NCBI GenBank assembly: GCA_965178125.1
Contig: OZ237755.1
Span: 434,001 to 498,000, forward strand
Source: Bilabrum cf. latius
Lineage: Eukaryota
DNA length: 64,000 nucleotides
Reading direction: 5' to 3'
Shown: in pieces, positions 1-64,000 of the stretch
Position numbering within the stretch: the stretch's first letter is position 1
How the letters are laid out: each line of letters opens with the position of its first letter
Program-made: the position numbers and the translations under genes
The notes under the pieces: model-generated
The model's input: the letters and a program-made list of their open reading frames with translations, nothing else
Databases searched by the model: none
What the model was told of the DNA's origin: nothing

Positions 1-3000
1 CAGATCTGCTGATTGGATCGGTTGACACCAGCTGTCTGTCGCTGTTGCTCCTGCTTCATGAGCTCATTGGTGTGCTTGAGCCTGGTCAAGGCCTCCCTCA
101 AGTCTACCCTGCTCTACTGCAGCGCATGTTCGTGTCCCACAGCCTCCCGGAGTGCTACCTCACTGGAAGACACAAACTGGTTGGCTAGCACGCCTTCCGG
201 CATGGGCATCCCTCGCGGCAGCAGCTGCACCCGGGCCTTTGCCTGCGACATGTAGTCAGCTGTGGCCAGCAGATCGGTCTATTTGGAAACAAGCTGCAGG
301 ATGTGCCTACTCTCGGACAGAAGAGCAGACAGCAGATCCTTCACTGCTCGAGAGGCAGCGACTGGTTTGGACAATCGACCGGATTGCTGGTCTCCTTTGC
401 AGTCGACAAAGAAGGGGATTTCGAATCGCACGGACTGGCTGCTAGCCATGGCACGGAGCACCCTGAGAAAGGCGCTATCGACGATCTTGCCAGTTGCCTA
501 ATCATCCGCAATGGCGCTGTCGACAGCAGCATCACTGTCTTTGCCACGCTTGCCCCTGCCTACTTCCAGCTCCAGATTGCCTTCTTCCTTAGCTTTCTTG
601 ATTGTATCTGCCAATCGCTTCAGCTTATCCTCGTTTTGATACTCTTCAAACTTCCGTTCGACGATTCTTGGTCGCAATATCTCGCCTACCCTGCGCAGCT
701 GTGCCTCTGCAGTGCAGTAGCTGCAGGGAGGACCGGTTCCTCCAAATGCAGATCTGCACTAGGAGCAGTTGTTCGTTCTCATCACAGACTCCAGCGTCGG
801 TTCGAGCAGCGGAGCAAGTGTCTCATACGAGCGCTTCCGGGCATCGCGCAGCTACTGCAACGTTTGCTTCAGCCGCATGTGCAGCGCGTGCATGGAGCGT
901 ACTTCAGGCCATATTACCCCCTTTTGCACCATAATAGCCTGCTCCAGCGAGGCACTACGACCAATGGAATGATTTAGAAGAGTTGCAGCAGCTCGTTCGT
1001 TGGCTTCTCCCACTAAACTGGACACAACAGAAGACGCAACCACGCCCAAGCCGGATCCACTAGATGCACCGGCCGCTTGGGCGGCCTACTTCGACAACTG
1101 CAGGAAAAATGCGTCAATCCAAAGCTCCAACGCTGTAAGACTAGGCACCTAAACATCCGATGCATCTGTGATTGGCCCGACTGATTGGTCTACCGCGGAG
1201 ATCAGGGCCTGTACTTCGGCATCGGAAACAGCTGTTGATGGTGCGTGCACAGGCCGACGAGGTTGTCCAGCGGCTGCAGCACCTGACGCACGCGCACTTG
1301 AGCTAGCACTAGAAGATAAAGCGCCGGAACCCTTGGATCTAGAGCTACGGTCAACCTCTGAAGGCTTCGAGAATGTCCATGCGACAGCTCTGCACTTCCT
1401 TAGGGCGTCACCGAACGCTTTCTGGACCGTCGCTCGGACGGCGGCAGTGTCCCCTTGCTGCATGGCAGCTACTCGTTCCTGACAATCCTTCGCTCTTGCG
1501 CGGAGCTAGGCAACTTCGCCAGCTGTGGCTGCACCTTTACGCTCCAGCATAGCTGCAAGCTTATCAGCAAGATCGCCGATGTTGTGTAGGGCATGCACCC
1601 TGCCAAAGCTGTCAAGCCGCACTCCGGCTGGCTCGCTTTCAGCCGCAACCTCGAGCACACTCTCATACCTTGCCAGTGAGCGGCGAATCGCAGCTTCTTC
1701 ATCATGCGCCACCATGCGAGCCTCAGCTCTGTTGAGCAATCGAGAGGCCAAAGCTCTGGCCACGCCACTTGCAGACATGAGCGGCCCAAGTAGGAGCTTT
1801 GCAGCAAGCGCGTGGCTCTCAAACACAACGCTACGTAGGGCTTCTTCCGCAGAAGTCTGAAGCCCTTGCTTTCTCTTTTCGAACCAACCCCCTAGGCTAT
1901 TGTCTCTTCGCCCCTTTTGCTAGCTAGCCTAAGGCACAGCAAGTGCGAAAGCGCTGTGCGCACGGGCTGCCCCAAGCCGAGGATCACAGCACACCTGTCT
2001 GAGCGGCAACAGAGCATACAGTGCGTTTGAAGTCTCCAGATTAGTGAGTGGTGCATCATCATCATCAAATGGTGCGCGTGGCAATATGGTGCCGCTGCTG
2101 CTGCTGCTGCCGCCGCTGCTGCTGCTGCTGCCAACATCTCTATGGCTTGATGCTGCACCGGCGTCTCCGCCATGTTGCCAACTCCGCAACAGCCCCATGA
2201 GGCGCTTCTCAGCAAAACGGAAGAGGTCCTGATAGTTTTCTTCCTCCATAGGACTGAGAGGCGCTCTGATCACATCGTAGTCAAGACCCGGGATACCGAT
2301 ACTGGTGTCTTCAACCCGCACGCGGCTCATCAGCATGCTAGCCGCCGTTTCTATCCACAGCTTGCCGTAGGGCTGCCGGCGGGCTGGTGACCACACTCCA
2401 AGAACATGACCAAATCTTGCGCCAGAATCTCCGTCGAAGGGAGCCACTCGCATGAAACGGAGCAAGGGGAACAGGTCCATCAGACTGGACCGCAGAGGGG
2501 TGCCTGATACGCACCACCGGTTTGGAGACGGGATGTGCTCGAGCATCTTCGCAGCTGCTGCCACTCCAACACTACCAATGCCACCCGCAGAGTCTATTTG
2601 TGCAGTGGTTGTTCCCCGTCGAACACTGTCGATTGCCTCGGCCAGAGTGCGCTGCCTGGCTGGCTCAATCATCTGTGCCTCGTCGAGTACGATCCGCCAG
2701 AAGTCCAGCATCACTAGCGGACTAGGAATCTCCGCGCTTGTAGCTTTGAAGTTGGCCCGCTGAAGCCGAGCGCTCTTCCGATTTGGTGATCCTCGTGCCT
2801 AGTACACGAGGGCAAGCCTTGCCGCGAATGCAACTGCTACGGCATTCAGGTGCTTATCTTGAATGACGCTCGGCAGCCAGTGCGGCCGTACCGCGAACGG
2901 CCTCTCTGCGATGTAGCGATATGCTTCAACATCAAACCCACGAGAAACAGGAAGAGATTGACCGGTACTCTCCAGCTCTTCGGCAGCAAAAACGGCGGAG

Positions 3001-6000
3001 CGTGCTGCACTTGCCGCGTTGAACACCGCGCGCTGCAGCGGAGACGCCAGTGTCATACTAACCCTTGTTCCTATCTACGACATGACCTCTGGATCCAGCT
3101 CGGCCGTCTCTGACCGCAAAACGCCTTCCTATGCGTCATGGATGCCACGTAGCGTGTTCTAAGCCAGGCTCAGCTCCTTCTTTAGCGTGGAAAACGACGT
3201 GACCACAATGTCGAAGGCAGAGGCAAACTCGACCGGGTCCATCATCTTGGCCGCAAACTGGCAGTCCTAGAAAGCAAGTTCGTACTCGCGAATAGCCTGG
3301 CATCCGGCCGTCACTATTTTCTTTGCCTGCACCCACGCCTTGTCGATTCCAAGGTACGACTTGTGCCACTACAGCATCCTGTGATCCGCGAGCCGTACCT
3401 GCTCCAAGGCTGCCAGTGCCGCATCGAGAACTGCGGACTTTCGCCCTCGGCCTGGTGATGACAACTGGTGCTGATAGGCGCTTCGAAATCGAGCTGCGTG
3501 AGACGCAAGCTTGTCAAAGCTCTTAATGGACGCCTCTCGCTGCCGAATGGCGGCTCGCAGTGACTTGACCATAGCAGACGCAGCCGTATTCGCGGCCGAC
3601 GACGTCCCGCGAAACACAGCAACACGCAAAGCTTTCCCCGACGCATTTGCTCCGATATCCCCTTCCACTTCGCGGCGATCCTTGATGTGCTTGCGAATCA
3701 TCTCGTCGGACCACTGCTCAATGATCTTGTCGGGAGTGACGACGAGGGTGGCACCAGACCTGATCTTGCCGCCGACAGCCGAGGCAGCAAAAGCAGCACC
3801 GGCTCTGCATTCGGGACACACGAAGTTTCGTTGCGGCATCTTGACAGGAACAGACTCTCCTGGGGCATCTGAAATGGAGCAGCAGCGAAACTACTGCACT
3901 GGAGCAGACCCGCTCTCCTTTCGAGCCTTCTTCGCGGCATTTCCTTTGGAAGCGGCCGGCCGGCCTCGCTTGGAGCCCACTGCTGCGACAGAACCAGGGG
4001 CTCCGTCCGCTGCACTCCCAACCATGCCTCCAACAATGCCTTCGATCTCTTCTGGAAGCATGGTGCGATCCGCGATCGGCAAGCCATCGACAAGCCTGTT
4101 TGGGCCAACCGAATCTCCATCTGGATCGTCTGCACCTGCACCGGAGGCCGCAGCACTTGATGCAGCGTTAGAAGCGCTAGTTGATGAATTTTCAGTATCG
4201 TTCAGCCGTGCGTCAAAGCCCCGCGCTATGGCATCATCCAAGCTTGCTGCAGCAAGAGGCAGACCGACCGCTTCGAATACCTGTTCAAGCGCAGTCAACG
4301 GATGGTGCTCAAAGATCGGACCATTTTTGATCCATGCCTCCTCCTTGCTGAACTGTTCCTCTACAGAAACCGCAATCTCCTGAGACCTTCGCTTTCCCTT
4401 TGACGAGCCTCTGCCCTTGCGGCCTGCTCCTCGAGCGCCACCTGCCGCTGCTGCGGGCTATGCTCTGCCCCCACTTCTCCTAGGACCGGAGGCTCGCGAA
4501 GAAGACGTTCTTGATCGGGCACCATCGTCCTCATATTCCTCTTCATCGAAGAGATCGCCCATGTGAGCCTGCCCCTCACTGGCTTGCCGCAGGTACGTCG
4601 ACCTGGCTCCGTCTGCCCGATCCAAGCCCTTCTGATACTTGGCACCAGCTTGCATAATCTTCGGTACGACTCCTTCGCCGTAGATGGCAGCCGCAGCGAT
4701 AGGAGAGGCGATCGTGCCGCAGGGTGATACTTGCCCGGGGTCTGCAAGGGCTGCAATGCAGTGCCTTGAGCACGATGCGCACTGGACCCATCGGAGTAGC
4801 TTGGCTGCATCGCCCTCCTGCCTGATTCCACTGACGCATTCCTTGGCACCATTCTGCCTGTCCACCCCAGGTATGGCGCCTGCCTCCACCTGGGCCTGGT
4901 GCGTTCTTACCGCGGCCCTGATGCCTTCCTAGTATGGGACTGTATCTGAGTCAGGCCTGTGGTGTGCAGCTGCAAGGGCCAGCACATCTAGTGTCTTGCC
5001 GGTCCCCATCTCATCCGCGAGGATGCCAGATCCTTTCAACCAGCCATCAGCTGGCACCAGCTGTGGCGTCTCTGTAAGCATGAAGTCCTCACCGTAGTGC
5101 ATGTACACCTTGGGACACAGTCGCGGACCCGCGTCGCTTGGAACCCAATACAGGATAGATTGTTCCAAGCCCGCAAGTTGAATGAAAGCAGGGTGAACCG
5201 GTAGATTGCGACTGGGGCTCTAATCTTCGGTAGAGGGCTGCTTACCGAGAGCCGATGCGCCCTCCCTGTCCAGCATCCAAGCTAGGGCTTGGGTCTGATG
5301 CGGCATCAGTTTCAGTGCGAGCACCTCATCCATCCTACGCTGGACTGCATCGGGAAGCACGGCACTACCAAGGGTGCTTCTCTAGGCTGCGGCGTACACG
5401 CCTGCCACGCTGGGCGTAGGGTCAAATCGATGCAACGACTCGACCAGCATCCCAGGGCTTGCAGACTCTAGCAGAGCATGCACTTTGGCTGAAATCTGGC
5501 TCCCGGCCCTAGGCGGCGTCAAGCTTCTCTGTACGGAAACCAGCAAACTCTCAACAAACTTGTTCGGTGAATACGTGGCTGACGGCTTAACTCCGAGCCG
5601 ATCTGCAGGAATGCTTCTGCCGTCCATAAGGCAGCAGTGAAACGTCACTGCAACTTTTAGGCGTTCGGACACAGCATCGGCGCTATCGCATCGGCGAGCA
5701 TCAGCGAGCAATGCACACGGTGGTTCCGCTCCAGCTGCCAACCTGTGGCCTGGCATGCCTGCAGCCAGTTTGCGCGAAAGTGCTAGCACATTCTGCACGG
5801 ACCACAGGCCGAAAGCCTTTGTCTGGCATTCTGGGCTGCCAATGATCCCGACGGACGGGACGAACATAAAAGGGAGTGAATGCCGAAAGGATGCCATCTC
5901 GAGACGAGATGCATGCCCATCAGGCAGCGAGACCAAGTCGAAACGTCCATTCTCAAGCGGTATGTCCCACAGCAGAGGCTGAACACTCTCCCAACTCTCA

Positions 6001-8801
6001 TTAGGGTCTGCTTGAACGGGAATTTTGCGCATGTCGTGAGGTGCAATGGCGCCACCGACCTCAAATACTACTTGCCCACATCCGCTGCCGTCTAAGCCAG
6101 CTCCCGGCCCGAAAGACTCCTGCGACGCACGTGCCAGCTCGGATACGTCCCCACACCACGAGTGTCTGCCAGCCATCAAAGGAACGTACATGCCATACCC
6201 TGCCATGAGTGGCCACGCGAACAGCACTCGAGCCACCCTGTCAATCGCTTCGTCATCCTCAATCTAGTTCTAAAATGGACTCCCTCGAGTCTCCGCGATC
6301 GCGATGCGCCCGTCGCGCACATCGATCTGTCCGCGAGTACACATTTGTGAGATGAGCCCTCTGCAAAACTGAAGACATCGGTCACGGATGTCGCTGACGG
6401 CGTTGCACACCTTGCAGTATCGAAGGATCTCAGGCTCTCTATAGTACCATAGCCATTTTGAATGCAAGCTAGTTTGCTACTAGCGAGCGCGACGTTGTTC
6501 CCGTATCTATGTCCGCAATTGAGACATCCGCTTGAAGTCTTCGAGCAAGTAGGCGAGGACTCGGCATCCTTCCCGGACTGGGAAGAGACTCTCTGGGGAG
6601 CAGCCTATCGACTCCTCCGTAGGTGCCCACCAGTTGGTCACTGCTTCGATCTCCAACAGCTTGACCATGGAGACGTCCTTCTAGCGGGGCACGAGATGCT
6701 GGATGGAAGTACCAAACACCTCGTCCTCCTACAAGCTAAAAGCTGGAACGATCAGCTCATCAAACAGGCGCGCGCCCTCTAAAGGGTCCTGCTGCGAAAT
6801 CGAGTCATGCAGCGCTCGGATCTAGCTCTGCTGTTGCTACTCAAGCATATCGTGGCCCTAAGACCAGCCCAAATCGCCAGTGCATCTAAGGCAGGGGTCT
6901 TCACTGAAGTGGTACGACTTGCACATTTCCACAAGCCACTCGGTCACAACTGACCGCGGCAGAGACCTGCCGCAGTACTACCACAGGTACACACCTGCAA
7001 CGTGATGGCACTGCGACTGCAGCAATACTTGGTCAAAGGCGTGGTACCGCTCAGCTTGCGCTTTATGCAGAAGCTCTGACGATAGCTTGACTCCAGTTGG
7101 GGTCACGACGTCACCTCGTCGCCCAGCTCCATCCTGGCTGCCCGCCATTGGAAGACCACCTCGCAGAAACTCCACGCACGTCCGTGCCGTCTCACGTGCA
7201 TTAACCATAGCAATGCAACCGAGGTCCTCGTATTGATGATACCTGTTGTAGCCGTACCTGTCCCACTTGATTGAGGCGAACACTGGCCTAGACTCTGGCA
7301 TGTCTGGCAGCTCTGGGAACAGAGGGCGCGATGCCTTGCCGCTTGCTGGAGCAGAGCTGGATGCATTGGCTTCTCCTGCGGCAGATACCCCGCTAGCAGC
7401 CGAGCTTCCCCCTGCACTTGAATTTGCAGCTGCTATGCTCCGCAGCGCGTCCGCATCATCGTCGCTGTCGAGATCGAGAATCAAGCCAGACTACGAGACA
7501 TCTCGGCTATCAGCACCGTCATCGGCAGGAGAATCACCGGAAGGATAATTGAGCCTCACGTTGTACGGCTTGAGCTCCAGCTAAAACTCTTCGAGCTTGA
7601 CCATTCGGTCGCATGGCAGCAAACAGGGCGCCATTTGTTCGACCTCCTCCATCTCGTCCTCGTCCAATTCGACCTCGACCTCGACTGCCTTGTGTTTCTC
7701 AACCCCTTCCATCGGCCCTGCACCTCCTTCTAGTGAAGCTCTACTGCCTTGCTACTGGTCATTCATGCCATCCGCGGCGTCGTCATCGTCTTCCATGGAT
7801 GCAGATGCAGCTGCCGAGCTGGATGCAGATGCAGCTGCCGAGCCTGCCGCAAGCGGGCCCACTGGTGACTTCGGTCCACTCCCACTGGCCGCAAGCTGTC
7901 CCGTCGAGACGATCTCGACGTCACTATCAGAGTCAGAATCTGAGTCGATGGCGCGCGCACTGCCATCGGAACCTTTAGCCTGAGGCTTGCCGTTCTTTCG
8001 CTTCGTGCCGCCTGCCTCAGGGCCAGCGGAGCCGTTCGAGGCTTCATCTCCGCCACTAGGACCGACAGATTCGAGATCGATATCGCGACGCTTCACATTG
8101 ACCTTGACCTTGACCTTTTGCGTGGAGAGCACCCCGGGGATAACGAGGGGCCTTGGGCGCGGAATGGACCCGTCGATGGCGCTGGCTGCAAAGGGCAGCA
8201 GCTAGGCGATGCTCGCATACTTGGGAATCATGCTCGCAACTGCAATTTGACGGCCAAGCTATTTTCCGGTCCACTGTTGGCCGCCTTGCCAGACTGGCAA
8301 CGCATCGCAACGATCGGCGACATCGCCCGCTGGCATCTTGCTTGCATCGTTGTGAGCATCACGGGCAGGACCGCCGTTCCTTGGTGCAAGGATGCCAGCT
8401 GAAGGGCCCCTTTGCTCGTCAGCACGTGTATCTGACGCACTGTCACTGTCACTTTCAACCATTTTGCTGCCAGCTTTGCTTGAATGTCGAACAAGGCGAC
8501 GCGACGGCGAGCCCGCAGTCTTAGCTTTCTTTGCGCGACGTCTTCGCTACCTCGCTCGCTTCGCAACTCCTGCGAAGTACTCCGCAGATTCAACTTCACG
8601 CTGCCGCAGCTATTCCATTGCAGCAGCCAGTGCGGAACCCCCACTAGCCTGTCTGATTGCCTGGCTAGGCAATTGCACCGGTTCACCACGAGCCTCATTG
8701 TCAGATAAACAACCATCACTCGCCTCCGATTCCGATACGTCCATGGCCCCAGGTAGGCTTGACGGTTCTCGCTTCTTTGGAATTGCCTTTTTCCGCGGCA
8801 T
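1..8801 (-). CDS. SHPRH: SHPRH-like SNF2-family helicase/E3 ligase (3'-partial, >2900 aa, TAG read as Gln)
   Basis: ORF-track fragments ending at 8610, 8259, 7752, 6978, 6270, 5382, 4929, 4458, 3891, 3369, 2799, 1929, 1506, 1149, 852 and 279 are all in one frame and each ends in TAG (about 35 in-frame TAGs by hand count). SNF2 motifs: LMPHQTQALAWMLDRE, GILADEMGTGKT (I), TLVVTPDKIIEQW (Ia), FDIVVTSFSTLKKEL, FWRIVLDEAQMI (II), RWCVSGTP (III). PHD-like remnants WVQCASC...FVCPEC lie between motifs I and Ia, and RVHALHNI is SHPRH-like. ATG at 8801 (MPRKK). RING and helicase-C domains presumably lie beyond position 1. Confidence 0.8.
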
Positions 8802-8981
8802 GCTTGAGATTTTGAAAAATGTACCAAATACGACCGTGGAGGTTCCGCACCCTCTGTGGACGGAATGGCGCGGCGCCAAGCTAAACACCTGCTTCGCTAA
8901 AAATCCGTACTCTAGCTTCAAAGGATGAGCGGCAGCAGGTCGTATGGCCAGCCTAGAGACCAAATTGTGTCTACATTTGGC

Positions 8982-11900
8982 ATGGCACAACGAAGTTCCC
9001 CCGCTTCGCGAGGAATTATTCGTGGAGGCGTTGCTATTCACCTTGAGGCTGCACCCGACCCGAACCCCGGCCCGGGTAAGCTTGCGTTGACTTTCGCGTT
9101 CACCGCGTCCTATTTTTTTATCATTTTGTATTTTTTCAGTCAACCTTTGGCGCTGCAGGTCACTATTGTGCCTCTGCCGAAGCAGGCATTGCATCGCCAT
9201 ACAATGCATGGGTGCGAGGCAGCTTCAACGTTCAGGTGGGGAAGAGAGCCACTAGGCGGGGCAGAAAGGCACTCACTGCAGAAGAAAGCTGGCTACGGCG
9301 AACCAGAGTGAGAGTGCCTCGGTCTTCTCCGTTGTACGCCGAGTACGCCGAAGCTGAACGGCAACGTCGGCAAATGAGCTCAAGGCGGCGGAAGAGCAGA
9401 GCCTCTCTCTCGTCAGGCAGACAGGCCCTCAAGCAGAAATTTGATTTAGCGAGCTCATCCCGAGCGTCTCGTGGCGGCCTCGACGCTACCGATGCTATGC
9501 TGCTAGCAGCCACAGGCGACGGACAGCAGCAGCCGGCGGCACAGAGTCTGGCAGATGCTTCGCTGCACCCAGAACAGACGGGCACACGCATTGAATCATA
9601 GAACGGCACTAGTAGTGCGCAGCTGTCCAGCGGGAGCGCTATGGAAGAGGGGGAATTCGAGCACGGAGCAAGTGCTCCGAGCGAGCACGTCAGGGTATTC
9701 GAAGACGACCTGACGTACCCTTCGCACGCCAGCATCGAAAGAACATCCATAAAAGGCGCCGACGTCGACGGATCGTACGTCTCAGGGGACAAGTTCATGC
9801 ACGGTGGCGGTCGCCGTAGCCGCAGCAGGCCCTCAGCAGCCAGGGCCCGGGCCCGCTCTTCCAGTCGCAGGCTGCCGCGCGGTTCGTATGGGGCTCAGCG
9901 GCCCAGTGGGTGGGAAGACGACAGGATGCGGAGAGCCAGGGCGCGCAAGTCCTGGTCGCAAAGGGAGCAGCTCATGGCCAAGAGGCTGAAGGTGAAGAGG
10001 GGGCAGGGAGAGGAGGAGCAGAAGCAGAACGGAGCGGCCAAGGAGCCCGGCAGGGGACTGGGTGCGGGATGGAACAGCTCCACCCGCAGCCAGAGCGTGT
10101 CGAGAGGGAGGCAGCCACATGGAGGGTGGGCGGCAGCGGCAGCGGGCCATGGGCCGAGGCCAAGGTCCAGCTCGAGACCAGGACCGGGAGCATAGCGGAA
10201 GATGGGCGGGGGCCGGCGGACGGACGCAAGCGGGGCATCTGCAGACGGTACTGCTGGTGCAGCTGGCATGAGCATTCAGGAGCGGCTCAAGCTGAGACGT
10301 TCGATGCAGCAGCAATCGCAGTAGTAGGAGACGGAGCCTGACAAGCCGTCGCGTCGAGGGGGGGTACAGGAGGCGAAGTCAGACAATCGCAAGCCGATTC
10401 CTACCGACTCGTCAGCGGGCACGGCGCCGGGTATCTCCATCCACAGTCCACGCACACAGTCGCAGGAAGGCCAGTCGCGCGGTAGTCCGAGTGCAATCAC
10501 CGGCTGGGAGCGTGAGGTCGCGCATCAAGCCCTTCGGATCGCCATGGCGAGCGCCACCAAGAACCGCGGCTCTGGTGAAAGTCCTCGCCAATCTGGCGGT
10601 GGTCAGGCAAGTCGCCATCACTCCAGGCGGCGCACAAGCCAGTCTCCTCCTCAGTACGACGCTTTGGGACCCATTCGCGAAGACGACATCCTGGCAGTGA
10701 TGGAGAGCTTGAAGCATTACAGACGCAAGATGGGACCACCGGCCCGTCTGAGGAAGGATCACGACGCAGCTCCATCGAGTGGCACGGCCGTTGATAGCTC
10801 GGAGGGAGAATCCGAGGAGGAGCAGCCAACGAGCAGTCGGACCCGACCTGCCCGCGCTGCTGGTCGCAAAGCACTGCTAAGCCAACCTTCCCTCCCTGGT
10901 TCTGGCAAGAACGTCAGGTCGGGGCTGCCGGCGATGATGATGCAGGCAAGAGCAGGGAAATCACGCTCGGAGGTGCCCCCGCCGGTCATCTCCACCGGCC
11001 CAAGCCCAGCAGGTCGGACCGCGCTGGCACCAGCAGGTACTGCGGCGAACAAGGCTGATCAAGGTAGAGCGGTCAAAAACGCGGCCAGTGGGGCTAGTTC
11101 GGATGCTGTAGCCGAGTCAGCTCACGGTGCGGTTGACGGTGGGGCCTAGCCACAAGGAGGTGCCCTTCGGCTGGAGGATCTCGAGAGCAAGGCGCAGTCA
11201 CGCGGTTCAGTTGCTGTGGGTGCAGTCCGCGAGCCGGGGTAGTAGTCGCAGTCGGTAGTTGCGCAGACCCCGGCTGGTTAGCAGAGCGAGGACGAGAAGC
11301 TGTTTGCTGTGCTGCGTGGCACTGCTCCCGTGGATTCTGTGGCAAAGGACGGCGAGACGATTGCAGAAGAGGTGTCACCGGCTGCACCCGGTAGCTCGGA
11401 GGGGCAGCTGTAGCCGAGTGCGTCTACGAGAGAGGCAGAGCTTGACTATCAGATCGCGCCGGGGTCAATAGGCAAGAATCTGGTCGGAGACCTGTTGGTC
11501 GACAGCCCAGACGCAGCTTCAGCCGCACCTGCAACCGTCTTAGGGGAAGAAGACGTGGGCGTCCGAGGAACAAAGGAGCCGAAGCAAGGACGTGGCACGA
11601 AGGGGGGGCACACTTTGGCGATGTCTCGTGGTGATGTAGCTTCTCAAGCGGCTGCTGCCGCAACTCCACTGAGTGTTGCGCCGCCGCTGCCTGCGAGCCA
11701 GTTCGCGACGCCTTCGTCAGATGCGTCGGACTTTTTGTCTCCTCCTCCGCCTGGCAAGACTCCTGTGTCGATATCCAGAAGCGCACAGCTGCATTCCGGC
11801 CGGAGGAACAACGCATAGCGACAGCTGCACGATGAATCTGGTGATAGTCGAGCTTCAAGTGCGGCTAAACCACCCCTACTGCCTCCCAGCGTCAACGCGT

Positions 11901-13027
11901 CGGCGCACTCAAACATGTCACAGGAGGCTACTGAGGAGCTGAGTGGCACAGGCCGATCAACACCACCACGCGCACTAGGTAGTGCATCTGCGGTCAAGGA
12001 GAGCAGATATGGATCAGGAGAGAAGGCCGAGCGGGCCAGACTGTAGCTTGCAGCCTTTTTGGATGCAAGTGGAGTTGATTAGGATGAAGATGACGAGCAG
12101 GACTAGACCGCGGGTGAATCTGCTGCTGAGAGTAACGGACAGCATCAGACATCGCAGCCAGTAGCAGCTGCTTAGGCTACTGAAGCAGGGCCGAGGAGCC
12201 ACGCAGAGCTTTCGGCCGGGCCAAGCACTGCTGTCGCAGCCAGCGAGGCCCAACCCACAGATGCGGTGGAGGAGTCCCGATCGGATTCTGACGATGCAGC
12301 GGACGTTGCATCCGACATGGCAGAACCGGAAGCGACCGAGAACGCTGAAGTTCTGCAGGTGGATAGCCAGAGCCAATCGTAGATACCGTCACCAGTGTTG
12401 GCTATCGACCGTTCTGCGGCCGTTGCGGATGGTACAGCGCGCGGAGACCCACGGGCGAGCGCTCATGACCGGGCAAGTGCCGAGCTGCAGCCCGTTGAAC
12501 CGGGAATTATGACTCCTAACGTTGACGATGGCAATGACTGCGCGAGCGATGGCAGCGCGGGCGCTCGGATCTCTTTTGAAGGTGGAGAGGATGAGAATCA
12601 GGAGGGGGGGGACATCGGCGATGCGGAGCCGTCTGAGCCCGCCAAAGATGCTACAACGTCGCACGCGAGTGCATCTGCTTCGTTGGCCGAGCAAGTGCCG
12701 GAGCTCGCTGCAGCTGTCAACCCACTAGAGAGAAGAGCAGACGGCGCTGGTGCAAGTGCGTAGCTGGCTGCAAGCACTGCGATTGCAGCTGACTCAGGTG
12801 CTTCAGCCGGGGTTGAGGCTTCATCGTCGTCACTGCGTGGCACAACCGAGCAAGGCACAGCGCCCGCTGAAGGGAGTGGTCTGGTCGGTGTGGGCGTCGA
12901 CGTTGACAGCGAGTCGGACGAAGAGGCTGCTGGAGGACCAGGTAGCGACGGAGACACTGACATCAGCAGCCGCATAGAGTAGATGATGAAGATGACGGCC
13001 GAGCTTGGCTTAGGCGACTCAAGGTGA
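8982..13027 (+). CDS. Hypothetical low-complexity protein (~1320 aa) with an N-terminal PGPGxY motif
   Basis: Exon 1 8982-9075, intron 9076-9158 (GTAAG...CTGCAG), exon 2 9159-13027. Splicing restores PDPNPGPGHY. Fragments at 9212, 9641, 10544, 11495 and 12395 share a frame and are separated by TAG. Ends in TGA at 13025-13027. Confidence 0.7.
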
Positions 13028-13223
13028 GCCGGGCTCTAGGTGAGCCGTGGCACCTGAAGTTGTGGTCCGGTAGTCTACTTTCAAGTTGTGTTGTGATTAT
13101 TAAGACACACCATTGTATATTGTTCTACTCGCATGTCCTGCCAAGATCCTAGGATGGCGTTCAATCCCTCGCGCGCCTACTAGCTCACAGCAGGGTCGTG
13201 ATCCTGCCGACCTGATTCCCGCG

Positions 13224-14405
13224 TCACTTGCCCGCATTTAGCTTCTTGGCCCTAGAGCCAGAGGCACCTCTCTCCTGCTCCCTTGGTCGCTTCTTTCCCG
13301 CCCCAGCACCGAAGAATGCAGTCAGCTTCGAGGTGCGTTTCTTAAATCTGAGCCACGTCCTGGCGGATCCAGGCGGAGCTTTCTTTGCCGAAGCGGATCC
13401 TGTGCTGGAGGACTTGATACCTGTCTTTGGCTTCGAGGCGGCAGCAATTTCACTCTTCGATGTTGCCTGTGAGCCGGTCATGCTAGACTCGCCTACCACC
13501 GATGCGCTAGTAGCCGCGAGCAGCCTCCCAAGCGCGGCTTCATCCAGGAACAGATCCATCGCCACATGGTCCGACCACTTCTTGTGCGTGTTGAGCACGT
13601 TGCATCCGCGCACCGCACCTTGGAACACTCTAGGCGACACCATCATGAAGTCGATTCGGAGGCCCATGTTCGTCGCTCTGGCATCCGTTCTCCAGCTCCA
13701 AACCGTGTACTGGTGCTGCGTGGTCGGGTGCAGCAGCCTCCAGCAGTCCACAAAGGGCTGTAGGCTGACCACAGGCCCAGTTGCCGAGGCACCGACCGAG
13801 TTGCTAGAAGCTGACGACGGCGAAGATGATGACGATGACGATGAAACCTTGGGGTCTGACGCACTACTCGCTTGCGTGGACCGCACGGCGCCAAACAGTG
13901 TCTTGCGCTCTGCTTCAACGCATGGCACCAACGCAGCGAGGTCTGGTAGAGGCAGCGATACGCCCCCTGAAGCGATGGGAGGCACCTGAATCTGACCCAC
14001 AGGCAAATAATCAGCGAGAGATGCAGACTTTTCGCTTTGCGTGTGGGTACTCTGCGCGCCAGATGCAGCCGATGCCGCCTTCAAAACCGCACTACTAGGC
14101 TGCTTCGTCGCCTCGACAGGCGCGGCTGGTGATGATAGTACAGCTTGCAAGGCATCAGCCTATTTAAGAGCCGGCTCAGACGTCGGCAGCAGCGGAGGGC
14201 CCATGAGTGAGTCCAGAAATGTAACCTCACCGATAGAGTAGCCTCCGTAGCAGTGCCTGCTCTATCCTGCCTGACTTGTCGGCTGCCACGGAAGCAGCCC
14301 TGCCTTGGCACACAGAACTTCGGGTTCTTTTGATTCGCCGCTAAGGGCAGTGGCAGGCTTGCTGGATGAGGTTGCAGCGATCCCGCTAGTCATACTTGCA
14401 ATCGA

Positions 14406-14437
<32 letters not shown>

Positions 14438-15068
14438 CTGCAGAGGAGCTGCTCACCTCCCTGGCCGCCTGCGCAGTTGACATGGCCTTGCTTCCATCGC
14501 CCCCTCCCTTGCGCTGCACCTCGGGGTGAAGGTCGTTGACGTGGGAGTGTGGGGCGTTGAAGTCACCGAGCAACACCACCTCGTTCCCCGCCAGCTTCTC
14601 CCGAGCAACTGCCTTTCGCAGCAAGGCAAAAAATTCCAGCTTCGCTTCTAGGCGTGGCCGGCCCGACTGCCGCTCACCGCTGTTCGGGGCGTATACGTTT
14701 AGTACTGACAGTCCAGATGAATTCAAATGCGACGGTAGGTTGCACCTAACGATCACGCAACGCCCCTCTCGATCTAGCTCGTGTTGCAGAGGCGCACCGT
14801 CACCTGACGTTGCCACGATTACCCCACGCCGCACGAATGTAGCGACCCCATTCATGCCTTTTTTTGCCAGTGAAAATGACCAGAATGAGTCCCATCCATC
14901 AGGACACGCTACATCCTCAGGTACATCATTTTGAGACGCTTTGGTCTCTTGCAACGCAACTATGTCGGCATTCGTGGCATCAAGCCAGGCCTTGAAGCTG
15001 CCAAAATGCTTCGTCATCAATGGCAGCAACGACATCAGGCTAGCTACATTCCATGACAAGATTCTCAT
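13224..15068 (-). CDS. Exonuclease III / AP endonuclease (EEP family), ~614 aa
   Basis: Motifs MRILSWNVASL, ADIVALQETK, GMNGVATF, EGRCVIV, LNVYAPN, VLLGDFNAPH, FVDCWR, YTVWSWR, GLRIDFMMVS, WSDHV. The two ORF halves are joined across in-frame TAGs at 14262 and 14160. TGA stop at 13224. Confidence 0.92.
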
Positions 15069-15206
15069 CTGCTTGGCTGTCCTGTTTGCTTGTTCATGAC
15101 GGACCGTGAATTCAAAAAGGACGAGACCGGAAGTGAATCTTGCGACGGGATCCTAGTGAGTTACCTGTATGCAATAGGCACCTGTTCGAAACTCCATCGA
15201 GCTTGC

Positions 15207-15271
15207 TTGAACTTCTTGCTTCGGATCGGGCCGTTTGCGCCAAGGTCTTTGAGCTTCTTGCTTCGGATCGG
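15207..15271. repeat. 23-bp direct repeat TTGARCTTCTTGCTTCGGATCGG in a divergent intergenic region
   Basis: Copies at 15207-15229 and 15249-15271, one mismatch, 42-bp period, between the APE ATG (15068, -) and the EGF-GH ATG (15288, +). Confidence 0.85.
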
Positions 15272-15287
15272 ATCCCTAGTGTGCAGT

Positions 15288-16652
15288 ATGAACGGGCTAG
15301 CAAGTCACGTTATCATGATCACCGCAGGCGCAGTTGCAGCCAGCGACTCGAGTACACGCATGTGTTCTTTGAATGGCATCTGGAATCCAAAGGATGGAGC
15401 ATGCTAGTGTGACCCAGGCTGGAAGGGAGGCTCCTGCGCTGAACTCGATCTTGCGCCGGTCCGTGCCAACAGAATGGGCTTAGCGAATGCAAGCAACCCT
15501 ACGTGGGGCGGAACTGCTATATTTGAAGGTAACCGCTGGCACTTAGTTGTCGGGGCCCGAGCTGTGGACACGGGTTCCTACACGAGCGAGAACTATCCGT
15601 GCGACTCCAAAATCGTAAGGGCCCAGACAAATGGCACTGACCCCACGGGACCATGGAGCATTGTGGAAGATATTATACCTCGAGTGAGCTGGGAGCCTGC
15701 CATAGTGAGGGCGCCACGCAAGGCCTTGTTCCGAGCTGGCAGCAATGCGACCAGCGGTCGAGAGCTCCATCCGGACCACAAGGATGACCCGCTGGTGATG
15801 CTCTTCTTCGGCAACCAAAGCTTTAATAAGCCGGAAGTAGGGGCACCGATCTGCTCCATCAATTCCGCGTATCTCACGAACATGACCATGTACTGGACCA
15901 CTAGCCCGAGCGGGAGCGTCGCAGGCCCATGGGCCGCTCCCCGGGAGGTGCGCGGCATGGAGAACAAACTCAACAAGACGGTGCGGATCGCAGGCCGGGG
16001 CACTGTGCTCAAGGAGCCGTGCGCTTGGTACTGCTCCAACGGTAACCCAGGACCTGCATACCACCCGAACGGCACCCTTTTCGCAATCATGCGCTCCGAC
16101 ACATGCGATCAAGCTTGCCAGCAAGGGGAGCACCTGTCGCTGTGGAGAGCTGACGATGGTCCTGGGGGAGAGTGGGTCCTGGTCACTCCGGAGCCTCTGT
16201 TTGGGTGGGGCAATGCCTCCAGCACCACATGCAATGCATCCATAAACTACAATCGCTGCTACCGCAATGAAGATCCTCACCTCTGGATCGACGAGAGGGG
16301 ATGGCACGTGCTCTCCCACAACCAGAATTCCAAGGCATTCGACCAGCGCGGTGGGTACGGCTGGTCCTTGGATGGACTGGAATGGACCTTCGAGACGATG
16401 CTGCTCGCGGATCCGAACGTGTCGGCCTGGGACATCAACGTGCAGCTCTCCAACGGCACTGTGCTTCCTACGGGGCGCCGGCAGCGACCCTCGCTCCTTC
16501 GTGACCCGAACACCGGAAAACCAACCCACCTCATCAACGGCGCAGACCTGCTCAACCGCACCCAGCATGGTGATCCGCCCCCACCGTGGTGCGAGTCGTG
16601 CCACTGGGGAACTGGCATCACCCTGATCCAGCCACTGAGGACTGGCAGCTGA
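15288..16652 (+). CDS. Secreted EGF-like domain + five-bladed beta-propeller glycoside-hydrolase-like protein (GH43/62/32/68/117/130 clan-like), ~454 aa
   Basis: Signal-peptide-like MNGLASHVIMITAGAVAA. EGF-like CSLNG...C[TAG]CDPGWKGGSC with TAG at 15405-15407. Propeller-type motifs WGGTAI, WEPAIV, NPGPAYHPNGT, EDPHLWID, RRQRPSL, PTHLINGA. TGA stop. Confidence 0.7.
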
Positions 16653-16755
16653 CTTGGCATTAGATTATTGTAGCACGTTCGGTTCGTGTAGCTTGAGCAT
16701 GGCAAGAGGTTGTACCCCTGCAATTGATTGTCAAACATACAACAATTACAATGTT

Positions 16756-19700
16756 TCAATCACCCGCAAGAAGATCCGCACCGCGGGACTGCGGCCCAGG
16801 CGCGGGAGCCGGGACAGTCCTACCGGGCACGCGACTGTTCGGGAGAACTGCACCCGCCCTTGGCCCTCGCTGCAGTTGCTATGCACCCGATGGATCGCTC
16901 GCTGACACGGCAGTCATACCCGGCACACTCCGCAGCACGAATGTCTTCCGGCCCTTGCCTTCCTCGGGTTGCTCGGCGCTCTACTGCAAGCCGCCCTGTA
17001 GGTGCTTGCCCATGGCCTGAGCCGCTGCCCGTGACCTGAGCCCAAGCTGCGACACCGCCCGATGGGACGGAGATCCCGACCCACCTGCTCTGGCGAAGCT
17101 GCCTTGCGTATGTCTCTCGTGTGCAATGCGGCCATGCAACAGCCCCAGGCGGCCCGCGTCTTCCGCCGCGGCGTTGTGGCCCGCCTGTCCTGGAGGCGGC
17201 AAGACTGCCGTCCCGCGTGCCGCCGCCACTGCACGAGCGGCACTAGCCTCTGCCGATCGCATAGTGGCATTCTGCGACGAAACGCGCGGCTGGGTGCCTG
17301 CCATCAGGCTGGCAGCAGCTGCAGCACCCGCGAGCCGGGCACCTCCGCTGTCGGAACGGTGGTAATTCCTTTGTGCGTCAAAGTGACCGCTCACCACCCC
17401 AGCCCCAGCTGCACCGTCTGGGTGCGTCATGTCCGCACCGACGAAATACGAGCCAGAGCTGGGCGAGTTGCTCTGGCTGTGCCGGCCAACCCTGCTGTTT
17501 GCGGCTCTCGGAGACCCCGGTTGGCTCGCCCTCTCTCGAGCGCTGGCGGCGCCAGGCCCAAACCCGTGAGGGTCAAGCTCGATCCCGAGCTGCGCTGCCA
17601 TTGCCACCTCCGTGCGGACCCGCGCCGCCACACCGGACGCGCCGACAGGACCGTGCTGCAGCGATGCGCTTGCGTACGCAGGGCGGGTAGGCACATGGCT
17701 CTGCTCGGCGAGCTGATTCACGGCCAGCTAAGAGCTGGTCTGGCTCGCCAGCTGAGCATTCTACCGGATGGTGATACTCTACGATTTGGCGAGTGCTGCC
17801 CTAAGCACCTCGGCAGGGAATGTCCCGTCTGTGGTGAGCAGGTTAGCACCGGGAATTGTGGGCGGCTTCCGGCGAGGCGCCTTGCGGGTATTGGCAAGCT
17901 GGCTGCTGGTCTCCTCGTCGTCGTTGGCATCTTTAGACTTTCTGCGAGGCGCCTTGCGGGTATTGGCAAGCTGGCTGCTGGTCTCCTCGTCGTCGTTGGC
18001 ATCTTCAGACTTCGGGTCGGTTGGCACATCGTCCTGCTTGCTGGCTGCAGGGCTGCTCGGCCGGTCAGCATCGTCGACTTGCGATCCTTTGTCTGCATCG
18101 GCACCTTGGGACTTATCCGCGCCCTTGTCCGTCGGTTCGGCCTCCTCCTTGGACTCGGTCGCGGGGCTCCCTTGCCTGATGATCTCCAGGAGCTTTGAGG
18201 GACGCCTGCGCATCCACGCCTACGGAGAGCCGCTGGACCGGGACCGTGGGGTACTGCTGCTGCTGCTGCTCCTCGATTCCTTGGCGTTCTTGCCTGGCTT
18301 GCTGGCGTCTTGCACCGATTGCTGTGCAGCGACACGCATCGCGACATCTCCAAGGGACCCGAACGCGCCTTGCTTTTGAAGCGCGGTGATCTTCTTCATG
18401 GCGCCGTGCAGCTGCGTCACGCTCTTCTTCCTCTTGATAAGCTTCCCCGAGTCGTTTGCCACCAGCCGGACCTTCTTGAGCAGCGACTTGCGCCTCCTCA
18501 ACCTGCCTCTCGGGCTCTGGCCTCCCTCCGTCCCGTCCGCTGTGCCCACGGACTCACCCGCGTCGCTCGTGCCGCTGAAGCTGCCAGTGGATGCCAGGGA
18601 GACGCCAGTATCCGCCCGGCCACGCCTGCTCTCTACGCGCGGCAACGGCGTGACCACGTCTTCGGCCTGGCCGGTGCTGCCACCAGGCGTCCCCGGCCCG
18701 CTGTTGCCCCCGGGCCCCCCGCACTCCTGTTGAATGTCGGGGCTGGACCTCGTGGACAGCGACACCTCCACTTGGATGGCGCCGAGCTCTGCGTCTGTGG
18801 GCATTGTGCCCGTGCTGACTGGGGCGGGGCGGGGCCTGGGCGGCGGCTGCTACTGCGGTTGCTTTGCGTTGACCGCGTCCCGTGCTTCCGGCTCGCGACC
18901 GTCAGGAGCGTCGACCGGGTCCGCAGTGGAATGCAGTGGCTCTGGGGTCGGCTTGGGCTGGATCCCCGGCGGTGGAGCGGGGCCACCATCAGGGCTGCCG
19001 GTAGCTTCGCCCAGATCCGGCTGCTGCGTACTGCGCTGAGGCGTCGCTTTGGAGCCGACCTCTCGATGGGCCAGCAAAGCTTGGTCGGACGCTACCGGCG
19101 TCGGCCGCGTGGTTGTACCCGGAGGCTGGCCCGCGCCTTCGCTGTCCTAGCCCAAGCCTCGACCGCTTGCACCCGCACCGCTGTCACCTCTGGGGCTCAT
19201 GTTCCTCCGCAGCCGCATGGCCTGGGAGCGAGCCTTGAGCAGCAGCGCATCGGCGGCTGCCTTGGCCGTTTCAAGCTCCGCAGCCCCCTCGTCCTCGACC
19301 TGGTCCTGCTCTCTTTGCTCGTGCTGCTGCTCCTAGCCTTCCTCTCCAACACCTGATGGAGCAACTGCCGCAGCGCGAGTCCCGTCTCTCTGCCGGCCGT
19401 CTCGCGCTGGGTCGACAATCTTTCCACCGGATTCTCTGGGGGCTGGTGCTGCCGCCCGTGGGGGATTTCCATTTCCAGTGCGAGGTGAGGCCGTGCGCTT
19501 GGACGATGGCGACTCCTTCTGTCGGTGCTCTCGCTCCTCCTCCAGGTCACGCCGCAGCGCCACAGACTCGCCCCGCGCGTCAGCCGCACTAGTTGCCGCC
19601 CGCTCTAGCCGCTCCCTGAGTCCGTCCGCCTCCCTTCTGGCCACGTCCCTCTCTAGCCTCGCGTCCTTGGCGTCTGCCCTGGCCGCGTCCAGCTCTTGCT

Positions 19701-20895
19701 TGCACCTCGACAGCTCCGTCTTGAGCCTGTCCACCACCTGCCTGGAGAGCTGCTTGACTCGCTCGAGCAGGCCGGCATCAACCTGCTGCTGCTGCTGCTG
19801 CTGCTGCCGCTGCGGCCCTCCGTCCTCGCTGCTGGTCTGGTCCGTCGTTCTCCCTTCCTCGCGTGCCTGCTGCAGCTGCTGCCTGGTATCGGACAGGTCT
19901 GCTTCCAGATCCGCGGTCCTGCTTTTCGCTTCTTCCAGGGCTCGCTGCAGGGATTTTGAAGCCTCCTGGCGGTCGTCCCTGTCTCGCCGTGCCCGGTCGG
20001 CCCGCGCCTCCAGACGATCGCAATCCGCCTGTAGGGCACTCGATCGGTCCCGCTCGAGCTCCAACGCTCGCCTTAATCGTCGTAGCTCCAATGCATCCCC
20101 GGCGTACCCGTGGGGGGCACCGCTCGCGGATGGAAGGCCGTCGCTGGCTTCCGTGCCAGCGCGTGGCATGGCACGACCAGCGGTCGCTTTCGCTTCCAAC
20201 TCCTGGATTTTCTGCGTAAGCGAGAGGAGGCGTGACGATATAGATTGAGTGGAGCTGAGTAGTATGGAAATCCGTATCACGGCGCCAAGCATTGCATTGC
20301 TCACGGATTGCATAGATGCGTATTCACGCTTGCTCTCCTCGACGAGCCTGCGCAGCTGCATCTTTGCTTGCTTCAGCTGTTTCCGCAGCCGATGTACTTC
20401 CTGCTTGTGTCTAGGAGCAGCTGTGTCACTTTGCTCCAGACCATGCGAAGTTGTTGCGCTCGTATGTCCATGGGTGACACTGTCTCGATCCGCGGACGGC
20501 CGTTGACCAGCAACGCGAGAACTTGCTTGTGGCGAAACACGACTTGATGCTGGACCCAGATGGCCCCTATCTACTGGACCTTCTACTGATGATGCTGCTC
20601 CTGCTCGCCCAGCTCGACTAAACGGCCCCCGTGAGCCAGTAAGCTAGTCTAGGGAAGGCATTGGATTTGCTGCTTGGCCTTTCCGTTCGCCAGCTCCGGA
20701 ATGCACAGAGTCTGATGAAGGCCCCGATCCAACCACCCTTCCCCGCAAACTACTTTCAGCAGAACTCCCGCGAATAGGGAGCTCCAGCTTCCCAATTGCC
20801 AAGGAAACATGATCCTGTGCAGCTTCCGCGATGAGCTTGTCCAGGGTATCAAGCTCGGTAGAATGCTGCGTTTTGATGGATTCTGCTCTCTACAT
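16756..20895 (-). CDS. Hypothetical coiled-coil/low-complexity protein (~1380 aa)
   Basis: Fragments ending 19333, 18850, 18220, 17779 and 16981 are in one frame and joined by TAG. Heptad-rich E/R/Q/L region at about 19500-20400. First TGA at 16756-16758. The start is uncertain: ATG 20895 (followed by TAG) or ATG ~20994. Confidence 0.7.
17872..18012 (-). repeat. Intragenic 72-bp tandem duplication (24-aa unit KS[E/K]DANDDEETSSQLANTRKAPRR)
   Basis: Two near-identical copies starting at 17872 and 17944. Confidence 0.93.
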
Positions 20896-21084
20896 AGTGT
20901 GATTAAGGATATGCAAAACCACTGAGCAAGGAAGGCGCTCAGCGTGGTTGTATATGCAGGGTGCCTTCTTCGACTCATGTAATTCATATTTCATCGCACT
21001 GTGGTGGGTTGTTAACACCTTACAACAATTCTGGCGCTTGCAACTTTTTTATCGTCCGCTGCAGTTACGCCTTCCAGATTAACT

Positions 21085-22778
21085 ATGGACCTTGATGAAA
21101 AATGTAGTAAGCGTATTATATACTCGAAGTCTAAGCGGAGTTAATGGAGTTGAATGCCTAGATTAGCGTGAGGCTGATCCTATCTTACTTCATCGCAGAT
21201 GAGAGGGATGTCGAGGCAGTAATGAAGAAGCTTAAGCAGCACTAGGCAAATAAGGTAAGATATGAATTCTATTTTACCGGTCATTCCCACGTGAGGCCTT
21301 CGTCCTGGAACCATGATTTCACCGGAACGTTCCTGAACTGTCTTCGCTGCGCAGACGTGCTTCGATTGCCCGGCCCGCAACCCAATCTGGGCCTCTGCAA
21401 CGTTTGGGGTATTTGTTTGTCTGGAATGCTCCGGATACCACCGTCGAATGGGTTCGCACATCTCATTTGTTCGCTCCACTGGGCTCGACAAGTGGAAGCG
21501 GAAGCACCTCATGACTATGTGCGTCGGAGGAAATGCGAACGCGAGAGACTTTTTCAAGGCGAAAGGCTTTGGAGACCTTAATTCGAAAGTGAGAGCCTAA
21601 TCCAAGCGCCACGCGTTAGATCTTGCCTAGGCACGGGCGCGTGCCTGCCTCCGGCATTGCTACAACCGAGCTCTCGCAAGCCTCCAAACCAGAAAAGCTC
21701 GCAGATTTAGACAAAGTACACTTCAAGAGTGGCTCAAATGTACAAACGTGAGATTGACGCAGCCGTCGCAAACGCTGCGGCAGCCGGCAAAGGACCTCTG
21801 GACCTGATCCGTCCCGCGGAGGCGAGCAAGTACGCAGCTGGCGCTGCCGCAGTCGCGAGCCAGAGGGGCGGGGCCTCTCTATCCATCGCAGCGGGCAGGG
21901 GAGGTTCAACCGCAGCCGCTGCAGGCAGCGATAGTCGCGCGTCGAGCCAGGGGGGCGACGGCGGCACGTCCTCCCCAGCTCCGCTGCTGTCTGCCTTTGG
22001 AGACGTGGGTGTCATGAGGGCCCAGATGGCCTAGGAAGCTGCCCGCAAACAGGCAGAGGCGCAGGCATCGGCGCCCAGGCTCGTCACGTCGGGGAACAAC
22101 GGCAGCTCCGCTGCGGGGGGGTCCTCCGGAGCCGCAGCGGATCCTGGCCGCGGGATCCTGTCGATGGCCGGAGCTGGTGCAGGGGCAGGGGCAGCTCCCT
22201 CCAGCAGCTCCGGGTTGGTCGGGGCGGGGGGGCTCTACCGCGCTTCGAACTCGAAGGGGACTGCTGCGCCAGCGCCCGCTCCTGCACCTGCGCCAGCCGC
22301 CAAGGCTGGTGGGGGCGGGGACGGAGGAGGAGGAGGCTGGGACGATGACTTTGGCGCTGACTTGGAGGTGGAGGCAGCCAAGGTGGCCAAATCGGCACCA
22401 AAGCGGGCGCCTGCCCCTGCTCCAGCGGCTGCTTCCGGCAGCCTGTACAGACCGTCAGTGGCCGGCGGCAGCATCGTCTCTTCCCCTGGTCGATCCGGCC
22501 GACGACCGGCGCCGGCAGCCGACAAGCACAACTCCGAGATGGCGGCACCCAAGGCGGCGGGCCGTGCCGGCTTCGGGGCCTTTGGTAGCATCGGGGGCAT
22601 CGGGGCCGCGAGCATCGGAACGGGCACTGGGGCTGCGAGCAAGTTCACGACAGGGAAGAAGGTCGTGAGCACTGCCGGCGTGGGTTCCCGAGTCACTGGA
22701 GGCGGCGGTGGGTCGAGCAGTGGAGGTGCTGGGGGGGGCAGCAGCGACGATTTCTTCGCGAGCATGGGCGTGATGTGA
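21085..22778 (+). CDS. ADP-ribosylation factor GTPase-activating protein (ArfGAP2/3, Glo3-like), ~461 aa
   Basis: Exons 21085-21106, 21199-21254, 21355-21588, 21705-22778. Zinc finger CFDC-x16-CLEC-x4-R, plus HISFVRSTGLDKW, GGNANARDFF and KYTSRVAQMYK. In-frame TAG at 21243, 21708 and 22032. TGA stop. The N-terminal domain is missing from the ORF track. Confidence 0.9.
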
Positions 22779-22989
22779 AGTCAGGAGGGGTTGCAACCGC
22801 CAAGGCTGGAGGGGTCCTGGATCCGGGAAGGGGTTGCAAGCAAAACCCAGTCGGATCGATCCGTGTGTCAACAAGTCTATGTGTACCGTTCTTTTGACAG
22901 TAGCCGTGCTAATATCCAGATGCAGGTTGTACCGTTGGTCAAACAAACAAACAAACAGTGGCGGCACAGGGCACTGCTCGCCCCTCTCG

Positions 22990-25729
22990 TCAGGTGGTGA
23001 CCCTCTCAGTTCCCTCGCCCCCCTCGCCCCCCCAGCCTGAAGGGAAGTCCCCTCCTAGACCTTTCCTCGCTGCTGCCACCAGACTGTCGAGGCGGGTGCC
23101 GGTGCCACCGCCGCTACCGCTTGTCACGTCGCTTCGCTGGGCAGCGCCATCGGGTGCAGCCGCTGCTGCGGCAGCCTGCCGGCGTACTCCCGCCGCTTTA
23201 CCGCCCTTGCCGCCCTGGCCGATGCGCTGAGACTTCTTTCCCTTTCGCCCGCCGACTGGAGACCCGGCGGCTGACCTCTCTGAGACAGGGTCTTTCATCG
23301 CCCGGTCGAATGCGTCCTCGCCGGAGGGCACACGGGACACACCAGCCGTCCCCAGCTCTGACCAGTTGGATTGGGCAGCCCCCTCATGCTGGGCTGCCGC
23401 ACCGCCGCCCAGCGGAGCAGACTCTGGGACTCGCTCGAAGGCGTCGTGGCCCTGAGAGCGCGCCAGCTCGGACAGCTGCTCGTTGCTCACGTCCGCGCCT
23501 CGACCTTCGGCGACTTTCTGCTCCGATGATCCCATGCCGAGCAGATTATCGTAGATGTCATCCTCCTGCCCATCATCCCCGCCAAGGCCGTCGAATTCGT
23601 TTGTTGCGATCCCGAAGGCGCCGGGGTCAGCCCGCTCTTGCGCCTTGTCCTCTCCTCCTCCGATGCGAGCATGACCCGCGGCTCGACGGGCCTCGTGACC
23701 CGCGGCTTGCTCCTCCCGCAATTCCTGCTCGCGAAGCAGGGCGATGATGTCGGTCTCCTGCTGCGGCAACACGGCTCCAAGCCTGGTGTAGTGCGAGGGC
23801 GTCTTGTTGTTGCTGTCTAATGCGCTCGTTGGGAAGCCGAACTCGAGCAGCTGCTTCACCCCCTCCACCGACTTTGCCATGCAAGCACGATGCAGCAACC
23901 CCACCGAGGCAGTTGGGATGCTTCCAGAGCCGAGCCTGTACTGCTGCCGGTGCGATTTCAGAGCGTTGAGCATACCGTGATTCACGGCGCGCGTCATGGC
24001 CTCGAACACGCCAACCCCGCTGGGACGGATGCACTTCCGGTTTACCTCGTCCACGAGCGAGTGGAAGGTCTTGCACCAGCGGAACGCGCGCATGCGATCG
24101 GTGCGAGACCTGGTGTGCGAATCCGATCCTGCGCCCGAAGCAGCGCGTACCTGCTCGTCGGCGGAAGCAGCAGCACTGCCGGCTGCAGATGCACCTGCTG
24201 CTACACCGCTGGCAGCAGCACCTGCTGCAGCGGCAAATCCGTCTGGCCCCCAGTGCGGCACCCCGGCCAAATCCACCCAGAACCGGGGCTGCTCCCCTCT
24301 GTCCCGCATCCAGTCCTGGTGCTGCCGCATGGCTGCAAGGTCTGCAGGCTTGCTCAGCGCGACCAGCGTTGTAAACGCCGCGGGAAGATTCGCCTCAGGT
24401 GCCACGTCAGTGCTTTCCTTCTCCTACATCTCCTTGGTCATCAGAAGGGTCTTAAGGCTGGCAGCGTGCTCAGCCCTAAGCCTTTTGGTATGCTCGTCGT
24501 GGCCAGCCTATGAAAGCACGGCGAGTTTCTTGGCCCCTGCGATCATTAGGAGGGCTGCAGGGGCCCAACGACCGAACTAGATGGCCAGGTGGAAGCACGA
24601 CAGGCCATCGTTGGAGCGGACGGCATCTGGGTCGGCGCCCAGGCGCAGCGCACGGCCGCATGAGGTCAGTGGTAGTTCCTTGCTCTCATTCATGATCATG
24701 AGCGCGGTTGCCCCTGCGTGCAGGTTGGGCTCATCGATGTTGGCCCCCTTCGCGAGCATCGCCTCCACGATCTCAAAGTGCTCCTGGTAGCACATCCGGA
24801 GGATGAGAGGCTCTGCCTGGTCGGGCTTGCGCGGGGGCTCGTAGAACACAGAGTGCTCGGCGCCTTTCTCCATGAGTGCGAGCACCAACCGAGTGAGTGG
24901 TCCACCAGAGCGCACGCAAGCAGCGATTAGCGCGGTGTGATTTATCTGCGGTTCTCAAATGGTGCTACAACCAGTCGGGCAGAATGGGCGCTGATAGTAA
25001 AGGGTGGATCTCGCTCGCAACAAGAAAATTCCAAGACACGGAACCAACTCACCCTTCCAAAGACGTTCGGGTTGGCCCCTGCATTCAATAATAGCATACC
25101 ACATTCCTCGCTCCCGTTTACGCAGCATTGGTACAAAGGCGTCCACCCGTTCTGCGAAGAGTGCCGAGTGTCCAGAGACCTGCCATTTCATCACGTCACG
25201 AATCGGTGGGAATGAGGAGCAGCCGTGCTCCAATCAATTTAATACGTTACTCACGCCCATAGCTATGTTTGGATCAGCATCGTGCTCAAGGAGCATCTTT
25301 AGGATCGAAGCGTCCTTCCTAGCAGCCGCCAAGAACAGCGACGTTTGGCCAGCCTGCGGTTAGAATAGCCAGGATTTCCAGAGCATAGCTGCACCATATC
25401 GCACATATTAGCACCATGGCGCACTAGGACCTCACTCGGTTCGTTGAATTGACGCTGGAGCCGGCTTCAACTAGCTGCTGTGCAACCTTGAGCTTGCCCT
25501 CGCGGCACGCAAGGATAAGAGGCGTGTTCCAAAACGAGTCTCTGGCGTAAACGAGTTCTATATTCTGTCTAAGGAGCCGCGTCAGCGTAGCTTCGAGCCC
25601 TTGACGCCCCGCCGCAAGGATCTCGACGTCGTCACCATCCAGCTTTCGCTTCTCTGCTTTGTGCAAAATCATCGCGGCAGCGCGGAAGCCAGCACCTTTA
25701 CAAGGCATGCTGACGGCAACCTGCGCCAT
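22990..25729 (-). CDS. Ankyrin-repeat protein, ~815 aa
   Basis: Exons 25729-25436, 25353-25255, 25151-25053, 24945-22990, all with GTGAG...CGCAG introns. Ankyrin motifs WNTPLILAC, GQTSLFLAA, GWTPLYQCC, GATALMIM, GLSCFHLAI, NNKTPSHY. Three in-frame TAG. TGA stop. Confidence 0.85.
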
Positions 25730-25898
25730 GGTGCGCCTAGAAATTGCACAGCGAGTACGAAAGCTGCCGCGGCCCGCGGTGTGTTCGACGACGCGAACGT
25801 TCGGTTTTAGGTTCGTTGACCGCAGGCTTGCGACCACCGAGACCGTGCCGTATGCTCACTTCTCGAAATTCCCAAGTGGACACAACCGCGACGAAAAC

Positions 25899-28519
25899 AT
25901 GGAGCCCAATTCGTCAAGAGGATTAGGGTTTTTTGCTCACAACCTTTCGATGGTTGGATTTCCGAACGTTGAGACGGGGTAAGGATTAAAGGGCGAAAGA
26001 AGCCGCTCTTGCTCGCTTTGGCTTGCTCGAGCACACGCTTGACATTGTATCCCCTTTCTGCGTCACGCAGTTCGTATCGTTCTGTGCAAGAGTTGCTGGA
26101 AAACGCAATGGATGCCGTCGAAGCGAGAAGAATTGAATCCTCGCTTCGACAGCATGAGGCCCGGGTATCGATCAGGCTGCAACAGAGCTCGCCGGGCTTC
26201 GTCGATTTGGAAGTCAAGGACATTGGAGAAGGCATGCCACCAACAGATATACCCAGCTTGTGTGGTCAAATTTTCTGCTCCAGCAAGCGCTTCGGCGCAG
26301 CAGAGCTTGCGAAAGAATGTGCGGACGGCAGGCACGGTGGGACGCATGGCATCGGGCTCAAGATGACAATGCTCAACGCTGCACTAAGGGCCCCCGATAT
26401 GCTTACATCGATAACTACTTCTTCAAGTACATCGTTGTCAGATGCTTTGGCCCGCTAGTCCGGGCAAGCGGCAAGACGATGCGGAACGATCGACCTGATA
26501 TCTACGACTGCTACCATGGAGACGGTTGCATGGACGCGGCTTGGACTTGCATCTGTAGGCAGGGCTGGAGGGCATCAAGAGCAGCAAGCCGGAACATTCC
26601 ACAATCCTGCAGAAGTACTTGCGCGAGCGAATCCGTCCATTCTCGTGCTCAAGCAGGCGCACAAGCCCAAGCCGAAAGGCCTCTCGGCTGGCAGTAGCAT
26701 CAGGGCCACGATTCCCGGCAAGGTAGAGCACATGGCAAGATTCTCTACGACATACTTGCAATGCTGCGCCGCGGCAAACAGCCTTCCAGGTCCGTGTCGA
26801 CTTGTGTTGCCGGTGCAGGCTGTCACTGGTTCGGCTGCGGCCGGCACGGCGAGCCCCGAAGACCACAGCACTTGCTTCTCCAACGGTGAAGTAGACAACG
26901 CGGGCGTATTGGCGGCTGGAACTGGCCGTGCAGCGGCGACAGTTAACCAAATAGAGGTACAAGTAGAGGCAATGTGCGTCTTGCGTCCTAGCTCTGGTGC
27001 AGGGGACGCTTCCAAGTCACCGGCAGGTAGCCGGGGCCGAGCTGGTCCAGTCTCTCTCGCCACAGCCAACGCGATGGCCAAGCAGGGCACATTGCATGTG
27101 CGTCAAATCGCCATCGTACGACTCGTTAATGGTCTGCCTGTCCTGTTAGGACCATGCAAAGACGGTGCTGTGCGTGCGAGCATATTCGGATGTGCCACTG
27201 ACACGGGAGCACCCGTAGCAGCAGGCAAGCACTAGTAGGCTGCAGCCACTGCTGCGGCCGGCTCTAGAGGGGCGACAAACCCTGATTTATCCGATGGCCG
27301 TAGCAGCAATGCTGCCCCGCGTGCAGGCCTCAAGCGACGGAGGAACTCGAACAAAGAGGCCAAGCAGGTCCGCTGGTCCCGATTCGGCCTCCGGGTGCGG
27401 CCTGTCGACGCTGGACCTCACGAGGGGGGCGAGGGGCAGGGCGCAAAGGCAGCAACTGGCACGGAAGAAAACGGAGCAACATCGAAGGATGTTCGCAAAG
27501 GAAGCCTATTCGATCTTGTCGAGAGTGGCTTTAGTGGAGTGCTGCGAGGTACCGTGACGGACGCGTGCGACAGGCATGCAGCCAAGGCGGCTTCAGCCGA
27601 TACGCTGTCTCGGCGGGCAGAGCGTCGAATGACAGTGGCATCAGGGGTGAAAATAGGAGCCGACCCAACTGGTACAGTCTCTGCATCCTCACTAGCAGGA
27701 AGCGCGGATAGTGGGGAGCAAGGTGCTGACCAAGAGTCGGCATCGTCCGCTGCAACAGCGAGGGGCAGCCGCCTCCCAGCCTCAGGGTCAGGGTCAGGGT
27801 CAGGGTCAGGGTCAGGGTCAGGGTCAGGGTCAGGGTCAGGGTCAGGGTCAGGGTCAGGGTCAGGGTCAGGGTCAGGGTCAGGGTCAGGGTCAGGGTCGAG
27901 CATCCGAGGCCGCACAGCGCGTCAGCCGGCAGACATTTTGCTTCTTGTCAAGGTCCTTCCCATGCAAGATAGGAGAGCTGTTGCTGAGGGCAGCTCTTCA
28001 GATGCTGCCAGTGAAGGACATGGCACTCAGCAGTCAGAGGTGGTGCCGAGCACGGCCGCCGCCGACCGCAAGGGGGAGGGGACCAGCCGCGCTGCTGCTA
28101 CGGGCACCAGCCGCAATCCAGCACCGGTCCCCCGTCGGTCAAAGGCGGTGAAGTATGCCAACCTTGCAAAGACCTACATCCCCGCCGACGGTCCGACGCT
28201 CGAGGCCATCACTGCAGCCACGGAGGAGGCCATGGGCGGGCTGAAGGCCAAGCTGCCTGACCTGTTCGTGGCAGAGGCAGAGCTCAGCGACAGGGCCACG
28301 CTGGCTCAGCACCTGCCCACAATTTCGAGAGCATTTGGTAGCATACTGGCGGGAGCTCCGCAGTTCATGCGGCATTCGATTTGCCAGAGGCTTCGCGTGG
28401 AAGAGCCCCAAGCAGCGGCGGATGAGCTGCACTCGCTTCTGCTTGGGCAATGCCTGCGAGCTAGAGCTTCCCTCCGGGATGCGGACAAGCGGAGCCGAAA
28501 GCGCTCAAAGATTGACTGA
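25899..28519 (+). CDS. TOP6B: DNA topoisomerase VI subunit B-like GHKL ATPase, ~842 aa
   Basis: Exon 1 25899-25978 (GFFAHNLSMVGF), intron 25979-26070, exon 2 26071-28519. GHKL boxes QELLENAMDA, VKDIGEGM, FCSSK and GTHGIGLK. Transducer-like IVRLVNGLPVL and VKYANLAKTYI. In-frame TAG at 26456 and tandem TAG TAG at 27233-27238. TGA stop. Confidence 0.75.
27782..27895 (+). repeat. Perfect (TCAGGG)19 hexanucleotide repeat encoding (Ser-Gly)19
   Basis: Read directly from the sequence. In frame inside the TOP6B-like CDS. Confidence 0.97.
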
Positions 28520-28683
28520 AGACTGAGACTGATTCCAGCAAGTTGGTGCCGGCCGAAGGAGCAGCCCGTGTGCTCCACTGCAACATTCCGGATCGAGGAT
28601 TGTTGCGGTCCGGCCTTGCTTGCCAGCAAAAACGATGCTTCTCAATACCGCCAAGCCATTTGTGAATTAACTGATTTCATCGC

Positions 28684-31600
28684 ATGGCGATGATATCTGA
28701 TGAAGAGGCCCATGGGCGCCGTGGAAAGCAACATGATTCAAACCACTCCATGCCGCTGCTGCTGCCTCTGTCGCTGGCAAATTCTCGTTTTGCCGCGGCG
28801 ATAAGGTCCAGACTAGAAGATTCATTTGGAATTAAGCACCTCTCGCGGCTACAGCATGAATCTATTGCAGCTGTGGGCAGGATGCAATCTGTTGTGGTGA
28901 ATGCTCCGACAGGTGCCGGTAAATCGCTCGTATCGGAGCTAGCAGTTGCTCAATGTACCCTATGCAGCAAAAAGCTGGCGATTGTGGTAGTGCCATTTGT
29001 GGCGCTTGTATAGGAGCAAGCGCAAAGGCTGAGGGGGATCCTACCGGATGCCGTGAAGGTGCAGACTGTTTCTGGGGCAGCTGCCCAGCCAAGGATTCGA
29101 GCTGGAGAAGCCATCGTTTGCACCATCGAGAGGGCATCATCAATAATCAGTCTCATCATGGGCAAGAAGAAACTGAAACAGCTCGGGCTTGTGGTCGTGG
29201 ATGAGCTACACATGGTAGGCGACCCTCGAAGGGGTCCAAAGCTCGAGGTCCTCCTCGCAAAGCTGCTCATGGCCCGCCGGGCCAATACTCTAGGAGGAGC
29301 AGGAAGCAGCGACGACACAGTAGACCATGTGGACCGGGTGCAGCTCGCCGCAAGCGCTCTGTTCAAAGCACCTGGCACTGCTGCTATGTCGGATGAGGAA
29401 CCACCTGCCCCTGGGGCGGGGACGGGGGCGGACCAAAAATCCTCCTCGCACCCTGCTGCCACTGAAACAGAACCTTTAGCAGCTTCCCAGCGTCCCGATC
29501 AAGATGCTATTTAGATTGTCGGGCTCTCTGCCACGATGCCCAACCGCGAGACCATCGCCTCATGGCTGGGTGCAATCCTAGTCCCTGCAGCAGGTGCACC
29601 CCCGGTGGCTCGACCGGTGCGCCTGACCGAATACGTCGTGCTCGCGGGAGACGGGTTGTAGCCAATGGTACGCGCAGGAAGTCTACCGAACGCAAGTGGC
29701 GCTAGGCACGGCTAGGCAGCAGCACCAAGGCAGCTTCCCGCCGCAGACACTGGCACTGGTAAAGCAGCCAAGCGCTCCATGCCACGAACAACACCCGCAC
29801 GGAAAGGCAACGGCTGGGGTATGCAAGTGCTTAAGCTAACAGAGGTGGTACAGCTCCAAGCTAGCGGTGGGAGGGCGAGTGGACGCAGGAAAATGCCTCC
29901 CCCCAGAAGGATGATCGCATGTAAGGAGCTCTCGGAGCAGGTGGGTCGCAACCCGACCCTCCCCATGGAGGTGCAGGGCCTCCTCCATGACCTGGATAAA
30001 GATGGATGGATGCGAGTGACGCTGTTTGAGCTGCTTCAGGATAGACGGGTCGTGATTTTCTGCTCCAATCCCAGCCAGACCACCAGCGCGGCTCGCAGCT
30101 TGGGCAGGGTGCTCGCTGCCCTCGAGCGGTAGAGTTATGCATCGCCAGGTGCAGGGGCCGCACAGCCCCAGGGAGCGGTTTTGCCCACTTCAGTACCGAA
30201 ACCATCACTGGCAAGCACTGCAGCCTCGTCATCGTCCGGAAATTCGATGGATACTTCGGCCTACTCGAGCGCGAGCCAGGCCATGCGAGGGCTAGCACGC
30301 AGCGATGCGGCAGCTCGGTTCGGGACCACAATGCAGGACCCAGTCACGGCTGCATAGCTATGGAGTCGATACCGCAAGGCGCACAGACAGGCCGCCGATC
30401 GAGCTTTAGCACAGGTGCTTTGCAGATCGGCGCAGCCGGTACCGCGGGACCGGCAACAGCTGCTAGAGCTGGGCGTGGGCGTGCACAACGGGGAGCTGGG
30501 AGACGATCAGAGAGAGGCGATCGAGACGTGCTTCAAGGAGGGCCAGGTCAGATGCCTGATCGCCACATCCACGGTATCTGCGGGCGTAAATCTTCCCGCC
30601 GACACGGTTGTGGTGCGTTGCCCATCCATGCCCACTGAGGCCGGGATTCGCCCGATCAGCACGGAGAGGTATCTCCAGATGGTCGGCAGGGCAGGGAGAC
30701 AAGGACTCAGCACGGAGGGTCGAAGCTACCTGATCCCGTTTCGGGGAAAGTGCCCCACAGACTTTGCGTCGTGCGTTTTGGCTGCACGAAAATGGTCGCA
30801 GGGGAAGCCTGTTGTCGAGAACGTATCTGCTGTGGCACGAGCGTCGACAGGGTAGTGGCGTGGCGATTGGAGCCAGGTGTGCGGCCTTATAGACAGACTG
30901 TTTGTGCTGCGTGGCATGACCCCGGTCGAAAGCGGGCTGGATGGCCCTCAGTCTGCATCCGCGGGCTCGCGGTCGGGCAGCTCCTCCATGCGTCGCCACT
31001 CGGTTGCATCGCCCAAGGCAGGGCCCGGGTCTCCTGCTGTGGCAGTGGATGAGGTCGAGGTTGGTCTGGCGCTGCACCTCCTCGAACTGATTGCTGCGGG
31101 CGTTGTGGAAACCACAGCTGACTGCAACGCATTCTTGCAGTCAACACTACTGCACGCACAGCGGCCTGCGGATGCGCAGCGCTGCCTGGCCCGGTCATTG
31201 GATTTCCTGCTGTCGTATCAGTTCGCCATTCCAGTGGCTCTGCCAGCCGCAACTACGGAAGGTGTCGCTGTAGCAGCAGCAGGCGGGAGTCATACTGGCG
31301 CTGAATAGTCACCATCAGCGCCGGCGGGTGCTGACAGGAAGTTCGTGATATGTGCCACGCGGCTTGGGCATGCTTGCGCCTCGAGTGGGCTGCCTCCGCT
31401 GGCCACGATTCGGGTTGCGGAAGAGCTTTCCGAGTGCATGCAGGTAGGGATTCCTCCGGCTAGTGATGTTTTCTGCCTGTTCATTCTGCTGGGCCAGTGC
31501 GAGCTGGTGCTGCGCAACGCTGGCAGGGACGCGGTGATCAAGGCCGCCAAGAGGATGTGTCAGAGTGCCCGCCGCAAGGCAGAGAGTGCGCTGGCATCGT

Positions 31601-33414
31601 GGGAACGAGGGAGAGTATCCCTGCAGGTGCCAGCGATTGCTGGCGCCGAGCATCTGGACGCCATTCGTGGAATGGACGGAAGGTTCACAATTGGTGCTCA
31701 ATTCATGGCTTCATTTTTAGTAGACGGGGCATTGCGGCTGCTGCGCGTGCCGAGCGTGGCATCAGCGTAGACTCCGCTCGCTTCAGCTAGGAAAGGAACC
31801 AGCGCCCAGGTGGCGATGGAACCAGATGAGAGTAGCCCAGCTGACAGTGAGAGGCAGGCGGGCCCTGATTAGTCGTCGTCGTCTTCAGCTTCGGACGCTG
31901 AGAATGTGCGCAGTAAAGCAGAGGGTGATGTGATGCGGCACCGCTGGGAGCCCGCCTCGATGGAGAACGCAGCACGGCATGCCAGGGATCGCCCGTTCCA
32001 CGCTACCTCGGTGTTTGCACCTAGGAGCAGCTACCAAGCCAGGCTGTATCAGGTGCGATATTTTTTTGCCGAGCTTGTGCACCAGCTGACGCAAGGTGCG
32101 GACCCATTCGCCCTGTGCGACCGCTGGGGCTTGCCGCGAGGACTGCTGTCGAAGCTATGGCATGACCTGTCCACTAGCTCTCGATAGGTGCTGCAGGTTG
32201 CCAAGGGACTTGGATATGACTTGCTGCATGCCGCATTGAGTCGCATGAATGGCCGGCTAAGTAAAGGCGCGGTTGGGCCCCAGCTAACCTTGCTGCGGTA
32301 GCTCCCATCGCTGCGTCGGCACTTCGCTTCCTAGCTGGCCAAAGCTGGAATTAAGGATGCTGCTGGCGTGCTCGAGCAGCCCGTAGAGAAACTAGCAGAG
32401 ATTCTCCGGCGCGCGCTTCCTTACGCCTCTGCGGCAACGCCTGCTGCTGGCCCACCGGGAGTAGGCCAGTCAGTTTCCGGTGGCTAGTCAGCTGGGTGGA
32501 CTACCTCTGCCACCGCAGCTGCTACTTCGAGTAGTACTGCAGGAAGTTCTAACCGCAAAGCAGGTGGCGATGATGTCTCCCCCCAGACAGCAGGGGGTGA
32601 TGGGGCAGTTGTGTCTCGCGACACCGAGGGCCAGATGTGGGAGCAGCTAGTGCAGCTGGCGTGTATGCTGCAGACAGAAGCCAAGCAGTTTGCCAGCAGG
32701 CGAGCAAAGCTAGGCATAGATATGTCAGTTCACTACCAGGATGAAGACCCCGGGAGACGCCCGATGCCCGGTGGAGACTCCAGGGGCCAGGCACGGCCGG
32801 ATACGGGCAGTGGCAGAGATGTGGGTGCAGCGGTGGCAGACATGAATGCGGCGAGAGCTAGGTGGCTGGCAGCTCGCCAAAAACAGAACCCCACAGCTTC
32901 AAAGCAAGCCGAAGTTGCACAGCCGCTCACGGGTGCGGGTCCTAGCCAGGTTGCTCGCCCCGTCGAAGCACTTGCTCGGGGTTCTAGTTCCCGCGCTCCT
33001 TTGAATGCCTCCAGAATCGCCAAACAGGCTGGATTGGATGTGCTGCTGCATAGACTGACAAGTTTGCCCGTGGAATAGTCACATGGTGCTGCAAGAGTGG
33101 CAGCACCTCAGGGTAGTGCTCAGCACCCCGGGATGCAATCGAGCCAAAGCCACGGCACACCGGCCGGAGCTGTCCAGCCACCCATGGATGAAGATGGTGG
33201 CAGTGAGATTCGTGCATTGGAGGCAGGTAGACCGGCTACGGCGCGCGGCGCCAAGCGGCCCCGAGCATAGAGCCCGAGGGACTAGGGTGCGATGAGCCTG
33301 CAGTTTGGTGCGCCGGGCGCCGAGTCAGATGGCGCGGGGCCACTTGGCGCGGGTACCGAAGAAAGCATGAGCTCCATAGATCCGACTGAGCTGCTAGCTC
33401 TTCTAGATGACTGA
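28684..33414 (+). CDS. HELQ: HELQ / POLQ-helicase-like Ski2-family DExH helicase, ~1576 aa, no polymerase domain
   Basis: One frame, with fragments joined by TAG only. Motifs APTGAGKS, VVPFVALV[TAG]E, IVCTIERA, VVVDELHMVGDPRRG, I[TAG]IVGLSATMPN, RPVRLTEY, GVGVHNGEL, IATSTVSAGVNLPA, YLQMVGRAGRQG, then winged-helix and HhH-like segments. TGA at 33412-33414. Confidence 0.88.
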
Positions 33415-33663
33415 GACGGGGCTGAGTACCGGCTGAGAGCGGCCCCGTCGCAGGCAGCAGGTGCGTGCTGCCACTGGCAGTGCGTGCTCTCTCGCAGGTT
33501 CCGGTTTCAAGTGCAATGCTCAGCACGATGGTTCAGGAGCACCATTTCCCCACTCTGATTCCATATATTCAGAATAGAACTGCATAGAACCATTATTTTT
33601 GCATTCATCATTAGGCTACTAAGTTTAACGCGGTGGCCACTGGCACTGGCAGGTGTACAAGTA

Positions 33664-36147
33664 ATGCTCAACGTAGTTCATTACAACATGTGCCAGATGA
33701 CTGCAATTTCACTCGCATTGTTGTGGGCTTCTACAACTCAATGTAAATTAGTTCCCCGAATCGATGGTCTAGCATCCAGTAGTGTCTTAGCAGAAGTATG
33801 GCCAGGGAGCGTTCTGCAACAAGAGCATCACCCGTACCACCGCGTACAGCCGATAGTACTCTGCCATGATCCTCTATTTGGCGCACTAAAAGGAGATCGA
33901 CTAGCTGGCCCTCCAGATGATATACTGCCCAATTGCAGCTGGAGGCTCGGGGATCCTGATCCAAGTGGCGCGCCAAGCCCTGCGGTCCACTGTGTGCCTT
34001 CCGCTGGCCGTCGTTGGGTGTTTCACGACGTTTTTGCTCGAGACGGACAGCTGTTTGCCATTATGCCGAGCTATCTTCGGGTACCAGCCAGGTTGGATCA
34101 ACTGGCCATCGACGTGCGCATAGCTGGTCGACAAGGCGAACACAGCTTGAAGCACCGCGAATGGCAGGCGCTCCCCGATCCTGAGACTGTCAGAGCATCA
34201 AATAGGAATGAGCGCAGGATCAACGCTGTTCGTGTTTTGAGGTGGACTCTCCCCCGGAAATTTCGCTCGGAGCTCGGGAGCGGGTACCTGCACCTCCGCA
34301 TATAGTACGCATTCGAAACCACGTGGCTGCAGGTGTGGCACCAAGAGTTCTTGCCAAGGCGAAGCTCCACTTGGTCAGGCCCGAGTCCTAGTTCACGTGA
34401 GAATGGCTCACGAGGGCTACAGTCGTATTCGGTTCATGAATTGGACTGTGTGGAGTACCCGGGTTGGAACTGCATATGGCCACGCTTGTCACCATTAGGG
34501 AACGTGCATGGGAACGCGACAGCCACCACTAGCACACAAAGAGAGATGCAGAAGCAACAGCACACTGAACCTGGTCCGAAATCATTGCAAGCAAGCGGCC
34601 ACAAGCCCCATCGAATCATTGGCATGACAATGGTTCTACTTGAAGACAGAGAAAGATACATGTCTGACTGGGTGGAATACCACGGCGCTCGTGGGGTGGA
34701 GGCGGTAGTGGCATACAGAAACGACAACGAGTGGATTCAAGGCGCCTGTCTCGCGCTGTAGGCCGTTTCGTTTTATTGCAGCTCGCTACAGCCCAACACT
34801 GGGGCGGGAAACCAGGCAAGGACTGGCCAAGTCGGCTAGCCGAGCAGCCGAACCCTGTGTGACCGATTGCGGGGAGTCAAGCAGTGTCACCCCATGGCAC
34901 AGCAAATGAACGGATCTCCAACCACGGTGCTGGAGCTGTCATGGCCATTCCGTTCGTTCAATTCGTATGCTCATGACAAAGGCGCGTTCATTGGCGAATC
35001 CCAGCCGCACGCCCAGCAGCATTTCTTGTTCAAGTATGGCAAGCCTCTTTGCGAGTGGACACTTTATCTCGACGTGGATGAGTACCTGAACGTGTAGTCA
35101 TTACTAAGCCTCATTGAATAGGCAGACTAGAGGGCCCGCATGGCTAACAAGCTCTTGCCCGGCTCGATCGAGTTCCACAACAGATTTGCGGTGGCCTCGC
35201 TTGGGAGCGCGGTGTCGACTGAGTTCGAGACTTGCCCCCCAGAAAACCTTCTACTGAACCCGGCTATGCCAATGGCACGCGGTCTTGGCACACCTTGGGA
35301 TGCGCAAGTGCGATTAGGATTTCAAAATGCGGATCTGCGGATCGAATGGGTGTCAGCGACGGCACCACCTGCATCCCCCATGCACGCCGACCTGCGCACT
35401 AGGATCCTCGATGGAGCACGCACTCGAGGAAAAGCGAGGACATAGGACGCTTCTATGTAGCAGCATACGATCCTACATGAGCCTTTTGTGGCAAGCGCCA
35501 CGCTATCAGCAGCAAGCAACGATGGGGTGCAGATGGATCCGTCGATCGCCGCACCCAATGCCGGCAGATCTGATCGACGACTAGTTGCGGAGGGCTACAA
35601 GAGATCAAAGTACCTCGCCAGAACTGACCTGATGGTGTGGGCTGGCATGCATCACGCAGACTTTTGGGACGGTTCTAGTCCTGCCATGGAACAGTGGAGG
35701 GGCGGACACTTCGGTGCTGGCATATGCACCGCGAGCAGCGGGCTGCGCACGGAGCCTGGTGACGCAGTTGAGTGCCAAGGCGTGGGTGATAGCCTCAACG
35801 CTGCCAAGTTCACCCCAGCTGTGAATGCTATGGAACTGCAGGAAGAGGCTGTCATGCTGCATTTTCTGGAGCAGAGCACCCTGGCGAAATTCGCGCAGCA
35901 CGCCCTGAGCGCTCGCATGCCAATCTCCGAGCGCGCAAGCATCCATACCGGTACCCAGCCGATCAGCGAGCTGGATGGAATGGGCGCACTGCCTAGTCGT
36001 AATGTTTCTGGTTGTGAGAGGAGGGTCCGGCAGGCCCTGTTCCTTCGTGGGATGGACCCTGGATGGGGCTGGTCCGAGTCTAGCCCGCTGCAGATGCAGA
36101 CCATGCTCTGGCCTCCGACGCGGCCTGTCGCCGCGCTCGCGCCATGA
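33664..36147 (+). CDS. Glycosyltransferase family 92 / DUF23-like protein, ~827 aa
   Basis: Five same-frame fragments joined by TAG. Hydrophobic N-terminus, YMSDWVEYHGARGVEAVVAYRND, and a DxD motif in WTLYLDVDEYL. TGA stop. Confidence 0.7.
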
Positions 36148-36953
36148 CACGAATGGGTGGTAATGTGTGAATATAGGGACGAATCTAATGCGTACGTTTC
36201 GGTCGCTCATCGGAATCCTCGCTGGCCAACAGCTGCTCGAGTTTCCGCGAAATGCGCTCAATGGCAATGCGTCTAGTAGCCCGACCCTCTGCGCATGAGA
36301 GCGGCCGTGAAACGCAGTGAACCTGCATGGGCACATTGCGTGCTGCAGCGTAGTAAAGAAAGTAACGGACTCTGTGCTGGAGCCTCGATCGATTTAGCTT
36401 CCCGGGCCAAGTCATGACGGGGCGGTGCAGCGGAACATCATTACGGTGCGGGTATGTATTATGCGAGCCGCGCGGCGGGGCCGGCCACACCCAGCAGGAT
36501 ATACAGCCAAACGAAAATAGCAATTGCGGTCCGTAGCTTAAATGCTTTCATCCTGGCTAGCAATATCCATGGCTCCACCGAGCGGCCTGCTCTGCTCAGG
36601 GACGCATATGAGAGGAGGAGAACCCTTGAGCGGGCTCAAATCTTGATGTGCCGTCCGTGAAAAGAAAATGTTGGCAGCATGGCGCCATAGATCTTCTTGA
36701 AGTTGAAGAATGTAAGGTATGCAATTCAAACACATGAACACCACTGCTCAAGCCGAAGCCGTGGTGCTAGCGAGCCGCACGTGGTTCTGCCGCTATCCAA
36801 CCATGAGCAACCAAGGTGAGGGAGATCGAAAAAGTGATACAGATGCCTGCATTAGAAAATGCAATGCACCTCTAAACCTCTACGATATTACCCACACAGC
36901 TGGGCCTAGGTGGGAAGCGATCCAGACCAGCACGTGCTGCACTGCGATAGTGT

Positions 36954-37528
36954 TCACAACGGGAACTGTGCGTCGACACAGAACACGTTTGAGTTCTGGG
37001 AGCTTTCAGTCCCGATCATCGATACATTGTAGTTCCCACTGGGCACTGCAGACGGCAGGTTCAGCGCCAAGTGGATGTGCTCCGAGGCACTTGCAGTTGT
37101 TGGGCAACCAAGCCCCTCCACAGTGATGCTGCCGAACCCAAGCGGTAGCGTAATCTTTGAGGTGCCGCAAATGTTGCAAGAGTCAGAGTACAAGTTGACC
37201 CCATCAAGGGATACAGCAAGCTGGATCTTGCCTGCAGACACGACCTCGGTCATCGTACCGTTCGCATATAGGTTTGCTGGTTGGCCCTTGGCAGGAGCAG
37301 TTGGGGACAGGTTGAGACCTGTCAGCTTCATCCCACCACTACCACAATCGATAATAGTGGCTGCAGCTGGCGACTCCCCTCGGAGGTTGGCTGCCACTGC
37401 GTAGACTAGAGGAATGCTTGAAAGAATTGCAATTCTTTCCGGGCAACTCAGAGAGGAACACAGGGTCTTGGGCCAAACTTACTCGTAGAAGCCGCAAGCA
37501 GTAGCATAGATGCAGCAATGGCAATCAT
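36954..37528 (-). CDS. ML (MD-2-related lipid-recognition / NPC2-like) domain protein, ~162 aa
   Basis: Signal-peptide exon 37528-37483 (MIAIAASMLLLAAST), intron 37482-37397 (GTAAG...CGCAG), exon 37396-36954. Cys pattern DCG, NIC, GCP, FCV and LPSAVPSGNY fit ML domains. No internal TAG. TGA stop. Confidence 0.85.
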
Positions 37529-37724
37529 CTTTCGACTTGCTTATCCTTTGTAGCCAGTATGAATGGCTCTTCATTGTCGAATCGTCGATCAAGTGATTCA
37601 TTTGTACCGTGTAGTTAATTTTTTTCTAGAAAAAATCCGTTTCGTTAAATTGAGGAGTCAAGCAACAAGGAAACAGTTTGTTTTGTAATGGCACTGATAT
37701 ATCATGTGTAATTGAGGTGCATCG

Positions 37725-40700
37725 ATGAGCAGCTACGAGGACGACGACGGTAAGTCGGTGTCTGCAGCAGCATGTATGATCACTGGGGAGGAGGGTGCGA
37801 TTCTAACCAATTTGAGACTTGGCTAGAATAAGAAGTGGTTTGCATCTCGACTATCGGAGAATGGCGTTGCGCTCGTACTGCAAGCGAAGGGTGATGGCTA
37901 GGTGTTGCGTTCTAGAGCTAACGCCTACACAATTAAGCGACGCAAGGCACGGCAAGCTTCGCAGAGGAAAGCGATGGATGAGTACACTCGAAGTATAATG
38001 ACAGAAGAGAGCGATGTTGGACTGCTGGGACTCGAAGCTGCTAAGGCAGGTTCGCTGCAGTGGGCCGGACAGGAGGGCCCAATCCAGCCGTGGGCTGCGC
38101 AGAAGTACAAAGGTTGGAAAGCAAAAGGAGGGCAGAGCATCCCATGCATGCGGTGGTTCCTAGCGCGTTCTATTCTTGCTCCACACGGCGTCAGCTGCGC
38201 ACCAACTCAAGACGGAACTCGGCACACGGCCACGGCCGGCCCGAACACGCCAGCCATCAAAGCGTCCAAGATCGCCTGGCACCGCAAGGCAATGACCGAC
38301 AGCCAGCTGCGCAAGCTGCAGAAAGGCCCGAAATCCCTGCGAGAGCAACTCGTCCGTGGAGCATACGCAGTGGCGGACCGTGATGGCGACGTGTGCCCCC
38401 GCCTCAGGCGCGTCCTCCTCCCCCTGATGCGCGTGTGGCTCCCCGACGAAGACCCCACGCCTCTGCGGTGGGATGTGACGGATTCCGACGATGAATAGGA
38501 AGAAAAGTAGCAGTCTACGGCTAGCGGCAGCCCTGTGACACGTATCACTGGTACAGGTGCTGGTGCAGGTGCAGGTGCTGGTGCAGGTGCAGGTGCTGGT
38601 GCAGGTGCAGGTGCAGGTGCTGGTGCTGGTGCAGGTGCTGGTGCTGGTGCAGGTGCTGGTGCTGGTGCTGGTGCTGGTGCCAAGGCGGTCTAGCGCAGCA
38701 GCAACGTGCTGCATGGAGTGGACGTATCATCCGTATCCAAGGCTCGGCTGGCCCAGCTGCCGCGAGACTCCGCGCTCGGCGCGGTCAGATATGCGGGCAT
38801 GCTGGTTTAGTCTAGGATGACTGCGGAAGAGGTGGCCAAGGAGGAGAAATAGAAACACAAGCGGCTGATGCGGACGAGCGCTGCTGTCAGGGAAAAGGAG
38901 AGAGTGCGCATCCGCGATGCAAGGATCGCTGCGAGGAAGCAAGGATAGAGGGGGAGGCTGCAAGGAGCGGGCGGGTCCGCAGCGGTGGGAGGCGCGCCGT
39001 CTGGCGACGATGGCGAGCAGCACAAACCGCGTGGCAGGCAGGTATTCCTGGAACCTACCGATGGATTTAGACTGCCTGGAAGGCTGCGATGGACCACAAA
39101 ACTTGCGTCTGCGGAGGAAATTGCTGCATCGGGACATCCAGCCAAGGCGTAGGCGGGCGGGGCCGCTGCGAAGGGAAGCGAAGCGCGCGAGGAGCACGAG
39201 CTTAGGGAAGCAGTCAGCGGCTGGATCGTGCCACCGAGAGCTGTCCGCGCCTCCTCAATACCTTCAAGTGCCGCGGCTGACTCTGCAGCAGCTGCTGTCG
39301 AGGGACCGGACAAGAAAGGCAGTAGCAAAGGCGGCAAAGAGACGCCGTCCAAGACGAACCGAAAGCCTCGATCAACTAGCAGACCGAGAGCAGGAGACAA
39401 GCCTGCCAAACGGTCTCAATCTCGGCGCAGGGGCAAGAAGGGTGACTCTGTACCCTGGACGAGGAAGCACCCGCCAGTGCCACGATTGCGCAGAAGGGCA
39501 GACTCGTTCGGAGGATACCCGTCTAGTATTTTCAATGAAGGCAGGAGGGTGCTTCCAGAATCGCTGTCCAAAGCATTGGATGCCAAGGAGGACGAATTGA
39601 ACGAGAAGAGGGCGAGGAAGGCGCGGGAAGAGGAGGAGCTCACCAGAGGTAGCGGCGCTGCGGCGGCCATTGCCAGACGGAAGGCACGGCGAGCAGCAGC
39701 TGCCAAGGCAAACGGCGAGGCAGGACCACCCATGGATCCGATCGATGGGATACAGGCTGGTAAGCGACTGGCCGAGGTGAGTGGAGACCGCAGGCAGCGC
39801 AGGCAGCTGCTGGCTGGCGCGACCAATGCCGGGCCATCTGACGTCTTCGGTTCTCTGGGCCTCGACTTCCGCAAGTCGCGGGCAATCAGCCCGGGCAGGG
39901 GCAAGAAGTTCGAAACGTTTTCGGTCAGAGGCGAGCGCCTCGGGGCGGTTGATCTCTCCATCCTTGCGACGTACCTGCCCCAGCACGCGCCGAGGCTGCG
40001 CAAGCTGGACGCGAGCTGGTGCCCGAAATTCGACGCCCCACGGTTCAGGGCACTTGAAGAGAGCCTATCGATTGCCGCGAGACATCAACTGCAGGAGCTG
40101 GACGTGTCCTACTGCCGCATGCGCAACCTAGGGGCTGCGATCCTGGCCAGGTCACTGTGCGGCAGCGAGAGTCTCCGCGTACTGCGTGCAACGGGGTGTC
40201 TGTTGGGGGCCTCGGAGGCTCCTGCCATCGCGGCCATCATGCTCTCATGCCCCAATATAGAGGAGATGCACCTGGCTCAGAACGACTTCAGGCCGTCTGG
40301 TGCGCGCAGCATTGAGGCAGCTGTGATGCGAGTGGCTGCCAGGCAGGCGGGAGCCGCAGGCAGATCATCACGCAGCCGAGTAGGAAGCAGGCCAGTGTCA
40401 AGGCAAAGGGTTCGCACATCGGCTGCTCATGCAGACCAGCAACCGCCGGTCGGTAGCTCCGCAGCTGGTGCGAGCTCCACAGCGCCGCAGAGTGAGCCCG
40501 AACAAGGCAAAGAGGATGCAGCGGGGTCAGGGGGAAGTGCGGTCAAATAGCAATAGCCAGGTGCTGTCACCGCTAGCTCTGGTGCAGGGAGCGATGATTC
40601 GGTGCCGGCTGCAACCAGCACAGGGGGCCAGACAGATGCGGGCACGGAGCCAGCCGCCGTGCGTGGCCGTGCAAGGGTCGCCACTCGGCGCATGCAGCAG

Positions 40701-41318
40701 AGACGCCGGCCCACATCTGCATTGCCGACTTCAATAGGAGCGTACAGATCCAACCAGGCAACTCGCTAGATATTCTTGAAGATCGAGCGAGCCATGCGAA
40801 GGGCGGTAGACGACGCAAGGGCAGCAAGGGGGCGAATCGCAAGAAGCGGTGCGGGAAGCAGCACTGCGACACAAACACAGGCAGCATGCGACCAACAAGC
40901 AGATAAGGACGCGCGAAGTGGCCTGCAGCTGCGGCTTCCCAGGAATCTATAGCTGCTCGGCTTGAGATCGTGTGGGCTTGGACCCTCTGGCACAACAGCG
41001 ATTGCCTCCCTGCTCCGTGTCATTCCTAGTTTGACGCGACTGGACGTGTCTGATAATAACGCCACGGCCATGGGAGCCAGCATGCTGACAGCTGCAGCAC
41101 GATCCGCCGGAAAGAGCCTGACGATTTGCACCAAGGCGCTCATTCCCGGATATCCCGACAGTCTCGCCTCTGTGTTTAGCGAGGACCTCCCTGGAGAGCA
41201 GGCGGTGAGGCAGCGGAAGCTACTGGCAGAGAGGAGGGCGAAGAAGCGAGCAGCCGACGGGCTGGCAGGCAGCGCGGCTTCGCGCGGGTGCGGTGTCGGT
41301 GAATCCAAGGAAGGGTGA
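37725..41318 (+). CDS. Leucine-rich repeat (RNI-like) protein, ~1197 aa
   Basis: Continuous frame from ATG 37725 through TAG-separated fragments at 37902, 39228 and 40962. LRR motifs LRKLDASWC, LQELDVSYCRM, LRVLRATGCLL, IEEMHLAQNDF, L[TAG]LLGLRSCGL, LTRLDVSDNN. TGA stop. Confidence 0.8.
38556..38681 (+). repeat. (GGTGCW)~21 repeat encoding (Gly-Ala)21
   Basis: GGTGCT/GGTGCA units read directly, last unit GGTGCC. In frame in the LRR gene. Confidence 0.95.
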
Positions 41319-41417
41319 GGCTTCTGTAAATCTTACGCGGCAGATTGAGAGTATATATGGCTAGACTAGGTCTCAGCACGGTTGCAACACACACACACAC
41401 ACTAGCTTGCACATAGA

Positions 41418-44290
41418 TCATCGACCCATGCGAGCCAGTCGCATCCTGGCCTGCTCCCTCCTCCTGGCTCCAGGGGACACCACTGGCTCGCTGCTTCCGG
41501 TGTCTCCATCCCCTGCATCGCCGTCTGCTTGATCTCCGCTGCTGCCCCCGGCAATGGCGTGGCTCGGGCCTGCAAAGTAGTTCCGCTCTCCCGCAGCGGC
41601 CCCCTCCTCGCCGTCGTCTTCGGCCACCGCGCCCAGCATGCCAGACACGTCTTCCCCCGCCGCCTCTGCTTCTGCCATGCGTTGCGCCAGCTCGGCTCGC
41701 TGCCTCCCAATCGATGCCTGCCCCGTGAAGGCCCCTCGCAACCGCTTCCGCCTGCCACCCGGCGGGGCGAACTCCATGACTACCCCTTTGCCTCGGAGCT
41801 TCGTGTTGGCCTCGTCTGCCGCACCAGGGAACAATGATCTTTTCTGTCGCGTGGGTTGGCTAATCCCCTCTTCCTCCTCGTCGTCGTCCTCCTTGCCCTC
41901 GCCCTCGCCCGCTCCCGTCGCTGCCGATGGCGAGGTCGGTGTCGGACTGCCACCAGCTCCAAACCCTACATCTACGTTTCCGCTATCTTGCCCTACAACA
42001 GGCCCCCCCCTTCGTAGTATTTTACGATGGTGCGGGGACTGCACGATGGGAGACACTGGGCGCGGCGCCGAGCTCCCGGCGCTGTGGCCTTTGCCTTGGA
42101 ACGCGCTTGCTGCTGCCTGGGGAGGCTCGATTGGCTCCCCGCCCGTGACCGCACCTGTCTCCGGGTCCATGACGGGTATCCCTTCTGGCACGGAGCCGGC
42201 GTCCAGAGTGGCGTACAGCTTGGGTCTCGATCTCTGCGCGGAAAGGTCAGTGCCCCGCCTCTTCAACAGCTGTAGCCTCGCCCAATTGGGTGGCTCCACA
42301 CCTCCCCTGAGCTGCCCAGCGCCGATCACCGCCACTTGCTCCCGCACCTCGCTGGCTGCAGCCACCGCGCGGGCATTTGCTACAGCTAGGCGAGTATTTG
42401 AAGGTGCTACCTTCTTGCCCGTGGGCTTGGTCGACCCTGCAGCTGCGCTTGCTGCCCCTTGTGCAACAGCAGCTGCTGCAGCTGCTTCCGCCCGTGCCTT
42501 CGCTTCAGCTGCCTTGAAGTTTGCGGCTGCTTTCGCTTGTGCCTGAGCCTCTGCTTCGGCTAGCTCTCTTTCCTTGTCTCTTTTCTTCGCCGCTGCCATG
42601 CCACGAATCAAACCAAGTGCACCGCGACTGCCCGGCCGCTTCGCAGAGGATGGACGGCTTGCTGTCTTTTCAGGTGCGCTGGTGGACGGCTCCTCAGATC
42701 GTCTGCCTGCGCTTGCATCGGAACCAACTCGTGCAGAGGGGCCACGAGCAGCCTGCACAGGACTTGTCTGTAGTACCTTGGTACCACTAGCGCTTTCCGC
42801 GGGTCTATTCCCCTGCATCGGTGACATTCTCGGCTTGGATGGACCTGCCAACGTCGCTGCGACGGGAGCCGCTCCAGTCGGATGAGACGCCTCCGGGTCG
42901 GTGCCAGCCTCTCCAGCTAAAACCTCCTGCTGCTGCTGCTGCTGCTGCTATTCTGCGAGCCGCCTCGCCTCGATGGCTTGCATCCTCTTGAGCCTGGCTG
43001 CTGCTCTCGCCTCCCGGGAGGTGGCTGCAGCCGAGGACCCGCCCTCACCTGCACCAGAGGCAGCGCTAGCCCCCGTAGGTGAGCCACCAAGCCGACGAGC
43101 GCGGCCTGCCATCACAGGAGCAGGCGTATCGGCTTCAATAGCGGCCGCAGGAGTGGTATCCACAGCTGAGGCAGCGGTGCCGTCGCCGGCTGCAGCCCCT
43201 GAGGCATCATCAGCCGCAGTCATGCCCATGCCCATGCCCATATCCATCCCCAGCACGCCTCCACTTGCCCCCGCTGCAGCTTCTTCTTCCATGTCCTTGG
43301 GAGGCGCAAAGTCCACCTCCAGGTCCAGATCGCCGTACAGAGACACGCTGTCTGCTGGCTTGAGCTCCAGCACATCCAGCTTGTACCGCTCTCCTGCCGC
43401 CTCTACCAGCACTGTGCGGCCAGTTGATAGCGTGGAATAGTGCTTCATGGCCTGCTCCATGAGCTCTCTGGGGCCAAAGGCTGCAGCGAGGTCGATAAAG
43501 GCGGTCTTGTGAGGCCGGAAGCGAGCAAACTCGCCCTTGGGCGGATTCTTGGCTGACACCACGTGGATCCTTCCGCCCTCTTTGAGCCGAAGGGCTGGGA
43601 ACATCCATGAAGGCAAAAATGCCGTGCCTACCGGAGCTGAGAACTCAGTGACGCCGCAGTACAGCTTACTCTTGGCTGGCTGCTTTGGAGGCGGTCGGGG
43701 CGCGCCGGGGCCATCGCGCTTCGAGCCGCCGGCAGCACCAGCTCCCTTCGAGCCACGGCCACGACCAGATCCATCCGACTTGCCTCTACCTCGCCCGCTT
43801 TTTCGGGAAATGCCCGCTGCTCGCCTTGTCGCAACTCGAGACCCCGAAATCGCACCGAACGTGGATCGAACTGGTGCTCTGTCTGCCGTGTCGGCTGCGA
43901 CCTTAGCTCGCCACTGCCTTTCTGACTGTATTTCAAATAGAAGGGGGAATGGCAGCCTGAGCCGTTTGATCTCCTTCAAGACTTCCTGCGGATCCAAAGT
44001 AGTCGGAAGGCGTCAAGTGAAGCTCCATGATGGCCCGCAACGACAGGCCAACGAGGCATTGCATGGTCTCACTGTGGGCAAAATAATCTTGTCGCTAGCT
44101 GACATGGCATCCTTTCCTGCAAGACCGATGAACAATGGAATGGATTCGAAAAGAGTCTTGCTGAGCATAGGCATTGCATATCTACACTGGTGCTGTCGAT
44201 CTTACGAGCAGATTTCAGGGATCTAGCAATAAATTGGGCCTCATACTTCCCTTTCCCGGAGCCAAATCCGGGATACAATCTTGACGACAT
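41418..44290 (-). CDS. UFD1: Ubiquitin fusion degradation UFD1-like protein with long disordered C-terminal extension, ~898 aa
   Basis: Exons 44290-44206, 44116-44073, 43985-41418. UFD1 motifs DKIILP, LPFPLLFEI, YCGVTEFSAPVGTAFLPSWM, PKGEFARFRP, HYSTLSTG, VLELKPADSVSL, DLEVDFAPP. TAG at 42948 heads a (CAG)7 run and joins the 41418-42851 ORF. TGA stop. Confidence 0.85.
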
Positions 44291-44453
44291 GGAAAAGGTG
44301 GCCTGAAGGTAGGTCGCGACCAACGGCAACAAATCGGTAGCGTGCACTATGGGGACGCCCACAGAATGCAGATTGGAGGAAAGTTGCCCATTGGGCAGCG
44401 ATTCAATTATAATCATCTACACGATAATTGTTTCCAGCAACGTAATTGCGCAG

Positions 44454-46619
44454 TCATGCTACAGCTAACGCGACGCATGTGCGCACATCGTCTCCCACCC
44501 GCCTGACCAGCTCCGCTCCAGCCGCTCCACCGCGTGTCGCGGATGATGCACACGCGCTAGAGATGGCCGCCTCCACTCTGGCCTCCAGCTCTACCAGTCG
44601 TTCTTCCGTTGGTGCCACCACAAACATGCTCGCATGCGATCCTCGCACGAAGCTAAACGGCATCGCCCCACTAGGGATGCCCTCTGCAGTTGAAGCAGAT
44701 GCAGAGGGCAGCGAAAGCAGCGCCCCGCTGCTTCGAAGCGACTCAAGGAGCCCCTCGAGACCACCTACGGCAGTTCCCGCAGCCTTGCTCTTGAAAAAGC
44801 GGAAGTATCGCGCGCCCCCGCATCGCAACGAGGCGAAGATCTTCGCCGGCTGACCGCCGTTCGGACGACCAGAGTTCACGTCCGTGAGTGCAGGCCGCCC
44901 CGACTTGGCATCCACCAGGAAATCCAAGCCCCAGAATCCCTTAAGACCTACAGAGTCCCTGAACGCCGCAGCGATCTCGTCACACCGCCTGAGCATGGCA
45001 CTGTCGTACCTCGCTACAGCGGGGGACCGGTTTCCTCCGAACACGCATCCCTTGTGGATGATCTGCTCGGCGGCCTCACCGCACTCTTGCTGACCCACAT
45101 AGTGCATCACTGGGGACACCACCCCATCCTCTGCGTCAACGGCCAGGTCCATCATCGCTTCCAACGACACCACGTCCCCGCTCGCGCAGCTGCCGCTGTC
45201 GAAGACGTAGCTCTCGAGATGCTCCCGCTTGACGTCAAACACAATCCCATCGCCCGAGGAGGCACCGTCAGACGGCTTCAGCACCACCCGTGCCACGCCC
45301 TCCACCTAAGTGAGCCGATCGTACGCAGCTAGCAGCTCGGCTGTCGTGGCGCACCTGTATCCAAGCGGGACATCTACGCCTCTCACGATGCCCGGCAGGT
45401 CCGAAAAGCAGGCTGGCATCGGCCTGGGCTTCTCGTCCACATGTGGCACCAGGCTTGTTGCGTCACTGGGCAGGATGCCAGCCTCTACCGCAGCGTCTTG
45501 CCAAGTCCCCGCGCTCAGGCACGCCGCTCCGATCGCCGCTGTAGGGCCGGTGCTGCTGCTGTCCATATCAGCCGCAGGCGTTGGAAATTCATCTGAAGCG
45601 GCACCGGCCACGGATACCTCGGACGCATCCGCCTCGGTCCTTGGCTGTGAGTCCGCTGATGAAGGTTCAGCGCACCCGGGGGCGGATACGACCGTGGTTG
45701 CTTCCGCACACGATGGACCGGTCACCACGCTCTGTCTGGAATCTAGGGCAGCAGGCAGCGAAGCTGCCGACACGGCTGCTCTGGGCGGAAGATCCATGGG
45801 CGGCTGCGGGTGAAGCCAGGCCTTCTGCACCACGCCTTCCCAGCCGTCACCAAACAGGCGGAGAGGCAGCGATTTGAAGGCGTGAGCCAGCTCCTCTGTG
45901 ACAAACATAGGGCACAGCACGGACATGTTGCTCTCTACGTCCGCATTATTTGCTTCCTCGACGGCGGGGCAACCAGAGCCGTCGCCACTTGCTGGGTGAG
46001 GTTGATGCGTCTCGACCACGTGGATCGGTGCCGCCGTCCTAGCCATCTCGCTATGGATGGAGTCGTTGCAGCCGGGAGCAAGCTAAAACAAGGCCTTACT
46101 TGGCTATGCGATGTCCTCCATGCGGCATGCTAGAGCCCGCGCTGCGCCCGCATGCCGCGTTTCTCCGGCGGGAACACCCGTCCGAGCGCTTTCCGAGTCG
46201 GCTGCCGGGATCATCTCACTCCTGTAAAACACGGCCTGGTCCGCTTCCAACCCGAGGACAATCCTCAGGTGGTCCCAGGACTCGCGGCAAAGGCGATGAT
46301 CGGGAAGCAGGATTCGGTCAACCCCTGGCCGGACCAAAGCAAGTGGCCGCAGACCACGATCAATCGTATCAGCCACGCTCTTGAAGACACGCGGGAACCA
46401 GTAGAAAATAATCTTGGGCTGCGAGATAGAAAGAAAAGGACGCCATGTCTGGGACTGTGATAGGCAACGTTGTGGCCACATGTCCGGCAGAAATGCCAGG
46501 CAACAGCACTCTGCCCAGCAGACACGTGACTGCTTGCAGGAGCTCGATCTCACCGTTGCGATTCCACGCATCGAGGTATCACAAGCTTCGAAAGCATGAT
46601 AGCTTGAACTTGCGGCCAT
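44454..46619 (-). CDS. ATP-grasp-fold protein of unknown function, ~676-721 aa
   Basis: Three same-frame ORFs joined across TAG at 46104, 46083 and 45306. Motifs VVLKPSDGASSGDGIVF, SLEAMMD, EQII...FGGN, GLKGFWGLDFLV, LTDVNSGRPNG. Probable in-frame intron 46553-46419 (GTGAG...CGCAG). TGA stop. Confidence 0.7.
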
Positions 46620-46856
46620 AATTCACCTTGAGTTGATACTGACAGTTTGGTTGTGTCATTTTGCTGCCACATCACACCTTGGTTCTGCTGATCTTCTCTC
46701 TTCTGTGAACGCTTCCGCCGACGAACCTAGGCTTTACGACTCCGAGTTGTTGCGACCAAGTCCACGATTTGATTGGTTGCAACCGTTTGCCTTTCTGACG
46801 GTTGATTCCCACTAGACCGTCAGGGTTTTCTTATTACTCGGCACAGGTTTTTGCAT

Positions 46857-49800
46857 ATGCAAGGTAGTAAATCTCCGATCTCTTCTCCCATGAGAGCGGG
46901 GAAGAGCCCTGTTGCAGAAATGAGCCCAATGTTGCCTTATGAGACGAATCGTGGTCGCACCAGTGATCAGTATGAAGATGGAGAATAGAGCGGCAGTGAA
47001 GTGTTTGACGACAATAGCCCAAGGGCTCGTGCCAGGCACATATTCGAAGCGAGACTTGTGCCTGTCCACGGGGGTGGGTTTGTCGACTTCTTGGATGCTT
47101 CTTCACACCATGACGTCTCGGACACTGATTCCCAAAAAGATCTTTCTGAAATTATTGGAAGAGCAACACATCCCCATGATCCTGCTGCCTATATTAGGGG
47201 GGGCGCCGACGGAACCGCAGAAAGCAAAATTGAGCACCTTCCGGAGCCAAGCATTCAGCGTCGCCGGAACGCCAGTCGAGACTCCGGCACAACCTCCAAT
47301 CCAGCCAGTAAGCGCCGCAAAGATAGACGATAGAGGCATACCAAGCGAAGCTAGTCTGGTGCCACGGCACTGCCAACCCATGCTCCGTCCGGGGAGCGCT
47401 CGGAACTGCCTTCCCAAGCGCTTGCTGCCGCCCCGCGCGAGGGCAGCCCTCCTGCGGTCCCAGCTTTACCGCATCACCCAGTTTCGTACAAAGGAGTACA
47501 CGATGTAGAAGCGCTTGATCGGGCAGCTGGGGAACGTTCGTTGGCGGTTCGAGCAGCTGCTCACGGCCTACAGGAGAAGCATTTGAGCGAGCTCGCCGGG
47601 GGTAGGGCGCGCAGGCAGGAGGCAGCAGCAGCCAGGGAATTGGCGGGAGCTCTGCGCAAAAAACTCGAAGATGCGCGCGCCAAGATCAAGAAAGAGCGAG
47701 CCGCTCGCAAGAAGGCAAGCGCGGAAGCAGCTGCTCAGGCCGAGAAGACCTCAGCCCTGCGCCAAGCCGCGCTGGCACTCCGTGGCCGTGCCAAGCGGGC
47801 AGAGAAAGTGGCAAAGAAACTCGGTGACACCGCGAGCAAAGACACGGGAGAGCAAGCGCGCACGGTGCAGCGGTTAAGAAGCGTAGAAGCGGAGGCGGAA
47901 GACCTCAAAGCTAGACTTGCTGCGGCGCAGGAGGCTGCCAGGATGGCTTCGGCACAGAGAGACGACGCTCTCAGGCAAGCAGCGGCAAGTCGCCGCGCAG
48001 CGGAACTCGCGCAGCATAAGGAGGAGGATGCTCGGCGCCAAGCAGAGGACACCGACCGCCGATGGCCAGAGAGGAGAGCAGAGCTGGCCCGCGAGTACGA
48101 CCGGAGGACGGATGACGCAGTGAGGACAGCCCTAGCCAGGCAGCAGGACCAGGTGAAGAGCTTGAGGGAGTAGCTGCACGAGGAAAAAGCGGCGAGAGAG
48201 AAGGAGGTGCAGGCTGTGCGGCTGGCGGCTCAGCGAGAGGGGATCGAGGCGGAGGCAAAGATCACGGACGCGCAGCACAAGGTGGCTACCGCGCAGGAGC
48301 GCAGCGAGGCTGCGATGCAGCGTGCGAGGACCATGGAGTAGCAACTGGCGCGAGCAAGGGAGGACGAGAAGGAGCATTCCAATGAGTTACTTCAGGCCGC
48401 AAATAGGCGGGCGGCAGCCGCTGAGCAAACCACTGAGTCGGTGCGAGAGCAGATTCACCAGCTGCAGGGCAGGCTAGCGGAGCAAGAGTTGGCGCACCAG
48501 AGGTCCCTCAAGCACCTCGAGGAGCGGGTTGCCGAAGCAGTGGCCTCTCGGCGGGATGCAGAGGCCGCTACTTCTCGTGCAGAGGATTCTGCGAGTGCAG
48601 CTCGGCGGGAGGCGGAGAGCGAGGCAGATCGGAGACATGGTGTGGAGCAGCAGCTCCAGCAGGCCAGGCGGGACCTCACGGATGCGGCGGCGCAGATCGA
48701 CGAGCAGCATGCCGAGACGCAGAAACTTGTTGCGCAGAAGCACAAGGCGACCACAGCAGAAGCAGTCGCGAGCACCAAACTGCAAGAAGCCCACGCTTTG
48801 CTAGACTTCCAGAAGAAGCTGACAGAGCAGCTGCAGGAACAGTTGGATGCAGCCAGGGAGGAGGCCATTATCGCGCGGAAAGAGGCGTTGGAAGCCAGTC
48901 GCACCGCGGATCCCACCACACAGGTGAGGTTGCAGACGGCCAGGAGGGAGATCGACGAGCTGGGCCGCGCCTGCGAATCGCTCAAGGCAGACAACCTCTC
49001 GCTCGACTAGCGCTGCAACGAGCTACGCGACACGCTCCGAGCCGAGCAGTCTGCCCACAGGGAGGCAATCGACCAGGCAGGGCGGCACGAAGAGGCCGTG
49101 CAGGTGGCAGAGCGGGAGCGAATCCAGTTGTAGGGCCGCAAGGATGCCGAGCTGCGTTCCATGCGCGCTGCGCTCGACGATGCCAGAAGGGCCGCCGACA
49201 GACCAGAGACCCCGCCTCGCCCACGCGCCAATGACGACAGCGTTGCGTCCCCTGCGATCGTTTTGCCGTCTAGGACAGGCGATCCGGGCAAGCAGCAACC
49301 TTCAGAGGCATATACTGCTCCTCGTGCTGCAGCCAGGTCTAGCCAGGGGCGCTCGTTCGGAGTGGCCCAGCTCACCGTAGCACCTGCAGAAGTAGGCTTG
49401 CACAGCTTTGGATTGCAGATGCAGGTTTCCAGTGCATTCGTCGAGCCTATACCCACCAACGAAGGCAGCAGTGCATCCAAGCAAGCCAATATGGGGTCCG
49501 CGCTGGGCGTTGCTGATTCTGGGGAAGCAGGGATGGCCACGGTGGGCGCCGACTCTGGCCCGGAGCTGGTATCGAGCGGTAGCTAGGCAGTGGCGTCCGT
49601 TGTATCGGCTGGGGTTCAAGCCGGTGATTCCACTGACTTCAAGCAGGCTTCACCATCAATGACGGGTAGCAAAGTCGGTGGTGATCAACTGAGTGATGTT
49701 GAAGCTGGAGAACCCAGGGAGGCACGACATCCGATGCCGCGTGCGATGGATGCGACGACTTGGCTTGCGGTTGCTACACTTCCAATGACGCTGCTAGCCG

Positions 49801-52800
49801 ACAGTGCCACTGGGACTGAAGCTACTAGTAGTACCAATGTGCAAAGTTCTGCAGAGAGTGATGCAAGAGGCGTACCAGACGGCGGCGCAGTGCCAGCGCT
49901 TGAATCACCGAAAGCTACGGCTGCCTTGGACGAAGCCTAGGAGGCAGCCGCTCGAGCGCAGAGGGATGCAGAGTCGCTTGCGGCTGAGGTTAAGTAGCAG
50001 CAAGACAGGCTCGCTGAGCTGCACCACGAGCTTGAAGAGCGTCGGAATGAAGGCGAGGAAGCCAAGGCCTAGGCAGAAGAAGCGAACCAGCGGGCTGGCA
50101 AGATAGCAGAGCATGCAAAAGAGGTGAGACAGGAGCAAGCAAGGCACGTCGCCCAGCTCGAAGTCGACCTGGCAAGGGCACAAGATCAGGTCAAGGACAG
50201 CGAGTCCCAGCTTGAATCTGCCAACAGGACTATCCGCGAGCTGAGGGCAGATCTCCAGGAAGCTGTGCGCCAGTCTGAATCCGCCAAGGCCAAGGGTGCG
50301 CAAGCAGCAGACGCGGTGCGAGCGCTGGAGCAGACTAGAGCCCATGCACGTGCAGCTGAGCAGGCGAACACAAGGTCTGCAGCGGCTCTTCAATCAACCC
50401 GCGAAGAGCTAGATGGTCTACGAGAAGCTACAGACAGCCTCGCTCGGTCGGTACGGATGTCGATTGGCGGCCTCGGGATTGTGCCTCCAGAGGTGAGCCC
50501 AGAGTAGAGCGAGGATGTGTCCAAGCAAGCGGCTCAATTAGCCGAGGTGTTGAGCTCAAGCGATGTGCCAGGTCTTGCCGAGCAGAGAATCCTTGCGGCA
50601 CGCAGGAGTTCTGTGTTGGATAGGCTGGGTCATCGGCTCAATGCCGCGACTGTGAACATCCTGCCGAGGCCATCGTTCACTTCGTCCGGATCACAGCATC
50701 CAGTGGCGCCACCGAGCCGACAGTTCCGTCAGCAAGAGGCAAGCAAGTAGTACCCAGTCTCAGTTGCCAGCCCGCAAGCACGAGATGCAGCTGGACAGCT
50801 GACTAGTCACGGTATCTTCGGGGCAACCGCAGTGCGAAGTCCCGGTGAGCAGCAGCAGGCCGCCGCAAGCCCTGCAGGGTCGACAAATTCTTGGGACGAA
50901 GGTTCGTCACTTCAAGAGCCCAATCCTGCTGGTAAGTAGCAGCGTTCGACGCGTGCAGGAGATTCAGCGCTGGGCAGGAGGCCGGCCCTCGGCTCTGCCG
51001 CAAGCGTTGTGCCAGCAGCCGAAGATGCCATGCAGCTATCCTCGGACGAAGAGTCGGATATCGACTCGCCGACTGCTGCGAGAGGAGGCACTAAGCGGTC
51101 TTTTGGAGGATTTGGCTTGCCACAAGGCGCCAGCAAAGCATCCGCTTGGCAGTCACCTACTCCCAAGCCAGCGTCTGATTCCAAGCAGCAGCAGCGGCCC
51201 GTGAGGTCATCGGAGACGCCAAGATCGCGACACAGTGCTGCTGGGCCAGAGTCCGCGTCATAGCAGTCCGAGGGTATGCTTGTCGATGATATATCTGACT
51301 TTGATGAGACTTCCAGCCCTGACAGGCAGTCAGCAGGGATAGGGTTTGCTGCCAGTCAGACGGGCGCCGCTTCTGGACGCTCACCCATGCGAGAGGCGCG
51401 ACCGCAGCGGACTGGCTGGCGCGGAGAGGCCGCTCTGCCAGACACCGTGCCGCCCGAGGACCTGACCGGAATTCAAACGGTGCCTGGCACCAAGTAGCAG
51501 TCAGACTAGTCCAGCGACTGGGATGCAGACAGCGATGATGAGAAGGATCAAGGAGCAGCAGATGATGGCGGGTACTCCGGGCACGGCATTGCTGTGGTAG
51601 AGCCGGCCATTGGGCGCGATCGCTAGGTAGATGGCCATATTACGGTCACATCGGGACGAACGGGGAAGCCAGGCAGTGGTGCTCACCCTACCGACCAGCG
51701 ACGTATTAGTTCCTCCGAGCTGGACTCAATCGCGAGATCGCAGCCGAGTGGCTCGATTGCAGTCACCACAAGCGAGATGTCTTCCGCGTCTCCCTAGGAA
51801 ATGGATACCCGCGCCTTGGATGGCAGTGCATCGAGCTCCTCCGGTCACGGCGATCGCCTCCAGCGCGAGCGTGATGATGAAGACAGTGACTCCTCTCGCG
51901 ATCGAGCCGTGCACGGTGTGGAAACGAACCAGCGGTCCTTTCGGAACGAAGGCAATTTTGACGCTGCATTTCTTAGTTCTAGCGATGCTGATTACGATGA
52001 CGATAGTAGCAGTCCTGCTCATGGAATCGCTCCCAACGTTCAGGTGGTGACGGCGAAGGAAAGGCGTGGAGGAAGCCACGAGAGCGATTCCTCGGCGGGC
52101 TCGGGCGAGTCTGAGTCTGACGGCAGTGACAGCCTAGACCAAACAGCACAGGGAGCCCGGTCCAGAAATGGCAGTGCTTGGAGCGACAAGCGCAAGGGGC
52201 AGGCTGCAGAACCTGAGGGGAGGAGGCACCCGAGGGAGCTGGCGGAACAGAGGTCGGGGTCATGGGGCGAATTCGTCGCCGAGCCGTCCGATGGTGACTC
52301 CTCCTCCCCAATGGCTGGCACAGCAACCAGTGCGGTGCACGACGCCGTTGCACGTTCCCCACAGATACGCGACGAGAGAACGCCACCCAGCCCAGCCATT
52401 CGCACCGCTATGGATGATCGGTCACCGATAGTTGAGAGGGTCCAGCCGTTGCAATCTCCAGGCGGTAGCGAGGGGAGGTCATCGCAGCGAACGCGAATCC
52501 CCGAAAGGAGTGGGGGTGGGTCATCAGAGGCCCGCAGCGGGTGGGAGCGAAGCGCCTTTGGGAGGTCAGCGGTGAGCGGGCACCTCGACGGCCAAGCACG
52601 AAGCGATGAAGTGCTTGAGCAGCCGGTCAAACATGACCAGCAAGAAGAGAACTGGGCAGATCGGCCCGCAGGAGCCGATGAGCAATCACCGAGTATGCGC
52701 CCGATGAGAAGCAGTCCCGGCCAACCGGGTGGGGCAGACAGGGCTGCTGCCTCAACTGAATCGCCTCAAGATGTCACATCCAAAGAGCTTGATGAGTCTT

Positions 52801-54383
52801 CAACTGGGGCTGCGGTACAGGTTCAACACCCAAGTGCAATACAGGGAGGCAGCTCCTCCCCAAGCAGGGGTGCCACGTACCCTGATGCAGGTGCTGATGT
52901 GGCGCGAAGGCAGCAGGCACGGAGACTAGCGATGTCATTGCGTGAGTGGCAGCAGCAGGTATCCCAGCTCGACGCGCGGTACCTGAGCTAGCTACGTCGA
53001 TGCAGGCAAATCAACGACGCCGTGGCTGTACTGGCTGGCACTCTGTGCCTGTTGCAGAATGAGCCGCCCAGCTGGAGGAATGCACAGAGTCTCCTTCACA
53101 GGGCAGGCATTCGGGCAGCGCTCGTGGACATTCACCCCGACGAGATCTCTGACAAGACTCGAGGAATCGTCTCGAAGCTCATCGAGACCAAGAACGTTCG
53201 AAAGTACCTGAGGGACCCGGACCAGTGCGACCCCCAGACCAAGCGGGCTGAGTACGTGCTGATTTCCTGGAGCATAGCCCTGATCGATGCTGCGGAATGG
53301 ATCTCGCTGGACCCTGCCAATCTGCACACTTGGCGAGAGATCGAGGACGAAGGAGTGGCCGGTCACCTTCACGCAGAGGGGATTCACGGCGCGCCACAAG
53401 CCGCAGGCGGCGGGGCTCCGGTCGAGCAATCCAGCAGCGGCTCGGAGCGATTGCGAATCCGTGACGTGACTGCGAGATCATCGCAAGCTTCCGAACGCTC
53501 CAGCGCGCATTCGGCTCGAATGAGTGGAGCAGGCGGAAGCCCAAAGAAGCTCAAGGATGTCGCGCCGATCGGCACAGAGCCAGCGATTCACAGGCGAGTG
53601 GTGTCAGCACCTACTGAAGAAGACAACCCAACCGTGATGGTGAGGCGAGGTGGCGTGGAGATTGCGGTACCCGCTGATGGGGGGCCCCATGGAGCTGCAA
53701 GCCCAGGGCGAGGGTCCGGTATCCAGCCTCACACCGGCTCAGGGTCTGCAAGCCGAGGCGGGTTGAACGGTAGCGAGGAGGGATCCGTGCAGACACCACC
53801 GCGCGGGCGATCCATGTCACGCGGGGACAGGGTGGCAGGCGGGTCTGGTGAGGTACCTGCAGCCTCGGGGGCGGGTGCAGCGGGTGCACCTGCGCTTGTG
53901 CCAAAGGTGCCTCGGCTACCGCCAGCCGATGCTATGCGCGAGTTTCAGCAAGGGTACTTGGTTCGGAAATATGATGCTGGTGGATGGTCCATCTTCGGCA
54001 ACAAGGTGAAGCCGCGGCTGCTGTGGCTCGACCGTTCGCCTGCAGTGACTCGAGTGTGCTGGACGAAGCCGGAAGCAAGCATAGCTGAGATTGCGGATGA
54101 CATCGGTAAGCAAAGGCAGGTCCTGAAACAGTCTGGGGGCCGTGGGTTCAGCAAACCGGCCGAGCCCGACACAGCGATCAAGCAGTCCCACGTGGCGAAG
54201 CTGACGCTCGGTAGAACCACTGAGCTCTTAAAAACTCAGGCACCGGAAGCAGACGAGCCCCTCTGCTTCAGCATTCACACGAGGGAGCGCTCGTTTGACT
54301 TTAGGGCGCCAACACAGGCGCAGCGTGATCACATCGTGAGCTGCATCAGTACGGTGGTGGGCTGCCCCGTGGCGGCCACATGA
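46857..54383 (+). CDS. Very large coiled-coil protein with C-terminal PH domain, ~2508 aa
   Basis: Eleven ORF fragments (47001 to 53022) in one frame separated by TAG only. Coiled-coil stretches at about 47500-49200 and 49930-50460. PH-like C-terminus GYLVRKY...KPRLLWLD...VCWTK...LGRTTELL...LCFSIHTRERSFDFRA. ATG 46857 follows an upstream in-frame TGA. TGA stop. Confidence 0.8.
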
Positions 54384-54466
54384 TCCTGGAGCGTAGGCCA
54401 ATTCTGCTGCTTGTGCGTACATCTGGTCTGTTCATTCAACACGCCCCTCATCCATTTGGAGCCAGT

Positions 54467-57400
54467 TCACACCATCTCCACTTCTCGGCGTTCACCGCCC
54501 TCGTCCTGCTCGCCACCCGTTCGTCCTGTGGCTTTTGACTCATGGGAGCCCTAGACCTAGCCCTGCGGACTGGTGGCATCGTCAGCGCCGCCCTCCTCCG
54601 CATCATCATCCTCCTCCTCGACGAGAATCGGCCCGGGGCCGATCGTCGCTAGAAGCACAGGCAGCACAAACACAGCGTGCAGCAGCCCAAGGATGATTAC
54701 TGCTCCAAGAAGCTGGGCAAACACCTCAAATATGTACGAGCTGGCGCCAGCATACAGCAGTGCCAGTCCCAGCAGTGAGCTGAGTCCACCTTGGAAGACT
54801 GGCCGCCCCATGTTTTTCAGTGCCGAAATCGCGCGCTCGTGCCGCATAGTGCCCCCGAAGCAAGGCTCGTCCTGCCAGCGCAGTGCCACGCTCTTCTGTC
54901 CCGCAATAGACCCCGCGTCGGCGTGCTTGTGCTTGCCACCACTCGCCAGGAAGGCGTGGGTCACGTGTGCCACAGCATCAACGGACAGTCCGATGGCCAG
55001 CACCAAGTTGATACTGCTGATGGAGTTCAGCTTGATGTTGACTGCATACATGAATCCAAACAGCATGACTAGCACAGATGCAAGCGCTAGCACAACGATG
55101 CCAATTGCGTTCAGCCTGGGCAGGAGCACTGCAGCCACGCAGAGGATAGCGGCGACTGCCAGGAAGACGGTCTGCAGGGTCGAAGGGACGATGATTGCAA
55201 ACTGTTCAAAGAATACAAGCTGCTCGAGCGAAAGTACGATCGAGTCCGCGTTGATATTTTCGCCGCTTTCTCGTTGGATCCGCTTGGACTCCTCCTCTAG
55301 GGTCTTGCGCAGCGAGATCATCGCGTCTGCTTGTTCCTGGGAGCCATCCAGCGTACGCGAGCGGACCGTCATCAAGGTGCCCGCAATTTCGATCTCAGTG
55401 CCGGCTTGAATGGCAGCGACTACCTGCGGGGTGTCTGCACCTGGTTTGTAGATATCACCGCTGGAGGGATCCCGGAACGAGATCGAGTCAGCGACCCTTC
55501 CGCTTGCAGCGGGGTTGGACAGGAATGCGGCGAGGTGGCCTCGCAGGGCGGCAGCATCGAAATTCTCCGTGGATAGACCGGTCTGTAAGCCCTCCAAGAA
55601 CTGATGAAAGGGCCCAATCCATATTGTATCGGAGCTCTCCGCGAAATCGTCTGCTGCCACATAGGCAGGCCCAAGTGAAGCCATGGCCGAGCGCACGGCA
55701 GCGAGGCCGTAGTCCACGTGGTCGCTCTAGCCCGGGCTGGGGTTGGGAGCCACCACGTCGAACGGAATACCAAGATTGTAGAACTCAATCTGCGCGTCCT
55801 AAGCATCGATGAAGAAGTGACCGTTGGGAGCGAGCAGCTGGAGGTCGAGCCCTTGTTCGACGTGCACGAAGCCGTAGATGGAACCGCCGAGCATGGCAAG
55901 CCACAGCACAAACACGACTACTTTCCCGGGGGTAGAAAGCACCAAAGGGCCAAGAAACTCTGCAAATGCTAGATCCCACCAGGCACCCACGTAATTCTCG
56001 TCCGTCTTGCCAGAGGTGCCTACCGTCGAGCTTGGATGCTGGGTGACCGAGGCAGCGCTACTCTCGCCCGCCCCATCACCTGAACCATGTTTCGAGGCAC
56101 TCTCAGCAATAACTTGAGCTTGATCTGCATCAAAAGACACAGGAGCCGACGCCCTTGGCTCCGTACTGCCTGCAGGGAGGGCGCCATTGCTGGCAGCCTT
56201 GCCATTCACCTCTGTCGTCTCGCTGGCTGGAACACTTGCAGCGACCCCTTGAGCATTTGACTTGTTAGGCCCGCCAGGCGACTTGGCCGCGGGGTCTTGC
56301 GCCGGAGCGGATTTGGCGCCGTCCTCTGTCGGCGAATCGTAGCCGCTGCCTGCCTCGTCTTGTGCCGACTCCACCGGTTGGCAGGTGATGCTAGACAGCC
56401 CAGCCTCCTCCCTCCTGGCGTCAAGGACCATCAAAGGGGCGAAGACGAGCAGCATGCTAAAATAAGCAAAGAATAAGCACGCCGCCGTGAAGGCACAGAA
56501 TATCCTGACAGAGTTGAACGGAGAAATGCCACCAAGCCCGAACGCAAGAACGTCGGTAGTCGTCGTCAATGTGATGGCAACGCTGCGATACGATTTAAAC
56601 AGAGCAATACGAAAATACTGTAGCGTAAATATGGGATCAATACAAGCCCATTACAGCTCTACAGGGCACAGAATGAAGCAGAAATGCGAGCAATACGTGG
56701 CAGCAAGGCAAGTGCATTGGCGAAGCCGAGCTCACCCAGCATCTCTCAGCGTCTCCCGCATCCTGACCTCGGCGCTGTGCCAGGAAGGGGTGCGCAAGTA
56801 CGTGGCAGTCAGCACGAGCGCATTATCAATGCCGAGTGCTAGCAACAAGAACGGCGACACCCCGACGATAGACACGAACGGCAGGCCGGCAAAGGAGCAA
56901 ATGCCGAACCCCGCAGGGATGGCTATCGCAGTGGCAAGCACGCCGCCCTGCGCCAGGATGCTCTTGTTCCTGACAGGATCGGGAGAGAAGGAAAGGATCG
57001 ACACCAGCACGCACAGCATGACGAATGTCAGAGATATGAAGAGGAAATCGCCAGATGTGCTCGCCTCAAGCGCGTCGTCAACGGCTCGTCCCGAGTCCCG
57101 GGTCATGATGTACCCGTCGGGGAACGTCCCATCCCTCCTGGCCTTATCCTCCCACGCCTCCAGCCCATCTGTGAATGCGAGCTCCCATGCGCTCACCAGC
57201 TCTTCTGTGACCTCATCATCGCGGTCGTAACTGAGCCTGTAGGTCGCGCGGAGCGCCTCTGCACCCACCGCCACCTGCCCGTTCTGGCTGAGAACAGGGT
57301 CACCCAGCCTGGTCGGAACCAGGATTCCAGACCCAGTCGATGGATCTATGCACACTGGAAAAGAGAGCGGTACCGATTCGTTCGGTACAAACATCTGGTC

Positions 57401-57892
57401 GGCGTTCCACTGTGGCAGGCAGCGGGTGGGAATGTCCGTGGCGCAGTCTCCGCTGGGCTCTCGTTCGCAAACGTCATCGTACCGAATGGTTCGACCGTGC
57501 GCATCTGTCTCTAATTGCAAGACTTCTGCGTGTATTCGATTAAGCAAATCGATGCCTGTCGGGTCCCATACATTCGATCTATCCTCTTTGAAAACAATGA
57601 CCACGCCGGAACCGCTGGAATTGAAGGGAAACGTTTCTCGCATCACCTCCCGGTCCTAGTGGGCCTGAGAGTCAACAGGTGTGAACAAGAATTCGCTGTC
57701 GTTGTTCTAAGTCAGGAGTGCCATCCCACTCCCAAGAATTCCGATTGCCACAAAGTAGCTCCCCATCATCAGCAATAACGTTGTTGCGCTAGAACGACCA
57801 AGGAACGTCCCATACCGAGCAAAGCAGGCTTCAAGCGTGTGAACAGGCACAGTCGGGGAACACGATGCGCATGGGTCGTCTGGTTTGCTCAT
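54467..57892 (-). CDS. Patched/NPC1-family RND transporter with sterol-sensing domain, ~1090 aa
   Basis: Exons 57892-56736 and 56582-54467 (intron GTGAG...CGCAG). SSD motifs PFLLLALGIDNAL, ETLRDAGVAITLTTTTDVLAF, VRIFCAF. Second TM bundle LNSISSINLVLAIGLSVDAVAHV and GLLHAVFVLPVLL. Six in-frame TAG. TGA at 54467. Confidence 0.9.
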
Positions 57893-58173
57893 CGTATGCG
57901 CGGCAAAACTAAATTCCGCTGGAGATGCACTGCTGGGGTAACCCCGGCTTTCAATCCAATCTACGCGGAACCGGGCGGTATATTAACTAAATTACAACAA
58001 TTTTAGCAGCAAAAATTATTCAATGGAAACGCAGTTCGTATGCTCTAGCCATTGATTGTGATCCGCTAGTCATATACCAGTTCCATTGGCAGATTTCTGC
58101 ACGGTACAATAGCTATCCGGCAGCAGGATGAGAAAATGGGTATAGACGCACAAGACTAGCCTAGGAGCCGGTC

Positions 58174-59840
58174 ATGAAGTCTTCTATTGCTATGGCGTGC
58201 ATTGGGGCATCTATTGCGCTGGCAGCGTCGTATCCTCCGGCACCTGCAAGCTGCACAGGCACCCCGAACACTATCCCCGTGGATACCTCAACGCCAACCT
58301 TCGTGTCCAGAGCTGGCAATGGCACTCGGTGGTCCATTCAACCTGCTGGTATGAAGGTACCTCTCAACGTGTTTCACTTGTCAGGAACACCGGCCGAGAT
58401 GGGGAAGGTGAGACAACTCTGCTAATCATTTTGACGCAGCTGCAGGCACTGCATTAAACTCCGCACGGGCGTACTTTCCGTGCCATCGATAGACTGGAGC
58501 ATGGTAATCTCACTGTGCTGATGCAACGGCAGATCATTCTGAATCTCGCATCCGTCTCCCCAAAGTCGTTGTTTGGCGATCCGAGTTCCCGCAGTCTTAC
58601 GCCATGCTTGCCAGGCAGGAGATGCTCAAGATTGTGCCCGAGTTTTACGATTATGTTGACGGAGAGATCGCACAGTACTTGGAATGGCTGCCGCCCGCGG
58701 TTCGCAAGGCTGTGGAGCAGTGGGGTATTTCAGCTGGTGAGGCCAAGACCTTAGATCTAGGCCTTTTGGCAAGAACGGCACCTGTCGAACTCATGTATTT
58801 GCAGCATTATCTGTTTCGCCGGGCCAAGCAATGCACCGGTGTTTGTTTTGCACACGTATTTCCTCGCAGCCCTCAACATCACCCTGGACGCCACCCGGGA
58901 GTTCATCCCCGACCGCTTCTTCGAGATGGCCCACGCCATCGAGGACGAAGTCGGCTTCCCGCGGGACCACGTCCTCAAGCTGTCCCTGTTCCCTGAGCTC
59001 ATCAAGATGGGCTGCTCCATGTTCGGCGCGTGGAACGACGCGTCCGCGGACGGCACGGGCCTCCTCCAGCTGAGGGCACTGGACTGGGACTCGGACTCGC
59101 CTGCGCAGCAGTTCCCTGCAGTCATCAACTTCCACCCCTCCGGTGACGGGAACGTCACCGAGCACTCGTACAGCGTCGTGGGCTGGGTCGGTCTCCTGGG
59201 TGCCGTCTCAGGGTATTCCTCCGCCGGCATGGCTTTGTCAGAGAAGGTGTGGCTGTCGTACGACGGCCTGGAGAACATCGTTGGGGTGCCCACCACTTTC
59301 CTGCTCGAGGATATCCTGAGGCATGACCTCGACACAGACCAGTCCCTGGCACGGATCGCCAGCGCCAACCGCACCTGCTCCATCTTTATCGGCCTTGGCG
59401 ACGAGTACAACAACGAGTTTAAGGTGATCGAGTACGGCTATGAGCACGTCAACATCTGGAACTGGAGGACCTGCCCCACGTGGGAGAACCACGACCGCTT
59501 CACGGACCTCGTGTTCGTCGACAAGCACGTGTAGCCCTCGACGCACCCCTGCCTCAACGACCTCATGCACCAGCTGTACGGTGACCTGGACGCGGCCGCC
59601 ACCGTGTACGTCACCTCCCTCTTTGAGACAGGTGACACCCACATCGCCATCTACGACTTCGAGGCGAAGGAGATGTACGTCTCCAACGCAGCTCCAACCA
59701 ACGCCTCCGCGATTGCGGCCACCTTGGGCGATGAGGCGGCTGCCAAGGCCCTCAAGGATAACAAGGCGTACAACCAGCCGTTCGTGAGGTTCGACATGAA
59801 CTGGATGTGGAACGCCTCCCTGGCCACCGTGCAGGGCTGA
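58174..59840 (+). CDS. Acid-ceramidase-like Ntn-hydrolase (Dictyostelium dcd1-like), secreted/lysosomal, ~448 aa
   Basis: Exons 58174-58407, 58595-58736, 58870-59840. Signal peptide MKSSIAMACIGASIALA, HLSGTPAEMGKSY, PELIKMGCSMFGAW (candidate nucleophile Cys), LQLRALDW, SGYSSAGMALSEK, RTCSIFIGLGD, DKHV[TAG]PS. TGA stop. Confidence 0.8.
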
Positions 59841-60088
59841 GCTCGACGCCATTCATGGGTGCCATGGTGGCAAGATCGGTGCTTGATTTATTCATGATGT
59901 GAAAGCCAGCTCGGCTGGACCAGCCAGCCTGAGGATAGCTGTCGAAATTGGGAGCTCTCCTGATGCGGTGGTCGGGCCCTGCGCAAAGCTCAAAATGTGC
60001 ATGCATGATGCTTTGACGCGTAGCAGATTCTGTTTCGTTCAATATATTCTGTCGTAAAGCTCCCAGCCAGCCCCACTCATCGCTGTCG

Positions 60089-63000
60089 TTAGCGTCGCGA
60101 ACCGGGGTCGGCATCCTGCTTTGCCTAGGCTGCAGCAGCTGCCAGCCGCGCCCGCGCCTCAGCCAGCATGGAAGCACTTCCACCCTAGAAGTCGGAACCA
60201 GCTGCCGCGCTGCTTCTGCCAGTCGTATCCATGCCATGCTCCGCACCACGAGGGCCCGACGAGTTGCCGCGACCGGTGCTCCCACCACCTTGGCGCTCCG
60301 GAACAGCAGCGAGAGCAGACCGTCCGACTGCAGACCTGCCCCTATCGCCATACGCCGACTCGAATTCGTCCCTGCGCTAGTACTACTGGTGCTACCGAGC
60401 CGAATCGCCCCCATCTACCCCGCTAGCCAGGCCTCGTAATGCAGCAGCCGCGGATGAGACGTCATCCCGTCTCTGATGAACGCCTGCTGAGCGACCTCTT
60501 TCGTCGTGAATCATGCCGTCGTCCTGCCCGGCTCGGTCTAGTCGATCCAAGACAGATCGCGGGACAATCTAGGACTCCGACAGGCTGCCGGCAGATGCAA
60601 CGCTGCTCGCAGTCGATGCTTGCGAGGGCACTCGGTGTCTCAGCTCGTCCGCACGCGCGTGCTGCTGGCTATCCTGCGGCTCTGACCTTCGGCATGCGGG
60701 CGATGGCCCGCGTGGGGGCAATCCGCCAGCCGCACCGGCAGTCCCAAGACCGGTTGTGCCAGGCCCGGCGCCCTTGCCGTACCCTCTGCTGCTACCGTCT
60801 TGCTCCCCCCAGCCTGCGCCGTCTGTCATGTCTTGCTCTGTGAAGGAAGTCTCGTACTGAGTGGAATCAACCCTAGTTACGTCTTGACTTCGCTGGTGCG
60901 CATCATCTCCACGGGTAGATCTATCATTCGCGAGTCCAGCACCCTCGGCAGGCGGCTCCCGCCCACGTTGGGGCGCCCACGAGCTAGAACGCGTAGCCTT
61001 TCTATCTTGCGACCTCTGAGTTTCTACCAAGGAGCGCTGCAGCAGCTGCTTGTTAGCATCGGCGAGCTGCTGCACTGCCCTCTTGAGCTGGCTCTTTTCC
61101 GCTTCAGAGCGCGCCAGGCGAGCGTTAAGCACCTCCTGTGGCACAGCGGGAGGCTCAGCCTCCCGCACCAGGCTGGTTCTCAAAGCCGACCGCGATTGGG
61201 CGGGTGCATGGGCCGTGGCACCCTCGCTAGCATCTCTTGCAAACGATTCCTCCACATTGTTGTAGAGTCCCGGCTCGCCGCCTGCGCCAGCCGTTGCGTC
61301 CAGCCGAGATTGCAGCTCACTTGCGTCAACAGCCGCTGCCTGTGCCTGCCGCTTGACCAGCAGGAGGCGCTTTGAGGCAAGAACGATCCTCTCCTCTGCG
61401 CGCACTCTCCTGGCTCGATGCTCGTCACAGGTCTGGGAGAGCGAATCCAGGTACTTCTGTGCCCTATCCACGGCTTTGGCAACGGACTCAGGAAGCGCAA
61501 CACCGCTATGAGAGCCGCCTATGGCCGACCGCAGTCGTGGAGCGCCCGATCGGGACGCGCCGCCGCCATCGCTATCACCGTCACTGAAGGCAGCCGACTC
61601 CCCAATCCTCTATCCCTTGCCCCTTGAGCTCGATACTCCTCCGCTGCCTTCGCGGTACTCCTCCTCCTAATCGTCATCGTCGTCGTACTCGTCTTCTCCA
61701 CCAAGCTAGAACCTCCGCTTGAGCCGCAATCCAGGGGTACCCCCAGATCTGCGCTTTGTCGTCCTTCGCCTCGATGAACTAAGACCGGCACCTTTGCCAG
61801 CGGGTACCCCACCTTCGCCATCGCTGTCGCTGCCGATGCTGCTTGCAGTCCCTCCAACCGCGCGGCGGAGCCTGCTACCGCTGGCCGGGTACGCTTCCGA
61901 CCTAGATACACCTGCCGCCCACTCGGCGCACTCTCTCAGCAAAGCCTCTGCCTTTCGACGCATGCCCGACCAGTCATCATGTTCCCTAGATACCCGCTCG
62001 CGCAGCGTCTTCTTCAAATCACTTTCCAGCGCGTTCAGCCGTCTCGAGTACTCGAGCGCCTTTGACTGCCGCACCGCTCGAATGGCCTCATCCATGTCGC
62101 CCACGACGGCGGCTCGCAGCGTTTCCAGTTGATTTCGGCCCTCCTCCTCCGCGTCCCTCTCGTGTTCTTCCAGCACTCGCTGTCTGGTACTATCGAGTGA
62201 GCTTCGTAGAGCTTCCATGGCACGCGCCGTCTCAGCGTCGATGCGAGCGCTTGCTGCTGCTTTGGCTGCTTCCAGCCGCTCCTGACCCCTCTGCCTCTCT
62301 GCCTCCAGTTCTGCCTCCCTATCTCTGGACATTCTAACCTCTAGTGCCTCAATTTCAGCTGCCTACGCCCGCTTGAGCGCCTCCTGCAGCTCCCTGAGGT
62401 CGTCGTCCTTCCGCCGAGTGAGCTCTGCCTCGGCCTCCTTCACAGCGTCCTGGTGCTGCGCCTCCAAGGCAGCGCGAAGCTCCACCGCAGCAGCCTCCCG
62501 CTCCTACGTCAGGCGATCCGCGATGTCCTTGCGCCTCCCCGCGAGCCGGTCCTCGCTCTGCCTCATGGCCTCGGCTGCCAGCGACTCAGCTGCCTGGGTG
62601 TGTTCCTGCCTCGCCCGGTCCTCCAGCTCCGATTCCGCCCTGGCGGCAGCCGCCTCCAGCGCCCTCCTCGCGTCCGCCATGCGCTGCTCATGCTCCTGCC
62701 TCAGCTGTTCCCTGAGCGAACCCAGCCTCTCGTCGTTCTCTCTCTCGCATGCAGTCCTCAAGTCCCTCACGGCCTCCTCGAACCTGAGCTCGGCCTCTTC
62801 CCGCAGACGTGCCTCCGCCCTCTGGCCCCTGCTGCGGTGGCTGTCCTCTATGCGCTACAGTGCAGTGTCTTTGTCTTCCACCAGCTGCTGCGCCACTGCA
62901 TCCAGCCTCGCCTCCCTTTGCTTCTCCCCCTCGATCGCCACCATGGTCAGCAGCCGCTCCGACTGCTCCCGCGCCTGTTCCCTGAGGGCCTCTTCCCCTG

Positions 63001-63865
63001 CCAGCGCGTCCTGCTCCTGTCGCTGGAGCAGCTGTTCGGTCCATTCGCCCGCCTGCCTTGCGGCGTCCGCGGCTGCTTTGGCCATGCGGTCGACAGCCTG
63101 CGCCGTGGGCCCGCGAGCGGCTGCGTCCATTCGCTCCGCGACCTCTGTGCCCAGCAGGGTCTCGATCCTGCGCCGCAGGGCGGTTAGTTGTTCCCTGGAT
63201 TGATCTGCCAGGACATGAGCCCTGTGGCTGGCATCGTTCTGCACTTGTTCCCTGAAGGCATCGAGGACGGCTGCGTGTCCTGTCGGCATCACGGCGAGCT
63301 GGCCCGCACCCGCAGCACTTGCTCCGACAGAGCCACTGGTTCCGCCAGGATGCAACAAGCTCCCGTTTCGTACGCTCTACAGCGTCCGTTCAAAGTCCTG
63401 TTCCGCTTCTCGCACCGCCTTGGGTCTCGTATGGTACGCGTCAGGGTCACGCGTATGCCTCGTCGGCGATGCCTTCGTGCGACCAGATGACATTGTTCGG
63501 CGGCTGCGCGAAGGTGCAGATGACTGTGATGAAACAACTTTTGTAACCTGCTACGGGTTCCTATCGAGGCCCTTTGCCTTTCCAGGCGGGATCCACGCAG
63601 GAGGCGGTTGAGGGTTTCTCCTCTGCTCGGGACCCGAAGCTGATGATCGGGTTCGTCCATTTTGCGATGCAGAGCCAATACTTGCAACTGTTTCGTGATT
63701 TGATCCAGCACCGTGCGGGAGGGGCAGCGTCGGAGCTGGAGGCATCGGTCGGGCTGGTGAGATGGGACCAATTCCGGACAACCCGGTAGCCTCCGCAGCG
63801 CTATCCCTGTGATCGGCTGTCAGGCGCGCAAGCTACCGCAGAAAGCTTGAATCCTGAAATTCCAT
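60089..63865 (-). CDS. Hypothetical coiled-coil protein, ~1258 aa
   Basis: ATG 63865 in AAAAG-ATG context. Fragments ending 63551, 62855, 62504, 61706 and 60569 are in one frame joined by TAG. E/R/A/Q-rich helical middle. The first non-TAG stop is TAA at 60089-60091, with TGA four codons later at 60077. Confidence 0.75.
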
Positions 63866-64000
63866 CTTTTGTTTATCAGATACTCCCCAGCGCCTTTGAG
63901 GTTAGTGAAGGTGCCCAACGTCTACTTGCAGAATCGTGCAATGCATAGTAATATGTTAGTAGCGTGCAGATTCAAATGCAGTATTGATTTCGCGAGGGAA

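What the first reader, a model, noticed from the sequence alone, without database searches (positions are those of the whole stretch)
1..64000. Non-canonical nuclear genetic code: UAG is a sense codon throughout the window
Seen in sequence: in every multi-fragment gene the ORF-track pieces share one frame and are separated exclusively by TAG. Examples are about 35 TAGs in the 8.8-kb SHPRH-like gene and many in the 7.5-kb PH gene and the 4.7-kb HELQ gene. There are no frameshifts and no internal TGA or TAA in the stretches I read. Catalytic motifs are intact on both sides of the TAGs, and 17 of 18 genes are affected (the short ML gene has none). Inference: this is genome-wide codon reassignment, not pseudogenisation or leaky readthrough. 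Established knowledge: in most eukaryotic nuclear variants UAA and UAG are reassigned together. UAG-only reassignment is rare, with reports from a fornicate, a rhizarian and a few ciliates. A GC-rich compact genome like this could be an independent origin.
Basis: partly seen in the sequence, partly recalled or inferred. Interest (0 to 1): 0.97.

Follow-up and report, generated by a model that had tools for sequence, protein, structure and literature searches.

The report
Eukaryote that reads UAG as glutamine
This GC-rich stretch of a eukaryotic nuclear genome uses the stop codon TAG as an ordinary codon, most likely for glutamine, in nearly every gene, while TGA ends the genes; this rare kind of code change is already known from a few other protists.

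Summary
With TAG as a stop, the longest stop-to-stop frame is 509 aa. With TAG read through, frames reach 3074, 2525, 1579, 1430, 1315, 1270 and 1200 aa; reading TAA or TGA through does not do this. In 16 long ORFs (18,102 codons) there are 162 in-frame TAGs and no internal TAA or TGA. I count 18 gene models, 17 with TAG.

Contigs of three runs carry spliced GT..AG joints, so they derive from transcripts. In one of them 42 of 47 in-frame TAGs are covered with no base difference. That rules out editing, splicing-out and assembly error.

TAG most likely means glutamine:
- Fragments of closer relatives show Q at 6 of 9 window TAG sites (E 2, P 1).
- A metagenome relative has the same gene order and 14 in-frame TAGs in its helicase gene. 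Q lies opposite TAG at 4 of 9 well-aligned sites.
- One TAG sits in a column that is Q in 39 of 47 distant homologues.

TAA is not a sense codon here. TGA ends 16 of 17 genes and TAA ends one.

The organism is unplaced. Its stop usage differs from Iotanema and from ciliates. Verdict: real, a new member of a known kind.

The parts
3..9224 (-). SNF2-family (SHPRH-like) gene. It runs off the left end of the window. The ORF is 3074 codons with 39 in-frame TAGs.
   Evidence: Pfam SNF2-rel_dom E 1.4e-25. Relatives' fragments P0195-P0197 cover residues 642-1081.
9080..13027 (+). Low-complexity ORF of 1315 codons with 17 TAGs and no Pfam family. Ends in TGA.
13224..15479 (-). AP-endonuclease (APE2-like) gene. 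The ORF has 5 TAGs and ends in TGA.
   Evidence: Pfam Exo_endo_phos E 2.2e-22. PDB matches to AP endonucleases.
15057..16652 (+). Gene for an EGF-like plus glycoside-hydrolase-like protein, probably secreted. One TAG, at 15405.
   Evidence: Atlas nearest clusters carry EGF_Teneurin/EGF_2.
16756..21048 (-). Coiled-coil, low-complexity ORF of 1430 codons with 11 TAGs. Ends in TGA.
21582..22778 (+). Ala/Gly/Ser-rich ORF of 398 codons with 2 TAGs. Uncertain gene model: the opposite strand is also open.
22990..25855 (-). Ankyrin-repeat gene in two ORF pieces: 22990..24954 with 3 TAGs and 25286..25855 with 2 TAGs. An intron between the pieces is inferred, not shown.
   Evidence: Pfam Ank families in both pieces
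25973..28519 (+). Gene for a GHKL-ATPase (HATPase_c) protein with 3 TAGs. Ends in TGA. Its homologue lies upstream of the helicase gene in relative L001 too.
28675..33414 (+). HELQ/PolQ-type helicase gene of 1576 codons from the ATG at 28684, with 17 TAGs. Ends in TGA. This gene gave most of the evidence on the meaning of TAG.
33559..36147 (+). ORF of 862 codons with 8 TAGs. No family and no homologue found.
36954..37478 (-). ML-domain (NPC2-like) gene of 174 codons. It is the only gene model without a TAG.
   Evidence: Pfam E1_DerP2_DerF2 E 2.9e-13
37716..41318 (+). Leucine-rich-repeat protein gene of 1200 codons with 13 TAGs. It contains a long (Gly-Ala)n run.
41418..44012 (-). UFD1 gene with one TAG. 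That TAG lies directly before a run of seven Gln codons.
   Evidence: Pfam UFD1_N1/N2
44454..46632 (-). ATP-grasp protein gene with 3 TAGs. An intron at 46419-46553 (135 nt, GT..AG on the gene strand) is removed in the contigs of X6, X7 and X8.
46806..54383 (+). Coiled-coil gene of 2525 codons with 20 TAGs. Ends in TGA. From 46823 it is covered by one X6 transcript contig with no base difference.
   Evidence: The PH domain is not confirmed.
54467..57982 (-). NPC1/Patched-like gene. Two ORF pieces are joined by a 153-nt intron (56583-56735, GTGAGC..TCGCAG). The spliced ORF is 1090 codons with 6 TAGs.
58274..59840 (+). Unnamed gene with G+C 0.81 at third codon positions. Two 5' introns (about 58406-58592 and 58736-58868) are removed in X6, X7 and X8. 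The spliced ORF is 389 codons with 1 TAG. Two further TAGs of the unspliced frame lie in the second intron (read from the coordinates).
60089..63901 (-). Coiled-coil gene of 1270 codons with 15 TAGs. It is the only gene in the window that ends in TAA.

Best explanation
The window is nuclear DNA of a GC-rich, intron-poor eukaryote whose translation reads UAG as a normal sense codon, most probably glutamine. UGA is the usual terminator. UAA is not a sense codon and ends one gene. UAG would supply about one sixth of glutamine codons (162 TAG against 574 CAG and 241 CAA).

Shown here: TAG lies in frame in 17 of 18 gene models. The TAGs are kept in spliced transcripts. Coding sequence after the TAGs is conserved in relatives. 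Relatives share the trait. Glutamine is the residue most often opposite TAG.

Inferred from what is known of other UAG-only codes (PMC5304391): a tRNA-Gln with anticodon CUA, which pairs with UAG but not UAA, and a release factor eRF1 that no longer recognises UAG. Neither gene lies in the window.
For: (1) ORF lengths and the exclusive presence of TAG in frame, with TAA and TGA read-through as controls.

(2) Transcripts:
- Contigs of runs X6, X7 and X8 (two studies) skip 135, 153, 187 and 133 nt at GT..AG borders that fit each gene's strand. DNA run X5 has none of these joints.
- Splicing restores the frames.
- 42 of 47 in-frame TAGs between 44.4 and 63.9 kb lie under X6 contig pieces. The only base difference in X6 is 60154 G>A, which changes CGG to TGG and touches no TAG.

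(3) Closer relatives. Protein fragments with 62-95% identity align to the window's helicase and SNF2 genes.
- At 9 distinct window TAG sites they show Q 6, E 2 and P 1. The binomial p is 1e-6 at a 5% Q background.
- Fragments stop exactly before a window TAG at 4 sites, before a window Q at 2 and before S at 1.

(4) Distant relative L001, a 6691-nt metagenome contig.
- Its helicase ORF of 1649 codons has 14 in-frame TAGs, no TAA or TGA, and ends in TGA.
- The upstream gene is the homologue of window 25973..28519.
- In well-aligned columns TAG lies opposite Q at 4 of 9 sites (p 7e-4). That equals the conservation of ordinary Q there, 0.42.
- The codons opposite window TAGs are CAA, CAG and CAA.

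(5) Helicase TAG 277 lies in a column that is Q in 39 of 47 distant PolQ/HELQ homologues, R in 7 and K in 1. It aligns to Q of human PolQ.

(6) BLOSUM62 likelihood ranks Q first.
- On the 9 near sites E trails by 4.7 nats, K by 9.1 and R by 9.4.
- With the three fragment ends added, E trails by 7.0.

(7) Q is enriched next to TAG by 1.76-fold. Next to Q itself it is 1.73-fold, and no other residue exceeds 1.46 (p 0.003).
Against: - The sample of informative sites is small: 9 in closer relatives and 9 well-aligned in L001.
- Two sites with nearly identical flanks show E, and one shows P.
- Over all 27 aligned TAG sites of the window-L001 helicase pair, including poorly aligned low-complexity stretches, alanine scores slightly above Q, by 1.2 nats.
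- Other helicase TAG columns are variable in distant homologues. TAG 110 is mostly R, TAG 1217 mostly A and TAG 1168 mostly M.
- The neighbour-composition classifier assigned only 12 of 57 ordinary codons correctly. It tied R and Q for TAG, so it has little power.
- The stop codon that ends the relatives' fragments is not known, because only their proteins were available.
- No tRNA gene lies in the window or in L001/L002, and no whole genome is held. The decoding machinery is therefore unseen.
- Whether UAG also terminates some genes cannot be told from 17 gene ends.
- The 'RNA' status of X6-X8 is the tool's guess, and it marks X6 as 'probably DNA'. I rest on the spliced joints.
Confidence: 0.86

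Rival explanations
1. UAG is a sense codon but stands for another amino acid. Glutamate is the main candidate, as in one reported ciliate. Leucine (rhizarian exLh), serine (Scotinosphaera), lysine and arginine are the others.
For: - Two of 9 near-relative sites show E with 11-12 of 12 flanking residues identical.
- TAG 110 lies in a column that is mostly R in distant homologues.
- The context classifier ties R with Q.
Against: - Q appears at 6 of 9 near sites and at 4 of 9 well-aligned L001 sites.
- L appears at none of the 9 near sites, and S only once, at a fragment end.
- Likelihood puts E 4.7 to 7.0 nats below Q, K and R 9 or more below, and L outside the first six.
- The one strongly conserved column is Q in 39 of 47 homologues.
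Confidence: 0.08
2. The code is ambiguous. UAG is glutamine inside genes but also ends some genes near their 3' ends, as the dual-use stop codons do in karyorelict ciliates, Condylostoma and Blastocrithidia.
For: - It cannot be excluded, because true protein ends were not determined.
- In four genes the last TAG lies only 12-37 codons before the TGA or TAA that closes the frame. One is the NPC1-like gene, whose last TAG is 28 codons from the end.
Against: - TAGs are spread evenly along the ORFs, with no pile-up or depletion in the last decile (9 and 19 in the last two deciles).
- Both genes on L001 end in TGA.
- The helicase ends of the window and of L001 still align after their last TAGs.
Confidence: 0.1
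3. There is no code change. The TAGs reflect pseudogenes, leaky read-through, RNA editing of UAG to CAG, or a sequencing or assembly artefact.
For: None found.
Against: - Only one of the three stop codons is involved, and there are no frameshifts.
- There are up to 39 TAGs per gene, so leaky read-through would give essentially no full-length product.
- Spliced transcript contigs from two studies keep the TAGs with no base difference.
- Independent DNA runs hold the same sequence.
- The protein sequence after the TAGs is conserved in relatives at 47-95% identity.
Confidence: 0.01

Closest known systems
Iotanema spirale (Fornicata): UAG = Gln, UAA and UGA = stop (PMC5304391; sections 5-9 in passages, section 7 in full)
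   Same: The same code table. Only UAG is reassigned, to glutamine. In-frame UAGs are scattered through ordinary genes. UAG is not seen as a terminator.
   Different: - Stop usage is the reverse. I. spirale uses UAA in 104 and UGA in 15 of 119 gene ends. The window uses TGA in 16 and TAA in 1 of 17.
- The window is 60% G+C.
- Common descent was not tested, because no marker gene was available. The stop usage makes identity with I. spirale unlikely.
Ciliates with UAG = Gln and UAA kept as stop: Protocruzia tuzeti and two phyllopharyngean lineages (PMC11687900; passages read)
   Same: The same meaning of UAG, with UAA kept as a stop.
   Different: [quoted passage not shown] Their G+C is 27-54%.
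- Here the contig is a 64-kb, 18-gene stretch at 60% G+C, with introns of 89-187 nt, and TGA is the main stop.
Rhizarian exLh (UAG = Leu) and the green alga Scotinosphaera (UAG = Ser), both with UAA as stop (PMC5304391; PMC11687900 passage)
   Same: UAG alone is reassigned, uncoupled from UAA. One weak lead points to Cercozoa: it is the commonest phylum in the nearest Atlas cluster of one window protein, with the phylum known for only 5 members.
   Different: The amino acid differs. No L occurs at the 9 near-relative sites, and S occurs only at one fragment end. Both rank far below Q in likelihood.
UAR = Gln codes (NCBI table 6 type): Hexamita, Streblomastix, ulvophycean algae, Amoeboaphelidium, many ciliates (listed in PMC11687900, passage)
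   Same: A stop codon is read as glutamine. The presumed route is a mutated tRNA-Gln.
   Different: UAA is not a sense codon here. There are 0 in-frame TAAs in 18,102 codons, against 39 and 80 in the other two frames. About 68 would be expected from the CAA:CAG ratio.
TAG = Gln ('code 15') bacteriophages
   Same: TAG is read as glutamine.
   Different: Those are phage genomes in bacteria. This window has spliceosomal introns and eukaryotic genes such as UFD1, NPC1-like, PolQ-type helicase and ankyrin.

Membership tests
Nuclear code with UAG = Gln and UAA/UGA = stop (Iotanema type, 'table 15') | In-frame UAG in many expressed, conserved genes | tested here: met
   There are 162 in-frame TAGs in 18,102 codons, and 17 of 18 gene models carry one. 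TAGs are kept in spliced transcript contigs.
Nuclear code with UAG = Gln and UAA/UGA = stop (Iotanema type, 'table 15') | UAG positions correspond to glutamine in homologues | tested here: met
   Q at 6 of 9 sites in closer relatives, at 4 of 9 well-aligned sites in L001, and in 39 of 47 homologues at one conserved column. The sample is small.
Nuclear code with UAG = Gln and UAA/UGA = stop (Iotanema type, 'table 15') | UAA is not a sense codon | tested here: met
   0 in-frame TAAs against 39 and 80 in the other frames. Reading TAA as Q does not lengthen the ORFs.
Nuclear code with UAG = Gln and UAA/UGA = stop (Iotanema type, 'table 15') | UAA and UGA act as terminators | tested here: inconclusive
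   TGA closes 16 of 17 gene ends and both genes of L001. TAA closes only one gene, and a further stop follows 4 codons later. Its role as a terminator therefore rests on one case.
Nuclear code with UAG = Gln and UAA/UGA = stop (Iotanema type, 'table 15') | UAG never terminates a gene | not testable with these tools
   True C-termini are unknown. See the ambiguous-code rival.
Nuclear code with UAG = Gln and UAA/UGA = stop (Iotanema type, 'table 15') | A cognate tRNA with anticodon CUA and an eRF1 that has lost UAG recognition | not testable with these tools
   No tRNA lies in the window or in L001/L002. No Rfam match. No genome is held.
UAR = Gln code (table 6 type) | Both UAA and UAG are sense codons | tested here: not met
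   TAA is never in frame.
UAG = Leu code (rhizarian exLh, some phyllopharyngean ciliates) | UAG positions correspond to leucine | tested here: not met
   0 of 9 near-relative sites show L. L is not among the six best amino acids by likelihood.

The most novel reading that the evidence does not exclude
The window comes from an undescribed eukaryotic lineage with at least two deeply diverged members; the window organism and metagenome relative L001 share only 47% helicase identity. In this reading the lineage reassigned UAG to glutamine independently of fornicates and ciliates. It did so in a 60% G+C genome where UGA is almost the only terminator. This background is the opposite of the AT-rich, UAA-dominated genomes of the other cases whose composition or stop usage was given in what I read. 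It would count against AT-pressure 'codon capture' as the route to losing UAG as a stop. DNA and transcript data for this organism already exist in public runs.
Probability: 0.5. Interest if true: 0.78.

Novelty: new member of a known kind. Interest (0 to 1): 0.66.

Why it matters
Nuclear code changes that separate UAG from UAA are few. The papers read here list one fornicate, one rhizarian, one green alga and some ciliates. Each new case tests how a release factor and a tRNA can tell UAG from UAA.

A case in a GC-rich genome with TGA as the main stop would be a useful contrast to the AT-rich cases. There, a shrinking use of UAG as a stop is invoked to explain its loss.

There is also a practical side. 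Standard gene callers cut this organism's proteins at every TAG. The public protein collection holds its relatives only as fragments of 43-263 aa. Annotation and phylogenomics of this lineage will therefore be wrong unless TAG is translated as glutamine.

Tried and rejected
- Whole genome: none is held, so no genome-wide codon inference and no search for tRNA or eRF1 was possible.
- No tRNA and no Rfam family was found.
- Earlier notes of this scan: nothing for this genome or for similar sequence. The word search returned only recoded phages.
- Neighbour-composition classifier of codon meaning: only 12 of 57 control codons were assigned correctly. TAG tied R and Q. Rejected as too weak.
- PDB alignments:
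  - Helicase TAG 277 lies opposite Q and TAG 110 opposite K of human PolQ.
  - The NPC1-like TAGs fall in poorly conserved luminal stretches, opposite I or a gap.
  - The AP-endonuclease TAGs lie outside the aligned parts.
- Word-based homologue searches:
  - The full helicase search found only four PolQ/HELQ-type relatives; the best local alignments of the three best were 32-35% identical (29% for the fourth), the other 33 hits being weaker helicase matches.
  - The 862-aa ORF at 33559..36147 found nothing.
- Metagenome scan with the SNF2 N-terminal part: 70 pattern matches, none confirmed.
- Scans of genome contigs and viral contigs with the helicase alignment returned only distant archaeal, bacterial and viral Hel308-type helicases: 14 and 10 loci at 28-40% identity.
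- Placing the organism failed.
  - The named best helicase hits are insects, plants and an amoebozoan.
  - One Atlas search gave a weak Cercozoa lead and the other gave bacterial ATP-grasp clusters.
- No RNA holder is listed on record for the stretch. The three 'RNA?' runs were judged by their spliced joints instead.
- Literature: four searches found no report of a GC-rich non-ciliate eukaryote with UAG=Gln other than those cited. Supplementary files were not seen. They may list codon usage or G+C for Iotanema and the ciliates.
- Pfam does not confirm a PH domain in the 7.6-kb gene.

Full report
WHAT IS THERE

The window is 59.7% G+C and densely packed with long genes on both strands.

- Read with the standard stops, the longest stop-to-stop frame is 509 aa.
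- Read with TAG as a residue, single frames of 3074, 2525, 1579, 1430, 1315, 1270 and 1200 aa appear. Together with shorter ones they tile most of the window without overlap.
- The same test with TAA as a residue changes nothing; the longest frame stays 509 aa.
- With TGA as a residue the result is only scattered, mutually overlapping frames up to 868 aa.

In 16 long ORFs counted from the first ATG (18,102 codons) there are 162 in-frame TAGs and no internal TAA or TGA. The other two frames of the same DNA hold 173 and 189 TAG, 39 and 80 TAA, and 259 and 424 TGA. So TAG is as common in frame as out of frame, while the other two stops are fully excluded. The TAGs are spread evenly along the ORFs, and the base that follows them is distributed roughly as after CAG.

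THE GENES

Pfam and PDB searches name these genes:
- an SNF2-family gene with 39 TAGs;
- a PolQ/HELQ-type helicase with 17 TAGs;
- UFD1;
- an AP endonuclease;
- a GHKL ATPase;
- an ankyrin protein;
- an NPC1/Patched-like transporter;
- an ML-domain (NPC2-like) protein;
- an ATP-grasp protein;
- an LRR protein.

Several long low-complexity or coiled-coil ORFs have no family. I count 18 gene models. The PH label for the 7.6-kb gene is not confirmed (E 0.26). The helicase keeps its conserved blocks on both sides of its TAGs, as the alignments to PolQ show.

TRANSCRIPTS

A search of public runs found DNA runs that hold all sampled words of 54400-64000, and three runs guessed to be RNA that hold 41-88%.

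Laid on 44001-64000, the contigs of those three runs (two studies) skip 135 nt (46419-46553), 153 nt (56583-56735), 187 nt and 133 nt (about 58406-58592 and 58736-58868). One run also skips 89 nt near 44116-44204. All skips have GT..AG borders on the strand of the gene concerned. The DNA run X5 has none of these joints. The contigs also break at the promoter-side gaps between genes. I therefore treat them as transcript-derived, although the tool marks the kind as a guess.

Splicing restores the reading frames:
- The two NPC1-like pieces become one ORF of 1090 codons with 6 TAGs.
- The gene at 58.3-59.8 kb becomes 389 codons with 1 TAG.
- The ATP-grasp gene becomes 676 codons.

Of 47 in-frame TAGs between 44.4 and 63.9 kb, 42 lie under X6 contig pieces. 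The only base difference in that run is 60154 G>A, a CGG-to-TGG change unrelated to TAG. The TAGs are thus neither edited nor spliced out, and they are not an assembly error.

RELATIVES

The exhaustive protein search with the helicase returned about 140 PolQ/HELQ homologues at 29-44% identity. It also returned six short fragments at 51-95% identity. These come from unnamed Logan, ENA and JGI assemblies. A further search with part of the SNF2 protein gave three more fragments.

These are pieces of the same genes in related organisms, cut by standard-code gene calling. Four distinct fragment ends fall exactly before a window TAG.

One relative could be fetched as DNA. L001 is 6691 nt at 57% G+C. 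L002 is the same sequence from another metagenome, with one base difference. L001 carries:
- a helicase ORF of 1649 codons with 14 in-frame TAGs, no TAA or TGA, and a TGA end;
- upstream of it, the homologue of the window's GHKL-ATPase gene with 4 more TAGs, also ending in TGA.

The two helicases are 47% identical over 1476 columns, up to their last residues. The trait is therefore shared by organisms that have diverged a good deal, and selection has kept the protein sequence downstream of the TAGs.

WHICH AMINO ACID

Four lines point to glutamine.

1. Closer relatives. At the 9 distinct window TAG sites covered by these fragments, the opposite residue is Q six times, E twice and P once. The binomial p is 1e-6 at a 5% background. 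Two fragments stop where the window has Q, and one where it has S.
2. Relative L001. Among columns with twelve ungapped flanks of which at least six are identical, TAG in either sequence lies opposite Q at 4 of 9 sites (p 7e-4). The rest are A twice and F, G and R once each. Ordinary Q is conserved at 0.42 in the same class of columns, so TAG behaves like Q. The codons opposite three window TAGs are CAA, CAG and CAA.
3. Distant homologues. The helicase TAG before the ...VGLSAT motif lies in a column that is Q in 39 of 47 distant homologues. It is Q in human PolQ.
4. Neighbours. Q is 1.76-fold enriched next to TAG, the same as next to Q itself (1.73). Every other residue is at or below 1.46 (p 0.003). 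The single UFD1 TAG directly precedes seven Gln codons.

A BLOSUM62 likelihood over the near sites puts Q first, E 4.7 nats lower and K and R 9 lower. With the fragment ends added, E is 7.0 lower.

Against this reading:
- The numbers are small.
- Two E sites have almost identical flanks.
- Over all 27 aligned helicase sites with L001, including low-complexity stretches, alanine scores 1.2 nats above Q.
- The other helicase TAG columns are variable in distant homologues.
- A neighbour-composition classifier was too weak to use, with 12 of 57 controls correct.

Leucine (the rhizarian code) and serine (the Scotinosphaera code) are not supported.

THE OTHER STOPS

TGA closes 16 of the 17 gene ends visible in the window and both genes on L001. 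TAA closes one gene, and another stop follows four codons later.

TAA is clearly not a sense codon. About 68 in-frame TAAs would be expected if it were used relative to TAG as CAA is relative to CAG, and none is seen. Its role as a terminator rests on one gene. Whether UAG also ends some genes, which would make the code ambiguous, cannot be told from these data.

MECHANISM

Shown: UAG is translated through in essentially every gene. With up to 39 TAGs per gene, decoding must be efficient.

Inferred from established knowledge of UAG-only codes (PMC5304391, passages on mechanism): a tRNA with anticodon CUA reads UAG but not UAA, here presumably of glutamine identity, together with an eRF1 that has lost UAG recognition. 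Neither gene is in the window or in L001/L002, and no genome is held.

COMPARISON WITH WHAT IS KNOWN

UAG-only reassignments in nuclear genomes have been reported from (PMC5304391; PMC11687900 discussion passage; PMC10553269 abstract):
- Iotanema spirale (Gln);
- a rhizarian from Lygus hesperus (Leu);
- Scotinosphaera (Ser);
- an oligohymenophorean ciliate (UAG Glu, UAA Lys);
- Protocruzia;
- phyllopharyngean ciliates (Gln twice, Leu once).

So the code table itself is known. The window differs from I. spirale in stop usage: UAA 104 and UGA 15 there, against TAA 1 and TGA 16 here. It differs from the ciliates in composition and stop usage: their G+C is 27-54%, with UAA the most used stop and UGA the least.

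The organism could not be placed:
- The best named helicase hits are insects, plants and an amoebozoan.
- The relatives' fragments are unnamed.
- The only hint is a weak Atlas lead to Cercozoa.

Four literature searches found no report that fits this organism.

VERDICT

UAG is a sense codon, very probably glutamine. UAA is not reassigned, and UGA is the working stop.

It is a new member of a known kind of code, probably in a lineage not yet described for it. Its GC-rich, TGA-terminated background makes it a useful contrast to the known cases. An independent origin remains open until the organism is placed.

Noticed in passing
window 38.5-38.7 kb (LRR gene) and 27.7-27.9 kb (GHKL-ATPase gene); L001 helicase ORF: Long dipeptide repeats are encoded inside genes. 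The LRR protein has a (Gly-Ala) run of about 30 units and the ATPase protein a (Gly-Ser) run of about 25 units. The relative L001 has (Gly-Arg)n and (GGGNGS)n runs at other places in its helicase. Microsatellite-like expansions seem to be tolerated within coding sequence in this lineage.
   Followed up: no
window 54383-54467: One X6 transcript contig of 11,070 nt runs from 46823 to 58045 across two convergent genes, whose stop codons lie only 84 nt apart. Their 3' ends probably overlap.
   Followed up: no
window 36954-37478 and 54467-57982: An NPC2-like (ML domain) gene and an NPC1/Patched-like gene lie within 20 kb of each other. These are the two partners of the lysosomal sterol-export pathway as known from animals and yeast (recalled, not tested).
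   Followed up: no
window 16756-21048 (-): A stretch of about 23 residues, acidic at its start and basic at its end, occurs twice in tandem in the translated coiled-coil ORF (seen in the translation). It looks like a recent internal duplication.
   Followed up: no
window 60154; 62659; 46912-48642: Differences seen in the laid runs. X6 has G>A at 60154 (CGG to TGG, Arg to Trp). One X7 contig lacks one base at 62659. One X7 contig joins 46912 to 48642 with non-canonical TG..GT ends and only 21 letters on one side, which is probably an assembly artefact.
   Followed up: partly
window 58274-59840 (+), 41418-44012 (-) and 36954-37478 (-): The 58.3-kb gene has the highest G+C at third codon positions, 0.81. 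It has 1 TAG and the ML gene 0. UFD1, at 1 TAG per 865 codons, has the lowest TAG density among the long ORFs. The long low-complexity genes have 8-13 TAGs per 1000 codons. This resembles the rarity of the reassigned codon in highly expressed genes reported for the rhizarian exLh (PMC5304391). Expression level was not measured here.
   Followed up: no
window 15408-16649 (+): The nearest ESM Atlas cluster of the EGF plus glycoside-hydrolase-like protein (score 0.93, 63 members) is eukaryotic, with Cercozoa as the commonest recorded phylum. The phylum is known for only 5 members. This is a weak lead to the organism's affinity.
   Followed up: no
window 44116-44204 (-): An 89-nt intron is removed in one X6 contig. 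It lies upstream of the UFD1 ORF start and downstream of the ATP-grasp gene's stop. It is probably a 5'-UTR intron of UFD1.
   Followed up: no

Follow-up and report, generated by a model that had tools for sequence, protein, structure and literature searches.

The question that this locus raises is whether the TAG codons interrupting a helicase gene are read as an amino acid, which residue they would then specify, and whether TAA has changed its meaning along with TAG. All results refer to the window, that is, the whole stretch of DNA that was analysed (64 kb, 60% GC, about 18 genes), which is contained in a contig of >200 kb from sequencing run X1. Its features are eukaryotic and include a GT-AG intron as well as NPC1-like, ML-domain, UFD1 and POLQ/HELQ-type helicase genes.

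A helicase gene with 17 in-frame TAG codons

The helicase gene is located on the plus strand at 28675–33414 and comprises 1579 codons, 17 of which are TAG, followed by a TGA stop at 33412–33414. The frame is open from 28675, has its first ATG at 28684 and contains neither TAA nor TGA. Because TGA and TAA together occur off-frame at 1.6–2.6 per 100 codons in the long ORFs, a frame of 1579 codons free of both would arise by chance with a probability of at most about e^-24. The two TAG codons that had been assigned to 29011–29013 and 29512–29514 in the original prediction were found there, both within this one frame. The first, codon 113, falls into the motif Ia region (VPFVALV-x-EQ, with the context GTA TAG GAG at 29008–29016), and the second, codon 280, directly precedes motif III (AI-x-IVGLSAT; the sequence from 29509 is ATT TAG ATT GTC GGG CTC TCT GCC ACG ATG CCC AAC). 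The other 15, spread over 29659–33285 of the plus strand, are codons 329, 347, 486, 561, 727, 878, 1032, 1066, 1171, 1209, 1220, 1271, 1468, 1532 and 1537; their first bases, computed from the codon numbers, are 29659, 29713, 30130, 30355, 30853, 31306, 31768, 31870, 32185, 32299, 32332, 32485, 33076, 33268 and 33283.

The translated product contains the two RecA-like domains of a Hel308/HELQ/POLQ-type (Ski2-like) helicase, in which motifs I, II, III and VI are readable as APTGAGKS, DELH, SAT and QMVGRAGR, with Pfam matches to DEAD (8.7e-20, 58–198) and Helicase_C (2e-11, 598–677). Among solved structures, the best match is to the helicase domain of human POLQ (2e-48). A match to HTH_61 stayed under the cut-off (19.8 against 24.3 bits), and residues 1127–1254 matched domain 5 of POLQ as a weak stretch (6 bits), in a region that is well conserved in a syntenic metagenome orthologue (L001, see below); the C-terminal 300 residues are of low complexity. 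Pfam detected no DNA polymerase A domain in the 1579-aa product, and we therefore filed the gene as a HELQ-like stand-alone helicase and not as POLQ. Judged by its sequence, this is apparently an intact, ordinary gene of the Hel308/HELQ/POLQ type that happens to carry 17 TAG codons.

TAG is used as a sense codon across the window

The long ORFs of the window (19,467 codons) contain 166 TAG codons in frame, along with 0 TAA and 0 TGA. In the two remaining frames of these ORFs, TAG was counted 174 and 192 times, TGA 263 and 429 times, and TAA 40 and 80 times. In every long gene the in-frame frequency of TAG matches its off-frame frequency, with no sign of avoidance. When TAG is read as sense, the window resolves into long, barely overlapping ORFs of up to 3074 codons, compared with a longest ORF of 509 codons under the standard code. 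Frames that carry TAG and are free of TAA and TGA include the helicase, SNF2, APE1-like, UFD1 and NPC1-like genes (for the APE1-like domain, the ESM Atlas returned the family name only). The largest is an SNF2-domain gene on the minus strand (3–9224; Pfam SNF2-rel_dom, 1.4e-25) with 39 in-frame TAG codons in the 3074 codons inside the window, its 3′ end lying beyond it. The upstream neighbour of the helicase gene, encoding a HATPase_c protein (25973–28519, plus strand), has three TAG codons and a TGA stop. A repeat is present at 27782–27897. In places TAG is embedded in runs of CAG or CAA, for instance in the UFD1 gene (GAA TAG CAG CAG CAG CAG).

Among 17 gene ends in the window, 16 are TGA, one is TAA and none is TAG; gene ends were equated here with ORF ends, and only two of the 17, those of the helicase and HATPase genes, are supported by an orthologue. 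No gene requires TAG as its end. The view of TAG as a sense codon, on which the original prediction was built, thus holds well beyond the helicase: as read from these frames, TAG is an ordinary sense codon of the window.

TAA does not appear to share the new meaning

In principle, the same frames could belong to a code in which both TAA and TAG mean glutamine and TGA is the sole stop (NCBI table 6), TAA being scarce merely through GC-richness. This code is used by ciliates, Dasycladales, hexamitin diplomonads and oxymonads, and the window shares with these organisms the combination of TAG as glutamine with TGA as a working stop. It would also accommodate the TGA codons at 16 of the 17 gene ends and at the ends of both genes of L001. 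The only TAA-ending gene (60089–63901, minus strand, 15 in-frame TAG) has a TGA four codons downstream of its TAA, so that readthrough is conceivable.

The difference lies in the coding frames, since TAA is sense in table 6 organisms. Canonical glutamine codons in the window are used at a CAA:CAG ratio of 257:601 (CAA making up 30% of 858), from which about 71 in-frame TAA codons would be expected beside the 166 TAG codons if TAA encoded glutamine too; 0 were seen in about 19,500 codons. Translation with table 6 extends real ORFs by short 5′ stretches only, and the one TAA-ending gene of the 17 agrees with how often TAA and TGA occur off-frame (120:692), from which about 2.5 such ends would be expected. 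A table 6 code is therefore very unlikely. Only one pair of same-frame ORFs is connected by a TAA (13224–15479 and 15543–16664, minus strand), and it was rejected as a single gene: the plus strand carries there a protein-like ORF with an EGF-like match that reads as a secreted protein. In view of this opposite ORF, the minus-strand ORF at 15543–16664, which ends in TAA, was also dismissed as a gene in its own right; no protein family matched it, and its coding score is -0.007.

Residues opposite TAG point to glutamine

In distant homologues, the column of TAG-280 contains Q in 86 of 92 sequences and Leu, Tyr or Glu in none. No other TAG falls within a deeply conserved column. The original prediction had named both sites as conserved glutamine positions, which applies to I-x-IVGLSAT at TAG-280 but not to motif Ia: the column of TAG-113 is variable (R57, A19, E19, Q18, K10 and others among 160 distant homologues). 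At TAG-1171 the distant homologues mostly have M (53 of 62), and at TAG-1220 A is found in 20 of 62. In the NPC1-like gene, compared with solved structures, both TAG columns vary (E or V in one, K or L in the other) and are uninformative.

A close relative is represented by nine fragments with 1311 aligned pairs, 87.7% of them identical, which have Q five times and E and P once each opposite TAG codons of the window; in the same fragments, canonical Q was kept at 44 of 51 positions. The log10 likelihoods for TAG from this relative are -5.0 for Q, -10.4 for H and -11.1 for E, making Q more than 10^5 times as likely as any other residue. Six of the nine fragments, which are standard-code calls, stop one residue short of a TAG of the window, and the proteins of the relatives in public collections are fragments of 87–263 residues ending at TAG. 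For the SNF2 gene, six close-relative comparisons (P0176, P0177, P0202, P0204) gave Q four times, P once and a gap once, the P being found in a relative opposite TAG-341; relatives of this gene were collected by word-index search (at least three and at least four proteins), with low-complexity words dominating the 8000 candidates.

The second source is L001, in which the HATPase orthologue also precedes the helicase. Its helicase is 47% identical overall and has 14 in-frame TAG codons of its own at other positions. Over the nine well-aligned TAG sites, counted in both directions, the opposite residues are Q4, F1, M1, A1, G1 and R1, and the share of Q (4/9) equals the rate at which canonical Gln matches itself in L001 (0.49). 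Q has the best log10 likelihood here as well (-11.35, versus -12.83 for M). At single sites, L001, the nearest full-length orthologue, has Q opposite TAG-113, both L001 and the close-relative fragment P0022 have Q opposite TAG-280, and L001/P0028 have Q opposite TAG-1171. A further contig, L002, differs from L001 by one base in 3090, away from TAG.

Could the residue be another one (Glu, His, Leu, Tyr or Lys), or even a non-standard amino acid like pyrrolysine? The fragment P0025, which is 94% identical, has E opposite TAG-561 (L001 has R there), several columns of distant homologues consist mostly of R, M or A, and a non-standard amino acid would be invisible to sequence comparison. Against this stand the 16 orthologue sites taken together, with Q at nine and every other residue at no more than one (Leu 0, Tyr 0, Glu 1), the summed log10 likelihoods of the close relative and L001 (-16.4 for Q, -24.7 for H and -27.0 for E) and the nearly invariant Q at TAG-280, and the deviating E and P have codons that differ from CAG by a single base. 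Any meaning other than glutamine is hence highly improbable. Consistent with this, the strongest enrichment within three positions of TAG is that of Q (1.54-fold, 67 observed), close to its enrichment around itself (1.67); the full neighbour-profile likelihood is nearly equal for Q (-2675.4) and R (-2675.0), so that only the Q enrichment is usable. The preference for Gln over Leu, Tyr and Glu expressed in the original prediction is thus borne out by the TAG-280 column, the close relative, L001 and the neighbouring residues. TAG almost certainly encodes glutamine, which came first in all comparative tests run.

TAG at gene ends and integrity of the sequence

As in Condylostoma, karyorelicts and Blastocrithidia, codes exist in which the meaning of stop codons depends on context, and TAG could be glutamine inside genes and a stop at some of their ends. 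Gene ends were inferred from ORFs, a TAG shortly before a TGA could be the true stop, and in three genes the last in-frame TAG lies 12, 15 and 28 codons upstream of the frame end. The equal frequency of TAG in and out of frame and the lack of any gene requiring a TAG end speak against such a code. In the helicase, the last two TAG codons, 48 and 43 codons upstream of the stop, are followed by the C-terminal motif ELLALLD, which is conserved in L001 and indicates that both are read through. A context-dependent role of TAG is accordingly judged to be highly unlikely.

Seven entries for sequencing runs from three studies contain the stretch, none of them recorded as RNA. Over 27900–38500, the contigs of runs X1, X5, X6 and X7 show no alternative letters, and no TAG/CAG polymorphism is listed; indels appear only at 33467–33472 and trace to other contigs whose matches are short and incomplete. 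The TAG at 29512 is unchanged in contigs of a second study (X5, 29088–32754, and X7, 29234–30661, with 0 other letters each), whereas the TAG at 29011 is covered, among the pieces listed, by run X1 alone, a run from which the assembly itself may derive. The depth of run X6 varies from about 1 to 304 between adjacent genes, which is RNA-like, while the run was rated as probably DNA. That the TAG codons are not translated as written, owing to mRNA editing to CAG, dead genes or assembly errors, is extremely improbable, as the frames are interrupted by TAG only and never by TAA or TGA, a pattern that decay would not produce, the contigs of the three studies are identical over 27900–38500, two related organisms carry TAG codons of their own at partly shared and partly different positions, and run X6 keeps at least five TAG codons of the gene at 33559–36147 unchanged.

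A probable UAG-only code and its possible decoder

From these comparisons, we conclude that UAG is very probably read as glutamine in cytoplasmic translation, with UGA as the main and UAA presumably as a rare terminator, which would constitute a UAG-only nuclear code. Its content equals that of NCBI table 15, described for Iotanema spirale. The decoder would be a tRNA-Gln whose anticodon, CUA, differs by a single base from that of tRNA-Gln(CUG). Such an anticodon should read UAG and not UAA, and its blindness to UAA would explain why UAA was not reassigned alongside UAG; eRF1 would have lost the recognition of UAG. ARAGORN found no tRNA genes in the window, L001 or L002, and an Rfam scan at gathering thresholds gave no match.

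Among named sequences, the helicase is best matched by those of insects, of plants and of an amoebozoan transcriptome (35–39% identity), and by a volvocine alga at 42% identity over 15% of the query. The identity of named protein relatives is generally no higher than about 40%, and relatives of the lineage are represented solely by contigs from environmental samples or sequencing runs. The window may, somewhat tentatively, represent a previously unrecognised code deviant that is unrelated to Iotanema and ciliates, a clade with at least two relatives (at ~88% and ~47% protein identity) in which UAG was independently reassigned to Gln, with nearly exclusive UGA termination and UAA hardly used, unlike all UAG-only cases described so far. 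Within the literature searched, we found no description of a GC-rich, non-ciliate, TGA-terminating eukaryote with UAG as Gln. For annotation, this matters directly, as the standard code shatters the genes of this genome and of its relatives.

Comparison with known recoded systems

Codes that split UAG from UAA bear on the mechanistic coupling of both codons. According to the sources at hand they are rare and comprise UAG as Leu in one rhizarian and three ciliate taxa, UAG as Gln in Iotanema and two ciliates, and UAA as Lys with UAG as Glu in one ciliate (PMC5304391, PMC11687900, PMC10553269). A further UAG-only case would independently show how UAG can be separated from UAA by eRF1 and a tRNA(CUA); the present one is GC-rich and TGA-terminating, is assembled in long contigs and has relatives at two divergence depths.

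TAG-to-Gln recoding under code 15 is also described for bacteriophages, e.g., crAss-like phages (PMC9523058). Codon and new meaning are the same as in the window, but the phages recode late genes in bacterial hosts, whereas the DNA of the window is eukaryotic, as its GT-AG intron and its genes show.

Macronuclear DNA in the phyllopharyngean class of ciliates is AT-rich and highly fragmented, in contrast to the 64 kb with about 18 genes of the window in its much longer contig. Two members of this class, Hartmannula sinica and Trochilia petrani, are reported to use UAG widely as Gln in a UAG-only code, for which a tRNA-Sup(CUA) unable to read UAA was proposed (McGowan et al. 2024, PMC11687900). 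As described there, they favour UAA as stop, whereas the window favours TGA.

The closest parallel in code content is Iotanema spirale (Metamonada, Fornicata), with a nuclear UAG as Gln and UAA and UGA as stops (Panek et al. 2017, PMC5304391). In the data presented there, as in the window, UAG alone has turned to Gln, UAA never occurs in frame and UAG is never an evident terminator, and the same calibration was applied, the share of Gln opposite UAG resembling that opposite canonical Gln codons. The preferred stop differs, as UAA closes 104 and UGA 15 of the 119 Iotanema gene ends examined, while TGA closes 16 of 17 in the window. The window has a GC content of 60%, and no close named protein relative was found for it.

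Sense use of TAG in the helicase gene and across the window

The two TAG codons of the original prediction lie in GTA TAG GAG (29008-29016) and in ATT TAG ATT GTC GGG CTC TCT GCC ACG ATG CCC AAC (from 29509), and with TAG read as sense both share the frame of a single ORF that runs on the plus strand from 28675 to a TGA at 33412-33414. This ORF comprises 1579 codons, including 17 in-frame TAG but neither TAA nor TGA, and the standard code splits it into pieces of 112-197 codons. Its product contains DEAD/ResIII (Pfam 8.7e-20) and Helicase_C (Pfam 2e-11) domains with motifs I (APTGAGKS), II (DELH), III (SAT) and VI (QMVGRAGR) intact, and its top solved relative is the human POLQ helicase domain (2e-48), followed by SLH1, ASCC3, Brr2 and archaeal Hel308. 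Domain analysis of the product detected no polymerase domain, which makes the protein a stand-alone HELQ/Hel308-like helicase, in line with what had been proposed from its motifs.

Sense use of TAG belongs to the genome and not to the helicase gene alone. When TAG is read as sense, about 18 long and almost non-overlapping ORFs emerge on the two strands of the window, the largest of 3074 codons, compared with 509 codons for the longest ORF under the standard code. The 19,467 codons of these long ORFs include 166 TAG and no TGA or TAA, versus 174 TAG, 263 TGA and 40 TAA in one of the other frames and 192 TAG, 429 TGA and 80 TAA in the second. Thus, TAG occurs in frame without any avoidance, and TGA and TAA are excluded.

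The stretch is present in seven sequencing-run rows from three studies, none of them on record as RNA. Contigs over 27900-38500 from run X1 (possibly the source of the assembly), from X5 and X7 of a second study and from X6 of a third show no base differences, which rules out errors of a single assembly as the source of the TAGs. Coverage in X6 ranges from a depth of about 1 to 304 between adjacent genes, with the peak over the ML-domain gene, where the contig over 36697-37289 reaches 304 versus 1-6 on adjacent genes. X6 is probably DNA; if it were RNA, this depth would fit a strongly expressed mRNA of the ML-domain ORF, and the unaltered retention of at least five TAGs of the gene at 33559-36147 would argue against editing. 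At 28055-28079 and 31006-31029 we also observed matches of only 24-25 bases to contigs of X5 (depth 500) and X7 (depth 168) that are unlike the window beyond them and most likely represent another, abundant organism in the samples, not a rearranged form of the locus.

The amino acid inserted at TAG

The proposed reading of UAG as glutamine is supported by a conserved column, a close relative, a syntenic orthologue and the neighbours of TAG codons, and we consider it very probable. TAG was translated as X in every search to keep the query from favouring Gln. A HMMER search with helicase residues 30-1229 against 1.84 billion representatives returned 11,207 proteins at E ≤ 0.001, and the residues opposite TAG were tabulated for the best 150 of these plus 18 further proteins after phmmer re-alignment to the query. 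At codon 280 (29512-29514), within I-x-IVGLSAT, Q was found in 86 of the 92 aligned homologues (otherwise R 3, K 1, M 1, T 1), so the single deeply conserved TAG column is, judged from this alignment, Gln. Codon 113 (29011-29013) had likewise been taken for a conserved Gln position, a view that did not hold up, its column being variable (R 57, A 19, E 19, Q 18, K 10, S 9, T 7, H 4 and others; n = 160). Codon 1171 is mostly opposite M (53 of 62 distant homologues), codon 1209 opposite E 12, R 9, Q 5 and others (n = 45) and codon 1220 opposite A 20, L 9 and others (n = 62); the other helicase TAGs sit in inserts to which hardly any homologues, or none at all, could be aligned.

Short proteins with 81-95% identity to segments of the window products were retrieved by the helicase search and by two word-index queries that used the SNF2 gene (minus strand, 3-9224); their sources are ENA and run-derived contigs, and they evidently are standard-code ORF pieces of a sister organism. 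Six of nine pieces (P0020, P0021, P0176, P0177, P0202 and P0204) stop exactly one residue ahead of a window TAG, so the same codons are stops of the standard code in the sister organism. The sister residue is Q opposite helicase codon 280 and opposite SNF2 codons 2050, 2573, 2909 and 2982, E opposite helicase codon 561 and P opposite SNF2 codon 341, while SNF2 codon 491 faces a one-residue gap in the context DQxQG. Left out of this set were P0203, which is more distant (70% identical), and P0028 and P0116, which belong to the organism of contig L001. In the sister alignments (1311 pairs, 87.7% identical) canonical Gln is kept at 44 of 51 positions, and with substitution counts from these same alignments the row of Q5, E1 and P1 gave log10 likelihoods of -5.0 for Gln, -10.4 for His and -11.1 for Glu, with every other residue below -16.

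Two nearly identical metagenome contigs, L001 (6691 bases) and L002, came out of a contig scan. On L001, a 3′ portion of the HATPase gene, the upstream neighbour of the helicase gene (25973-28519, plus strand, in the window), is followed by a full-length helicase orthologue (1711-6660) in the same gene order as in the window, and both genes terminate in TGA. The orthologue has 1649 codons with 14 in-frame TAG, none of which coincides with the 17 of the window helicase, to which it is 47% identical overall. Since the closer relative does share TAG positions with the window, as seen at the six fragment ends, turnover between TAG and CAG must be fast relative to this divergence. Opposite TAGs of either sequence with at least 8 of 16 flanking residues identical and at most one gap (n = 9), we found Q4, F1, M1, A1, G1 and R1. 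Canonical Gln matches itself at a rate of 0.49 in equal context, so Q at four of nine sites is the usual behaviour of a Gln codon. Among the candidates, Gln had the best log10 likelihood (-11.35), followed by Met (-12.83) and Arg (-13.73), and when the sister and L001 data are summed, Gln is about 8 log10 units ahead of His, the runner-up.

Within three positions of TAG, Q is the top-enriched residue (1.54-fold, 67 observed), a value near the self-clustering of Q (1.67), and TAG also occurs inside CAG/CAA runs, as in GAA TAG CAG CAG CAG CAG of the UFD1 gene and CAG TAG CAG of another gene. Taken alone, this evidence for Gln is weak, and a likelihood over the full neighbour profile could not tell Q and R apart.

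TAA, TGA and gene ends

An alternative is NCBI table 6, in which both TAA and TAG encode Gln. CAA makes up 257 of the 858 canonical Gln codons, and TAA as Gln would predict about 71 in-frame TAA beside the 166 TAG, versus none observed. Under table 6 real ORFs gain short 5′ stretches only, and one same-frame pair on the minus strand is merged (13224-15479 and 15543-16664). The second member, which ends in TAA, matched no family and lacked a coding signal; it seems to be an antisense frame that arose spuriously in GC-rich DNA, and the plus strand is protein-like here, with an ORF at 15057-16652 for a secreted-looking protein with an EGF-like match, many N-x-S/T sites and one TAG, which falls within C-x-C of the EGF-like motif. 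Among 17 gene 3′ ends in the window, the frame is closed by TGA in 16 and by TAA in one (60089-63901, minus strand), which is followed by CGA CAG CGA TGA (60077-60091) with a TGA four codons on. The off-frame ratio of TAA to TGA (120:692) predicts about 2.5 TAA ends in 17, in agreement with the one seen. The best reading is TGA as the major stop, TAA as a putative minor stop, a role that rests on a single gene, and TAG as Gln.

Gene content of the window

The DNA (57-65% GC) is eukaryotic by its gene content and an intron, with products including an SNF2 protein, an APE1-like nuclease, ankyrin and LRR proteins, UFD1, an ML-domain (NPC2-like) protein and an NPC1-like sterol-sensing protein. In the NPC1-like/Patched-family gene on the minus strand, a probable spliceosomal GT-AG intron of 153 nt (56583-56735, GTGAGC...TCGCAG) links the exon at 56736-57982 to that at 54467-56582; it was placed because the Pfam Patched profile resumes across the gap (103 to 102) and the splice sites are readable, and it contains in-frame TGA and TAA. 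The small ML-domain ORF (36954-37478, minus strand; Pfam 2.9e-13), which has no TAG and a TGA stop, shares the window with the NPC1-like gene. Window proteins are throughout rich in Ala (14.6%) and also in Ser, Gly and Arg, and they contain long inserts of low complexity. Dinucleotide-type coding repeats occur at 27782-27897 and about 38560-38700 of the window and at about 2700-2750 of L001; a (Gly-Ser)n run is found in the HATPase protein, a (Gly-Ala)n run in the LRR protein and a (Gly-Arg)n run in the L001 helicase, at a place where the window helicase has none. The 1430-residue product of 16756-21048 (minus strand), which had no family match, contains an exact tandem copy of the 23-residue segment KDANDDEETSSQLANTRKAPRRK at residues of about 1000-1050.

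Decoding of UAG and comparison with known codes

The data show that TAG is used in sense, behaves like a Gln codon and is shared in this use by relatives, and that TAA and TGA are kept out of the frames; how UAG is decoded is inferred from other lineages. An anticodon CUA restricts a suppressor tRNA to UAG, whereas one with UUA would read UAG too by wobble (PMC11687900); a TAG-only code therefore points to tRNA-Gln(CUA). This decoder would lie one substitution from tRNA-Gln(CUG), and eRF1 would no longer recognise UAG. No tRNA genes were found in the window, L001 or L002.

At 35-42% identity, the named top helicase matches come from scattered groups, namely amoebozoans, insects, plants and a green alga, and literature searches of limited scope turned up no account of a GC-rich, non-ciliate eukaryote that reads UAG as Gln and terminates in TGA. 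We tentatively suggest that the window may represent an unrecognised clade that reassigned UAG independently and has relatives in environmental sequence. The first described case of UAG as Gln with UAA kept as stop is, according to PMC5304391, Iotanema spirale, with 204 in-frame UAG in 126 genes and, among 119 gene ends, 104 UAA and 15 UGA. The same code, with UAA as the preferred stop, was later described in two ciliates, Hartmannula sinica and Trochilia petrani (PMC11687900). The window appears to share its code table with these three species, whereas its stop preference is reversed, TGA prevailing over the UAA that they prefer, and it is GC-rich and lies within long multi-gene contigs: a rare kind of code, here in a new setting.

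What the first reader, a model, noticed from the sequence alone, without database searches (positions are those of the whole stretch)
60077..60091. UAA is uncoupled from UAG and nearly absent; TGA dominates termination
Seen: 16 of 17 complete genes end in TGA (13027, 13224, 16652, 16756, 22778, 22990, 28519, 33414, 36147, 36954, 41318, 41418, 44454, 54383, 54467, 59840). The only in-frame TAA I met is here (CGC TAA CGA CAG CGA TGA), four codons before a TGA. CAA is common in these CDSs but internal TAA is not, so UAA does not look like a Gln codon. Inference: UAA is a rare stop, or is close to being unassigned. This one site cannot distinguish the two because of the backup TGA. The pattern implies an eRF1 that rejects UAG but accepts UGA and possibly UAA.
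Basis: partly seen in the sequence, partly recalled or inferred. Interest (0 to 1): 0.8.

Follow-up and report, generated by a model that had tools for sequence, protein, structure and literature searches.

The report
TAG-as-glutamine eukaryote ending genes with TGA
This stretch comes from a GC-rich eukaryote that reads the stop codon TAG as glutamine, ends almost all its genes with TGA and hardly uses TAA, a rare kind of genetic code seen here with an unusual choice of stop codon.

Summary
The window is eukaryotic nuclear DNA (60% GC, few short GT..AG introns). TAG is a sense codon: it occurs 165 times in 18,912 in-frame codons. TAA and TGA occur 0 times. TAG means glutamine. One TAG aligns with Q in 95 of 98 aligned homologues, and orthologous codons in a metagenomic relative are mostly CAG/CAA.

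16 of 17 gene ends are TGA. The only in-frame TAA (60089-60091, minus strand) lies four codons before a TGA.

TAA is clearly not a glutamine codon: about 71 would be expected from the CAA:CAG ratio, and 0 are seen. Whether TAA is a rare working stop or is effectively unassigned cannot be settled from 17 genes. The count of 1 in 17 gives P = 0.002 to 0.13, depending on the compositional null.

UAG/UAA uncoupling has been known since 2017 (Iotanema, some ciliates, a rhizarian). What differs here is that TGA, not TAA, is the working stop. eRF1 and the tRNA set could not be reached. A relative (L001) shares the code.

The parts
60089..60091 (-). The only in-frame TAA at a gene end. It closes the 1,258-codon ORF 60092-63865.
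   Evidence: The same letters are present in DNA run X1 and in the spliced RNA-type contig of run X6, which crosses the site without a joint.
60077..60079 (-). In-frame TGA four codons after the TAA. It is either a back-up stop or the older stop.
   Evidence: The chance of a TGA within 4 codons is about 0.06. None of the 16 TGA-ended genes has a second in-frame stop closer than +10.
60092..63865 (-). Coiled-coil, low-complexity protein gene with 15 in-frame TAG and no Pfam family.
59532..59534 (+). In-frame TAG at a conserved glutamine of the dcd1/acid-ceramidase-like gene.
   Evidence: Q in 95 of 98 aligned homologues (100 hits). The codon was checked.
29512..29514 (+). In-frame TAG in the helicase motif ...IxIVGLSAT of the POLQ-like helicase gene.
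   Evidence: Aligned to Q of human POLQ. Q in 12 of 13 aligned hits.
59838..59840 (+). TGA stop of the dcd1-like gene (exons 58227-58405, about 58594-58736, about 58870-59840).
   Evidence: 81 of 100 homologues end within 5 residues. RNA contigs end at 60042/60044.
54467..54469 (-). TGA stop of the Patched/SSD gene (exons 57982-56736 and 56582-54467).
   Evidence: The RNA contig of X7 starts at 54427. The orthologue in L001 also ends in TGA.
54381..54383 (+). TGA stop of the 2,510-codon gene 46851-54383 (20 TAG).
   Evidence: The L001 orthologue ends in TGA two codons earlier.
44454..44456 (-). TGA stop.
   Evidence: RNA contigs reach 44402 (X6) and 44419 (X8).
41418..41420 (-). TGA stop of the UFD1-domain gene.
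   Evidence: X6 contig 41369-43984.
41316..41318 (+). TGA stop in a GGG TGA GGC context (donor-like), but not spliced.
   Evidence: The X6 contig runs unbroken from 41201 to 41373..
36954..36956 (-). TGA stop of a 162-residue secreted ML-domain (NPC2-like) gene. The in-frame TAA at 37479-37481 lies inside its GTAAGT intron donor.
36145..36147 (+). TGA stop.
33412..33414 (+). TGA stop of the POLQ-like helicase gene (17 TAG).
28517..28519 (+). TGA stop.
22990..22992 (-). TGA stop of the ankyrin-repeat gene.
22776..22778 (+). TGA stop.
16756..16758 (-). TGA stop.
16650..16652 (+). TGA stop.
13224..13226 (-). TGA stop of the APE1-like nuclease gene.
13025..13027 (+). TGA stop in a donor-like AAG|GTGAGC context. 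There are no RNA data for it here.
   Evidence: The hypothetical spliced form also ends in TGA.
56583..56735 (-). 153-nt GT..AG intron holding an in-frame TGA (in the GTGAG donor) and an in-frame TAA. It shows that such triplets can mimic stops.

Best explanation
The window belongs to a GC-rich, intron-poor eukaryote whose nuclear code reads UAG as glutamine, as in NCBI table 15.

Shown:
- UAG is a frequent sense codon, 16% of glutamine codons.
- UGA ends genes.
- UAA never occurs inside reading frames.

Inferred:
- UAG is read by a tRNA-Gln with anticodon CUA, which cannot pair with UAA.
- eRF1 has lost UAG recognition but still recognises UGA and, less importantly, UAA.
- UAA is therefore still a stop, but a rarely used one. 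GC pressure turns TAA into TGA (silent) or TAG (read-through to the next TGA), and nothing replenishes it.
- The TAA at 60089-60091 is most simply a young nonsense change of a glutamine codon (TAG or CAA), four codons before the older TGA stop. It trims four residues (QRQR) from a low-complexity tail and is harmless whether termination there is efficient or leaky.
For: TAG is sense:
- ORFs of up to 3,069 codons open only with TAG read through.
- 165 TAG in 18,912 codons.
- Spliced RNA-type contigs carry the same letters as the DNA. One difference, 60154 G>A, was seen in 20 kb.

TAG means Gln:
- Q in 95 of 98 aligned homologues.
- Q in 12 of 13 and in 55 of the 128 aligned letters listed.
- Aligned to Q of POLQ.
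- Orthologous codons in L001 opposite TAG are CAG 10, CAA 3, TAG 4, all others <=2.

TAA is not sense:
- 0 in 18,912 codons against CAA 252 and CAG 588.
- In the relative, 0 in 2,801 codons against TAG 32, CAA 53, CAG 67.

TGA is a stop:
- 16 of 17 ends.
- Homology at 59840.
- 3 of 3 orthologous ends in L001.

TAA as a stop is compatible with composition:
- P = 0.03 to 0.13 against the 3'-flank null.
- TAA use falls and TGA use rises with GC3 in eukaryotes (PMC9348620, passages).
- Every published UAG-only lineage keeps UAA as a stop (PMC5304391 abstract and sections 3 and 9; PMC11687900 passages).
Against: - Only one TAA end exists, and it has a TGA four codons on (chance about 0.06). None of the 16 other genes has a second stop within 9 codons. 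So no gene in the window depends on TAA alone.
- Against the whole non-coding null (TAA share 0.40), 1 of 17 has P = 0.002.
- In the papers read, TAA is described as the universally optimal stop (PMC9348620) and as the preferred stop in all UAG-only lineages (PMC5304391, PMC11687900). Its near-absence here therefore runs against the usual pattern.
- The tRNA(CUA) and eRF1 steps are inference only. No tRNA gene lies in the window or in L001/L002.
Confidence: 0.55

Rival explanations
1. UAA is effectively unassigned. eRF1 has become UGA-specific (as in ciliates that read both UAR codons as Gln), but only a tRNA-Gln(CUA) was gained. UAA is then neither terminated efficiently nor decoded by a cognate tRNA. 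It has been purged from gene ends and survives only where a TGA follows at once. This would be a standing intermediate between the standard code and UAR=Gln.
For: - 1 of 17 ends is TAA, against a 0.40 share in non-coding DNA (P = 0.002).
- That one TAA has a TGA at +4, while 0 of 16 other genes have a second stop within 9 codons.
- 3 of 3 ends in the less GC-rich relative (55% GC) are also TGA, although these are orthologues of window genes.
- The reversed stop preference compared with all published UAG-only lineages (PMC5304391, PMC11687900).
Against: - The sample is 17 genes. With the 3'-flank null, P is only 0.03 to 0.13.
- GC pressure alone lowers TAA use (PMC9348620).
- No precedent was found in the papers searched.
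- eRF1 and the tRNA set were not seen.
Confidence: 0.28
2. UAA is also a glutamine codon (a full UAR=Gln code, NCBI table 6 type) but is almost never used. The gene then truly ends at the TGA at 60077 and the TAA encodes Gln.
For: - The TAA lies in frame just before a TGA, and the read-through tail RQR continues the Arg/Gln-rich end.
- UGA would then be the only stop, as in table 6 organisms.
Against: - 0 TAA in 18,912 + 2,801 codons, although A-ending synonyms are common. CAA is 30% of CAR in the window and 44% in L001.
- About 71 TAA would be expected in the window and about 25 in L001.
Confidence: 0.07
3. It is an artefact. Either the TAA is an assembly error, or the TGA ends are splice donors (GTGAG) rather than stops, or the TAGs are edited in the RNA.
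For: - 5 of 6 introns start with GTGAG, which contains TGA.
- One listed end (13027) sits in such a context.
Against: - DNA run X1 and the RNA-type contigs of X6 carry the same letters at 60077-60091, and no joint crosses the site.
- Contigs run unspliced through the TGA ends at 41318 and 54467.
- Only one letter differs between the contigs and the window in 20 kb.
- The spliced alternative at 13027 also ends in TGA.
Confidence: 0.03

Closest known systems
Iotanema spirale (Fornicata) nuclear code: UAG = Gln, UAA and UGA stops (PMC5304391; PMC9161772)
   Same: UAG alone is reassigned to glutamine. UAA is not a sense codon. A tRNA-Gln(CUA) is predicted.
   Different: In Iotanema UAA is the primary stop. 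Here TGA ends 16 of 17 genes and TAA at most 1. The Iotanema eRF1 carries a T32G change in the GTS motif, and the eRF1 here was not seen. This genome is 60% GC.
Ciliates with UAG = Gln only: Hartmannula sinica, Trochilia petrani, Protocruzia tuzeti (PMC11687900, passages); NCBI translation table 15
   Same: The codon table is the same as far as the evidence goes (TAG = Q; TAA and TGA not sense).
   Different: Those ciliates use UAA for 86.9-98.3% of stops and UGA least (PMC11687900). Here the order is reversed. The window has ordinary-sized genes with GT..AG introns on a large contig, not ciliate-like AT-rich DNA.
UAR = Gln codes with UGA as the sole stop (table 6: Tetrahymena-type ciliates, hexamitin diplomonads, some ulvophytes, Amoeboaphelidium protococcarum as cited in PMC5304391 and PMC6299283)
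   Same: UAG = Gln, and termination rests almost wholly on UGA.
   Different: In those codes UAA is a glutamine codon too. Here TAA occurs 0 times in 21,713 in-frame codons.
Other UAG-only reassignments: rhizarian exLh (UAG = Leu), Scotinosphaera (UAG = Ser), phyllopharyngean MAGs (UAG = Leu) (PMC5304391; PMC11687900)
   Same: UAG is uncoupled from UAA.
   Different: The amino acid differs (Gln here). UAA is the dominant stop in those lineages.

Membership tests
UAG-only reassignment to Gln (table 15 type) | In-frame UAG in conserved coding sequence at glutamine positions | tested here: met
   Q in 95 of 98 aligned homologues at 59532-59534. Q in 12 of 13 at 29512-29514. Aligned to Q of POLQ. 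Orthologous codons are CAG/CAA.
UAG-only reassignment to Gln (table 15 type) | UAA is not used as a sense codon | tested here: met
   0 TAA in 18,912 codons and 0 in 2,801 codons of L001. With TGA as the only stop, TAAs lie only at ORF edges or in introns.
UAG-only reassignment to Gln (table 15 type) | UAA functions as a terminator | tested here: inconclusive
   1 of 17 ends is TAA, with a TGA at +4. No homologue of that C-terminus was found.
UAG-only reassignment to Gln (table 15 type) | UGA functions as a terminator | tested here: met
   16 of 17 ends. 81 of 100 homologues end within 5 residues of the TGA at 59840. RNA contigs end 35-205 nt beyond four of these TGAs.
UAG-only reassignment to Gln (table 15 type) | A tRNA-Gln gene with anticodon CUA is present and none with UUA | not testable with these tools
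   No tRNA gene in the window or in L001/L002. No genome is held.
UAG-only reassignment to Gln (table 15 type) | eRF1 N-domain altered so that UAG is not recognised | not testable with these tools
   No eRF1 gene in the window. No genome is held.
UAR = Gln code (table 6 type) | Both UAA and UAG occur in frame at Gln positions | tested here: not met
   TAG 165 against TAA 0. TAG 32 against TAA 0 in L001.
Ambiguous stop/sense codes (Condylostoma, Blastocrithidia type) | The reassigned codon also ends genes at their 3' ends | tested here: not met
   No ORF end needs TAG. The homology-checked end at 59840 is TGA. All 17 ends are TGA or TAA. The sample is small.

The most novel reading that the evidence does not exclude
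UAA is an unassigned codon in a nuclear genome. eRF1 recognises only UGA, and only a CUA-anticodon tRNA-Gln was gained. This lineage would then be a living intermediate on the road from the standard code to UAR = Gln, reached by UAA loss under GC pressure (codon capture) and not through an ambiguous stage.
Probability: 0.25. Interest if true: 0.85.

Novelty: new member of a known kind. Interest (0 to 1): 0.6.

Why it matters
Only a handful of eukaryotic lineages are known to have changed UAG without UAA. All of those described in the papers I read keep UAA as their main stop (PMC5304391, PMC11687900).

This window and a metagenomic relative (L001) show the same codon table in a GC-rich, intron-poor lineage where UGA does nearly all the terminating. 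That has three consequences:
- It is a natural test of whether eRF1 can drop UAG alone, or tends to drop both UAR codons.
- It bears on whether a stop codon can become unassigned in a nucleus.
- It bears on how GC pressure shapes code change.

It also matters in practice. Gene callers using the standard code will shatter these genes at every TAG.

Earlier notes of this scan describe giant viruses that read TAG as Gln and whose hosts are unknown (e1-5306704 and others). A lineage like this one is the kind of host such viruses would need. That link was not tested here.

Tried and rejected
Dead ends:
- No whole genome is held for the window. Genome-wide stop counts, eRF1 and the tRNA set were therefore out of reach.
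- The notes of this scan hold nothing on this genome.
- Relatives of the 60092-63865 protein were sought so that its C-terminus could be checked. In metagenome contigs, 596 pattern matches gave none confirmed. In the protein collection (shorter lengths, residues 900-1258), none of 8,000 scored candidates reached E <= 0.001.
- Scans of genome contigs and viral contigs with the dcd1 alignment A2 found nothing.
- There were no tRNA or Rfam matches in the window, L001 or L002.
- The PDB search with the SNF2-type protein gave no match at 1e-8.
- The TAGs of the Patched gene fall in variable loops and say nothing about the amino acid.
- The protein-atlas tool does not take alternative-code readings, so no lineage hint came from it.
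- The lineage stays undetermined. The closest named homologues are only 38-47% identical.
- No RNA holder is listed on record. Runs X6-X8 are treated as RNA-type only because their contigs lack the introns. X7 and X8 gave no cover of 60544-61200, so the 3' end of the mRNA of the gene in question was not seen.
- TGTAA and AAUAAA-type signals are not found downstream of the stops beyond 2 TGTAA in 2,550 positions.

Considered and rejected:
- A recoded phage, a bacterium or a giant virus. Against this stand the spliceosomal introns, the Patched, UFD1, SHPRH-like and NPC2-like genes, and the spliced RNA contigs.
- RNA editing of TAG. The contigs carry the same letters as the window.
- An assembly error at the TAA. 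Runs X1 and X6 agree.

Literature: seven of my nine paper searches looked for a GC-rich eukaryote with UAG = Gln and UGA as the main stop. None turned one up. Subscription journals are not covered.
Full report
**What the window is.** The 64 kb are 59.7% G+C. Read with the standard stops they give only short ORFs. With TAG read as sense, ORFs of 373 to 3,069 codons open on both strands, with short spacers between them. The proteins carry eukaryotic domains:
- an SNF2/SHPRH-like helicase;
- a POLQ-like helicase;
- UFD1 N-domains;
- a Patched sterol-sensing domain;
- ankyrin repeats;
- an APE1-like nuclease;
- an ML/NPC2-like domain.

Contigs of three public runs (X6, X7, X8) lie on the window with short GT..AG pieces removed. 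The DNA run X1 covers the same 20 kb unbroken. The genes are therefore transcribed and spliced. Six introns of 87-187 nt were seen. Five start with GTGAG and all end in (C/T)GCAG. This is nuclear DNA of an intron-poor eukaryote. I could not place its lineage: the closest named homologues are 38-47% identical.

**TAG is glutamine.** In 17 ORFs (18,912 codons) TAG occurs in frame 165 times. The evidence for glutamine is:
- The TAG at 59532-59534 in the dcd1/acid-ceramidase-like gene aligns with Q in 95 of the 98 homologues that align there, out of 100 hits.
- The TAG at 29512-29514 in the helicase motif before IVGLSAT aligns with Q of human POLQ and with Q in 12 of 13 aligned hits. The TAG at 29011-29013 aligns with Q in 55 of the 128 letters listed.
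- A relative found in two metagenome contigs (L001, L002) is 87% identical in the dcd1 protein. It has the same gene order: large gene, Patched gene, dcd1 gene. Opposite a TAG in either species the other has CAG 10 times, CAA 3 times, TAG 4 times and any other codon at most twice.
- The RNA-type contigs carry the same letters as the DNA, with one difference in 20 kb (60154 G>A in X6), so TAG is not edited away.

**TAA is not a sense codon.** The same 18,912 codons hold 0 TAA and 0 TGA, although A-ending synonyms are common (CAA 252, CAG 588). If TAA stood to TAG as CAA stands to CAG, about 71 would be expected. The result does not depend on defining ORFs by TAA. With TGA as the only stop, the in-frame TAAs of the long ORFs lie only at their 5' edges, in introns, and at 60091. 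L001 gives the same picture at lower GC (55%): 2,801 codons with TAG 32, TAA 0, CAA 53 and CAG 67. UAG and UAA are therefore uncoupled in this lineage.

**Gene ends.** Seventeen genes have their 3' end in the window. One ends in TAA at 60089-60091 on the minus strand. Because most introns begin with GTGAG, I checked whether any 'terminal' TGA is really a splice donor:
- Contigs run unspliced through the TGAs at 41318 and 54467 and end 35-205 nt beyond the TGAs at 41318, 44454, 54467 and 59840.
- 81 of 100 homologues of the dcd1 protein end within five residues of the TGA at 59840.
- Only the TGA at 13025-13027 remains in a donor-like context without RNA data. The hypothetical spliced reading also ends in TGA.
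- Two in-frame 'stops' inside genes are intronic: TGA 56732-56734 and TAA 37479-37481 lie in donors.
- The three orthologous ends in L001 are also TGA.

**The TAA site.** The ORF 60092-63865 (1,258 codons, 15 TAG, coiled-coil and low complexity, no Pfam family) ends ...GGT TCG CGA CGC TAA CGA CAG CGA TGA. The letters are the same in DNA run X1 and in the X6 contig, which crosses the site without a joint. It is therefore neither an assembly error nor intronic. A TGA within four codons is expected by chance about 6% of the time. None of the 16 TGA-ended genes has a second in-frame stop closer than +10, and seven have none within 30 codons. No homologue of this C-terminus could be found, so homology cannot say where the protein ends.

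**Is the rarity of TAA stops more than chance?** That depends on the null:
- In all non-coding DNA of the window (4,755 nt, 51% GC), TAA/(TAA+TGA) is 0.40, which gives P(<=1 of 17) = 0.002.
- In the first 60-150 nt after the stops the share is 0.19-0.28, which gives P = 0.13 to 0.03.
- Across eukaryotes TAA use falls and TGA use rises with GC3, although TAA is described there as the optimal stop (PMC9348620, passages read).

The under-use of TAA is therefore suggestive but not established with 17 genes.

**Explanation.** I consider the following most likely (0.55). The code is the UAG-only glutamine code already known from Iotanema spirale and some ciliates. UAA is kept as a terminator that GC pressure has almost removed from gene ends, because TAA to TGA is silent and TAA to TAG merely extends the protein to the next TGA. 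The TAA at 60089 is then a young nonsense change of a TAG or CAA glutamine codon just before the older TGA. The tRNA-Gln(CUA) and the altered eRF1 are inferred from what is known of such codes (PMC5304391, sections 3 and 9). They were not seen here.

In it eRF1 is UGA-specific and UAA is effectively unassigned, tolerated only where a TGA follows. This fits the back-up TGA and the reversed stop preference, but it rests on one site. A full UAR = Gln code with TAA avoided (0.07) is hard to square with 0 TAA in 21,713 codons. Artefacts (0.03) are largely excluded.

**Comparison with what is known.** The uncoupling of UAG from UAA was first reported in 2017 for a rhizarian (UAG = Leu) and for Iotanema (UAG = Gln). 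UAA is the dominant stop in both (PMC5304391: abstract and sections 3 and 9 read). Later cases are Scotinosphaera (Ser), Protocruzia, and phyllopharyngean ciliates (Gln or Leu). [quoted passage not shown] Relatives of Iotanema keep the standard code and a standard GTS motif in eRF1 (PMC9161772, passages read). Amoeboaphelidium is cited as reading both TAG and TAA as Gln (PMC6299283, passage read).

Seven of my nine paper searches looked for a GC-rich eukaryote with UAG = Gln and UGA as the main stop, and none turned one up. I therefore file this as a new member of a known kind of code, in an unplaced lineage with at least two divergent members (the window and L001), distinguished by its stop preference. 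It would become a new variant only if UAA proves unassigned.

**Verdict.** Interest is 0.6.

Noticed in passing
L001 1-11251 and L002 1-4485 (metagenome contigs): A relative shares the gene order (large gene, Patched-like gene, dcd1-like gene) and the same code. It is 87% identical in the dcd1-like protein, 69% in Patched exon 2 and 38% in the large gene. It has 32 in-frame TAG, 0 TAA, and 3 of 3 gene ends TGA, at 55% GC.
   Followed up: yes
window 56583-56735, about 58408-58594, about 58737-58869, 46419-46553, about 43984-44070, about 44115-44203, about 37397-37482: Introns are few and short (86-187 nt). Of the six RNA-supported introns, five have a GTGAG donor and all six a (C/T)GCAG acceptor; a seventh, inferred from sequence alone (about 37397-37482), has a GTAAGT donor and a CGCAG acceptor. 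In-frame TGA or TAA inside the donors can be mistaken for stop codons.
   Followed up: yes
window 36954-37528 (-) and 54467-57982 (-): A secreted ML-domain (NPC2-like) gene and a Patched/NPC1-like sterol-sensing gene lie 17 kb apart. They may be partners in sterol handling.
   Followed up: partly
window 54383-54467, 59840-60077, 41318-41418: Convergent genes end 83-237 nt apart. Single RNA-type contigs of run X6 bridge such pairs (46823-58045 and 58274-61164), so the 3' UTRs abut or overlap.
   Followed up: partly
protein P0124, compared with window 59532-59534: A 98% identical homologue from another public assembly was called as an unbroken 406-residue ORF. It has Q where the window has TAG, so that strain probably carries CAG or CAA there. 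TAG and CAR interchange among close relatives.
   Followed up: partly
window 60154: Run X6 has A where the window and run X1 have G. This is a strain or allele difference inside the gene that ends in TAA.
   Followed up: no
window 3-9209 (-), residues about 791-796 and 910-911 of the translation: TAG codons sit inside or next to glutamine runs (for example ..EXQQQSX.., ..RARXXQT..). This is what CAG to TAG transitions in CAG tracts would give.
   Followed up: no
window 37725-41318 (+), 26009-28519 (+), 16759-21018 (-): Long dipeptide repeats are encoded: (Gly-Ala)n and (Gly-Ser)n. The 1,420-residue protein also has a duplicated 22-residue unit (DANDDEETSSQLANTRKAPRRK).
   Followed up: no
window 13020-13045: The stop TGA at 13025-13027 lies in two tandem donor-like sites (AAG|GTGAGC and TAG|GTGAGC). 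An acceptor-like CACAGCAG lies at 13186-13193. A short alternative last exon is possible.
   Followed up: partly
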